Assembly (NCBI GenBank): GCA_029856435.1
Contig: JAHQXB010000073.1
Coordinates: 1 to 36,210, forward strand
Direction: 5' to 3'
DNA from: Candidatus Jordarchaeia archaeon
Lineage (GTDB): Archaea; Asgardarchaeota; Jordiarchaeia; Jordiarchaeales; Jordiarchaeaceae
Length of the DNA stretch: 36,210 bases
In this document: one piece after another, positions 1 through 36,210 of the stretch
How positions within the stretch are numbered: position 1 is the stretch's first letter
Layout: every line of letters begins with the position of its first letter
Program-made: the position numbers and the translations under genes
Notes under the pieces: generated by a model
Told to the model about the DNA's origin: nothing
The model's input: only the letters and a program-made list of their open reading frames with translations
Database searches by the model: none

Positions 1-238
1 TTAGTTATATTGGTCTCCGTGAAAAAGAGGGCAAAAAACGCTTTTTTTGGGGAAAAGAAGACTTCATTAACCGTTTATGCCCGGGACACCAAATGACAAA
101 AAACTTTTCAAAATTATTACCCGGCCCCTCATTCCTCCGAGCATCCACCGGAGGATGTCCGGGAGGGGGGAGAGTGCTCAGCCGCTCCACGTCGCTCCGG
201 CTGACGTCCCCCACCCTCTCCACCACGAGGTGGTAGCC

Positions 239-426
239 CTCCAGGCGATAGATTCGCAAAATCTCGTGTTTTTGGGCCTTTTTTTGGCGCTTCTCAAAAC
301 TGTTTCTCACCACTTAAAAGGTAGAAATATTAAAAATTGAGGAAAAACACCGATAAAACCATAAATTATCAGGGAACATAACGGCAAAAAACCATAGCAA
401 AGATCCTGCGAATCTATCGCCGGGAG
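239..426. repeat. 26-bp imperfect inverted repeat (arms 239-264 and 401-426)
   Basis: CTCCAGGCGATAGATTCGCAAAATCT matches the reverse complement of AGATCCTGCGAATCTATCGCCGGGAG at 23/26 positions. Confidence 0.85.
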
Positions 427-606
427 AACGCCCCTTCAAGGTCGTGACGACAATTTGCTATACGGGCTCCAACGCCCAATTTATCTAGCCGTCAAGGAGG
501 GACGAAGACCAGTTTACCATCATAAGGGGATCAAAAGCCCCGAAGTAGAAACGGTCTTTCACCGGCGCCCACAACATCACAATAAGACAACGGGACAAGA
601 AAAGAT

Positions 607-758
607 TTTTCATCCTTTATCTAAAAAGCGAAGCTTATGTGGGTTTGCTATGAAAAACTCTAGGTTTTCATCCTTTATCTAAAAAGCGAAGCTTATGTGG
701 GTTTGCTATGAAAAACATTTTTCATGTTTTGTCTGAGAAGCAGAGCTTATGTAGGTTT
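607..758. repeat. Tandem direct repeat: two identical 52-bp copies (607-658, 665-716) plus a degenerate third (~719-758)
   Basis: TTTTCATCCTTTATCTAAAAAGCGAAGCTTATGTGGGTTTGCTATGAAAAAC occurs twice with a 58-bp period. The third copy keeps TTTTCAT...AGCTTATGT.GGTTT. Confidence 0.9.
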
Positions 759-1042
759 TTGACATGTGGACTATGGTGACTAAAATCTATTTGTAGGGAG
801 ATATGTATTTAGCTGTTGTGATTGGGTAACGGATACTGGGGTTCTAAACCTCGAAGGAAGGCTTTTCTGGCTAATGCTTCCCACCCGGAAAAGAAGCCAA
901 AATAGCCCTCCCTTCAGAAAAAGGAAGCATATAATACCAGATTGGCTCCCAAGAGCTAGACACCTATGTAGGGAGATTTATTTTTGTTTCACGATCTCCC
1001 GAAACTTTATATAAATCAAATGTGGGGGGAATCGAAATGTTT

Positions 1043-1351
1043 TCAGCTTTTGGTTAAGGGCTCTATGCGAAAAATCGATTTGCCCTTGTACCGGATGCAT
1101 CTGACTATGGCGTCTTCGCCGAATCTTCTCATCAGAATAGACAATTTTTTTGAGCAGACAAAAACTGTTTCTCCTTTGCTTAACTTTTCAAGTGCGCCCA
1201 AGATGTCATCGCTGTGGTTAACAAGTTCATCATCTTTGGGAAACATATGCGGCGGTTTTTTTCTAATTTCCCTTTCTTCCACTGCCATTATTACAGCCTT
1301 CCGTTGCTTTATTACCCCCAACCGTTGTTTGACTAAATGACTTTGCCCCAA
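1043..1351 (-). CDS. Small hypothetical protein (start may be the ATG at 1288, MAVEERE..., 81 aa)
   Basis: ORF with a charged, globular-looking composition and duplicated BRE/TATA-like boxes directly upstream. No recognised motif. Confidence 0.5.
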   Translation of the reverse strand: MGQSHLVKQRLGVIKQRKAVIMAVEEREIRKKPPHMFPKDDELVNHSDDILGALEKLSKGETVFVCSKKLSILMRRFGEDAIVRCIRYKGKSIFRIEPLTKS

Positions 1352-1356
1352 TCTTT

Positions 1357-1452
1357 GACGTTACGTAATATATATTGTTTTCTTACTGAATATTCGAGAC
1401 CCAACCCAACCGTCCACGTCAAGACGTTACGTAATATATATTGTTTTCTTAC
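1357..1452 (-). promoter_or_regulatory. Two identical 30-bp direct repeats (1357-1386, 1423-1452) separated by 36 bp; probably a duplicated BRE/TATA promoter with a palindromic operator
   Basis: GACGTTACGTAATATATATTGTTTTCTTAC x2. On the minus strand it reads AAGAAAAC-AATATATATT (BRE/TATA-like) followed by the palindrome TTACGTAA. The repeat is certain; the function is inferred. Confidence 0.6.
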
Positions 1453-1600
1453 CCATTTAAATTTATTTTTACATTAATGTTTTAAAAAAGTAGGATAAAA
1501 TGCATTAAAATATTTTTGGAGCTTGCAATTAATGAACGCAGGATGAAGAATTAAATTTTGTTGGGTTAATAGAAGTTAATTGCCCATTATTTATGGAGTT

Positions 1601-1996
1601 TCACTTTTTCGGAGGAGCAAATTTTAGAATAATCCTTTTGTTCTCTTCTAATATTTCTTGGGGGGAGAGCTGTGCTAATCTTGCCTGCAGCTTGGAGTAC
1701 TCCTCAGCCGCTTTTTCAAATATGGGATTAGGGTTGTGAAGTTCATGCACCTTGTGTTTCCTCATCTCTATTCCCACATAAACGTTCTCCCTTATTTCAT
1801 CATCAGTTATCCCCAGATTTTTTTGCTCCTTTACCAACTCCTCCAAAAAGTGAAATATACCTGAACGCACCAGTAAAAGGAGACGCTTCTTCCGCCTTTC
1901 GGGCGTTTCCACAAATTCTCCAACTTCTCCCTTACTCTCAAACTTCTTAGGCCTCAACATGAAATCCATGGGGAACTCTTGCTTATCTTTACTCAT
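1601..1996 (-). CDS. Hypothetical protein, 131 aa
   Basis: ATG start, helical and charged composition, co-oriented downstream of the dehydrogenase. Confidence 0.7.
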   Translation of the reverse strand: MSKDKQEFPMDFMLRPKKFESKGEVGEFVETPERRKKRLLLLVRSGIFHFLEELVKEQKNLGITDDEIRENVYVGIEMRKHKVHELHNPNPIFEKAAEEYSKLQARLAQLSPQEILEENKRIILKFAPPKK

Positions 1997-2123
1997 TGAA
2001 ACTAAATCTCCAACAAATCTTTCTACAGTTGATTTTGAACGTCTCCTTTTATTTATGTTTCGGAAGGTTACTTAAGCATCACAGGTATCAACAATTAGGT
2101 TCTTGTGCGTCTTGAAAAAAGGC

Positions 2124-3224
2124 TTAGTCATATCTGAAGGCTATTTTTGTTGATTCATACTTTTTCTTATTGATCTGTGCCTCAAAGGCTTCTCTCCACT
2201 CTTCTAACCTATAGGTCTTCGTAAGCAGTAGTCTGTTGTTAACCTTGCCCCTCCTCAATAGGTCTAACGCCACTTCTGTAGAAGTTCTGGCTACTTGCGG
2301 CTCGTTAGCATAATACCAGGTGCCATGTAGCTTAAGTTCCTTAGCACTAAACATAACGAAGTCAATTCTCGCTTGCCCCATCACCCCTACGAATATAATA
2401 TCTCCTCCCTGCCTCGTCACTGCAATAGCATCCTGAAGCGTTTGTTCGCTTCCCACAGCTTCGTAGCATTGATCTACTCCTTCACCGGTTTCCAGCGCTA
2501 TCTCCAAAACTGGAATCTGGTTTCTCTCCAAGCAGTACACCCTATCTGCACCTAGCCTCTCCGCCAACCTAGCCTGAAAATCATACTTACTTATCACAAA
2601 AATTTCCCTTGCCCCCATTACTTTGCAAACTTGAAGAAGCTGCAATCCAATAGCTCCAGCTCCAATAATGGCCACCCTTTTTCCCGAAGGATTGCCAATG
2701 AGGCAGGAATGAACCGCTACACTGAGAGGCTCTGTCAGAACAGCCTCCTCGTCGGTTATACTACTAGGAACTTTGTAAATCTTTGACTTATGAGCTAAGA
2801 AGTATTCTGCAAACCCTCCACCGTTTGCTTGACTTGCTCCCACACCGCTGCCCGCCTTAGCAATATTCAAGCAGAGATTATACCGGCCAATTTGGCACAT
2901 CTTACAGGGAGCCACACCCAGCTCGGCACAGCCCCCTAATCCCTCACAAACTACTCTATCCCCAACTTCAAAGTCAACCACATCCTCCCCAACTTCACTT
3001 ATGACTCCCAAAGCTTCATGGCCAAGAATTGTTGGCTTCACCAGAAAATCTGCAAGGAGCGGCATTCTTCCACTTATAACCCCAATATCCGAGCCACATA
3101 TGCCACACAGTTTGGTTTCAATACAAACCCAGTTCCTTTTAGGCACTGGTTTTTCAACATCTTCTAAGTGAAACCCCTCAGGGAATGCTCCACCATCCCA
3201 AAGAAGCGCTTTCAATAATTCCAC
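2124..3224 (-). CDS. Zn-dependent medium-chain dehydrogenase (threonine/sorbitol dehydrogenase-like)
   Basis: CGICGSD and GHE catalytic-Zn motifs, structural Zn cluster C-x6-C-x2-C-x7-C (CAELGVAPCKMCQIGRYNLC), EPLSVAVH, Rossmann GAGAIG. Confidence 0.95.
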   Translation of the reverse strand: MELLKALLWDGGAFPEGFHLEDVEKPVPKRNWVCIETKLCGICGSDIGVISGRMPLLADFLVKPTILGHEALGVISEVGEDVVDFEVGDRVVCEGLGGCAELGVAPCKMCQIGRYNLCLNIAKAGSGVGASQANGGGFAEYFLAHKSKIYKVPSSITDEEAVLTEPLSVAVHSCLIGNPSGKRVAIIGAGAIGLQLLQVCKVMGAREIFVISKYDFQARLAERLGADRVYCLERNQIPVLEIALETGEGVDQCYEAVGSEQTLQDAIAVTRQGGDIIFVGVMGQARIDFVMFSAKELKLHGTWYYANEPQVARTSTEVALDLLRRGKVNNRLLLTKTYRLEEWREAFEAQINKKKYESTKIAFRYD

Positions 3225-3555
3225 CTCATCCGTCTATGAAAAACTAATTAAAAGTATTGTACCCACAAACGCCATTATAATTTTTTTGGGCGAACCACCA
3301 AAAGTGTGAGCTACATATTTTCGTTCGTGGACTGATAAAATTAACTATGAAAAACCAGTTTTACAAACGAGTTTAATTCACGAATCCTATTTATGAGAAA
3401 TGGAAAAAAAATATTAATTTTCCAAATTATATCATTGATTAGATACGCTCTAGTTCCTATTGTTGCTCCTTGAATAGAATCAGGGGTATTCACATCACCA
3501 TTTGGGATTGTAAACAGCGACTGGTGGACAGGAGAGGTGCATACGTTTACTAGGA

Positions 3556-4812
3556 GTGGTTATTATGGATTTAATTACTTCTGGAATTAGTGAGTTGGAC
3601 ACTCTTTTAGGAGGGGGCTTCTACAGAAATGCCCCTATCCTGTTTTTAACTGAAACTGGTTCTATGGCTGAAGCTTTAGCCCTTCAAATTCTTTACTACC
3701 GTTTGTGTCATGGGGACTTCGGCTTTGTCTTCGATCTAGACTTGCCCCCCGAGAGGATAAGAGAGTGGTTTGATTGGTTTAGGTGGAATTATGAGCAATA
3801 CGAGAAAAAAGATCTTTTCCTACTAATAGATGGTTTCACAAAAATGTTTGGAGACATTGAATCAAAGGAGAAAGTGCTGATTAGTGAACCAAGAGACCCT
3901 ATTCATATTGAGGCCTTCTTTCTAAAGCTTCTAACTAAAATTGAAAAATTCAAAAACCAAATTTTTAGCGTCTTCTTTTTTTCAAACGTTTTTCTGGCCA
4001 AGGCTGAAGTACAAAAAATAATAAACCTGATTTACAAGCAAAGAATGTACATATCTCAGTATGGATCCGCTATTTATGTTTTTAACAAGGGAATGCTGGA
4101 AACCAAAACCATAAACACTTTAGAACATATTTTCGATTTCGTAATAGATTTCAAAATAGAACAAATAAACGGAAGATTCCAGAAATACCTCCGAGTAAAA
4201 AAGTCGCCGCTTCCCCGCCACGTAGATGCCTATGCGCCATACGAAAAAACACCCGAAAAAATCGTTATAAGAACAGGTCTAATCGAAGATTTTGAGTCCT
4301 TCAAGCAGCAATTAAAAATGGTTAAGCAAGGCTATGTTGACTTGATGGGCAACAGAATCGTTTTTCTAGGTGGAGATTATCTCTCTTGGATGCTTAAGAA
4401 CCTATTCAAAGTTTATGGTTACGAAAACGTTTACCCTTTAATCTACTCTCTGGAAAAGGAGAGGGGGTCCTCATTCTTTTACCCCTTAGTGAAAGAATTC
4501 AAACTCTCTGACCTAAAAGAGGTCATCACCTACTATTTTAAGATCTTGGTTCTCCGAGGACTTGGAAACTTTGAAATTGTGGAATTTAACCCTGATGAAG
4601 GATTTTTCAGATTCAGAGTCCTTGACGATCCAATTTGCAGCCAACTCAAAGACTTGGGTAAACCCGCCGGTGTCATAATAGCGGGCACTATAGCCGGCAT
4701 CGTGGAAAAATACACCGGAAGAGAATATGACGCCCAAGAAGTGAAATGTTTGGCTAAAGGTGACGAATACTGCGAATACATAGTCAGACCCGCGAGAAAG
4801 CTGGGAACATAA
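3556..4812 (+). CDS. KaiC/RAD55-like domain with a degenerate P-loop fused to a C-terminal V4R domain
   Basis: N-terminal TSGISELDTLLGGG of KaiC/RecA type, Walker A position reads TETGSMAE, C-terminus EVKCLAKGDEYCEYIV is typical of V4R. Confidence 0.85.
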   Translation: MVIMDLITSGISELDTLLGGGFYRNAPILFLTETGSMAEALALQILYYRLCHGDFGFVFDLDLPPERIREWFDWFRWNYEQYEKKDLFLLIDGFTKMFGDIESKEKVLISEPRDPIHIEAFFLKLLTKIEKFKNQIFSVFFFSNVFLAKAEVQKIINLIYKQRMYISQYGSAIYVFNKGMLETKTINTLEHIFDFVIDFKIEQINGRFQKYLRVKKSPLPRHVDAYAPYEKTPEKIVIRTGLIEDFESFKQQLKMVKQGYVDLMGNRIVFLGGDYLSWMLKNLFKVYGYENVYPLIYSLEKERGSSFFYPLVKEFKLSDLKEVITYYFKILVLRGLGNFEIVEFNPDEGFFRFRVLDDPICSQLKDLGKPAGVIIAGTIAGIVEKYTGREYDAQEVKCLAKGDEYCEYIVRPARKLGT

Positions 4813-4840
4813 ACAATTTTTTTGTGTGAACCTCGCAAAC

Positions 4841-5779
4841 TTAGGAAACCAAGTATATGGAAGCCCCTATCAGTATTCCGCCCGATAGGGTGTAGAGCGT
4901 CGGAATCTCTCCGAGGAACAAGAAGGCCAAGATAACCGCAAAAACAGTCTGCAAAATCAAATATATTGCTGAAGCAGAAGCCGTCACCCTTTTTAGCCCC
5001 TCAAAGTACAGGAAATAGGCCAGAGTGGTACACATAAATCCCATGTATAGAATTCCAATAATTGCAGGGACTGTTGCAACATCCAGTATCGAAGAGAAGT
5101 CGGTAAGTCCATAGGCTAGTGCTGGAGGCAAGGAAAACATCATAGTAAGAATGGTCACTGCATATGTAAGCTCCATTGAGTTCACTTCAAAATATTTTTC
5201 AGACTTGTTCTCCAAAACAAACTTTGAAGCAACTATGTAAACCGCCCACAGAATTCCGGAAACCAGTATCAATAAGTTGCCCAGAAGCTGGCCTCCCTGC
5301 AAGTTTGAAGGATCTCCATTTATGGCGATGAGAAGCACACCCAAAACACTCGCGGTTAAGGCCATGGTTTTCCGCTTATCCATCTGTTCCCCTAGGAAAA
5401 GATACGCCAAAAGCGCCACAAAGACCACTTGGACATTAGTTAATATAGCTGCCATTCCCGCAGTAGTATACTCTATTCCCACAAATTCGCAGAAAAACGC
5501 TAAAGTATTAATTAGACCCACCAAAACTACTCTCTTATCTAGCAAGTAATGTGCGAGTTCTCTGGATCTTACAAATCTCATAATGGGCAAGGTTACGATT
5601 GTGGCTATGAGGAATCGGAAAAATAGATAAACGAATGGATTGAGGAATTCCACTCCCCACTTAATAAATACAAATGAAGAGCCCCAAATGGTGCTGGCGA
5701 CGATGACGAAGAGTTGGCCTCTTCTTAAGGTGTTTGCTTTGACGAGTTGGTGTCCTACTTCCACAGGAATGGCTTTCAA
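4841..5779 (-). CDS. EamA/DMT family transporter
   Basis: About 10 hydrophobic segments, IWGSSF, FFRF, YTTAG, GLKRVTASASAIY, LGE. SD-like GGAGG before the TTG start. Confidence 0.93.
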   Translation of the reverse strand: MKAIPVEVGHQLVKANTLRRGQLFVIVASTIWGSSFVFIKWGVEFLNPFVYLFFRFLIATIVTLPIMRFVRSRELAHYLLDKRVVLVGLINTLAFFCEFVGIEYTTAGMAAILTNVQVVFVALLAYLFLGEQMDKRKTMALTASVLGVLLIAINGDPSNLQGGQLLGNLLILVSGILWAVYIVASKFVLENKSEKYFEVNSMELTYAVTILTMMFSLPPALAYGLTDFSSILDVATVPAIIGILYMGFMCTTLAYFLYFEGLKRVTASASAIYLILQTVFAVILAFLFLGEIPTLYTLSGGILIGASIYLVS

Positions 5780-6047
5780 GGTTTAACCCTCCTTCACTTA
5801 ACATCTCTGAATTCACTCCGGCAATATGACGTCGCCAATTTGCTGTATAAGATAATTAGAAAATATAAATGTTTCGCCTTAAAAAATAAGAAAAAAAGAG
5901 TAAATTTTATTAAAAAATTAGACAACATATATAGATTAAAAAGTTAGAAGCAACACGCATAAAAAGACTCAAATGTTGAAATACATTCTATCTCTACAGT
6001 TTTTAACTGATAAACCCCAATTTTTATGAAAAAACCATAGCATAAAT

Positions 6048-7064
6048 TCAAGAAACCAAGTAAATAGAAACCCCTATCAAAGCACCGCCTATAAGGGTGT
6101 GAATTGTGGGCACCTCCCCAAGGAGCAAAAATCCCAAGCCCACCGCAAAAATAATCTGTAAAAGTAGGTACAGACCAGAAACAGAGGCACTAATACGCTT
6201 CAACCCCTCAAAGTACAAGAAATAGGCCAGAGTGGTACACACAAACCCCATATACAAAATTCCCATAAGAGCGGGAACCGTGGCCACCTGAGACATCAGA
6301 GAAAAATCCTCAAATCCATAAATTAGAACAGGGAACAGGGAGAAAACCGTCGTCATCAAGGTAACCGCATAGGTGAGATTCATAGAATTCACCTCGCCAT
6401 GCCTACGCGACTTGTTATCCACAATAACCTTCATAACCACTATGTAAACCGCCCACAGAGCCCCCGAAACTAGTATCAAAAAGTTTCCCAGAAACTCTCC
6501 CCCCTGCAGATTTGCAATGTCCCCATTCACTGCTATCAAAAAAACTCCCAAAACACTCAAAGTCAAAGCAACAATTTTCCTCCTCCCCATATCCTCGCCC
6601 AGAAAGAAGTAAGCCAAAAAGGCAATAATAACCACATTCACATTCGTCAACAATGCAGAAATTCCCGCAGTAGTATACTCCATACCCACAAACTCACAGA
6701 AAAACGCTAAAGTATTAATCAAACCCACAAAAACCACCCTCCTATCAAAAAGCAGCTCTCTAAGTCCACCAGCACCCACCCACCTAAGAAAAGGCAAAGT
6801 AACCACAGAAGCCACCACAAAACGGAAAAACAAATACACAAACGGGTTAAGAAAATCCACGCCCCACCTAATAACAACGAAAGACGAACCCCAAGCCATA
6901 CTAGTCAGAAAAACAAAAATCTGCCCCTTCCTTAAATCACTAACATCAACCCACCGACGAACAAATCTATTCTCAACAGATGCCACAAACAACACCAAAC
7001 CTTCAAAGACACCAATAGTACCGCGAATGAATACACTAACATACAGCCAGCAATGAATTTCCAA
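6048..7064 (-). CDS. EamA/DMT family transporter, tandem paralogue (true start probably near 6995)
   Basis: Long blocks shared with 4841-5779 (FLNPFVYLFFRF, GLINTLAFFCEFVG, LAYFLYFEGLKR). Confidence 0.92.
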   Translation of the reverse strand: MEIHCWLYVSVFIRGTIGVFEGLVLFVASVENRFVRRWVDVSDLRKGQIFVFLTSMAWGSSFVVIRWGVDFLNPFVYLFFRFVVASVVTLPFLRWVGAGGLRELLFDRRVVFVGLINTLAFFCEFVGMEYTTAGISALLTNVNVVIIAFLAYFFLGEDMGRRKIVALTLSVLGVFLIAVNGDIANLQGGEFLGNFLILVSGALWAVYIVVMKVIVDNKSRRHGEVNSMNLTYAVTLMTTVFSLFPVLIYGFEDFSLMSQVATVPALMGILYMGFVCTTLAYFLYFEGLKRISASVSGLYLLLQIIFAVGLGFLLLGEVPTIHTLIGGALIGVSIYLVS

Positions 7065-7219
7065 TAATATCCTTATGAAATATAAGTGTTTTGCATTAAA
7101 AAATTAAAAAATGCCTAAAACCTAAAAAAGTAGACTCATCTAGGAAAACCATTACCGAACCACAAAATCCAAATCCCAAAAAGGCAACCACAAAAATAAA
7201 AAATTTCATTTAACGCCTT

Positions 7220-7702
7220 TCAATAAAAAACGTACTTCACTTCACCAGTAAGATATCTCAAAACAACTACGCTCAACACGATAAAAATAAAGCCAGCCCC
7301 TAGCATTAAGGAAGCAAAAAACCTCCCCGTAACACCCAAAACCAAAAGAGCTGAAACGCTAAACAACTCCACCGAAAAAACATCTAAAAACCCCAAAACC
7401 AATAAACCCAAACCCACCAAGAAAACTCCAAAACCAATAAACACCACGCAAAACCCAATAGTTAAAAGATACGCCCACCGCCTAACTCCCCAGAAACCCA
7501 AACCCACCACCAAACCCAAAACCCCAAAAGAAACAAAAAACAAAGGCAACCAGTATAACTGAGGAACACCAGGAAAGGGCGCAAACAAATTATAAGAAGG
7601 GGCAAAAAGTCTATAGAAATAATAGCCCAAAACTAAAAAAACCAAAGAAGCCAACAGAATAGTAACCGACAAAATTTGAACACCCAAAGGTTTACGCGAC
7701 AT
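7220..7702 (-). CDS. Small multi-pass membrane protein
   Basis: About four hydrophobic segments; begins RKPLGVQILS. ATG at 7702 preferred over the ORF-track start at 7729. Confidence 0.7.
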   Translation of the reverse strand: MSRKPLGVQILSVTILLASLVFLVLGYYFYRLFAPSYNLFAPFPGVPQLYWLPLFFVSFGVLGLVVGLGFWGVRRWAYLLTIGFCVVFIGFGVFLVGLGLLVLGFLDVFSVELFSVSALLVLGVTGRFFASLMLGAGFIFIVLSVVVLRYLTGEVKYVFY

Positions 7703-7938
7703 AAAAACCACCAACCAACACACAAACAAAATAATATAAGAAACTTATAGACCTATCGGTAAACAAATAACAAAACGAATCAAAATCAATCCCAAAAAGC
7801 TGCAAAACGTGCAAGAAACCTATGTTTACAGGCAAACACAAACAGTTAAACGGCAAAAACTTTTCCAATAAATGTGAGCAAAAAATAAAAATAGCCAAAC
7901 AGAGATTCTATTATTAGACTCAGACCGGAGGAAAGCAA

Positions 7939-8475
7939 ATGAAAAGCCTAGGATTCGTTTTCAAAATAGTCGTAGTGGGCGACGGAGCAGTAGGAAAAAC
8001 CTCCTTAATCAAACAGTGGACCGAAGGTTCATTCAGAACAGACTACATCATGACGATTGGTTCAAACTTTGCTGTTAAGAGCTTGGTTATTGATGATAAG
8101 CCTGTTAAGTTGCAGATTTGGGATTTGGCGGGTCAGCCGCATTTTAGTGACGTTCGGGTTTTGTTTTATAAGGGTGCTATGGGCGCAATGTATGTTTACG
8201 ACGTGAGCCGTGTTGATAGTTATGATAGTGTTCTTAATTGGGATAGAGAGTTGACTAATATTTGTGGCCAGATCCCAAAGGTTTTGCTTGCGAATAAGGT
8301 GGATTTAAACGATCAGCGTAAGGTTAGTTCTGAGATGGGTAGCGTTTTGGCAGCCAAGTTGGGCGATGCTCCGTATTTTGAAACTAGTGCGAAGTCTGGT
8401 GTTGGTGTGAATGAGGCTTTTGAGAAAATTGCCCAGCTTGTGTACGAGTTGGCTAAGAAGAGGCAGCCTGCCTAA
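7939..8475 (+). CDS. Rab/Ras-like small GTPase
   Basis: G1 GDGAVGKT, switch I TIGSNF, G3 WDLAGQ, G4 NKVD, G5 ETSAK. No C-terminal Cys prenylation motif. Confidence 0.96.
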   Translation: MKSLGFVFKIVVVGDGAVGKTSLIKQWTEGSFRTDYIMTIGSNFAVKSLVIDDKPVKLQIWDLAGQPHFSDVRVLFYKGAMGAMYVYDVSRVDSYDSVLNWDRELTNICGQIPKVLLANKVDLNDQRKVSSEMGSVLAAKLGDAPYFETSAKSGVGVNEAFEKIAQLVYELAKKRQPA

Positions 8476-8587
8476 AATTGTGATTTTTTGAAGCCCTTTT
8501 TTGGTTTGACTGTTTCTATATTTGTTTTTTGTTAAGCTGTTGTGTTTGGGATTTTTTGTGGCATCTTATGCCCTCGAATGCTAGGGG

Positions 8588-8900
8588 TGTTAAAACTGCT
8601 TCTATTTTGGAATAAAGCTTGTTAACCTGAGAAATTTCCAACTGTTAACATTAAAGAAAAACCATTAAACCCATCATTCTTCAAAAACAACCACACATAC
8701 ATGTGCCGTGCAGCCGACTCCAGCCCGGAATGCGGAAGGCTCGAAAAAGCCAATGAGGGCAGGGCCACAACTGGAAACATTCCCCACCGAAAGCAAGAGG
8801 GATGTGCCATTTCAACCGTTTCCCTAGCGAAAACCTTCCCGTGAAATTTAAGGGAGGAAGAACCAAAGTTAGGCAAGGTTAACGCTGGGTCAGAACGGTT
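8588..8900 (+). repeat. Copy 1 of a ~310-bp dispersed element (inverted relative to 32956-33265); candidate promoter plus structured ncRNA
   Basis: Alignable end to end with the reverse complement of 32956-33265. The block 8636-8702 is identical at 65/67 positions; the GC-rich 3' part is more diverged but keeps its stems. Confidence 0.92.
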
Positions 8901-8927
8901 CCTCTGTTTCGTTTGAGAGCGTTGCAT

Positions 8928-9188
8928 TCACCAAGTTTTCCGTCGCCGCATATGTGTAGGGCTGTGATTTTTAAGGTGTTTGCGCAGTGGTAACATTCGT
9001 ATGCATACTCCACGTTGGATACCTTTTTTTGAACTGTTGAGCGATATTACGTATTTTTCTATGGGTATCCTTCCGCACACTCCGTATGCGTAGATTATTT
9101 CGTCGTAGATTACTGTGGTGGGATATCCACAGTTGGGGCATTTTTTTATGAGGGGGTTTGGTGTAGGCGCCGAAAAAGGTTTTAGCAA
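8928..9188 (-). CDS. Possible small Cys-containing (Zn-ribbon-like) protein
   Basis: CPNC motif plus two later Cys residues; TTG start; short ORF. Confidence 0.4.
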   Translation of the reverse strand: MLKPFSAPTPNPLIKKCPNCGYPTTVIYDEIIYAYGVCGRIPIEKYVISLNSSKKGIQRGVCIRMLPLRKHLKNHSPTHMRRRKTW

Positions 9189-9619
9189 TTAATTTTTGGT
9201 GGTAGGTGCACCATTTGCATATTTCATATAGGGATGCTTTCCCAGTTTGGATTGTAAATTATTTGGGAGGTGTTTTGCATTATGGCTTTTCTCCACATCA
9301 TATGAACCCCTATTGTGGGGCTTTTACATGTTGGTTTGTTCCCTTATATGGGAGGTATACGTTTTGGACTGCCCAACACTTAAATCTATATGAGTGAACC
9401 AGATTTTTTGTGGTGTGCCAGAAAGCAATTACACCCAGAACTGGCTGAAAAACAAGCCCAACAAAGCCCAATAAACCACATCTCCCCAGATAACCACAAC
9501 TGAGAAAATGTACAAGTTGAAACCCATATGTTTAAACAATACTCCGGGGGCTGAATTTTTGTGGTGACCTTGCCTTTAGCCTGCCTCCGCGTCCCCTCCC
9601 ACCTCCATTTTTTACACTA

Positions 9620-9653
9620 AGGTGTTAAAAAGTGGGAGGTGTTAAAAAGTGGG
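9620..9653. repeat. Perfect 17-bp tandem repeat AGGTGTTAAAAAGTGGG x2
   Basis: Units at 9620-9636 and 9637-9653, preceded by an imperfect inverted copy (CCTCCATTTTTTACACT). Confidence 0.85.
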
Positions 9654-9819
9654 GAGATGGTTTCTTTCAAGCCAGCCACAAAAACAGATCCCTACAAATA
9701 GGAGTGCTGCCTAAATATGTGGTATTTTTGGGTTTTTGACTATTTAAGTCCACTTATTTTGAAACTGTTGCAAAAGGCGTCCCCTTTCCTTGGTTTTCCC
9801 TTTTTTCTCGGTGAATGAT

Positions 9820-10785
9820 TCAGTTTTCATTTTTTCGTTTTTCCTCAAAATTTGATTTTTTATTCTTCGTTTTTTCTTCCCAAAGGGTGTCTTCTGCGCT
9901 TTTTTCTGTTCTTTTTTTATCCCTATTCAGAAGTTGTCTTATTTCTTTGTTATCTTTGGGGATTCGGAGGATGTTTTTGGATTCCACTTCATATATTAGT
10001 TTGCTTCTGCTGGCGTTTTGGTTAGCTTTTGTGTTAGTGTTAGTTGAGTAGGCTTTCTGTATTTTTGTAGGTGTTTTGTTTCTTCTTGCTAAGTATGCTT
10101 TTTTGTAAGTATCTTCGTTGTGGTTGGCGGGGTAACTGTTTGTGCTTGGGTTGCGTTTGGGGTTGTTTTGGTGATTGTTATAATTTGTGTCTTGGGGTGG
10201 GTATAATTGGTTTTGTTGATGCTTTGTTGCTATTTGCCGGCGTATTTTTTTGAGTGCTGCGACGGTGATTATTGAGGGAATTAGTGCTATAGCTATCAGT
10301 TCTAGGACTGGGGTTTGCATATTTTGTGGTATGGGATAAGAGCCTTCAGTGAGGAGATAGTATGCGAGTATTGCGGTGACGGATATTGTGGATATGGGTG
10401 TTAATCTTAGGGTCCATTTGATTTTTCTTTTGGCCAGTGTGGCTACGGTGGCTGTTATCATGGTTGAAGCGTATAGGCTTATAAGAAGCCTTTGTTTTGT
10501 ATGTGTTTCTGTCCAGCCGGGAAGGGCGCTGTAAAATAGCGTGTAAACTGTGAAGAAAAGGAATACTCCTAGGGCTAACCTCCAGTGCTTTTTATAGAAA
10601 TTTATTGTATTGTTTATGACCCAGCGCGCCAAACGTGTCTGATCTCTGAGCATGTAGTAAAGCAGGAAATCATGCCTAACCCAGAGGAGGCATAGACAAA
10701 GAATGTAGCCTAAGACAAGTATTATCACTATCACTAAGACTGATTGCAGCAGTGATACGATGTTGGATAAGAAGTTTTCAAACAT
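9820..10785 (-). CDS. Membrane protein with about 5-6 TM helices and a polar/basic low-complexity C-terminal tail
   Basis: Hydrophobic N-terminal two thirds, N/K/E-rich tail, GGAGG before the ATG. Confidence 0.75.
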   Translation of the reverse strand: MFENFLSNIVSLLQSVLVIVIILVLGYILCLCLLWVRHDFLLYYMLRDQTRLARWVINNTINFYKKHWRLALGVFLFFTVYTLFYSALPGWTETHTKQRLLISLYASTMITATVATLAKRKIKWTLRLTPISTISVTAILAYYLLTEGSYPIPQNMQTPVLELIAIALIPSIITVAALKKIRRQIATKHQQNQLYPPQDTNYNNHQNNPKRNPSTNSYPANHNEDTYKKAYLARRNKTPTKIQKAYSTNTNTKANQNASRSKLIYEVESKNILRIPKDNKEIRQLLNRDKKRTEKSAEDTLWEEKTKNKKSNFEEKRKNEN

Positions 10786-10970
10786 TTTTCTGATCCTCCA
10801 ACTAGACCCGTTTCTGAGTGGGCACTCTCAGAGTTTCTGCCATGTGTTTAGAAAAGGGGCAGATGTGGTGTTTTCCGCAATTGTTTATGATTTCTCTCTT
10901 CTTCGGTGGAACTAGATTTGGGTTTTCCGGAATGGAAATGTTGGGAAAGCCTGTGCTTATGGGCTCTGAT

Positions 10971-13289
10971 TTAGTCTTCGTCTTCTTGTCCCTCCCCTGT
11001 TTCGCTTGGCCCGTATAAGTCGCCCTCAGAATTTTTGTAAATGATTTCTCGGCTTTTCCTTAGACGCGTGAAAAGTATTGCGCTTCCCACCAACCCGGAA
11101 CCGCTCATTGCGAGGACAATAGGCGTAGTGTTGTTTCCGTTCTGGTTAGAGCTTCCCAAAGAGAAGCCGAGTAGCACTTGGGGCTCTGAGTTATAGTCTT
11201 CTCCTTGAGTTACCACACTAATTGTTTTGCTGGTGGAGACAACAGTGTAGGATTGGTTGAAAAGAAGGAGTACTGTGTATTCGCCCACACTTTGGGGTGT
11301 CCACTGTGCTTGGAAATATTCAGTATTGTTCACCCTGTACTCCTCTGAGTAGACTAATTTTCCAGATAAATCTATTACCATTAGGGTTACTGGGTCTTGG
11401 GGCTGGGGTGTGAAAATCAGCTTGCTGAAGTTTGCCGTAATTTGGAGGGTGCTTCCCAGTACAACCTGCCCATTTTTGGCGTCGGTTTCAAGCCCGGGCA
11501 TCATTAGGTGGACTGCGAACTCCAGGCCTTTAGTCACTGTGTCGACGGTTATATTGCCTGTATAGGTACAGAATATGGTATAAGTTCCCTTGGTGCTTGG
11601 AGTCCAGTTGAGGAAAAACTGGCCCGAGCTGCTGGTGTATATAATGTAGCTTATGGGGTGACTGTTAGGATCATAGATGGTTACATTTATACTTACAACT
11701 TCCTGGGGGGGCTGATAATTAAGTGTCAGCTGTCCCTCAACGGTAACTGTGTCTCCTATGTAGATTAGGCCTCCGCCTATACCCGTGAGATTTACTGAGA
11801 GGCCTGTCTTAATCTTTACAGTGACTTGGGTGCTTGTCCAGTTCTTGGGTAAACCATTGTAGTCTCTAATCCACGCAACTACTTCATAAACCCCCATTTT
11901 TTGGGGGAACCATTGGGAGGCAGCGTAGCCCGAATTATTGGTAAAAGCATATTCTACCAGAGTGTACAAGTCGGGATTACTGGTGAAGGATGCGTTGGGA
12001 TACTCTAACTTGTTTAGTACACTCCACCGAACTAGTATATTTGAAGCTGCGTTGCCCTCTACAGTTACATAGGCGTTTAGAAGAACCCCGTCTTCACCCA
12101 GATAAATGGTGCTGGGATTAGCTGTGAATTCAGTTATTCGGTAATCAGTGGGTTGAACTGTGAAGGGTTCGATGGAGAATATCTGTCCATCAGTAGCGTT
12201 TATGGTGTAGCTGGGACCTGAAATTTGCGGTATTTGGAAAGAAGTGTAAACTGTCCCGCTGCTACTTGTGACTAATTGGTCTGTGTGCACTATGTTTTGG
12301 CTGTCGTCGACTACTGTAATGTTGAGAGTTATTCCTCCATGAGTGGTTAAGTTGAAGTTGCTGATTGCCGCGATGCTGATATTCACTGTTTCCGAAGCAT
12401 TATATTTGTAAAGGTTTGGCAAAATCTGTACGCTGTAGGGGTTTTTGTTGTGTAGCCAGATTAGGGTGTTTGTCAGAGTTTGCATGAGGCTGTTTCCGTA
12501 GGGGTTTTGGTTTATGGTTGTTATGTTATGTAGCGCCCAGTGCAACAGGTGGGGATTACCCTCGTATTGGTTATAGATGCTAAGAAAGTAGTCATCTTGC
12601 TGGGTAAGATCCTTCGCCAGGGGAATAAGTTTGGGGGAGTTGGTTAAGGTAAGGTTATCCTCGCTAAGTGGTAAGAGAATGTATCTTTGAGTAATCTCCC
12701 CATATAGGAGACTGATGCTATAATTCACATATTGAGGATATTGGTAAATTATATGGTAGTGAACGTCCCAACTGTTATACTTGGTTGAAATGCTGAGCAC
12801 ATGGACTCCTGTTTTGTTGACGACTTCCCGAGGTGTAATCTGGGCACCTAAATGGTTCAAGAACATGTAGCCTGCGCTTCCCACGGCAAGTATTGGTTTG
12901 CCGGCTTCTGCAATTATTTCAGATGCGCTCTGATTTATACTTGTGCAGGAGGTGTCGAGAATTAGGACATCGAAAACATTGGCTATTGTGGGATTGTTAA
13001 CGAGTGTTTCTAGGTAGACTTGGGTTACCGTAAAACCTTTTTGTTGAAGAACGCTTTGCCAATCATCAAAGTAGTTGTTTGCTGGACTGGTGATTAATAG
13101 TATGTTGGGTAAATTTGATTTCTGTGTGGTTGGGTTCCTACTAAATCCAAGGTTTATGGGATTCAGGTTGCTTGATAGGAGCTGGTTTGAGATTAATAGG
13201 AATCCAGTTAAAGCTAATAGTGATATTATTAGCAGTGTTAGGAGTGTTTTTTGTTTCAGTTTTATTACTCTCCTTTTTTTGGTTTTCAA
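10971..13289 (-). CDS. Cell-surface protein: N-terminal signal/TM, alpha/beta (class I GATase-like) domain, Ig-like beta-rich repeats, C-terminal TM anchor
   Basis: K-rich N-terminus followed by a hydrophobic stretch, many N-x-S/T sequons, T/V/Y-rich repeats (FxxxWTPxxxGxYT), C-terminal hydrophobic helix followed by RLRK. Confidence 0.85.
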   Translation of the reverse strand: MKTKKRRVIKLKQKTLLTLLIISLLALTGFLLISNQLLSSNLNPINLGFSRNPTTQKSNLPNILLITSPANNYFDDWQSVLQQKGFTVTQVYLETLVNNPTIANVFDVLILDTSCTSINQSASEIIAEAGKPILAVGSAGYMFLNHLGAQITPREVVNKTGVHVLSISTKYNSWDVHYHIIYQYPQYVNYSISLLYGEITQRYILLPLSEDNLTLTNSPKLIPLAKDLTQQDDYFLSIYNQYEGNPHLLHWALHNITTINQNPYGNSLMQTLTNTLIWLHNKNPYSVQILPNLYKYNASETVNISIAAISNFNLTTHGGITLNITVVDDSQNIVHTDQLVTSSSGTVYTSFQIPQISGPSYTINATDGQIFSIEPFTVQPTDYRITEFTANPSTIYLGEDGVLLNAYVTVEGNAASNILVRWSVLNKLEYPNASFTSNPDLYTLVEYAFTNNSGYAASQWFPQKMGVYEVVAWIRDYNGLPKNWTSTQVTVKIKTGLSVNLTGIGGGLIYIGDTVTVEGQLTLNYQPPQEVVSINVTIYDPNSHPISYIIYTSSSGQFFLNWTPSTKGTYTIFCTYTGNITVDTVTKGLEFAVHLMMPGLETDAKNGQVVLGSTLQITANFSKLIFTPQPQDPVTLMVIDLSGKLVYSEEYRVNNTEYFQAQWTPQSVGEYTVLLLFNQSYTVVSTSKTISVVTQGEDYNSEPQVLLGFSLGSSNQNGNNTTPIVLAMSGSGLVGSAILFTRLRKSREIIYKNSEGDLYGPSETGEGQEDED

Positions 13290-13708
13290 AAGATGAAGTG
13301 TTGAGTATATAAAGGATTGTAATGCCTCTTTTTTGGGGGTATTTCAAGCAACTTTTAGGATTTTTTGTATGTTTACAAATTTCTTTTTCCTTGAAAAATG
13401 ATTTAAGAGTTAATAATTTCTTTTTCTGTTTTTTTCAGTTTTTAAAAGGCTTTAAATGTTGATGTTTGTGGGGGGCCAGAAAAAGGGGGTGCAAAAAATG
13501 TTCAAAAATCATATATTTTTTTATATACTAATTGCAACGGGGATAAGACGCATTTAAAGTCCCCAAAAATTTTCCCAAGAGTTTTACTCAAATAAGTGAA
13601 AAACACAAAAACTGTACAAATGTGAAACATGACCAAAAACATCCCCAAAAGAGACTTAGTCTTGGTACGCTTTCCCACTATTTTTCAAAAATGTTTTACT
13701 TGCCATCC

Positions 13709-15142
13709 TTATTCTATTTTTCTAAGATTTATTTTTAGCATTTCGGGGCCCCATTTCCAAGTTTTGGTTTGTGCGTCAAAAAGTTCAAGTAGTGGTATTT
13801 GGCTGCCCTCCTGATGACTTCTGAAAAATAATTTATATTTTGCTAGAGGGAGAAGTGTTCTGCGAATGGCTCTCTCCAGTGGGGTTATACTGCCTAGAGG
13901 CGCTTCTAACCAGCAGGCTAATGCATTCTCATTATTTAAGGTTCTCATCCAGTAGATCCAAGTTTTAGGGAGTCTTTTTATAGCCACTACAAATGAATGA
14001 AGTGTGTCTGTGTCTGATTCTATTATGAAGAGTATGTGCTCATTTAGGCCTATTTGATCTATTCCCAATGCGAGCTGAAGTGTTCCCCTCTTCAGGAGGT
14101 TCCTCCTAGTCCTAATTATGGTGCGGGTATTGTATCTCAAATTTTGGCTCAAGTCTTGCACGGTGGCGTTGAAATTCTTGGATAAGGCGTCGATTAACTT
14201 CAATTCCTTAATGGTTACACCTCCCACTTTTCCAAGTGGAGAGGTTGAAGAGCGTTTTTTGTCCATTTCTTCTGGGGAAAGAACTTTGCCCCAACCCTTG
14301 CTTAACACATTGCTGAGGTAGAGAGACCAGGCCTTCCAGTCTATTTTCCAGTTACCTTCATCCACATCGTAGAAGTCTAGAGAAAAAGAACTCTCAAATG
14401 AATCGATTATCCAGGTCCAGAATCTTGGAGCTCTCTTCTCAAATTCTTTATAAACCAAGTTAACTGCTTTGGGGGGTACCGCAATGGAGAAGAAGGTGTA
14501 AAGGTCAATTCCTCCGTAGAGTTCTTGTCTTGAGAGGAGGTAGGGGCTTTGGACGTAGGCTTCTCCCTCCACTAAGATGAGCATATTGGTTAATCCTATC
14601 ATGGGGTAATTTACTCTGGGAAATATTCCTAGGCGGCACCGCTCCTCAAGCATCTTTTTGCGGCGTTGGATGGTGGTGTAACTGGTATTTGTCTCGTCAG
14701 CTATCTCTTTTATTGTAATAAATATGTTGCTCCTAACTTTGTCCAGAATCTTTAAATCCTTCGCATCAAGCTTAACTCGGTAATCATAAACCATGTCCTG
14801 CAAGATTTGCCTCAACTGTTCAGAGGTTAGGCTATTTTCTCCGCCCAATCGCATATACTTGTCCAACTGTTTAAGTGTGGAAATCACAGAGGGTATGAAT
14901 TCTTCACCCATTATGGTATTTGCCCTAATTAAATCTGAGAACCTTTCCTCCTTCTCTCCGCCTGGAATTTCCCCCTTATACTTATATATGAAGAACCTTG
15001 TCAGGAGTTGCTTTTCCTCCTCGGGAAGTATGTCCGGTAAGAATAATTGAAACTGTTCCTCAAGTGAGAGTGATTCAGGGTTTTCCACGGTTTTTAGGGG
15101 TTCCATCCCCAAAAAATTTTTGATATCCTCAAGCTCGCCCAA
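13709..15142 (-). CDS. Transcriptional regulator with two tandem Lrp/AsnC-like wHTH modules
   Basis: KDLKILDKVRSNIFITIKEIADETNTSYTTIQRRKKMLEE...IGL and KELKLIDALSKNFNATVQDLSQNLRYNTRTIIRTRRNLLK...IGL. Confidence 0.85.
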   Translation of the reverse strand: MGELEDIKNFLGMEPLKTVENPESLSLEEQFQLFLPDILPEEEKQLLTRFFIYKYKGEIPGGEKEERFSDLIRANTIMGEEFIPSVISTLKQLDKYMRLGGENSLTSEQLRQILQDMVYDYRVKLDAKDLKILDKVRSNIFITIKEIADETNTSYTTIQRRKKMLEERCRLGIFPRVNYPMIGLTNMLILVEGEAYVQSPYLLSRQELYGGIDLYTFFSIAVPPKAVNLVYKEFEKRAPRFWTWIIDSFESSFSLDFYDVDEGNWKIDWKAWSLYLSNVLSKGWGKVLSPEEMDKKRSSTSPLGKVGGVTIKELKLIDALSKNFNATVQDLSQNLRYNTRTIIRTRRNLLKRGTLQLALGIDQIGLNEHILFIIESDTDTLHSFVVAIKRLPKTWIYWMRTLNNENALACWLEAPLGSITPLERAIRRTLLPLAKYKLFFRSHQEGSQIPLLELFDAQTKTWKWGPEMLKINLRKIE

Positions 15143-15309
15143 AAAGCATCCCTCAACAAGAAGTCTTACAACTACAGCAAAAATAAGATTTTCTAAAAAA
15201 TAAAAAATAGTCCCAAAAAAAGGAATAAAAATGCAGATAGTAAAAAGATCTGTGGCAAGAAGGGTCTTCTGGTAGCGGGTGAAAACTATTTACACATTTT
15301 TGAACAAAT

Positions 15310-16029
15310 TCATAATAGCTTTTTTACGGCCTCTTTTAGCTTTTCTGAATCAATAATGCTAATGGGGTTCAGGTGGTAATCCTTCTTGCACAGAGCCAAA
15401 ATTATCTGTGCATCCTCCGCTTCCCGGCAACCTACCAAATCAAAAAGAGTTTCTGGGCTTGTAACACCACCAATCAGAAGTTCCCAGAAAAATTCAGCCT
15501 GCGCAGCTAAAATTCTCAGCTTTCCACGGAGAACAGTTTCCCTTGACTTGTAGCGGGACGATTCGGAGAGAAGGTTTTCCATAAGCCAGCAGCGGGTTTT
15601 CACAATATCTACGTTTAGCCATTCTTGGTTTTTTAAATCATAGGCTGCCACATTGTGCTTGTTAAGTATTTTGGCGTCGGGCAGGGACGCACAAGAAGCC
15701 ACCCACCCAGTATCGAAATTCTCTACTAGGTTTTCCAAGAAATCTGATGAAATGCTTGGAGCTATGTACAATATTCTTTCGGATTTGCTGTTTTTCTCTT
15801 CTTCAAAGAGAGCTCTAAGCTCCTCTATGGCGCTCTCGGGCTCCTCTGAAACATTCTGATCCGATTCCCATAACCTTCGATGGGGCGCAAAAATAGCCAC
15901 TTCCCTCAAAACATCACGAGTAAGGAAACCTACAAAGAGCACCGGCCGCCGAAGTGTGAAAACAAGTTGTCCTAGCACTGCTAAGCCTTTTTCGCTGAAG
16001 TAGTTGAGGAGCCCCCTCAAATAATTCAC
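15310..16029 (-). CDS. Hypothetical protein translationally coupled to the MglA-like gene (possibly DENN-like)
   Basis: GTGA start/stop overlap with the GTPase gene. The DENN resemblance is by eye only. Confidence 0.7.
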   Translation of the reverse strand: MNYLRGLLNYFSEKGLAVLGQLVFTLRRPVLFVGFLTRDVLREVAIFAPHRRLWESDQNVSEEPESAIEELRALFEEEKNSKSERILYIAPSISSDFLENLVENFDTGWVASCASLPDAKILNKHNVAAYDLKNQEWLNVDIVKTRCWLMENLLSESSRYKSRETVLRGKLRILAAQAEFFWELLIGGVTSPETLFDLVGCREAEDAQIILALCKKDYHLNPISIIDSEKLKEAVKKLL

Positions 16030-16601
16030 CTGGTCCGATTCCTAATAGCTAGACGTATCATATCCCTAAAAACTTTGTATACTCCCTTGCATTTTACGGC
16101 TGATGCGCCATAAATCGGAGTAGAGCTGGGCAGTCCTAAATCTTGTCTAAGTTTTTCTGGTGTAACTGAGTTGGGTAAGTCCTGCTTATTGGCCTCGACC
16201 ACTATGGGAATCTTGTTTTCTGTGAAGGCTATTAGCTCCTCGTAGCTTCTTATGTTCTCCTTTAACCTATGTTCTTGTGAGTCAGCGATAAAAAGAATAA
16301 CGTCTGCGTTTTTGGCCACCTGCTCTCTAGTTGCTAGAAACCTCTTTTGGCCAGTAGTGGTGTGGATGTGGAATATAAAGCTGTATGGGGGAAATTCTAA
16401 TTGGAAAGCTAAGTAGTCCTCCCAAATGGTGTGGTCTTCGCTGGTTGATACTTCGTAGGGTTGACCTGTTATGTTTTGGGGAAAGAGTTTTGCTATGGCC
16501 CTTAGATTAGTGGTTTTGCCTGAGGATGCCGGTCCCCAAAAGATGATTTTCACCTGTATTAGTCCTTCATTAAAATTGGTTTGTGTCTTGTCTTGTTTCA
16601 A
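16026..16601 (-). CDS. mglA: MglA-like small GTPase
   Basis: KIIFWGPASSGKTTNL, DHTIWEDY (aligned to MglA RTLFFDF), TTTGQ, NKQDL, ASAVKCKGV; adjacent to a roadblock gene. Confidence 0.88.
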   Translation of the reverse strand: MKQDKTQTNFNEGLIQVKIIFWGPASSGKTTNLRAIAKLFPQNITGQPYEVSTSEDHTIWEDYLAFQLEFPPYSFIFHIHTTTGQKRFLATREQVAKNADVILFIADSQEHRLKENIRSYEELIAFTENKIPIVVEANKQDLPNSVTPEKLRQDLGLPSSTPIYGASAVKCKGVYKVFRDMIRLAIRNRTR

Positions 16602-16616
16602 CAGGTTTCTCTCCTT

Positions 16617-17192
16617 TTAGTCCTTCTCTCTTATTACGGCGGCGTCAAGTCGGTTTAGAATGTCCTCTATTTGTTCCTCGCTTATCTCAATGGTTTTCCT
16701 TATGCTTTCGTTGTTCTTGATATCTTCCTCGATTCTCTTCACGTACTGGTTCATCTTTGCCCTAATAAATCCTATATTTGCTCTCTCATTGGCGAAGATT
16801 AAAAGTAGGAGTGATTTATCCTCGTTGAGGTCGCTGATTTTGCAGACGTATAATTGTTTTGACTTGTACATGACCATGGCGTTCTGGAACTCGTCAGCGC
16901 CCAAATATTTTTCTACCTGTCGTGCTACACCTGCTAGAGCTGCGCCGAGGGCTCCCGCGTTCCAAGCGTTCTTTATTCTGAAACTTCTAGACTTCGCTAG
17001 GGCCTTACCGTCGCTATCCACAAGCAATAGTCCTTCTATGTCGCCTTTTCCCAACATTCTCTTATAGGCTTCCAATAGGCTGTCGAGGGTGTCTGATAGT
17101 TTATTGGTCAAGTAAAAATGCCTTAATTTGTCTTCCTCTTCTTTTTCTTGGGTGTTAGACCAATCCTCACCGTTAGACTGCAACTTATCCAT
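16617..17192 (-). CDS. mglB: Roadblock/LC7 (MglB-like) protein
   Basis: GLLLVDSDGKAL...GALGAAL...ANIGFIR roadblock pattern, directly upstream of the MglA-like gene. Confidence 0.85.
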   Translation of the reverse strand: MDKLQSNGEDWSNTQEKEEEDKLRHFYLTNKLSDTLDSLLEAYKRMLGKGDIEGLLLVDSDGKALAKSRSFRIKNAWNAGALGAALAGVARQVEKYLGADEFQNAMVMYKSKQLYVCKISDLNEDKSLLLLIFANERANIGFIRAKMNQYVKRIEEDIKNNESIRKTIEISEEQIEDILNRLDAAVIREKD

Positions 17193-17267
17193 TTCTTTTA
17201 ACTCCTTCGAAATTCTCCAAATATTTTTTAAGCATTTAATTTAAACACATCGAGTGACATTTTTGGG

Positions 17268-18233
17268 TTAGAGTGTTGATTGTATCATTTGCAAGCCCTT
17301 GTAGGCCCTCACTAGCCTCCTTACTCCCTTATCAATCCTCTCAGGCTTCATCCCGAAATCCATCAATATTCCTTTTAACTGGTTGGTGTTTGGAGCATTA
17401 AACAATATCTTGGGGGAGATGACTTCGGGTCTCAGAAAAGCTTCGCGAATCGGTTCCACATCGAAGTGTTTTAGCTTCCCTTCGGAAAACATGCTGCCAA
17501 TGTCTCTGTATTTTTGTACAAGTTTCAGGGCCTTTTTTGCGCCAATTCCCCTAACTCCAGGGTTGAAGTCTGTACCTACAAGAATCGCCAAATCCACCAG
17601 TTGCTCATAGGTTATATTATTCTGTTTAAGAAACTCTTCCAAGGTGCTGCACTCCACACTATTTTGGCTGAAATTCATGTTTCTCAGAATGGCTCTAGCT
17701 CCAAATAGAAGGGCGTCATAGTCCTGTGTGAGAACGTAATCTGCCTTGCCTATTCGTGTTAAGTAGGCGGCCTGCGTTTCTCCCTCCCCGGGGGATTTTA
17801 TCCAGGGAATTCCCATGGAAGTTAAAAGCTCTTGGGTCTCACTTATTATGGTGTCGTAGAGTATCTCAGGCGATAGGGATAGGGTTCTGGCGATTGTGTA
17901 CTCCTTGTTTCTTCGCGCCTTTCTCAGATAGCCATACTCCCTAGCTAGAGATTCTACCAGATGTTCCCTTTGCCCCTTAAGCCTTGGGTGAGGGCCGTCA
18001 AACACGTATATTGGTTTAATATCTCGTTCTAGCAAGTTGATGGTTCTGTAAAAAACGCCATAAATGTGGGAAGTTACACGTCCCTCTCTGTTGAAAAGGG
18101 GGAGATTTTGTCTTCTAATTTTGGTTAAAAACTGGAACAGCGTGTTAGAAGCATCCACAGCCACTCTAGCATTTTTCAGGTCACTTAAAGAAATAACTTT
18201 GAAACTAACAATGGAGCCCAGCTTCACACCCAC
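17268..18233 (-). CDS. fen1: Flap endonuclease FEN1/XPG family nuclease (divergent)
   Basis: Start MGVKLG (GTG at 18233 after GAGGTG). Acidic motifs DASN, VFDG, EGETQ, QDYD and GTDFN all present. Confidence 0.93.
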   Translation of the reverse strand: MGVKLGSIVSFKVISLSDLKNARVAVDASNTLFQFLTKIRRQNLPLFNREGRVTSHIYGVFYRTINLLERDIKPIYVFDGPHPRLKGQREHLVESLAREYGYLRKARRNKEYTIARTLSLSPEILYDTIISETQELLTSMGIPWIKSPGEGETQAAYLTRIGKADYVLTQDYDALLFGARAILRNMNFSQNSVECSTLEEFLKQNNITYEQLVDLAILVGTDFNPGVRGIGAKKALKLVQKYRDIGSMFSEGKLKHFDVEPIREAFLRPEVISPKILFNAPNTNQLKGILMDFGMKPERIDKGVRRLVRAYKGLQMIQSTL

Positions 18234-18293
18234 ACAAACCACCTCAATAAACAGACCGCATAGTTAAGGCTAGCTTTTGGGCAGCGGGAATCT

Positions 18294-19649
18294 TCATATT
18301 ACCTCCTCCTGACATTGCGCTTGCTCCTTCTCCCCAACGGTTGAGTGCTTGACTGGTAGAATTTGGGATATCTCTCGGGAACTATACTTTTCTCTATACC
18401 TTCTCCTGCGTATCAAATGGTACAAGCACCCTTTACTCTGCTTTGCGTCCACCTGATTCACTAACTGAGAGGTTGTCTCCCCCACCCTCACAATGAAGAT
18501 TGACGAGTTCCAAAGTCCAATGTTTTGTGCCTCCATCATCCTCTGGCACTTTACTCTGGATTCCTTCAAAGCCTTCTCTATTCTTGGCTCCAGAATCAAA
18601 CTCTTTTCCTGTGACAGTGACGATATGGCGATCCATGCTGTAGGATCATTTTTCTTGAACTTTTTAGCCACCAATTTCTCAATCATGTCCTTAAGTTCCT
18701 TTTCAGCTTTCCTTAACTCTATATCTGCATCCATAACTGGTTGCAGAAGAAGCATATATCCTAGGCTTCCTTCACCAAAATTTTCGCCAAGCAAAATTCT
18801 ATCCAAGACTGGTTTTATGTCTGAGTTGTAATCCAATTCGCTAATCTCGAGCTCCTCAAAATACTTTTCACCCAATTCGTGTACCCGGTTGCCATCGGGA
18901 GCCAGTAGAGGCAAGTAAAGGCATCGTTCGACCTCCAGCTCGTCACGTATTAATCTTGTGTCGTATCCCTCCCTCTTCAGAATTTTCCTAAGACTCTGCA
19001 TCTTCTCTCTCGCCAGTTTAACGGCCTCGCCGAAATCTCGGGAAATCTCCCAAACCGAGACCAGAGTGCGAAGCTCTTTTCCCCTCCTGTAGACCTCAAA
19101 ACTGAGATTGACTCCCTTCTCCCAGCAGGATAATAGTATGGAGCTCCCAGTCCCCTTACCAGTAACTTCTGCAAACTGGAAAACCTGGAACCCTCTCCAA
19201 CCAATATTGTACACTGCACAATCATCAAGAATGTAATCCGCAATTAGAGAATTGGGGAACTTCCTCTTAAAGATCCAAGAGAAAGACGCCTCACTACGCC
19301 TTCTCATGAAAAGTGTGAAAAACGAAATCCCGGCAGCTTCAAAAATTATGGTTAGTATTGGATGAACTCCATAGTGGGACGCCAATCCTATCAGGGCGTA
19401 GCAGGTGTTACCTACTGCTAGGGCCGTCACAACTTGGCTGCTTCTGCTAAACTTTTTCTCCAGCAGAAACTTAACCAAGAGGTAAAAAGCAAAATAAACT
19501 GCCAGAATGTAAAGAAGCCCCATGGGGCTACCATTAGAGCAAGCATCTAGTCCGGTCCGAATCAGCCTAACGGCAAGTGAAACACCCAAAGCTAAAGCGC
19601 ACAGTATGAACCCATAATATATGATTTTAAGAAGCACGGCTTCCAGCAC
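18294..19649 (-). CDS. Membrane protein resembling the N-terminal, non-ATPase part of VirB4/HerA/CedB-like proteins
   Basis: About three N-terminal TMs, a coiled-coil segment, then GLWNSSIFI and YSSREISQILP. No P-loop. Family assignment is inference. Confidence 0.7.
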   Translation of the reverse strand: MLEAVLLKIIYYGFILCALALGVSLAVRLIRTGLDACSNGSPMGLLYILAVYFAFYLLVKFLLEKKFSRSSQVVTALAVGNTCYALIGLASHYGVHPILTIIFEAAGISFFTLFMRRRSEASFSWIFKRKFPNSLIADYILDDCAVYNIGWRGFQVFQFAEVTGKGTGSSILLSCWEKGVNLSFEVYRRGKELRTLVSVWEISRDFGEAVKLAREKMQSLRKILKREGYDTRLIRDELEVERCLYLPLLAPDGNRVHELGEKYFEELEISELDYNSDIKPVLDRILLGENFGEGSLGYMLLLQPVMDADIELRKAEKELKDMIEKLVAKKFKKNDPTAWIAISSLSQEKSLILEPRIEKALKESRVKCQRMMEAQNIGLWNSSIFIVRVGETTSQLVNQVDAKQSKGCLYHLIRRRRYREKYSSREISQILPVKHSTVGEKEQAQCQEEVI

Positions 19650-20391
19650 CCTTTAACGCTTTTAAAAGGTTAGGACTAACTGGACTTATTCCCCTACCTG
19701 TAATCTGATAAAAAATCTCGCCTCTAATGTCTAGGTAATGGCTAATAATTTCGGCCTTGAGAACCGGCTTCACAGCTGTCGTTGAAAAGCGCAGGGTAAC
19801 CTGGGAGAACTTGTTTAACTCCATTCCCGTTGAGGGAAGAATATTCTCTCCCTCTATCCCTTCTACGTTTGATACCACTTGGTTTAGTATGAGCACCGCT
19901 ATGTTTTTCCTCCTTCTACACAGTCCAAGCATTTCCGGTAACTGTTTCTCCACCACTTCGCGGTATCTTGAAAACTGAGTATCGGGAGACAATCCCCTCC
20001 GATACTGAGAAGCAATAGTGTCCACAACTATCAATCTAGTCCTATTGGAAACATAGGCGTCCAGCACACTGATTATTTCAGTTTGCTCATCTAAACTCTT
20101 GGGAACAATTAGGGTTATTCTCTCCAGTGAATCATCGTCCGGGAAAATCTGCGAGAACCTTTTGAAGGAGAACCTGTTATCACCATCAATGTAAAGAGTC
20201 TGGTATCCTTCCCGAGAAAGATTTCCCGCGGCCTGCATGGCAAGCGTGGTTTTACCAGTAGCAGCCTCACCATAGATGTGACTAATCACTCCCGTGGGTA
20301 AGCCGCCTCCAATCAAATCATCTATTGGACTCTGAGTATGTACCAACAATGCACCATTATTTCTAACTCTAGGTAAACTCAACATCACCAC
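19627..20391 (-). CDS. radB: RadB-like RecA-family ATPase (likely start ATG 20385)
   Basis: IDDLIGGGL, Walker A GEAATGKT, YIDGD, Walker B LIVVDTI, LNQV, ITGRGI; no N-terminal HhH domain. Confidence 0.85.
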   Translation of the reverse strand: MVMLSLPRVRNNGALLVHTQSPIDDLIGGGLPTGVISHIYGEAATGKTTLAMQAAGNLSREGYQTLYIDGDNRFSFKRFSQIFPDDDSLERITLIVPKSLDEQTEIISVLDAYVSNRTRLIVVDTIASQYRRGLSPDTQFSRYREVVEKQLPEMLGLCRRRKNIAVLILNQVVSNVEGIEGENILPSTGMELNKFSQVTLRFSTTAVKPVLKAEIISHYLDIRGEIFYQITGRGISPVSPNLLKALKGAGSRAS

Positions 20392-20770
20392 CTCTCCTAA
20401 TCAGCATTCCCTCCCTCTCCAAATACTCTAACCTTTTTAGAACCCACTCCCCACTCAAACCCAGTTTTTCCGCCTTCTCCAGAATGGCTGGAAGTGGAAC
20501 TCTCCTCTCCTTTCCCAGGCTCTGAACTATTTCTTCAAACCTCTCAGTCTTAGTACACATACCTTCAGGATTATATGTTCCCCCTGCCTTCTCAGCCTGC
20601 CTCTTCTGAACAATTTTTGCCGCGTCTTTCCAAGAGCCTACAACATCCTTTTGCAAATCCTGTGCCTTCAACTTTTTACCACACCGGGGACAGGAGGGCT
20701 TCACGCTGAGAGTGGCTGCAAAGTATTGATTACAGGAAGGACACTCAACAACCATATACTTTCTTCCCAT
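20369..20770 (-). CDS. Zn-ribbon plus C-terminal winged-helix protein (DUF1922/DUF5817-like)
   Basis: CPSC...CPRC pair and a C-terminal ILEKAEKLGLSGEWVLKRLEYLEREG. ATG at 20770 preferred over the ORF-track start that overlaps the helicase. Confidence 0.75.
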   Translation of the reverse strand: MGRKYMVVECPSCNQYFAATLSVKPSCPRCGKKLKAQDLQKDVVGSWKDAAKIVQKRQAEKAGGTYNPEGMCTKTERFEEIVQSLGKERRVPLPAILEKAEKLGLSGEWVLKRLEYLEREGMLIRRGGDVEFT

Positions 20771-20792
20771 TTTTTTTCTCAACTCCAGATTC

Positions 20793-23000
20793 TCAATCAT
20801 CTCCCCAATTCCAAATCTCCAATCCCTTCTCTTCTCTACGAATCTTGATGCGCTCCTCCAAACTTTTCCCGATTTTTTTAACAGTTTCCGCCCCCTCCAT
20901 ACTCGCAACCTCCGTGACACAGTGCACCATCCAGTTTAAACTACTAATGACTGACTCTAGGTCACCTTGAGAAACAGCGTGAAGGGAGCTAACCGCCCTT
21001 ATGCTCTTACCATTAATGTAGTCTAGAATCGCTACCCCCATCACTTGCGGCTGCGGTCTACCATACTCCAACTCCACTGCACTCAAAACAAGATCTAAGA
21101 ATTGGAGCTCATCATCAATATCCTCGTGTACCCTACCTCTAATCATGATTCCAGTCATAGGTTTAAGATAGAGTCTCATAATCAGTCTTCCAAAACTGGT
21201 GGGTTTAAAGGTGCCATTGGTGGTTTCCACGATTAAACCTTCATCAATCAATTTTTTCAGAAAATTATCTGCGTTGAGGCACCGCGAAATCAAGCCCCTA
21301 TAGGCAGGATAATTCCTATCTACAAATTGGGCCAGCTTAATCAAGTGTCTACACAATTTTTTTCCCTCCCGTTTATGGTAAGAGCAAGTACACTGGAAGT
21401 TTCCCTCCTCGTCAAAGCTACAGACGTTCACAACTGGCTTCTTCACAGCAGCCTCAACCTTTTTGGGTAGCACTTGCACCCTCAAATTTTCGCTGCGAAT
21501 TCTACCCGCTGCCTTAAACTCACTTACTTCAGAATGATTCACCACAGCATCTGGAATGTTAAGTGAAGTTACCTGAACCAGTGCCTCAAGGCTTAGGTGT
21601 GGATTCTTAGATTTCTCACTTCTCCACCAAAAAGTCTTTTCAAAAAATTTTAGTATATCCTCGCTGCTAGCCTCCTCGCATTCAAATGTTCTGAGGAGTA
21701 TTTGCTCCTCAAGGTTTGATGGATAACCAATGGAGCTCCCTACATCATCATATTTGGGCCGCAGCTCCCCATTCTTTAACTCAAAATATTTTTTCCGTAT
21801 CATAAAATGGTCCGCATCTGAATCGCACAGCACCACACTGTAGCCTACACTATCATAGTTAGGTCTTCCCGCTCTGCCCAATATCTGGTGAAACTGATTA
21901 GCATTCATAAGTTCGACTTCAAACTCCTCGGTAACCATCTCCACCCTGTTGTAGACATAAAAGTCCCTCAAGATAACCAGCCGAGCTGGAGCGTCGATTC
22001 CTGCAGAGAGGGTAGTGGTACAACATACCACCTTCAAAAGCCCTCTGCGGAAAGTATCTTCAACAAGCTCCCTAGAATCATAATTTAAACCCGCGTGGTG
22101 AAATCCTACACCCGCTCTCATCAATTCGATTAAACGTTTGGAATAGTTCTTGTTCTCAGCAAAACTTGAAAGTGTTAACTTCTCCTCTTCGGTCAAGTAA
22201 CATGAAACCAAATCAACTAGTTTGCGGGCTAGACTCTCCGCATCTCTCCTATGTGCAACAAAAATAAGAGCTTGGCCATTACCCTGAACAGTTTTTGAAA
22301 CAAGCTTCTGTATAGCCTCAAGTTTATCCGGCTCAACCAAAACATAATTCTTTAAAGGAACAGGTCGGATGTCTGACTCTATCAATCGGCATCCCAACCA
22401 GTCCGCTACCTCTCTGGCATTGGCTATAGTTGCGCTTAATCCAATGAGTTGCACCCTCAGCCTTTCCCTTATCCTAATTAACACACTTTCCAGCCTTCCC
22501 CCTCTCTCCCCTTCACCCATCACGTGTATCTCGTCCACAACAATGACTCGCACATCGTAGAGCCAGTTGGGATTCAAACGAAGGAGGGAGTCAAATCTCT
22601 CAGTGGTGGTGACCAATATGTCTGCATCCTCCAAAATATCGGGAGTGTGGTGGAAGTCTCCAGTAGATATTCTGATTCTCAAATTCAAACCTCTATACTT
22701 TCTGGTTAGTATGCCGAATTTTTCCCTGGCCAGTGCTTTCAAGGGAGCCACATAAACCGCTTTTCCGCCTTCCAGAACCCATTTCAAGATGGCAAGTTCA
22801 CCCACCAGAGTTTTGCCACTGGCAGAGGGAGAACAAATCAGAAGATCGGCTCCCTCAAATAAACCCTCCTGAATCGCCATTGTTTGAATGGTTCGCAAAT
22901 GGCTTATGCCCTGCTGCTTGAGAATTTCACGAATTTTCTCAGGCACCTTATTCTCGTCCAGCCTTAAGAAAACTCCTAGACTCTTTGAACCATCAGCCAT
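20793..23000 (-). CDS. hel308: Ski2/Hel308-like SF2 helicase with an inserted SWIM Zn finger
   Basis: SPSASGKT, APLKALARE, TTERFDSL, DEIH, GLSAT, FHHAGL, TLSAGID, QILGRAGRP; SWIM-type CTC-x10-CRH. ATG at 23000 after GAGG. Confidence 0.93.
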   Translation of the reverse strand: MADGSKSLGVFLRLDENKVPEKIREILKQQGISHLRTIQTMAIQEGLFEGADLLICSPSASGKTLVGELAILKWVLEGGKAVYVAPLKALAREKFGILTRKYRGLNLRIRISTGDFHHTPDILEDADILVTTTERFDSLLRLNPNWLYDVRVIVVDEIHVMGEGERGGRLESVLIRIRERLRVQLIGLSATIANAREVADWLGCRLIESDIRPVPLKNYVLVEPDKLEAIQKLVSKTVQGNGQALIFVAHRRDAESLARKLVDLVSCYLTEEEKLTLSSFAENKNYSKRLIELMRAGVGFHHAGLNYDSRELVEDTFRRGLLKVVCCTTTLSAGIDAPARLVILRDFYVYNRVEMVTEEFEVELMNANQFHQILGRAGRPNYDSVGYSVVLCDSDADHFMIRKKYFELKNGELRPKYDDVGSSIGYPSNLEEQILLRTFECEEASSEDILKFFEKTFWWRSEKSKNPHLSLEALVQVTSLNIPDAVVNHSEVSEFKAAGRIRSENLRVQVLPKKVEAAVKKPVVNVCSFDEEGNFQCTCSYHKREGKKLCRHLIKLAQFVDRNYPAYRGLISRCLNADNFLKKLIDEGLIVETTNGTFKPTSFGRLIMRLYLKPMTGIMIRGRVHEDIDDELQFLDLVLSAVELEYGRPQPQVMGVAILDYINGKSIRAVSSLHAVSQGDLESVISSLNWMVHCVTEVASMEGAETVKKIGKSLEERIKIRREEKGLEIWNWGDD

Positions 23001-23012
23001 ACGGCACAACCC

Positions 23013-24866
23013 TCAATTTTCAAGTATGCCAATGAAATCGTCCATAGGAGGGGCTGGTTTAAAATTTCCCGAACATTTTTTAAGTTGTTCCCGAATCAAC
23101 TTTTCAAGCTGCATCTGAGACTCATAAGCGGTTTTACAAATCACAACCCCATTGCGAGAAACAATTATCTGCCCCTTACCATTAACAGCACGTTCAACTA
23201 TTCCAATGGCTGCCTCAGGATATCTCTGCATTAAGTCCTCAACAACATGCATCACCTCAGCACTCTGAGTAATAACTAGAAAAACAGGCGAATCAGCCAA
23301 TATTCCCTTAGAACCAATAAGACTCTCAAGCTTCTCCTTAATAGCCGCATCAAAAACCATCTCTCCAATGACTGACTCACAACTCTTTCCGCCGCTGGGC
23401 TCCTCCAAATTTTCCAACGTGTAATTCATAATTGCTGAATCTTCTAAATTGGCCTCCGTTTTGCCACGTCCACCCCTTCTTGACGCCTTCCCCTTTGAAC
23501 CCCTCCTTTTATTAATCTCCTTAGTCGTCTTTTGGAGTAATGTTCCTCTGGAAACTTGCTCATCCACTAGGGATACTTCATTTTCTCCCTTTAACGCGTC
23601 TAACTGAGCATCTAACTTGAGGGAACTATCCCCAAAGGTAGTGGCTCCTTTAATGGACCTCAGTTTTTCAATAATCCGCTGAGCGTACTCGTTGAGTCTA
23701 ACAAACTCGTCCTCTGTTATTTTTGTGGGGCTTTCAGTTAGACTGTAGAAACGCCTAAATTCAACTTGATCCAGATTGGCATTCTTTAAGACAATTTCCA
23801 CCGCCTTGAGGGGGTTGCCAAACACTGCTTTTCCAGTCAACTTCTTGTACGCTTCCTTGAGGGCGCAGATTACAGCTTCATTCAAGTGGTGGGCTGCATC
23901 TTCTAAACTACCCTCCGCATAGTTTTTCTGAGCCAAGTTCCACAGAGAATCCACCTGATGAGCGTAAAATTCATCACCCTCTACTCCTGCAAACGCCAAT
24001 GGTTCAGCTAACGGTTCAGGTTCAATGGTTTCCTCCAATAGAGGCCCCTCAGGAATATCTCTATCACCAAATTTCCTTGAGAGGCTTTCTATTTCAATCC
24101 GCCCAAAAAGCGTCTCTTCTGTGGTCTCTTCTGAAAGCTTCTGGATTTCACTTAGCTCCTGCTTAAAAATCTTTTTGAAATTGGCAACTCCCAACTCATG
24201 TATAACTAGTGACCCAACAATAGTTACTACTATGAGAATAGAATTCAAAACCAGGAGCAGTTGGGATAACTCGGCGGGTAGATTAAGGAATGTTAATGTG
24301 GGGAGTGTGACGGTAAGGAAAATTGTAATCATTAATCCATTTTTCGCTCTCATATAAGACTTTTTCAAGACTTCAAACTTATCTGGTTTGAAAATCCTAT
24401 CTGCCCTTCTAGATATTATATCCTTCCGGATTTTGAGCAGGGATGGCAACTCAGATATTGGAACAACTCTGACTATATCTGATTCAGAGTCTCTCTCATC
24501 GCAGGAGTGGCTCACAAGGAGTTTTTCGACTACTATCATAGCTGGCTTATCCATATAGTAAAGAGCTTTCACGCCAAAGAAATTTCTCAGTTCCAAGCCC
24601 CTCACCAGAGAACTTGGATTACTAGCCAAATAATATGGCAAAACGCGGGAAACTTTGTATACCCGCCGTTTGTCCTCCACAACTTTTTCTATGGTGCTGG
24701 TCTTATAAGCTATTAGCTCAAGAATATTGTACTTTTTTCGGTGTAGGATTCTCCAAGCTACACTAACTTGACTATTCTCAAGAGGTTTCACATTGCAACC
24801 GTTTTCCAAAAAAATTTCTGAAGCCTCCTTTTCTACAGAGGCTTCTCTATTTGTCTGTTTCTTCAT
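23013..24866 (-). CDS. Multi-domain membrane protein (~617 aa, two TM helices)
   Basis: GGAG SD before the ATG at 24866; two hydrophobic helices; HEPN-like helical segment. Domain calls are inference. Confidence 0.8.
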   Translation of the reverse strand: MKKQTNREASVEKEASEIFLENGCNVKPLENSQVSVAWRILHRKKYNILELIAYKTSTIEKVVEDKRRVYKVSRVLPYYLASNPSSLVRGLELRNFFGVKALYYMDKPAMIVVEKLLVSHSCDERDSESDIVRVVPISELPSLLKIRKDIISRRADRIFKPDKFEVLKKSYMRAKNGLMITIFLTVTLPTLTFLNLPAELSQLLLVLNSILIVVTIVGSLVIHELGVANFKKIFKQELSEIQKLSEETTEETLFGRIEIESLSRKFGDRDIPEGPLLEETIEPEPLAEPLAFAGVEGDEFYAHQVDSLWNLAQKNYAEGSLEDAAHHLNEAVICALKEAYKKLTGKAVFGNPLKAVEIVLKNANLDQVEFRRFYSLTESPTKITEDEFVRLNEYAQRIIEKLRSIKGATTFGDSSLKLDAQLDALKGENEVSLVDEQVSRGTLLQKTTKEINKRRGSKGKASRRGGRGKTEANLEDSAIMNYTLENLEEPSGGKSCESVIGEMVFDAAIKEKLESLIGSKGILADSPVFLVITQSAEVMHVVEDLMQRYPEAAIGIVERAVNGKGQIIVSRNGVVICKTAYESQMQLEKLIREQLKKCSGNFKPAPPMDDFIGILEN

Positions 24867-24894
24867 TTTTGTTCTCTCCCAAATTTGCGTTTTT

Positions 24895-25152
24895 CTACAG
24901 AGGCGGCCCTCCGGAAGGTGGGGATAGGAAGGAATATTTGTCCTCCCGCCGCCTTTTTTCGGAATCGTCTTTAGGCACCTTTTGTGTTGACTTGTCCGAA
25001 GAACTCCTTTTGGTATCAAGTCCCAGCTTCTTTATGCTTCTCAAAATGGTGGTCTCAGATACTCCCAGCTTTTCAGCGATTTGCCTTACGGTTAATCCTT
25101 GTCTGTATAACTGTTTGAGCTCTTCTTCGGTAAATTTTCTACTTGACGTCAC
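24895..25152 (-). CDS. Small helix-turn-helix DNA-binding protein
   Basis: EELKQLYRQGLTVRQIAEKLGVSETTILRSIKKLGL; GTG at 25152 after CAGGTG. Confidence 0.85.
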   Translation of the reverse strand: MTSSRKFTEEELKQLYRQGLTVRQIAEKLGVSETTILRSIKKLGLDTKRSSSDKSTQKVPKDDSEKRRREDKYSFLSPPSGGPPL

Positions 25153-25230
25153 TGTTAACACCTGAGAATTTTGGAGGCAAAAATATCCTTTATAAATACA
25201 TAGTGTTGCCTCAAAGTGGCCCCATTTCAC

Positions 25231-25975
25231 CCGTTTTAGGGGACTATTTTGCCTTCTATTAACTTTTAAAGCGTTATTTTTCCTTTATCCAAAATTTTTC
25301 ACCAAAATTTTGTATTATTCCCTAACAGAAGAAAAAAAACCCCTTTTTTCAATTAAAAAATTTGGGTGGAAAATACTCAGAAAATCTAACGGTGCAAAAA
25401 ATATCCAAAAACAGCCCTAAAAACGCTATAAAAATGTACAGCTATAAAAGCACGCGACTCATAGTAAATCACGCTTCCAAAACTATGAAAAAGCCCCAAA
25501 AAAAGCTCTATGTTGTCTGCATGCTCTTTTCCAGATTTTTCCGGTTTGCTACAAATGTTTGCTAAACTAAAGGTGACAATAATATATACTTTTAGGGGCA
25601 TTTTTTGAACATTTTTTGCACTACCCGATTCAATGAGCCAAAACCAAGTCCCTGCAAGAGAGTGAAAAAAGGAATCATAAAAGATTAAAAATAAAAAAAG
25701 GTAAAAAAATGACATAAAAAACAGAAATAAAACGAAAAATTTTCCAAAATAAAAAAATAAAATAGAAAAATACTCAGAAACCAATAAAAATCACCTCGAA
25801 GAACCAAGCAACAGCCTTTATAAAGGAAAACTAAACCAAACAAAACCAGTGCGGCGCAAAAATAAAGCATAACATAAAATATCCACCCCCACCTACTCAC
25901 CTGCATTCTGCTGCTCAAGCGCCGCACCCCCCAAAAAACCGAAACACAACTCGCTAAAACACAAGAAAAGATCTG
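25231..25975. promoter_or_regulatory. AT-rich intergenic region between the divergent operons
   Basis: Genes point away on both sides; only low-complexity spurious ORFs; AAAATACTCAGAAA occurs twice (~25370 and ~25767). Confidence 0.7.
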
Positions 25976-26248
25976 GTGAATTTGATGCCCGAAGTCTATT
26001 GTAAGAATTTAAACAAGATGGTTGATGGAGGATACTGCTCCTTTATATGTAACCTTCCAGAAACCGAAAAAAGAATCTTCTACAACCCCTTCAGAGGCAT
26101 CATCGCCGAATGCAACTTTAACGAGGCCCCCCAAGAATCTGAAACCAAAACCACTCCTACCATTACAAAAAAGGGTGAACCAGAAGAGCCCTCCAAAAGT
26201 TCCCAATCAATAACTATCAAATCAAAAAAATTTTTGGAGGAAGAATAA
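25976..26248 (+). CDS. Small protein with four Cys and a disordered tail (likely start ATG 25985)
   Basis: GGTGA SD-like sequence, C-x11-C-x3-C-x20-C, stop four bases before the radA start. Confidence 0.65.
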   Translation: MNLMPEVYCKNLNKMVDGGYCSFICNLPETEKRIFYNPFRGIIAECNFNEAPQESETKTTPTITKKGEPEEPSKSSQSITIKSKKFLEEE

Positions 26249-26252
26249 AACA

Positions 26253-27320
26253 TTGGACATAACCAACATTAAGGGTATAGGACCGGAAAAAGCCAAAAAA
26301 CTCATGAACGCCGGCTACAGCACAGTAGAAAGCATCGCCTTCTCCTCACCCAGAGACCTATCCCTAGACTCCGGAATACCAGAAGAAACCGCCCGAACAA
26401 TTATTGCCTCCGCCAAGCTGATTATCCGCTCCAAAGAAAACACCAAAGGCGGAAAACTGGTGGAAATCCTCTCAGGTAAAGACGCCAAAAAAGTCCTGCA
26501 AAACATGGATCACATAACCACCGGAATAAAGGGGCTTGACCGAATATTGGGTGGAGGAATAGAAACCTGTGCAGTAACCGAGTTCTACGGACCAGCAAAG
26601 GCGGGAAAAACACAGATATGCCACCAGCTATGCGTCACAGTACAGCTTCCACGAGAAAAAGGCGGCCTTGAAGCACCAGCCCTCTACATAGATACAGAAA
26701 GAACAGTCAAATATGACCACATCAAAAGTGTGGCTGAGAGATTCGGCCTAGATCCAGACCTGGCAAGTGACAATGTATTCTACGCTTACACTATGAATAG
26801 TGAAGCTCTATACGAACTGGTTCACAAAAATTTGGACGAGGTAGTTCAAAACAGGGGAATCAAACTTGTGGTCGTTGACTGTCTAACTGGACACTTCCGC
26901 GCAGAATACTGCGGTAGAGAAAGTCTACCCCTGAGACAACAAAAAATAAACAGAATTATTCACGACCTGTTGAGAATCGCGGTTTCCCACGATTTAGCAG
27001 TGGTGGTAACAAACCAGGTACACTCCCAGCCCGACCTATATGGCAAGAGCGAGAACCCCATAGGCGGGCACACGGTGGCTCACGGAGTCACCTTCAGGCT
27101 GGGCCTGAGCACCAGAAAATACAACATGAGAACTGTAACCGTAGTAGACGCCCCCGCCCTTCCCCCAGATGAAGCCTACTTTGCAATAACCTCCAGGGGA
27201 CTAATTGACATAAATCCCAAGGATTTGAATTCCAAATGCCCAATCAAATTCCCTGGTGAAGGCGAAATAAGGGAAAGAGAAGTAGAGAGTGTGGAGGAGG
27301 CAGAAACCGTTACAGATTAA
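26253..27320 (+). CDS. radA: RadA/Rad51-family recombinase (divergent paralogue)
   Basis: N-terminal HhH (IKGIGPEKAKKL), TTGIKGLDRILGGG, GPAKAGKTQ, YIDTE, HFRAEYxGR, RQQK, TNQV, PIGGH. Confidence 0.95.
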   Translation: MDITNIKGIGPEKAKKLMNAGYSTVESIAFSSPRDLSLDSGIPEETARTIIASAKLIIRSKENTKGGKLVEILSGKDAKKVLQNMDHITTGIKGLDRILGGGIETCAVTEFYGPAKAGKTQICHQLCVTVQLPREKGGLEAPALYIDTERTVKYDHIKSVAERFGLDPDLASDNVFYAYTMNSEALYELVHKNLDEVVQNRGIKLVVVDCLTGHFRAEYCGRESLPLRQQKINRIIHDLLRIAVSHDLAVVVTNQVHSQPDLYGKSENPIGGHTVAHGVTFRLGLSTRKYNMRTVTVVDAPALPPDEAYFAITSRGLIDINPKDLNSKCPIKFPGEGEIREREVESVEEAETVTD

Positions 27321-27336
27321 ATTCCGGTGGTACAGC

Positions 27337-29937
27337 GTGTCTAGAAGGGCAATAACATTCACGCTACTCCCCCTCATAATTGTCCTAATGGTTTCCAGCC
27401 TCTTTGCTGTTCTAACCATGTCAATCAGTTACCAGTCCCAACCCCTAAACGAAGTGAAACCTGTTTATGTTCCCAAATCTGCGGTGAGTGTTGCCTATCT
27501 TACAAATCAATCCACTCCCTTAAAATGGGAGAAATATTTTACAAATGGTTCAAGTCAAGCTAACCTGCAGAATGCAATTGGTTTCCTCTCATCTCTGGGT
27601 ACTCGTCACACATCACGGACGGAGTGTAACACTTCTGCAGATTATATTTTTGCAGCTCTTCAATCCTATGGTTACCTGCCCTCAAGAGACTATTTCTCTG
27701 TTATTTGGCAAAACGTATCCTACGTTACCCAAAACATATACTGTGTTAAGCCCTCAGCCTCTCAAGAAATAATCCTTCTTGTCTGCCATTACGACTCTAT
27801 AAGAGTTCTAAGAATAGGGGACACGATTTTGGGTCTTCAAAACACCAACTGTCCCGGAGCGGTTGACGACGCTGCGGGAGTGGCGATACTTTTAGAGACC
27901 GCCCGTCTACTATATAATGTGAGCTTTGAGAAAACCATTGTTTTCGCTTTTCTGAGCGGAGAGGAGGGAAACAGCACCCAAGAACACTGGTTCGGCTCAC
28001 AGCAACTAGTCACCCAAGGATACCAATTATTCACCACCCAACTTTCAAACATAAAAAGAGTAGTTTATCTAGACACTATTGGGGAGCTCCCCTACGGCGA
28101 GCCAAATGGACAAATAGGAATATTTTCGGAACCAACATTATGGACACATAAAAGTTCACTTATAAGCGCAGCCACAGATCTCGGAATAAATATACTTTCT
28201 GAAAACGCTCCCCGAGCCGGCTCTATTTCCCAAGCTAAAAAGGAATTCTACTCAGAATGGTACCTACAATCAGTGCTACCCACAATAACTATCTCCCAAA
28301 CTAACTCGACTCTCACTACAAGCGATAGGCTCACCCAACTTGACACCTCCTCCATAATAGATTACACTCTTATTGAAAATGTAGCCAAAATTCTCACCGC
28401 CTCACTGGTAAGAGAATTCTTCACGCTTCCACCAAGCTCCCCCAGCCATGCACATGAGTGGAACGAACTCTTAAGCCTCTATCTAGGCGGAGTCACCTTC
28501 TTTGAGCAGGATTACACAGAGTACTTATCCCACCCCAGTTCAAACGTGGTAATAATTGGGCCGGGATTGAACTTTTCAGAAAAAGAACTCCAAGACCTAG
28601 CCGCCATAAATAAGCCCCTCATCTGCACTGGGAACAGTGGTATAAATCTACTTGGAGGCTTAGGCGCCCAATTAACCAGCAGTACTAGCAACACTAATCA
28701 TGTTAACCTAGTAAGTGTAGATCTGTTCTACCACCCAATATGGGAAAATGTGGAGGAAAACATCACCGTTACGATTAATCAGGGTGAAACAACTCTCATC
28801 ACCGTTGGAAGCAGTTTTTTCTCATTCCTAGAATACCAGGATAAATGCTGGCTGGGCTGCTATTACGGTCATACCTTCTCCAAGTATGTTTTCTACGTGG
28901 GGCGGGACAATCCCGCTAATCTCAGCGGCAAAGCAAAACACATTCTTAGTAATCTTGTTTCTTGGTGTTCCAAACAGGAGGACTACCATCTGCAGCTTCA
29001 ACCCTCAAAAATTGTGGGTGGACAAAAAACAAATCTCACTATGGCTGTGAGAAACGCTCTCAGCTGGGAGGTGGTAGAGGCAGCCTCTTTTATGGTAAGC
29101 ATCACCCAGAATGGTGAGCAAATATTTCAAGGTGTTGTACCAACAACAAATGGCTACTTTACTATAGAAGTCACACTAAAGGTGGGAAAATGTGTCCTCT
29201 CTGCTTCCAGCGGCATAATTTCTGCAACTAGAGAAGTTGGCGTAATTCCTCCTTTTAACGTTCAAATGTTTTATCCTCCCACCTCGACTCAGGATGAGTA
29301 TTTACTTTTAGCTGTTATACTAGAAAGCTCATCTTCCCAAGACCAAAATCTTCAAGTATTCATACCCGAGCTTCGGGTTTATACTCAGATCCATCTGCCT
29401 CCAAATGGTTCAGTAATAATATATATTCCTGCAGTCTATACTCCATCGTCTCCCTACGACCAGGGTATTCATCTTTTCACGACTATAGTTCAAGGCCACT
29501 GTTCCAACGTTTTAGCCTTCCCGATGTTCATTTACCCATCCCTTAGAAGCACTGTTTTTGGATATGTCCTCCCCTTTGCCGCCTTACTGACCTGCAGCAT
29601 TTTTTCCTACAGAAGAGTATTCCACATTAAGCCCCCGAAAGAGATTCAGCTCCGGGAAGCTGAGAGAAGGGAGAGAAGAAAATTCTTTGAGGGGCTCATC
29701 TTAGAAAACCCAAAAGATGTTGAAATACTGATAAAGTATCTGAGGGAGACGGGGTTCGTGGAAATGGGTGAAAACCGATTCTACAATTTCCAAGCCATAG
29801 TTGAGATAAAAACCAGAGGGGAGAACTCCATTGTCAGAATCTTTTCCTCTCAAAGAGGTTTCTATGAACATTTACAATTGAAGTTGGAGGAGTGGGAAAG
29901 CCAATCTCAAGGAGGTATGCGAAGTGATGTGGGGTGA
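27337..29937 (+). CDS. Surface-anchored M28-family peptidase-like protein with GATase-like and Ig-like domains and a C-terminal TM
   Basis: GTG at 27337 after GGTGG, then a signal/TM segment; VCHYDS, GAVDDAAGVA, SGEEG, YLDTIG; TM near the C-terminus followed by a basic segment. Confidence 0.88.
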   Translation: MSRRAITFTLLPLIIVLMVSSLFAVLTMSISYQSQPLNEVKPVYVPKSAVSVAYLTNQSTPLKWEKYFTNGSSQANLQNAIGFLSSLGTRHTSRTECNTSADYIFAALQSYGYLPSRDYFSVIWQNVSYVTQNIYCVKPSASQEIILLVCHYDSIRVLRIGDTILGLQNTNCPGAVDDAAGVAILLETARLLYNVSFEKTIVFAFLSGEEGNSTQEHWFGSQQLVTQGYQLFTTQLSNIKRVVYLDTIGELPYGEPNGQIGIFSEPTLWTHKSSLISAATDLGINILSENAPRAGSISQAKKEFYSEWYLQSVLPTITISQTNSTLTTSDRLTQLDTSSIIDYTLIENVAKILTASLVREFFTLPPSSPSHAHEWNELLSLYLGGVTFFEQDYTEYLSHPSSNVVIIGPGLNFSEKELQDLAAINKPLICTGNSGINLLGGLGAQLTSSTSNTNHVNLVSVDLFYHPIWENVEENITVTINQGETTLITVGSSFFSFLEYQDKCWLGCYYGHTFSKYVFYVGRDNPANLSGKAKHILSNLVSWCSKQEDYHLQLQPSKIVGGQKTNLTMAVRNALSWEVVEAASFMVSITQNGEQIFQGVVPTTNGYFTIEVTLKVGKCVLSASSGIISATREVGVIPPFNVQMFYPPTSTQDEYLLLAVILESSSSQDQNLQVFIPELRVYTQIHLPPNGSVIIYIPAVYTPSSPYDQGIHLFTTIVQGHCSNVLAFPMFIYPSLRSTVFGYVLPFAALLTCSIFSYRRVFHIKPPKEIQLREAERRERRKFFEGLILENPKDVEILIKYLRETGFVEMGENRFYNFQAIVEIKTRGENSIVRIFSSQRGFYEHLQLKLEEWESQSQGGMRSDVG

Positions 29938-30382
29938 AGAAATAGTAGGTGGGATACTAGGCTATCTACTAACAGATGGAGTCATGTTGCTCGTTGCATT
30001 CCTTTTGCTGTTTCTAGCTCTCAAAATCATCATGGTAATACTTGGAACGGAAGAAAACAGAGTGCGTCCCCTACCTTTATCCGGGGCTCAATGGCCTGAA
30101 AAAGCTAATCCCTATATTCAAATAGCCGAGGCCTTGGAGAGGGGGGATCAGAGAGCCTTACTCTGGTTAATGAGCCAAAACACACTAAGAAGAAGGATTT
30201 TTAGAGCTCTAAACTCTTTTGCGGTTGATTTGTTTTTGGGCACCGTATCCATATTATCTGTCCTGAGCATATACATCAAAATTAGGGCCATTCCAGTTCA
30301 GGATTGGATTGTAATCATAATGGCAGCGGCGGCCCTTATTCTCATAGGCATCTCATATTGGAGGGTAAAAGTTGAGAATTAA
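29924..30382 (+). CDS. Small membrane protein with 3-4 TM helices
   Basis: GGAGGT SD, overlaps the end of the M28-like gene, strongly hydrophobic ends. Confidence 0.8.
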   Translation: MMWGEEIVGGILGYLLTDGVMLLVAFLLLFLALKIIMVILGTEENRVRPLPLSGAQWPEKANPYIQIAEALERGDQRALLWLMSQNTLRRRIFRALNSFAVDLFLGTVSILSVLSIYIKIRAIPVQDWIVIIMAAAALILIGISYWRVKVEN

Positions 30383-30478
30383 AGATGATGTGGAACACTT
30401 GAAAACTCAAATTGAGACTCCCAGAACTTACTCTAACATTCACTGTTACCTAATTAGAGTTAAAGGAGGTTTAAAGAA

Positions 30479-31360
30479 GTGTCAATTGAAAAAATAAAGG
30501 CCAAAGCAAAAAGTGTGAAGCCCGGAGAAGTGGAGTTTGAAGAAGTTACATTTGACAGCCCCGCCACTATTGAGTGGTCTGATAGAAACGCCAAAATCTT
30601 CAGCCCAATAAATGTAGCCAAGTTCATGATGGTGTTCATAGTCTGCATACTTTCCTACTTTTTATCCAATGTTTACTTATCCTATCCCTACTGGGTAATT
30701 GCAACTGCTGCTTGCACCTATATCGCGCTTTGTGCAGTTAGCACCAAGGCAGCTTCACCCTTTCTTAAACTATTAAGTCATGGAAAGTGGCCTAGCAAAG
30801 AAAAGTTTTCACTGGTTAACCCCTTTCAGGATTTAACATTTTTCTTTATGAATGGAGAGGAATCTGTACTAATAATGCGTGACAGTTACAAGCTAGCAGC
30901 CTACGCCATGATGAAGGTTGAGGAAATTCCCCTAAACATTAGAGGCGATTTCAAATACTTCTTCCGAACACTATACCTGCAAAAACTACCAGTAATCTAT
31001 TTTGTAGAGAGCAGCCCAGTGTCTGAGAAAATTGTGAAATATTTACCGAACATGGAAGAAAAAAGTCAAAGGTACCTAGCCAAGAAAGACCCATCACGCA
31101 GAAAAACATTCCTCTGGGGAGGAGGAGGCATCTGGACAACCCGTATAGTTCTGGGAACCAAAAAAGAAATAATAGCGCCAGTAAGACTTGACAATTCCAT
31201 TAAAAAACTGGTTGAAGAAGTGAAAATGAACGCTTTTTCCCTAGCCACCGCATTCGAGAACTCCTACCCTCACTGCAAAATTGAACCCCTAGTGGGCGAA
31301 TCCCTCCTAGAAGCTACTAAAGCTATGCTCACTGGAGGAGGAGTATCCCATTTTTTCTAA
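30479..31360 (+). CDS. N-terminal membrane part of a VirB4/HerA/CedB-like protein
   Basis: Two TMs, GGIWTTRIVL segment, ends at the slippery T TTT TTC immediately followed by TAA. Confidence 0.8.
   Translation: MSIEKIKAKAKSVKPGEVEFEEVTFDSPATIEWSDRNAKIFSPINVAKFMMVFIVCILSYFLSNVYLSYPYWVIATAACTYIALCAVSTKAASPFLKLLSHGKWPSKEKFSLVNPFQDLTFFFMNGEESVLIMRDSYKLAAYAMMKVEEIPLNIRGDFKYFFRTLYLQKLPVIYFVESSPVSEKIVKYLPNMEEKSQRYLAKKDPSRRKTFLWGGGGIWTTRIVLGTKKEIIAPVRLDNSIKKLVEEVKMNAFSLATAFENSYPHCKIEPLVGESLLEATKAMLTGGGVSHFF
31351..31360 (+). other. Candidate -1 frameshift site T TTT TTC TAA
   Basis: X XXY YYZ heptamer in the correct phase. The -1 frame is open from 31321 into the 31387-32925 ORF and reads FFLTGLEAALTFVDL. 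Confidence 0.65.
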
Positions 31361-31386
31361 CAGGACTGGAGGCGGCTCTAACATTC

Positions 31387-32925
31387 GTGGATCTCGCAGA
31401 TTTCATGTCCAAGGGATTAGTGGTTAAACCAGCGGCAGAATTCATCAGCCCCTCCGTAGATTACGACTTACTACTGGGAAGAGTAATTGAAACAGAAACC
31501 TACAAGGAAGATGTGGACGTAGGACTAAAAGTAGAGCACTTGCACAGGGGCATTATGGTTGCGGGAGGAAGCCAAGATGAACGTAACGCCACCAACCTAA
31601 AAATCATCTTTGAAGCTTCCAACTTTTCGTGGAACTACCTAATGGTGGATACAAAGAATCAACTTAGAAAACTAGTGAAGTTGAACCCCGAAACACGCGT
31701 ATACCCCAGCAAAAGTATATGCATAAATCCCCTCGATCCAGAAGACTCAAGCATTTCCGAATACATTTCCCTGCTGCTCCAACTATTCCAAATCCTATGG
31801 AACCTCACAGACAGGCAGAGCATCTGTTTAAATGAAGCATTAAGGAGCGTCTACGAGAAATACGAGAATGCCACCCCCACCCTTGAGGATTTGAGAAACG
31901 CCTTAATCAGTCAGAGTTCGTCCAAACTAAGAACCCCACAGGAGAGAAGTGAAATAGAAGGAGTGATACGAAGCATAACAGGATTACTTGTTTCTGAAGA
32001 ATCTCCAACAATAAATGGGCGCTCCACAATGCCCTTCGGAGACCTCACAACCAACCCCACGATTATTGAAATAACATCGAAAGACCGCCATTTTTCGTGC
32101 TTCCTAAAGGGTTTGATGATAGTAAAAGCCCTGGCCACCGATACGAAAAGATATTCCATATTTATCGACGATGCTGAGGAGATTTTCAAAAACATACGGT
32201 TTGGGTGGAAAACACAACAAGTCTATTTCCAGGAACACCTAACAGGATGGGTGGAAAGCCTAAAGGGAATGAAAGTGGGATTACACATTTCAACCAGTCT
32301 ACCCAGACTAATCTACGGCCCGGTTCGCCCCCTGATAGAAACCCAAATATTCCACAAACTAGTTTCAGGCGAAGACATCGACGCAGCAGGAGACTTATTG
32401 GGCCTAGAGGAACACGCACCAGGTATACACTCCGATAAAAGGGAAAGACTCTACCAAAAAACCTACCTCAAATACCTAAAAGAGGGAGAAGCCCTTTTCC
32501 ACAGACCAGACCTGCCAACCGGATTCCCCATCAAAATACACTACCCCACACTGGTATTCTCAATGCCGCCCTCAGACCAAGAAATAAAAATTAGACTCCA
32601 AGATCTTTATCCTCCCCAAAACGTCAACCTCCCAGAAAGCTTACCATCCACCACGCTTGAAAGAGATTTGAAAAATGAAAGCGAACACGCCGCAGAAATA
32701 CTGCAACTACTCCACGAATACCCCCAACTCTCCTCAACAAACATAGTGCTAAGCCTAAAAATGGAGGTGGAACCAGAAAAAATAAGGTATCTCCTCGAAA
32801 AGCTCAAGGAACTAGAATACCTCAAGGAAAGACTAGAAATCTGGAAATCAAAAACAAAAAGGGTATACTCCCTAACACTAAAAGGAGAACAAGCCCTAAA
32901 AGAATATACAGAATCCAAACATTGA
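31387..32925 (+). CDS. HerA/VirB4 (DUF87)-like P-loop-fold domain with degenerate Walker A and a C-terminal wHTH; probably the C-terminal part of a ~815-aa frameshifted gene
   Basis: LLLGRV, LHRGIMVAGGSQDER, LMVDTKNQ, INPLDP, IFIDDAEE, TQIFHKL, LKEGEALF; C-terminal LEKLKELEYL...YSLTLKG. Confidence 0.85.
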   Translation: MDLADFMSKGLVVKPAAEFISPSVDYDLLLGRVIETETYKEDVDVGLKVEHLHRGIMVAGGSQDERNATNLKIIFEASNFSWNYLMVDTKNQLRKLVKLNPETRVYPSKSICINPLDPEDSSISEYISLLLQLFQILWNLTDRQSICLNEALRSVYEKYENATPTLEDLRNALISQSSSKLRTPQERSEIEGVIRSITGLLVSEESPTINGRSTMPFGDLTTNPTIIEITSKDRHFSCFLKGLMIVKALATDTKRYSIFIDDAEEIFKNIRFGWKTQQVYFQEHLTGWVESLKGMKVGLHISTSLPRLIYGPVRPLIETQIFHKLVSGEDIDAAGDLLGLEEHAPGIHSDKRERLYQKTYLKYLKEGEALFHRPDLPTGFPIKIHYPTLVFSMPPSDQEIKIRLQDLYPPQNVNLPESLPSTTLERDLKNESEHAAEILQLLHEYPQLSSTNIVLSLKMEVEPEKIRYLLEKLKELEYLKERLEIWKSKTKRVYSLTLKGEQALKEYTESKH

Positions 32926-32955
32926 TCAAAACCATACACAAAAAACTAAAACAGC

Positions 32956-33265
32956 AACCGTTCTGACCCAGTGTTAACCTCGCATAACTTGGGGTTCCCT
33001 CCCTCAAGTTTCGTACGGAGACCGGTTCGCCCCGGGGAACGGTTGAAGCAGGCACATCTCTCCTGCTTTCGATGGGAGGATGTTCCCAGTTATGGCCCTG
33101 TCCTCTTTTGGGCTTTTTCGAACCTTCCCGCATTCCGGGCTGGGCTGGAATCGGCTGCGCGATATGTATGTGTGGTTGTTTTTGAGGAATGATGGGTTTA
33201 ATGGTTTTTCTTTAATGTTAACTGTTGGAAGTTAACAAACTTTCTAATTAGAAGCAGTTTTAACA
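32956..33265 (-). repeat. Copy 2 of the ~310-bp element (inverted)
   Basis: Reverse complement aligns with 8588-8900 from TGTTAAAACTGCTTCTA to GGGTCAGAACGGTT. Confidence 0.92.
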
Positions 33266-33628
33266 ATCCAACCACAAAAATTCACTCAAAACCAAAAAAT
33301 AAAAATTCCCAATAACAATTCCACGCAAAGATTCCCAAAACATCCCGCAACAGGGCATCCGCCGTAAAAGTTTCCAAAAGTCCTAGCTGGCCACACTCAA
33401 CCACGCATCCCTCTTCCACTAATTTATATCAATCTTCCAAAAATTCTTTTTTCCCACTTTTAACGAGCTGGGCCTTTTCAAGAAAATGTAAACAGTCAAC
33501 TTCTAAAAAATTAGTGTTCTAACGTTCTTGTGTTTGTATTTTTAGGTGAAGAAATTGATTTGATTTAAAAATGAAAGGAAACTTTTTAAAAATAAGAGAG
33601 TTACTTTCTTAGAGGTTTTTGTGTTTGA

Positions 33629-34573
33629 GTGGTGGTGAAGGCTCCCTTGGAAAACTTGGTGATGATAAAGGGTGAGAGACCTTTATGGCCCTCCTCCTCA
33701 AATGTTCTCGTCATTAGGGACGGTGATGGACTCATAATGGTTGAAGCGGGATGTGGAGGTAAAGAGTTTTCCCAGAGGCTGGTCAGCAAAATGCGTTCAA
33801 TGGGACTACCGCCAGAAAAGGTGCACACAATAGTTTTATCTCACGCACACCCCGACCATATGGGAGGAATTTCCACATTCCTTAAAATAAGCCAACCCCT
33901 AGTAATCATATCCGAAATAGATGCCCCCTCAGCCCGCAACCCCAATCTCCTAACTGATTCCTTTGATGTTCTAATGGGCAAGGAGTATTTTCCCGAGTTG
34001 GGATTCAAAGACTCTGGTCTAGACCTCTTAACCCTTTTCGAAAAAATATCAAATTGCCCTATGGCCAGCGCTGAACCGGATAAAACCGTTAAGGAGGGTG
34101 ACAAAATCCAAATGGGCGACTACCTCTTTGAGGTTCTACACACTCCAGGGCATTCGCCGGGCCACATCTCACTTGTAGACCGGGAAGAGAAAATCTGCTA
34201 CTCGGGAGATGTGGTGGGTGATGTAGTGGCTTGGTACTCGCCCAGCTCGGGAGGAGTCTTAGGATACCTTACCAGCTTGGAAAAAATTGAAAAGTGCGAC
34301 CTGCAGAAAATTTATCCCTCCCACGGTGAAATAATTACCGAAAAAGAAAAGGCCATAGGGCGAATTAGAGGAAAACTCTATGAGAGAGAAAATCTCATCC
34401 TAAAAGAACTTGAAAATGGCCCCAGACAATTCAGAGAACTAGTTGAAAAAATGTTCCCAAGCCCCAACCAACAGTTTTTCCCCGGAGTCCAAATATTAGA
34501 AAGCCACCTCATCAAGCTAGAAAAAGAGAAAAAGACCACCCGCCAAAACCATCTAGTAATGCCCCTAAAATAA
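33629..34573 (+). CDS. Metallo-beta-lactamase-fold hydrolase with a C-terminal winged helix
   Basis: HAHPDH, HTPGHSPGH, SGD and PSHG motifs. Confidence 0.94.
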   Translation: MVVKAPLENLVMIKGERPLWPSSSNVLVIRDGDGLIMVEAGCGGKEFSQRLVSKMRSMGLPPEKVHTIVLSHAHPDHMGGISTFLKISQPLVIISEIDAPSARNPNLLTDSFDVLMGKEYFPELGFKDSGLDLLTLFEKISNCPMASAEPDKTVKEGDKIQMGDYLFEVLHTPGHSPGHISLVDREEKICYSGDVVGDVVAWYSPSSGGVLGYLTSLEKIEKCDLQKIYPSHGEIITEKEKAIGRIRGKLYERENLILKELENGPRQFRELVEKMFPSPNQQFFPGVQILESHLIKLEKEKKTTRQNHLVMPLK

Positions 34574-34600
34574 CTTCTTGAAGAGAGATGCATAATGGCG

Positions 34601-34708
34601 GGTGATGTAGAATTGTTCGGTTTCGCCTCAAAAAAGGGGTGTTTATAGGGCTTCTTTCACGATTTGGAGCCTTATTAGGGAGATAGAACCGAATAAATCT
34701 GCATCACC
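34601..34708. mobile_element. 108-bp MITE, copy 1, with 10-bp TSD CATAATGGCG
   Basis: 22-bp TIRs matching at 19/22 (GGTGATGTAGAATTGTTCGGTT...AACCGAATAAATCTGCATCACC). CATAATGGCG at 34591-34600 and 34709-34718. Confidence 0.9.
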
Positions 34709-34784
34709 CATAATGGCGTAGCGCTTCAAACCTCCCTTTTCAAAATTGTTGGTAGTCGTAAAGAGTAGAAGGCTGCGTACCCGC

Positions 34785-35561
34785 CTAGTAATAGATAATG
34801 TTACCGTTACTTTCTATATCGTAATAAAGTTTTGTGGTATCAAATGGAAATGGAGCCTTAATAACCTGCATATAATTTCTTAATTTTTCTCCAGTTTCCT
34901 CCACTTTGAAGTGAATTATTACATCGCTAAGCTGGGATAATATGGCTCTAAACTTGGTTTCATGGGCATCCATATTCAACATGTAGAAAGCCAGATCCCC
35001 ATACTGTTTGTGGAAACGTATGGCCCTCCTATAAAATCTTGCAACTTCCTCCTCAGGTATTCCCATAGAAAGATCGGTTAAGGTCTCAAATATCCAAATA
35101 GCCCATGAGCTTGAAGGCAAATCTTCTCTAACACTCCTCATAAGGGAAAGCAATCTGTTAGTGTCAAAGGGTTCATCTAGAGGGTAAACCTTATCCCGTA
35201 AACTTAATCCTTCACTTAAGGGTTGGCTGGAAAAACAGTCAATAATCCTTATCCTATCAAAACTGATAAGCTCCTTACTATTTTGAGTCTCTTCTCCCTT
35301 ACGCCAAAAAGTCGTCGCCATATACAGGAAATCATCAACTGGCCTAACATAGTCCACAATAACAACATAGAATTCCCTCTTGCCTAAGAAGGGCATATTC
35401 AAGTTCATAAACTCCCAGTATCTGAAATTGATCTGGTGAAGTATTAACACTATAGAATTACTTAAAATTCCCCCACCTAGACGTTCATCCAATTTTGGTA
35501 TGCCTGTGCTAATCAAGTCATACCTGGCCATGGGATTGCTAACTGAAGAGATGTCCATCAC
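34785..35561 (-). CDS. KaiC/RAD55-like protein with no Walker A
   Basis: ISTGIPKLDERLGGG, IRIIDCF, QLSDVIIHF...NYMQVIKAP; paralogue of the N-terminal domain of 3556-4812. Confidence 0.85.
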   Translation of the reverse strand: MMDISSVSNPMARYDLISTGIPKLDERLGGGILSNSIVLILHQINFRYWEFMNLNMPFLGKREFYVVIVDYVRPVDDFLYMATTFWRKGEETQNSKELISFDRIRIIDCFSSQPLSEGLSLRDKVYPLDEPFDTNRLLSLMRSVREDLPSSSWAIWIFETLTDLSMGIPEEEVARFYRRAIRFHKQYGDLAFYMLNMDAHETKFRAILSQLSDVIIHFKVEETGEKLRNYMQVIKAPFPFDTTKLYYDIESNGNIIYY

Positions 35562-35771
35562 TCCACTTGTAGACTTCTTTAATTCTGGTTTCTGTTTAGC
35601 TTTTTCTATTATAATCCTACCTCCCCAACCTTTTAGCTAAATGAATATCAGACTCATTTAAATGTTTAATACGAACCATTTTTCTTATCAGATAATACTC
35701 CTAAACCTTTATTTTCGCTCTGTGCTATTATACTTTTAAACATTTTTAAAACTTTTTGGTCATCTTACCGG

Positions 35772-35879
35772 GGTGGTGTAGAATTGTTCGGTTTCGCCTC
35801 AAAAAGGTGTGTTTATAGGACTTCTTTCACGGTTTGGAGCCTTATTTAGGGAGATGGAACCGAATAAATCTGCATCACC
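35772..35879. mobile_element. 108-bp MITE, copy 2, with 10-bp TSD ATCTTACCGG
   Basis: Near-identical to 34601-34708. ATCTTACCGG at 35762-35771 and 35880-35889. Confidence 0.9.
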
Positions 35880-36210
35880 ATCTTACCGGCACAGTTAACT
35901 AGACGTTACCTAATGTGTGCAAGTTTGGAAGTATTCCATGTCGCCTTGATGGGAGCCTACTTACAGTTATTCTACCGGTTATGAACCGCCGAAATACGCC
36001 CAAGAAGAAGGGGTGTTTGAGCTAAAAAATGTACAGCGCATAACAGGTGCCACTTGGCAGTAACATCTTAGCGGTGTAGTTAACTGAGTGTCACCTTTTG
36101 GGTGTATGTTTTTGGGCCGTTTCCTGCGTTCCCATATTGAAGCCCATTTTGAGTTACTGAGGGGTAGAAACGCCGAAAAGGGCGTCTCGGGAGTGTGATG
36201 AAAGCTGAAA

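Follow-up and report, generated by a model that had tools for sequence, protein, structure and literature searches.

General features of the locus

The system of DNA uptake or exchange that we propose below for the locus reported here would be analogous to Ced together with homologous recombination, or to bacterial competence with ComFA, DprA and RecA, and differently built. The window, the whole stretch of 36,210 nt that was analysed, belongs to a genome of Jordarchaeia/"Freyarchaeia". It contains a chromosomal, vertically inherited Asgard gene cluster organized as two divergent operons, with the two arms running away from the intergenic region 25,231-25,975. The cluster links spare recombination enzymes to a membrane-anchored VirB4 relative; we found no publication on it, and such a cluster is apparently undescribed in Asgard archaea.

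The conserved core comprises the VirB4-like protein, paralogues of Hel308, RadA, RadB and FEN1, and a Zn-ribbon/winged-helix protein. One part is a membrane module in which a small TM protein is followed by a split VirB4-like protein with a TM hairpin, a VirB4-N-like domain, an FtsK/HerA-fold domain (Arg for Lys in Walker A) and a winged helix. The other part is a set of private DNA enzymes, consisting of the Hel308, full-length RadA, RadB and FEN1/XPG paralogues, the last one without the PCNA-binding tail, and the Zn-ribbon/winged-helix protein. To judge from sequence, this enzyme set is apparently active. In Jordarchaeia the core is joined by a triad of Roadblock protein, small GTPase and 239-aa protein and by large surface proteins. 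This anatomy, with a dispersed repeat, a paralogue set, a conserved cluster and a dead VirB4-like protein, is very probably right as a whole. No shared promoter motif could be established within the window.

An earlier reading made from the sequence only had described two diverging arms, and most of its gene calls are retained here (the HTH protein, 617-aa protein, Hel308-like helicase, Zn-ribbon/winged-helix protein, RadB-like ATPase, FEN1, Roadblock protein with GTPase, RadA, M28-like protein and small membrane protein).

Repeats flanking the cluster

The repeat of about 310 nt is present in inverted orientation where the sequence-only reading had placed it. Copy 1 (8589..8899, + strand; 5'-GTTAAAACTGC...CAGAACGGT-3') is an insertion outside the gene system, and copy 2 (32957..33264, - strand) is an independent insertion in reverse orientation. 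Both arms of the cluster end 20-35 nt from the ...CAGAACGGT end of the repeat. The claim that the repeat bounds the block could not be kept, because the repeat belongs to a dispersed family and a related genome, G004, has the same gene order without either copy. There were 51 matches on many contigs of this genome, with at least 40 near-full copies, and two copies were located together on several contigs. At a density of about 45 copies per 3.5 Mb, about half of them are expected to lie within 25 kb of another copy. In the alignment, the two copies of the window were about 80% identical (80-85% with indels), and the left one was closer to 14 other copies (81-86%) than to the right one (80%).

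In G004, which showed 91-98% protein identity, both repeat sites were empty, and the precise empty site of copy 1 was GCTAGGGGT^TCACC. Copy 2 was absent at the corresponding place in G004, G002 and G005. The stretches retrieved around the block in G002 and G005 were without the repeat, and whole-genome searches of five relatives (G002, G004, G005, G006 and G009, one of them closed) did not detect the family. The sequence (T/A)GGGGT was the 5' flank in about 20 of 24 repeat copies. Each of the two repeats was inserted independently and represents a site-specific element of about 310 nt that is dispersed in the genome and unrelated to the genes in between.

Distribution of the cluster

All six genomes of the genus had the block, as did other families. 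The VirB4-like gene was found in five of five other genus members, with the same gene order in G002, G004 and G005, the three in which it was examined. The core recurred in a sister family, in Baldrarchaeia and in the large family f7, and was carried by G006, G008, Baldrarchaeum (G016) and f7. In G009, which belongs to another genus, it formed a 13-gene single-strand operon, and the operon of G015 in f7 had an extra XPD-like helicase and a third RecA-fold protein. The expected synteny with a VirB4/HerA-fold membrane module extends across several Asgard families. The VirB4-like family was detected at E ≤1e-10 in 72 of 151 Asgard genomes, with gaps inside families. G007 had neither the cluster-type RadA nor the VirB4-like gene, and G010 was without this RadA and gave a weak VirB4-like match of a distant type. 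The G009 operon included surface and GTPase genes as well, and in G014 such genes adjoined the VirB4-like gene. Within the genus, the membrane and surface parts were 36-57% identical, against 88% for the cluster RadA.

Pfam searches of the block proteins revealed no integrase or transposase inside the block, and none of the relatives showed a site from which the block as a whole was missing. The suggestion of a domesticated mobile element was abandoned on these grounds, together with inheritance that looks vertical.

Divergent recombination enzymes

The Hel308/Ski2-type helicase paralogue (20793..23009, - strand) had the Pfam domains DEAD, Helicase_C and archaeal helicase domain 4, with motifs I (GKT) and II (DEIH) present. 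It obtained 393 bits with NF002654 against a cut-off of 887, and canonical Hel308 with 856-906 bits was encoded elsewhere in G005, G009, G015 and G016. In the assembly of the window, the cluster gene was the only Hel308-type gene found. The RadB-like RecA-fold ATPase (19627..20391, - strand) kept an intact Walker A (GEAATGKT) and scored 130 bits with TIGR02237 (cut-off 172), and a more canonical RadB on contig C9 scored 172.7 bits. The FEN1/XPG-family nuclease (17268..18242, - strand) reached 297 bits with TIGR03674 (cut-off 352), and the canonical FEN1 on contig C109 reached 508 bits; in the alignment, its catalytic acidic residues were kept and the FF of the C-terminal PIP-box was lost. The Zn-ribbon protein (20369..20800, - strand; CPxC...CPRC) had orthologues in the f1, f2 and f7 operons, and its C-terminal winged helix matched the MCM C-terminal WH domain (2m45, E 1.8e-4).

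The cluster RadA (26253..27320, + strand) was full-length and obtained 332 bits with NF003301, compared with 496 and 488 bits for two canonical copies on contigs C153 and C94. In the alignment it showed the HhH N-domain and intact Walker A/B and L1/L2 loops, together with a 10-aa insert, Ile in place of Phe in the polymerisation motif, and a C-terminal tail that is acidic. This type of RadA (≥65% identity) was confined to families f1 and f2 among the 151 Asgard genomes, with 88% identity within the genus and 64% across the order. That it is full-length, has the HhH domain and intact L1/L2 loops and is strongly conserved points to genuine strand exchange.

The two canonical RadA genes and those of FEN1 and RadB were on other contigs with normal composition, and canonical Hel308 and FEN1 were encoded elsewhere in G005, G009, G015, G016, G025 and G035. 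In the trees, the canonical clades of FEN1 (support 99.6/100) and Hel308 (100/100) excluded all cluster copies. The cluster RadAs of f1 and f2 grouped together with 100/99 support, outside the canonical clade of Jordarchaeia, and joined those of f7 at 90/83 support only, with long branches. By sequence, the RadA, RadB and FEN1 of the block are divergent extra copies and not the housekeeping ones. This agrees with the dedicated enzyme set that the sequence-only reading had proposed, since canonical radA, radB and fen1 are separate in this genome and hel308 is so in relatives, and the trees of radA, fen1 and hel308 place the cluster copies outside the canonical clades. The outcomes that the reading had named as speaking against it (sole copies branching with housekeeping orthologues, no synteny elsewhere, no VirB4-like fold) were not what we found.

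VirB4-like membrane module

The 512-aa protein (31387..32925, + strand) consisted of an FtsK/HerA-superfamily domain (VirB4/HerA/DndH-like) followed by a C-terminal winged helix. Its structure model (pLDDT 90) matched HerA (4d2i, E 3e-13) and VirB4 (4ag6, E 2.5e-12) in Foldseek, with VIA Z of 29 for DndH-C and the VirB4 CTD, 26 for HerA and 24 for TrwB, and NCBIfam CedD was matched at E 3e-5. As modelled, the protein has an ATPase fold of the VirB4/HerA/DndH type with an added winged helix. Its Walker A was degenerate (AGGSQDER); Arg replaced Lys in 43 of 52 members of the family, and GxxxxGK[ST] was found at the site in none of the 52. Canonical ATP hydrolysis is predicted to be something that the VirB4-like protein cannot perform. 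Because the family is without the Walker A lysine, it cannot be a CedB-like motor, and of the VirB4/HerA-like protein proposed for the right arm the fold is upheld by the model and the motor is excluded.

Upstream of this gene was that of a 293-aa protein (30479..31360, + strand; model pLDDT 80.5) in which two TM helices are combined with an alpha/beta domain, and the two genes were one fused gene in other lineages. The alpha/beta domain best matched the second half of the VirB4 N-terminal domain. The top 13 Foldseek matches were all TrwK/VirB4 (E about 1e-3), with VIA Z of 10.5 to residues 219-378 of 8rtd_g and 5.5-7.8 to other VirB4 chains, and an unbiased search tied VirB4 with T3SS-chaperone/YbjN-like folds. 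The modelled likeness to the VirB4 N-domain is moderate. A 152-aa three-TM protein (29924..30382, + strand) was encoded just upstream of the pair, and a small gene was in its position in the examined clusters of G009, G016 and G015.

The 451-aa protein (18294..19649, - strand), restricted to Jordarchaeia, had three N-terminal TM helices and a soluble part of about 330 aa. It had been read as VirB4-N-like, which does not hold: no similarity to the real VirB4-N-like partner was detectable (hhalign probability 1%), and nothing similar was obtained in any search made, including Pfam and NCBIfam. Pfam and NCBIfam searches of the membrane proteins of the block recognised neither a polytopic channel like VirB6/CedA nor a VirB2-like pilin or another DNA conduit. 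Of the proposed analogy with Ced, the syntenic VirB4/HerA-fold module remains, and a channel or pilin was not identified for it.

Other genes of the cluster

The left arm began with a small HTH protein of 111 aa (24895..25230, - strand; Pfam HTH_38/HTH_11/HTH_7, about 1e-6), conserved in G005, G002 and G004. It was followed by a 617-aa protein with two central TM helices (23013..24866, - strand, start M52 at 24866), which matched no known family and was the fastest-evolving gene of the block (orthologues 36-45% identical within the genus). The Roadblock/LC7 protein (16617..17192, - strand; Pfam Robl_LC7 25.1 bits, NCBIfam MglB E 1.9e-4) was in the same operon in G009. The Ras/Arf-like, MglA-like GTPase (16026..16601, - strand; Pfam Ras 1e-9, Arf 2e-9) had a 49% identical orthologue in that operon. 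Its gene overlapped by 4 nt that of the 239-aa protein (15310..16029, - strand), which matched no known family and had orthologues adjoining the GTPase in G009 and G014. The assignment of the MglB-MglA genes to the gene set is supported by the whole triad, which recurs in the same single-strand operon of another genus.

Further left was a peripheral 477-aa protein (13709..15142, - strand), not located at the corresponding place in G002. It had been called an Lrp-like regulator; an AsnC/Lrp-type HTH is present, with HTH_24 above its cut-off (22.3 bits) and the Pfam HTH_AsnC-type model below it (25.8 bits, cut-off 27). The surface proteins expected in this arm include a peripheral 772-aa protein (10971..13289, - strand) with an N-terminal signal/TM segment, MG2/Ig-like domains and a C-terminal TM helix; it was on the opposite side of the block in G005 and had a relative in the G009 operon. 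A membrane protein of 321 aa with four TM helices and a tail of low complexity (9820..10785, - strand) travels with it. The right arm began with a 90-aa Cys-rich protein (25976..26248, + strand), which had a paralogue on contig C129. It also contained an 882-aa membrane-anchored surface protein (27289..29937, + strand) with TM helices and an M28 peptidase-like domain (Pfam Peptidase_M28, 6.6e-18), a relative of which adjoined the VirB4-like gene in G014.

Proposed function

Since recombination enzymes are joined to a membrane-anchored VirB4 relative, the cluster may act on DNA at the membrane of the cell. Our best guess for its function, held tentatively and with somewhat less than even confidence, is that it takes up or exchanges DNA and couples this to recombination. 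The explanation as a whole, with dispersed repeats, an inherited cluster and a DNA mechanism at the membrane, is the best one overall, and we consider it about equally balanced between right and wrong. Because the VirB4-like protein is not a motor and neither channel nor pilin was found, DNA transfer is something that we infer. The ATP-dead VirB4-like protein would form a membrane-anchored ring or scaffold and bind DNA via its winged helix, and the Hel308 paralogue, with the XPD paralogue in f7, would be the motor on DNA at the envelope. The cluster RadA and RadB could assemble on the single strand for pairing with the chromosome, and the FEN1 paralogue could trim the flaps or branches left by strand pairing. 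Surface proteins might mediate contact, and the GTPase pair might position or switch the complex.

The same parts could instead make up a membrane-anchored system against viruses and plasmids, following the logic of Zorya and Hachiman. Sensing of foreign DNA at the envelope would fall to the dead VirB4-like scaffold together with the surface proteins, destruction of the entering DNA to the helicase and the nuclease, and detection of single-strand DNA to the RecA-fold proteins. The patchy distribution and the very divergent, fast-evolving membrane and surface parts fit defence as well as uptake, and all the enzymes are fast-evolving paralogues. HerA folds are common in defence systems (Sir2-HerA, DUF4297-HerA, TdpAB and DndH were among the top structural matches), and the helicase matched the models of HamB (Hachiman) and SngC (Shango) at E 1e-41 to 1e-39. 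However, the HamB match reflects the generic Ski2/Hel308 core, no PADLOC model was matched by other block proteins, gene order and phylogeny in the order look vertical and not island-like, and the conserved full-length RadA points to strand exchange, an activity that is not part of known defence systems. We regard defence as unlikely. Quite improbable is a machine for the cell's own DNA, with no DNA crossing the membrane, that is, a second recombination pathway tethered at the envelope for example for broken, replicating or segregating DNA. It would account for the complete private toolkit with intact active sites, for an ATP-dead scaffold and hence no translocation motor, and for the channel and pilins not being found, and the loss of the PIP-box FF fits a role away from the replisome. 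It leaves unexplained the large surface-exposed proteins (in the G009 operon, and the M28-like one by the VirB4-like gene in G014), the descent of a TM-anchored scaffold from secretion/translocation ATPases, and the dispensability in many Asgard genomes.

That the block is a 24-kb domesticated mobile element or composite transposon with the inverted repeat as its ends is hardly credible. The inverted repeat copies, each abutting an arm end with the same end inward, suggest it; the number of copies genome-wide, two copies that are not mutual closest relatives, the G004 block in the same place with neither copy, the missing repeat around the block in G002 and G005 and in five whole relatives, the lack of transposase or integrase inside, and the presence in the whole genus and other families speak against it. 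A chance neighbourhood of housekeeping repair genes and membrane genes is very improbable too. All the enzymes come from housekeeping families and the cluster Hel308 has no second copy in the assembly, but canonical RadA, RadB and FEN1 are elsewhere in the genome and canonical Hel308 in relatives, the cluster copies fall far below family cut-offs and outside the canonical clades, and the same gene combination occurs as tight single-strand operons in distant families.

Gene content and layout of the cluster

The open reading frames of the block lay in two diverging arms, as the sequence-only reading had it: a minus-strand arm from 25,230 down to about 8,928 and a plus-strand arm at 25,976-32,925, with an intergenic region of 745 nt between them. 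For the left arm, Pfam and NCBIfam supported a Hel308/Ski2 helicase that carries archaeal domain 4, a FEN1/XPG nuclease and a RadB-like ATPase, besides a small HTH protein, a Zn-ribbon/wHTH protein, an AsnC-type HTH protein and an MG2/Ig-like surface protein. The Roadblock protein and the small Ras/Arf-like GTPase were supported likewise, and a 239-aa gene coupled to the GTPase comes after them. For the right arm, a full-length RadA and an M28-like surface protein were supported. A profile search related the winged helix of the Zn-ribbon/wHTH protein to the C-terminal WH domain of MCM (E 1.8e-4). The proposed pairing of MglA with MglB was borne out, because the small Ras-like GTPase adjoins a Roadblock/LC7 protein and both scored above their Pfam cut-offs (Ras 38.5 bits, Robl_LC7 25.1 bits); the Roadblock protein also had a weak match to NCBIfam MglB (E 1.9e-4), and the pair is kept in the operon of G009, a genome of the sister family (f2). 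The first gene of the right arm encodes a 90-aa Cys-rich protein (25976-26248), which has a 63%-identical partial paralogue elsewhere in the genome (C129:9987-10277); the dispersed repeat described below has a copy about 200 nt away from that paralogue.

Simple hydropathy gave three TM helices for the 152-aa protein, four for the 321-aa protein, three for the 451-aa protein, two for the 617-aa protein and one for the 293-aa protein, for which the structure model has two. The surface proteins carry TM segments at both ends. Neither Pfam nor NCBIfam matched the 152-, 321-, 451- and 617-aa proteins, no CedA/VirB6-like channel and no CedA1/A2-like pilins were recognised among the membrane proteins of the block with these databases, and the 617-aa protein had no PDB profile match. 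The 451-aa protein had been taken as VirB4-N-like, which we could not uphold: it has no detectable relation to the VirB4-like module, with an hhalign probability of 1% against the family of the 293-aa protein and 4% against a 323-aa TM protein of the distant family f7. Searches of the 451-aa protein against Pfam, NCBIfam and PDB sequences gave no matches, ESM Atlas yielded nothing useful, and longer fused forms were looked for and none found, which is weak evidence.

A dispersed repeat at both ends of the block

An inverted repeat of about 310 bp does exist at the ends of the block, and a repeat search of the window placed its arms at 8579-8939 and 32917-33274. The arms are about 80-85% identical with several indels in pairwise alignment, so they do not encode protein. 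When the whole genome (G000, 3.54 Mb in 181 contigs) was searched, the left arm had 51 matches on many contigs, including at least 40 near-full-length copies at 77-88% identity (for example C44:11157-11490 and C8:1696-2015); 14 of these (81-86%) are closer to the left arm than the right arm is (80%). At about 45 copies per 3.5 Mb, nearly half of the copies are expected to have a neighbour within 25 kb; contigs C123, C129, C132 and C138 also carry two copies each. In the relative G004 (91-98% protein identity) the genes follow each other as in the window, from the Rab-like GTPase across the block up to the metallo-beta-lactamase gene, both repeat copies are missing, and relative to it the window intervals 8589-8899 and 32957-33264 are precise insertions. 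The repeat was absent around the block in G002 (Ca. Jordarchaeum madagascariense) and G005 (closed chromosome CP147778), and the repeat family was not found in the whole genomes of G002, G004, G005, G006 and G009.

The dispersed copies, together with the same block in G004 without either copy, rule out the pair as the boundary of the block. A mobile element bounded by the inverted repeat, as had been proposed, or a composite transposon is likewise not sustained: the repeat is dispersed, the block is present without repeats in G004, G002 and G005, no integrase or transposase was found inside it, and none of the relatives has an empty site for it. Recognising the inverted repeat as a dispersed element removes a false lead.

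The repeat begins GTTAAAACTGC and finishes CAGAACGGT, and terminal inverted repeats are lacking. Of 24 copies, about 20 stand immediately 3' of (T/A)GGGGT, which suggests site-specific insertion of the kind derived from IS200/IS605. The genome encodes two Y1 tnpA genes and 17 tnpB pieces, and no repeat copy adjoining tnpA or tnpB was found in it. The repeat resembles the IS200/IS605-derived PATEs in lacking terminal inverted repeats, in inserting just 3' of a short conserved motif (GGGGT), in its many diverged copies and in the presence of Y1 TnpA and many TnpB remnants in the same genome; it differs in that no copy was found beside tnpA or tnpB and in a possible GGT target duplication, so that the link is unproven. 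It may be a non-autonomous element of the IS200/605 type. About ten copies have an extra insert of about 200 nt near position 261.

A structured RNA was also considered for the repeat. Rfam at permissive thresholds gave only a chance SAM-II match (E 3) in the repeat region, and RNAalifold of 26 copies gave a weak consensus on either strand, at -16 and -25 kcal where column shuffles reached -7 and -14, and covariation was practically nil. A weak fold without covariation does not support this reading.

Conservation of the cluster

The sequence-only reading had left the synteny of the block to be checked, and we found that its core recurs in the host family (f1), the sister family f2, Baldrarchaeum and f7. 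Close homologues carry protein names that assign the organism to Jordarchaeia/"Freyarchaeota". The VirB4-like gene was present in all five other genomes of the host genus, and in the three examined (G002, G004 and G005) the core keeps its order, with the 239-aa gene at one end and the gene of the 512-aa VirB4-like protein at the other. Among these three genomes the surface-protein/four-TM pair shifts, as do the AsnC-type gene and the flanks. In G009 the genes form a packed operon of 13 genes on a single strand, which starts with a surface protein, Roadblock, GTPase, the 239-aa homologue, Hel308 and Zn-ribbon/wHTH, and continues with RadB, the 451-aa homologue, RadA, a 106-aa gene, the 293-aa and 512-aa homologues and FEN1. 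Parts of the cluster are kept in G006 (f2) and G008, and Ca. Baldrarchaeum yapensis (G016) has RadB, Hel308 and a split VirB4-like pair.

An operon of about 15 genes in G015 (f7) contains RadA, a Zn-ribbon/wHTH-like protein, an XPD-like helicase, a fused VirB4-like gene, Hel308, RadB, a third RecA-fold protein, FEN1 and TM proteins, and G035 of the same family has the same layout. Two of these genes are absent from the window: the XPD/Rad3-like helicase (DEAD_2 and Helicase_C_2) and the third RecA-fold protein, encoded in G015 at L040 14341-16302 and 5129-5833. In G014 (family f6), GTPase, 239-aa-like and M28-like proteins lie beside a fused VirB4-like gene. A search for related loci with a five-sequence alignment gave eight named loci.

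Among 151 sampled Asgard genomes, 72 matched the VirB4-like profile at E 1e-10 or better, including all five other genomes of f1, four of five in f2 and 22 of 26 in f7. RadA of the Jordarchaeial cluster type (at least 65% identity) occurred only in f1 and f2 among the 151 genomes. G007 has neither this RadA nor a VirB4-like gene, and G010 lacks this RadA and has only a weak VirB4-like match of the distant type.

Recombination enzymes as divergent additional copies

Tblastn of the block proteins revealed further RadA, FEN1 and RadB copies elsewhere in the genome, on contigs of normal composition, and model scores separated them from the cluster genes. The cluster RadA scored 332 bits and the two other copies 496 and 488 bits (C153, C94; cut-off 259), the cluster FEN1 297 bits and the other copy 508 bits (C109; cut-off 352, TIGR03674), and the cluster RadB 130 bits and the other copy 173 bits (C9; cut-off 172). 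The cluster Hel308 scored 393 bits (cut-off 887), and no other copy was found. The cluster RadA passed NF003301 (332 vs 259 bits) and failed TIGR02236 (316 vs 361 bits). In relatives, including the closed genome, canonical Hel308 lies outside the cluster with 856-906 bits, while their cluster copies have 211-369 bits; for FEN1 the canonical copies have 431-518 bits against 103-299 bits in the cluster. Separate canonical genes, one of the points raised for checking, were thus found for radA and fen1 on other contigs of the same genome, and for Hel308 only in relatives.

Maximum-likelihood trees gave a canonical FEN1 clade (99.6/100) and a canonical Hel308 clade (100/100), with every cluster copy outside. 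The RadAs of the cluster from both Jordarchaeial families group together (100/99) on a long stem and stand apart from the canonical RadA clade of that order, so that the RadA, FEN1 and Hel308 of the cluster all branch apart from the housekeeping type. Being a separate clade below TIGR02236, the cluster RadA is not an equivalog-level match. The cluster RadAs of f1 and f2 join the cluster-linked RadAs of f7 at 90/83, a join that long-branch attraction could give as well.

In the alignment, the cluster RadA keeps Walker A and B, the L1 and L2 loops and the fold, with a 10-residue insert, Ile in place of the polymerisation Phe, and an acidic tail. The cluster FEN1 keeps its catalytic carboxylates, has lost the FF of the PIP box (QxxLxxFF) and ends in ...QMIQSTL. 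The active sites of both proteins therefore look intact. The Hel308 of the cluster has the helicase core and archaeal domain 4, yet scores 393 bits against 887 and falls outside the canonical clade. The helical arch of FEN1 threads 5' flaps, and the cluster FEN1 of f2 is without about 25-30 residues of it (L036 14419-15225 in G009, L034 5757-6572 in G006), which hints at a GEN1-like preference for branched DNA.

Several observations concern the copy number of these genes. The genome of the window is 97.8% complete and has no canonical Hel308, the cluster paralogue being its best Hel308-type gene; an assembly gap or a real loss could account for this. G005 encodes an intact canonical Hel308 of 739 aa (C1:1801582-1803801). 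The host genus has two canonical-type RadA genes besides the cluster RadA (C153:7134-8081 and C94:33659-34630 in the genome of the window), and the closed G005 has them too, so that this is a recent duplication and not an artefact of metagenome assembly. Ca. Baldrarchaeum yapensis has a second cluster-type Hel308 paralogue of 779 aa on another contig (C12:36213-38522, L080); it groups with the cluster copies and not with the canonical ones, and this genome may therefore have a second copy of the cluster system.

A predicted split VirB4-like protein

The 512-aa protein (31387-32925) had no Pfam match and no DUF87, and among NCBIfam models only weak matches to CedD (E 3e-5; NF053655, 22.7 bits vs cut-off 600), CD1110-type VirB4 (E 1.5e-3) and TraC (E 0.06), the last two also far below cut-offs. 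With a profile built from seven orthologues, 3,690 relatives (E 0.001 or better) were retrieved from 1.84 billion representatives. The nearest of them measure about 770-780 aa or about 1,250 aa and have an N-terminal extension ahead of the homologous part, and DUF87 with a canonical P-loop appears only in distant relatives (E about 1e-24). An AlphaFold model from 52 sequences had a pLDDT of 90. The highest-ranking Foldseek matches were HerA (4d2i) and VirB4 (E about 1e-13 to 1e-12; VirB4 E 2.5e-12), and VIA-align gave, over residues about 16-400, Z 29 for the DndH C-domain and the VirB4 C-terminal domain (4ag5_A: Z 29.0, rmsd 3.2, 332 residues aligned), 26 for HerA and 24 for TrwB. Residues about 420-512 form a winged helix. 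The VirB4/HerA-like fold that had been claimed is thus confirmed on the predicted structure.

The P-loop is another matter. At this position the family has GG[ST]xxER, with Arg for the Walker A Lys in 43 of 52 sequences and GxxxxGK[ST] in none of the 52; the protein of the window has AGGSQDER, and the Walker B Asp is mostly kept in the family. Set against Ced and VirB4, the protein shares the fold and, with its partner, the TM anchor; a VirB4-N-like domain in the partner is moderately supported, and a competent Walker A is absent.

The partner is the 293-aa protein encoded directly upstream (30479-31360), whose sequence corresponds in alignment to the N-terminal extension seen in the fused forms, with R163 and W219 nearly invariant. 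In its model (pLDDT 80.5), two TM helices accompany an alpha/beta domain. The top 13 Foldseek matches were all TrwK/VirB4 chains (E about 1e-3), and residues 117-289 aligned with 219-378 of 8rtd_g at Z 10.5 (other VirB4 chains Z 5.5-7.8), which is the half of the VirB4 N-domain preceding the ATPase domain; in an unbiased search, T3SS-chaperone/YbjN-like folds tie at Z 6.8. The fold, the N-domain match of the partner and the fused forms lead us to read the pair as a predicted split VirB4-like protein, firmly for the C-terminal fold and moderately for the N-domain. Jordarchaeia and Baldrarchaeia have the gene as two coupled ORFs; f7 and G014 have a single ORF of about 750-790 aa, and elsewhere it is about 1,000-1,300 aa long. 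In G009 the two genes share a 4-nt overlap and in G006 they lie in one frame with a 9-nt gap, so they are ordinary coupled genes; a programmed -1 frameshift is not needed to join them, since start/stop overlaps explain the offset in the window.

Comparison with known systems and possible function

The block is a conserved, inherited cluster, in which private recombination paralogues with intact active sites are linked at the operon level to surface proteins and a Roadblock/GTPase pair, and its VirB4/HerA-fold protein with a winged helix is membrane-anchored and dead in the P-loop. We infer that the complex handles DNA at the membrane.

Ced of Sulfolobales (CedA, CedA1, CedA2, CedB, with CedD and CedE) and Ted of Thermoproteales are DNA import systems and domesticated type IV secretion systems (PMC9905601, PMC11868833, PMC11823120). 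CedB and CedD each contain half of the VirB4 N-domain, as the 293-aa protein probably does, in the architecture TM, half N-domain, ATPase fold (PMC11868833). Like the cluster, Ced and Ted are encoded in archaeal chromosomes and centre on a VirB4/HerA-fold protein that is anchored in the membrane and runs from TM through N-domain to ATPase-fold domain. Ced is linked functionally to homologous recombination, as the cluster probably is. The cluster differs from Ced in the loss of the Walker A Lys throughout the family, the extra C-terminal winged helix, the split gene in Jordarchaeia and the added Roadblock/GTPase pair, and no CedA/VirB6-like channel or CedA1/A2 pilins were recognised in it. Ced relies on housekeeping RadA, whereas the cluster encodes its own recombination paralogues. 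Judged by sequence, the cluster belongs neither to Ced nor to the type IV secretion systems, because the working ATPase that defines them was looked for in the 512-aa protein and is absent and the model scores are far below cut-offs.

DNA uptake or exchange coupled to recombination is the function we favour, with somewhat less than even confidence, because it finds a use for every class of part present, from the contact proteins and the scaffold derived from secretion to the helicase motors, the recombinases and the flap nuclease. It is weakened by the dead ATPase and by the absence of any recognised channel or pilin. Bacterial competence (ComEC channel, ComFA helicase, DprA, RecA) follows the same logic of a membrane complex, an SF2 helicase/translocase able in principle to draw in single-stranded DNA, and a recombinase with its dedicated loader; in the cluster, however, the membrane parts are non-homologous, no ComEC-like channel is present, the recombinases are of the RadA/RadB type, and a FEN1-type nuclease and the dead VirB4-like protein are added. 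A role in defence is unlikely. With the HerA- or helicase-based defence systems (Sir2-HerA/Nezha, DUF4297-HerA, TdpAB, Dnd DndH, Hachiman HamAB and Zorya) the cluster has in common the HerA/DndH fold (Z 20-29), a Hel308/Ski2-type helicase like Hachiman HamB and a presumed action at the membrane like that of Zorya. The cluster differs from these systems in having none of their effector domains, an inactive ATPase, and paralogues of RadA, RadB and FEN1; PADLOC on the block gave only generic helicase-core matches and has no model for such a cluster. Membrane-tethered internal repair seems less probable still. The archaeal HerA-NurA-Mre11-Rad50 operon also sets a HerA-superfamily ring protein beside recombination enzymes, but no NurA, Mre11 or Rad50 is in the block, and the 512-aa protein differs from HerA in its anchoring to the membrane via its partner, its ATP-dead site, its VirB4-type N-domain and the lack of a recognised HAS-barrel.

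Exchange of DNA coupled to recombination, our preferred reading, could be carried further, to a dedicated envelope machine of many Asgard archaea running a contact-dependent, GTPase-switched mating-and-recombination programme with its own RadA/Rad51-type recombinase, helicases, XPG-type nuclease and an ATP-free VirB4-derived scaffold; we regard this as possible, though rather unlikely. Eukaryotes arose from an Asgard archaeal lineage, and if it were true, their closest prokaryotic relatives would have a specialised pathway of recombination, separate from repair, which would bear on the origin of meiotic recombination paralogues and of sex. Eukaryotic meiosis is built on a split of housekeeping and specialised recombinases, and the cluster represents an old duplication of the recombination toolkit (RadA, RadB, Hel308 and FEN1, with XPD in f7) into a private membrane-linked set. 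If the parts do as suggested, it would be the first candidate apparatus for DNA exchange or dedicated recombination in Asgard archaea. The large VirB4/HerA-fold family, conserved without the P-loop lysine, offers a possible case of a secretion ATPase turned scaffold. Even with a role in defence or internal repair, the cluster would be without a described counterpart: no description of such a cluster was found in the full-text literature on Asgard archaea, the Ced papers deal with Crenarchaeota only, and it is apparently previously undescribed.

Other features of the window

No tRNAs were found in the window, and Rfam at gathering thresholds gave nothing over its whole length. A repeated 15-mer of the divergent region was not enriched (4 matches vs 2.8 expected), and k-mer comparison of eight upstream regions found only a loose CCCAAAAA-like word, by which a shared promoter motif is not established. 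The flanks of the block are ordinary chromosomal genes, as they encode an alcohol dehydrogenase, a KaiC/V4R protein, a Rab-like GTPase (Ras family, E 1e-50), a metallo-beta-lactamase-fold protein and two EamA-family transporters, the last being adjacent and paralogous (4841-5779 and 6048-7064; 300 nt at 73% identity). Direct repeats of about 110 nt (34600-34708 and 35771-35879, 93-97% identical) flank a gene for a 258-aa KaiC-like protein (34785-35561). In intergenic DNA, a 52-nt unit occurs three times in tandem at 607-770, with two of the copies identical, and two identical 30-nt units lie 66 nt apart at 1357-1452.

Follow-up and report, generated by a model that had tools for sequence, protein, structure and literature searches.

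The stretch of DNA considered here (the window) comprises 36,210 nucleotides from a Candidatus Jordarchaeia archaeon of the Asgardarchaeota (contig JAHQXB010000073.1), and within it lie two inverted copies of a repeat of about 310 bp. Copy A occupies positions 8587-8898 on the plus strand and copy B positions 33269-32958 on the minus strand. A repeat finder places the inverted arms at 8579-8939 and 32917-33274, and a 70-nt core arm (8633-8702 and 33164-33233) is 96% complementary between the two. The copies align over ~320 nt with gaps and several indels, copy B being 80% identical to copy A by BLAST. Genes between and near the copies encode a DEAD helicase, an M28 peptidase, an HTH regulator and a small GTPase of the Ras family (PF00071, 172 bits), a protein family typical of Asgard genomes; the GTPase gene, at 7939-8475 (+), is directly upstream of copy A. 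A scan for tRNA and tmRNA genes in the window found none. An earlier note on this DNA rightly recognised the ~310-bp repeat, and both its arms and the motifs that it quoted are present in the sequence; it had portrayed the two copies as a conserved promoter joined to a structured RNA of unknown class.

The pair stands as described, but the repeat is not confined to it. A genome-wide search for further copies, as the earlier note had proposed, was carried out with BLAST and nhmmer over the whole 3.54-Mb assembly (181 contigs) and recovered ~55 dispersed loci, 24 of them full length (~311-330 nt), with pairwise identities of 76-96% and a mean of 84%. When the copies are aligned together with their flanks, the element boundaries are sharp, reading ..GGGG-TGTTAAAAC.. 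on the left and ..GTCAGAACGG- on the right (hyphens mark the junctions), such that similarity among copies begins at ..GGGG-TGTTAAAACTGCTTCTA and ends at ..GGTTAACGCTGGGTCAGAACGG-. The family alignment displays no terminal inverted repeats in the element ends, and GTTAA(A/C) motifs recur in both of them. Protein coding had been judged unlikely, and comparison of copies A and B bears this out: the repeat is non-coding, with no open reading frame common to the two. The convergence of each copy with the last gene of its arm, noted earlier, is incidental, as no fixed orientation relative to neighbouring genes exists across the 24 full copies (the ORF heuristic used is noisy).

Other repeats also populate the window and the genome. 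A second, younger MITE family of ~180 bp, with terminal inverted repeats GCGATAGATTCGC.., numbers ~30 copies of 94-97% identity, including one at window positions 241-417 (-) and others on contigs C138 (38016-38195), C45, C22, C84, C126, C136 and C150 of the same assembly. In at least seven copies of the ~310-bp repeat this MITE occupies an identical position, within the GGGCGAAAGCC loop region, and does so in either orientation, which suggests that it inserts there site-specifically. A third dispersed family, represented at 9524-9727, has ~28 genomic loci of ~85% identity; the adjoining segment 9725-9788 matches short repeats in three related genomes (G001, G003 and G004), and the corresponding site in relatives carries a different insert between conserved flanks. 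Direct repeats at 34600-34708 and 35771-35879, spaced by 1171 bp, consist of three adjoining segments and are 93-97% identical, and short tandem-like direct repeats occupy intergenic positions 607-770 and 1357-1452 (two to three occurrences of a 52-nt unit and two of an exact 30-nt unit).

Both window copies of the ~310-bp repeat are independent, precise insertions next to a GG dinucleotide. The flanks of copy A were searched in the five other genomes of the genus (the window's own genome being designated G000), and the copy is absent from the syntenic site in G001, G003 and G004, where a left flank of 91-93% identity abuts the right flank and window positions 8589-8896 are skipped; the empty site reads CTAGGGG-TTCACCTGTTTCGTTT (CTAGGGG-TTCACC, as read in G001 and G004). 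Copy B is likewise missing from its syntenic site in G001 and G003, the empty site being GGTT(T/G)GGG-TTGCTGT. Both copies were thus inserted after the split from species whose flanks are 91-95% identical, so the family, which combines dispersed copies with presence/absence polymorphism, was mobile fairly recently. The T-rich tract noticed earlier after each copy is indeed there, but it is no part of the element: the tracts are present in the relatives' empty sites and are therefore native target DNA.

The same comparisons bear on the proposal that the copies are old terminal repeats, that is, the inverted ends of an integrated virus, plasmid or composite transposon occupying the 24 kb from 8.9 to 33.0 kb. 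In favour of this proposal, the copies stand in inverted orientation on either side of divergently transcribed gene arms. However, the empty loci of A and B lie ~25 kb apart on one G003 contig (C141) and ~23 kb apart in G004 (C54), with the repeats absent and the flanks contiguous, and the 24 kb between the copies is syntenic in genomes of the same genus, constituting conserved chromosome whose genes (the DEAD helicase, M28 peptidase and HTH regulator) are of an ordinary chromosomal kind. With ~55 copies in 3.5 Mb, moreover, the presence of two within 36 kb is unremarkable. The absence of both copies from syntenic loci in sister species refutes the notion of old terminal repeats, and we give a 24-kb integrated element essentially no credence.

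At 49 left junctions, each of the four bases preceding TGTTAAAAC is a G in 38-45 copies, and this run is preceded by T (26 copies) or A (13 copies); the right end reads ..GAACGG in most copies, and the junction logo shows a T-rich flank at positions +1 and +2. Occupied junctions of the form GGGG-TGTTAAAAC.. and ..GAACGG-TT thus stand against empty sites of the form CTAGGGG-TTCACC and TTGGGG-TTGCTG, denoting insertion at a GG dinucleotide with neither terminal inverted repeats nor a long target duplication. The IS607 family is defined by a serine TnpA composed of an HTH and a Resolvase domain, and the ends of the repeat are homologous to those of an element encoding just such a protein. At locus L086 of G003, a left end (GGGGGTAAAAACTGCTTCTATTTAG..) is followed by a 205-aa HTH_17 plus Resolvase reading frame (88 bits) and then by tnpB, which runs off its contig. 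Positions 6-57 of an HMM of the repeat match the L086 left end at 1440-1491 (E 6.6e-6), and positions 144-328 match the tnpB 3' end and right end in G003 (E ~1e-28). Further G003 copies have lost internal sequence yet retain the tnpA HTH at their start.

Both G001 and G003 additionally hold many copies of the 3' ~100 nt of the element alone. Upstream of this module in G003, tnpB coding sequence runs into the shared sequence (..CPECG.., ..CPKCGMEEDRDIIAVRNLL..), and one remnant reading frame (L064:5479-5814) covers the whole PF07282 (Cas12f1-like TNB) profile at 25.2 bits, against a cut-off of 26.3. The window element carries a degenerate form of the same stretch (..D/SSQSPECGK..). Judging from these alignments, the GC-rich ~200 nt of the repeat is the decayed 3' end of tnpB together with the right end, the region in which the omega-RNA (reRNA) of TnpB would be encoded; in line with such a template, homology stops at the ..GAACGG boundary.

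This homology changes the reading of the RNA. A search recommended by the earlier note, against 4227 Rfam families including RAGATH-18 and HEARO, returned no match at the gathering score over the window and none at E<=10 over positions 8400-9200; no catalogued family was thereby found, but the designation of an unknown class still fails on the homology to the tnpB 3' end and right end of IS607-family elements. The quoted pairings, CCCG-GAAUG-CGGG included, are likewise real features of the sequence, but that hairpin is what is left of the tnpB codons for the C-P-E-C-G zinc ribbon. Where the two copies differ in ways that had looked compensatory, the changes are all one-sided or a one-base indel, and the family alignment yields no covariation. 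Neither copy folds more stably than its shuffles (MFE z -0.55 and -0.43); RNAalifold applied to the MAFFT alignment of these near-identical, decaying copies gives a weak consensus of -10.3 kcal/mol with a single compensatory pair; and for a hand-drawn 22-pair structure, 35 close copies have 91.8% of cells paired, compared with 92.2% in shuffles, and 0 compensatory changes. Lacking within-family covariation and shuffle-like in folding energy, the individual copies look like neutrally decaying DNA.

Among more distant relatives, conservation of structure is evident. The covariance model that had been suggested was built for the last 102 nt of the element (R1) and comprises a closing helix CCGUUC/GAACGG, a hairpin CCUCCC/GGGAGG and a stem GACCCA/UGGGUC with an inner GUUA/UAAC hairpin. 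Matches to R1 occur in 15 of 151 Asgard genomes, representing seven genera. In an alignment of 22 distinct relatives (A6), itself fitted by R1 to the model's own structure, pairing holds in 93.9% of cells and compensatory changes occur in 16 of the 22 pairs, a number that 0 of 500 shuffles reach and that compares with 3-6 in slid controls; covariation support is therefore present on this model-fitted alignment and absent within the family of miniature copies. For each of the nine R1 relatives tested, the match falls at the 3' end of a TnpB reading frame (six frames of ~400-437 aa, three of ~270 aa) with a TNB domain (PF07282) of 62-80 bits. This placement, combined with the covariation, identifies the 3' RNA domain as the predicted guide-proximal part of the omega-RNA of one Asgard TnpB clade. 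The proposal that the GC-rich half is a structured RNA has accordingly found its counterpart in a conserved structure, 'guide-type RNA' was the apt choice among the options offered, and the AACCGUU/AACGGUU helix noted earlier is the closing helix, abutting the predicted guide. A small GGC-GAAA-GCC hairpin was left out of the model, since G009 and QC4 lack it and it overlaps the CCUCCC/GGGAGG helix, which has the better support. We also observed that at several TnpB relatives from other Asgard genomes (L102, L106, L034, L107 and L105) stop-to-stop frames cross the omega-RNA 3' domain and continue past the right-end boundary into the flank, unlike the element of the G000/G003 type, in which a stop codon falls in the GGTTAAC hairpin.

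A free-standing ncRNA family of a new class (a ribozyme, bridge RNA or replication primer) unrelated to TnpB would sit comfortably with the empty Rfam search and with a promoter-like block followed by a GC-rich, foldable part. Yet homology ties the RNA part to the 3' end of tnpB, of which codon remnants are still recognisable, the relatives of this part reside within or after TnpB reading frames at nine of nine tested loci, the copies are insertion-polymorphic with GG junctions of the IS607 type, and the loci examined showed neither an IS110-type recombinase nor a bridge-RNA context; we regard such a family as very improbable.

The anatomy of copy A can be read accordingly from left to right on the plus strand. 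The target motif GGGG at 8583-8586 resembles a TAM, and its last GG would be the shared crossover dinucleotide. The left end at 8587-8640 (TGTTAAAACTGCTTCTATTT.., with GTTAA(A/C) repeats) is presumed to be bound by the serine recombinase and matches the G003 left end before tnpA. At 8641-8699 follows the most conserved block (..AGTTAACGTTAAAGAAAAACCATTAAAC..), whose mean column conservation in the family alignment is 0.93 compared with 0.82-0.90 elsewhere and which lies 60-105 bp from the element end, just upstream of the RNA region. This block is a candidate archaeal BRE/TATA promoter, and a role in driving the RNA is plausible from its sequence; it could equally represent further recombinase-binding GTTAAC repeats, which recur in the right end. 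The 5' half of the omega-RNA region (8700-8797) consists of decayed tnpB codons (..SSQSPECG.., a zinc-ribbon/TNB remnant) that align to the G003 tnpB 3' coding sequence, with the DRD..NL region shortened in copy A through deletion. The 3' domain of the putative scaffold (8798-8898), which is at the same time the right end and terminates in ..ACGG, scores 97.7 bits with R1 as a training member of that model; here the closing helix CCGUUC/GAACGG encloses the hairpin CCUUCC/GGGAGG and the stem GAACCA/UGGGUC with its inner GUUA/UAAC hairpin. The predicted guide is the 3' flank at 8899-8918 (TTCCTCTGTTTCGTTTGAGA..), native target DNA outside the element to which a guide role is assigned by analogy with the TnpB paradigm. 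Copy B (32958-33269, -) is arranged in the same way, with its left end at the high coordinate, a right end ..GAACGG ending at 32958, an R1 match of 92 bits at 32958-33061 and a predicted guide running from 32957 downwards.

Taken together, these features make it highly likely that the repeat descends from an IS607-family element and is a non-autonomous form of it, devoid of protein genes, that has kept the template of the TnpB omega-RNA. An internal deletion would have fused the final ~200 nt of the parental element to its left end and promoter-like block. Serine TnpA supplied in trans would excise and insert the derivative by crossover at the GG of (T/A)GGGG targets, and transcription from the left-end promoter would yield a scaffold of ~200 nt whose 3' end extends into the flank, endowing each copy with its own guide of ~16-20 nt. 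TnpB, again acting in trans, could then use this RNA to cut the rejoined empty site, recognised through the GGGG TAM and a match to the guide, whereas the occupied site, where the right end reads ACGG, would escape recognition; repair templated by a sister copy would then bring the element back.

Whether an RNA accounts for what the derivative has retained is best judged against the possibility of a dead MITE, an IS607 deletion derivative whose tnpB 3' sequence was kept for the recombinase or by accident, with no transcription or guide role and with a conserved block made up of TnpA-binding GTTAAC repeats. Such a reading accommodates the missing within-family covariation, the shuffle-like fold stability, the divergence of the copies (76-96% identity, mean 84%) and the GTTAA(A/C) motifs of both ends, as well as an assembly that lacks a close cognate TnpB or TnpA. 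With G003 TnpB and TnpA fragments as queries, G000 yielded only distant homologues: the best TnpB match has 33% identity (E 3.5e-5) and none is near the parental type. The nearest serine TnpA genes in G000 (C53 and C177) reach 41% identity in the HTH, and their left ends are unrelated, although with an assembly of 181 contigs an unassembled cognate TnpA copy is possible. An nhmmer --max search of 11 transposase (tnpB or tnpA) loci recovered no full-length parent in G000, and scans for the exact right-end pattern hit, in genome contigs, miniature or decayed copies from Jordarchaeia/Freyarchaeota alone and, in metagenomes, one uninformative fragment. With no close cognate TnpA or TnpB recovered from the assembly, many copies may now be inactive relics. 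Other tnpB loci of G000 (C177, C48 and C41) have weak R1 matches at the expected position (E about 0.4) and a similar architecture. A different IS607-like family is also present in G000 (C53:13500-14263, C92, C98 and C35, mostly at contig ends); its serine TnpA measures 196 aa, and it possesses a distinct conserved left end (..GCCCATGCTAACAGTTCTAAAATAGCGGTGTTTAAATAG..).

Against a dead MITE stands the extent of what has been kept. Some 40 bp of the left end and 60 bp of the right end suffice for excision of a characterised IS607 element, yet ~200 nt matching the whole omega-RNA span are retained in the copies of both G000 and G001; conservation peaks 60-105 bp from the end, shortly before the RNA begins; and mobility has been fairly recent, both window insertions postdating the split from the species with 91-95% identical flanks. 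Retention of the ~200 nt together with the promoter-like block fits a requirement for the RNA, and we consider it suggestive because excision demands so much less and because the most conserved block sits immediately before the omega-RNA span. A dead MITE is, on this evidence, a possible but rather unlikely account, and the omega-RNA-bearing IS607 derivative is the reading that we carry forward.

Relationships to known systems help to place this element. It presumably resembles the sotRNAs or TnpB omega-RNAs of archaeal IS1341-type elements, in which the RNA overlaps the tnpB 3' end and reaches the right end; those elements carry tnpB, whereas in the window element tnpB is deleted. With the IS607 family at large, whose biology has been characterised well, it shares the lack of terminal inverted repeats, the GG crossover dinucleotide at both junctions, a guide RNA that would be templated by the tnpB 3' end and right end, and a sister-species parent in which an HTH plus Resolvase tnpA precedes tnpB. 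It departs from IS607 systems in that the window copies have no protein gene of any kind, the host is an Asgard archaeon and a promoter-like block directly precedes the RNA. An IS607 TnpB with a RAGATH-18-derived reRNA has been described (PMC11061315), whereas the window RNA matches no Rfam family, RAGATH-18 included. In the Clostridium botulinum IStron, also of the IS607 family, the GG core is strict, the TGGG target is the TnpB TAM, the scaffold ends in UCGG, and position -3 tells the occupied from the empty site (bioRxiv 10.1101/2023.11.20.567912). The window element similarly has a G-rich target and presumptive TAM, (T/A)GGGG in place of TGGG, and a scaffold end ..CGG that differs from the TAM at -3 (ACGG as opposed to GGGG), but it is without the group I intron of the IStron. 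A further parallel lies with the PATEs, protein-less IS200/IS605 elements encoding omega-RNAs that are used in trans (Meers et al., PMC10055086). Like PATEs, it is miniature and non-autonomous, retains both transposon ends and the omega-RNA template, occurs in tens of copies per genome and would depend on TnpA and TnpB encoded elsewhere. PATEs, however, belong to the Y1-transposase, single-strand, hairpin-end IS200/IS605 elements, while the window element has serine-recombinase ends of the IS607 type and GG junctions.

A more far-reaching possibility is that the promoter-bearing, protein-less copies, far from being relics, are ~50 independently transcribed guide RNAs still used by a trans-encoded Asgard TnpB or a nuclease-dead relative. 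We hold this to be improbable; were it true, the guide set might help the mini-elements to be retained or to home, or might serve the host in targeting or regulating neighbouring genes, and would resemble a guide-RNA array dispersed on transposons, in that archaeal lineage which is closest to eukaryotes.

For IS605, omega-RNA elements lacking protein genes were known already; the present case is IS607-type, archaeal and outside Rfam. With a promoter-like block of its own, it carries the PATE concept modestly further, beyond IS605 to IS607 and into the Asgard archaea. A frequent, unannotated and foldable repeat of the Jordarchaeia/Freyarchaeia is explained as a known type of selfish element, and no chase after a new ribozyme or ncRNA is needed. 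The analysis also yields, for one Asgard TnpB clade, a model of the guide-proximal omega-RNA domain that covariation supports, as well as a predicted TAM, (T/A)GGGG, and ~50 natural scaffold variants that may be of interest for the mining of compact archaeal TnpB editors.
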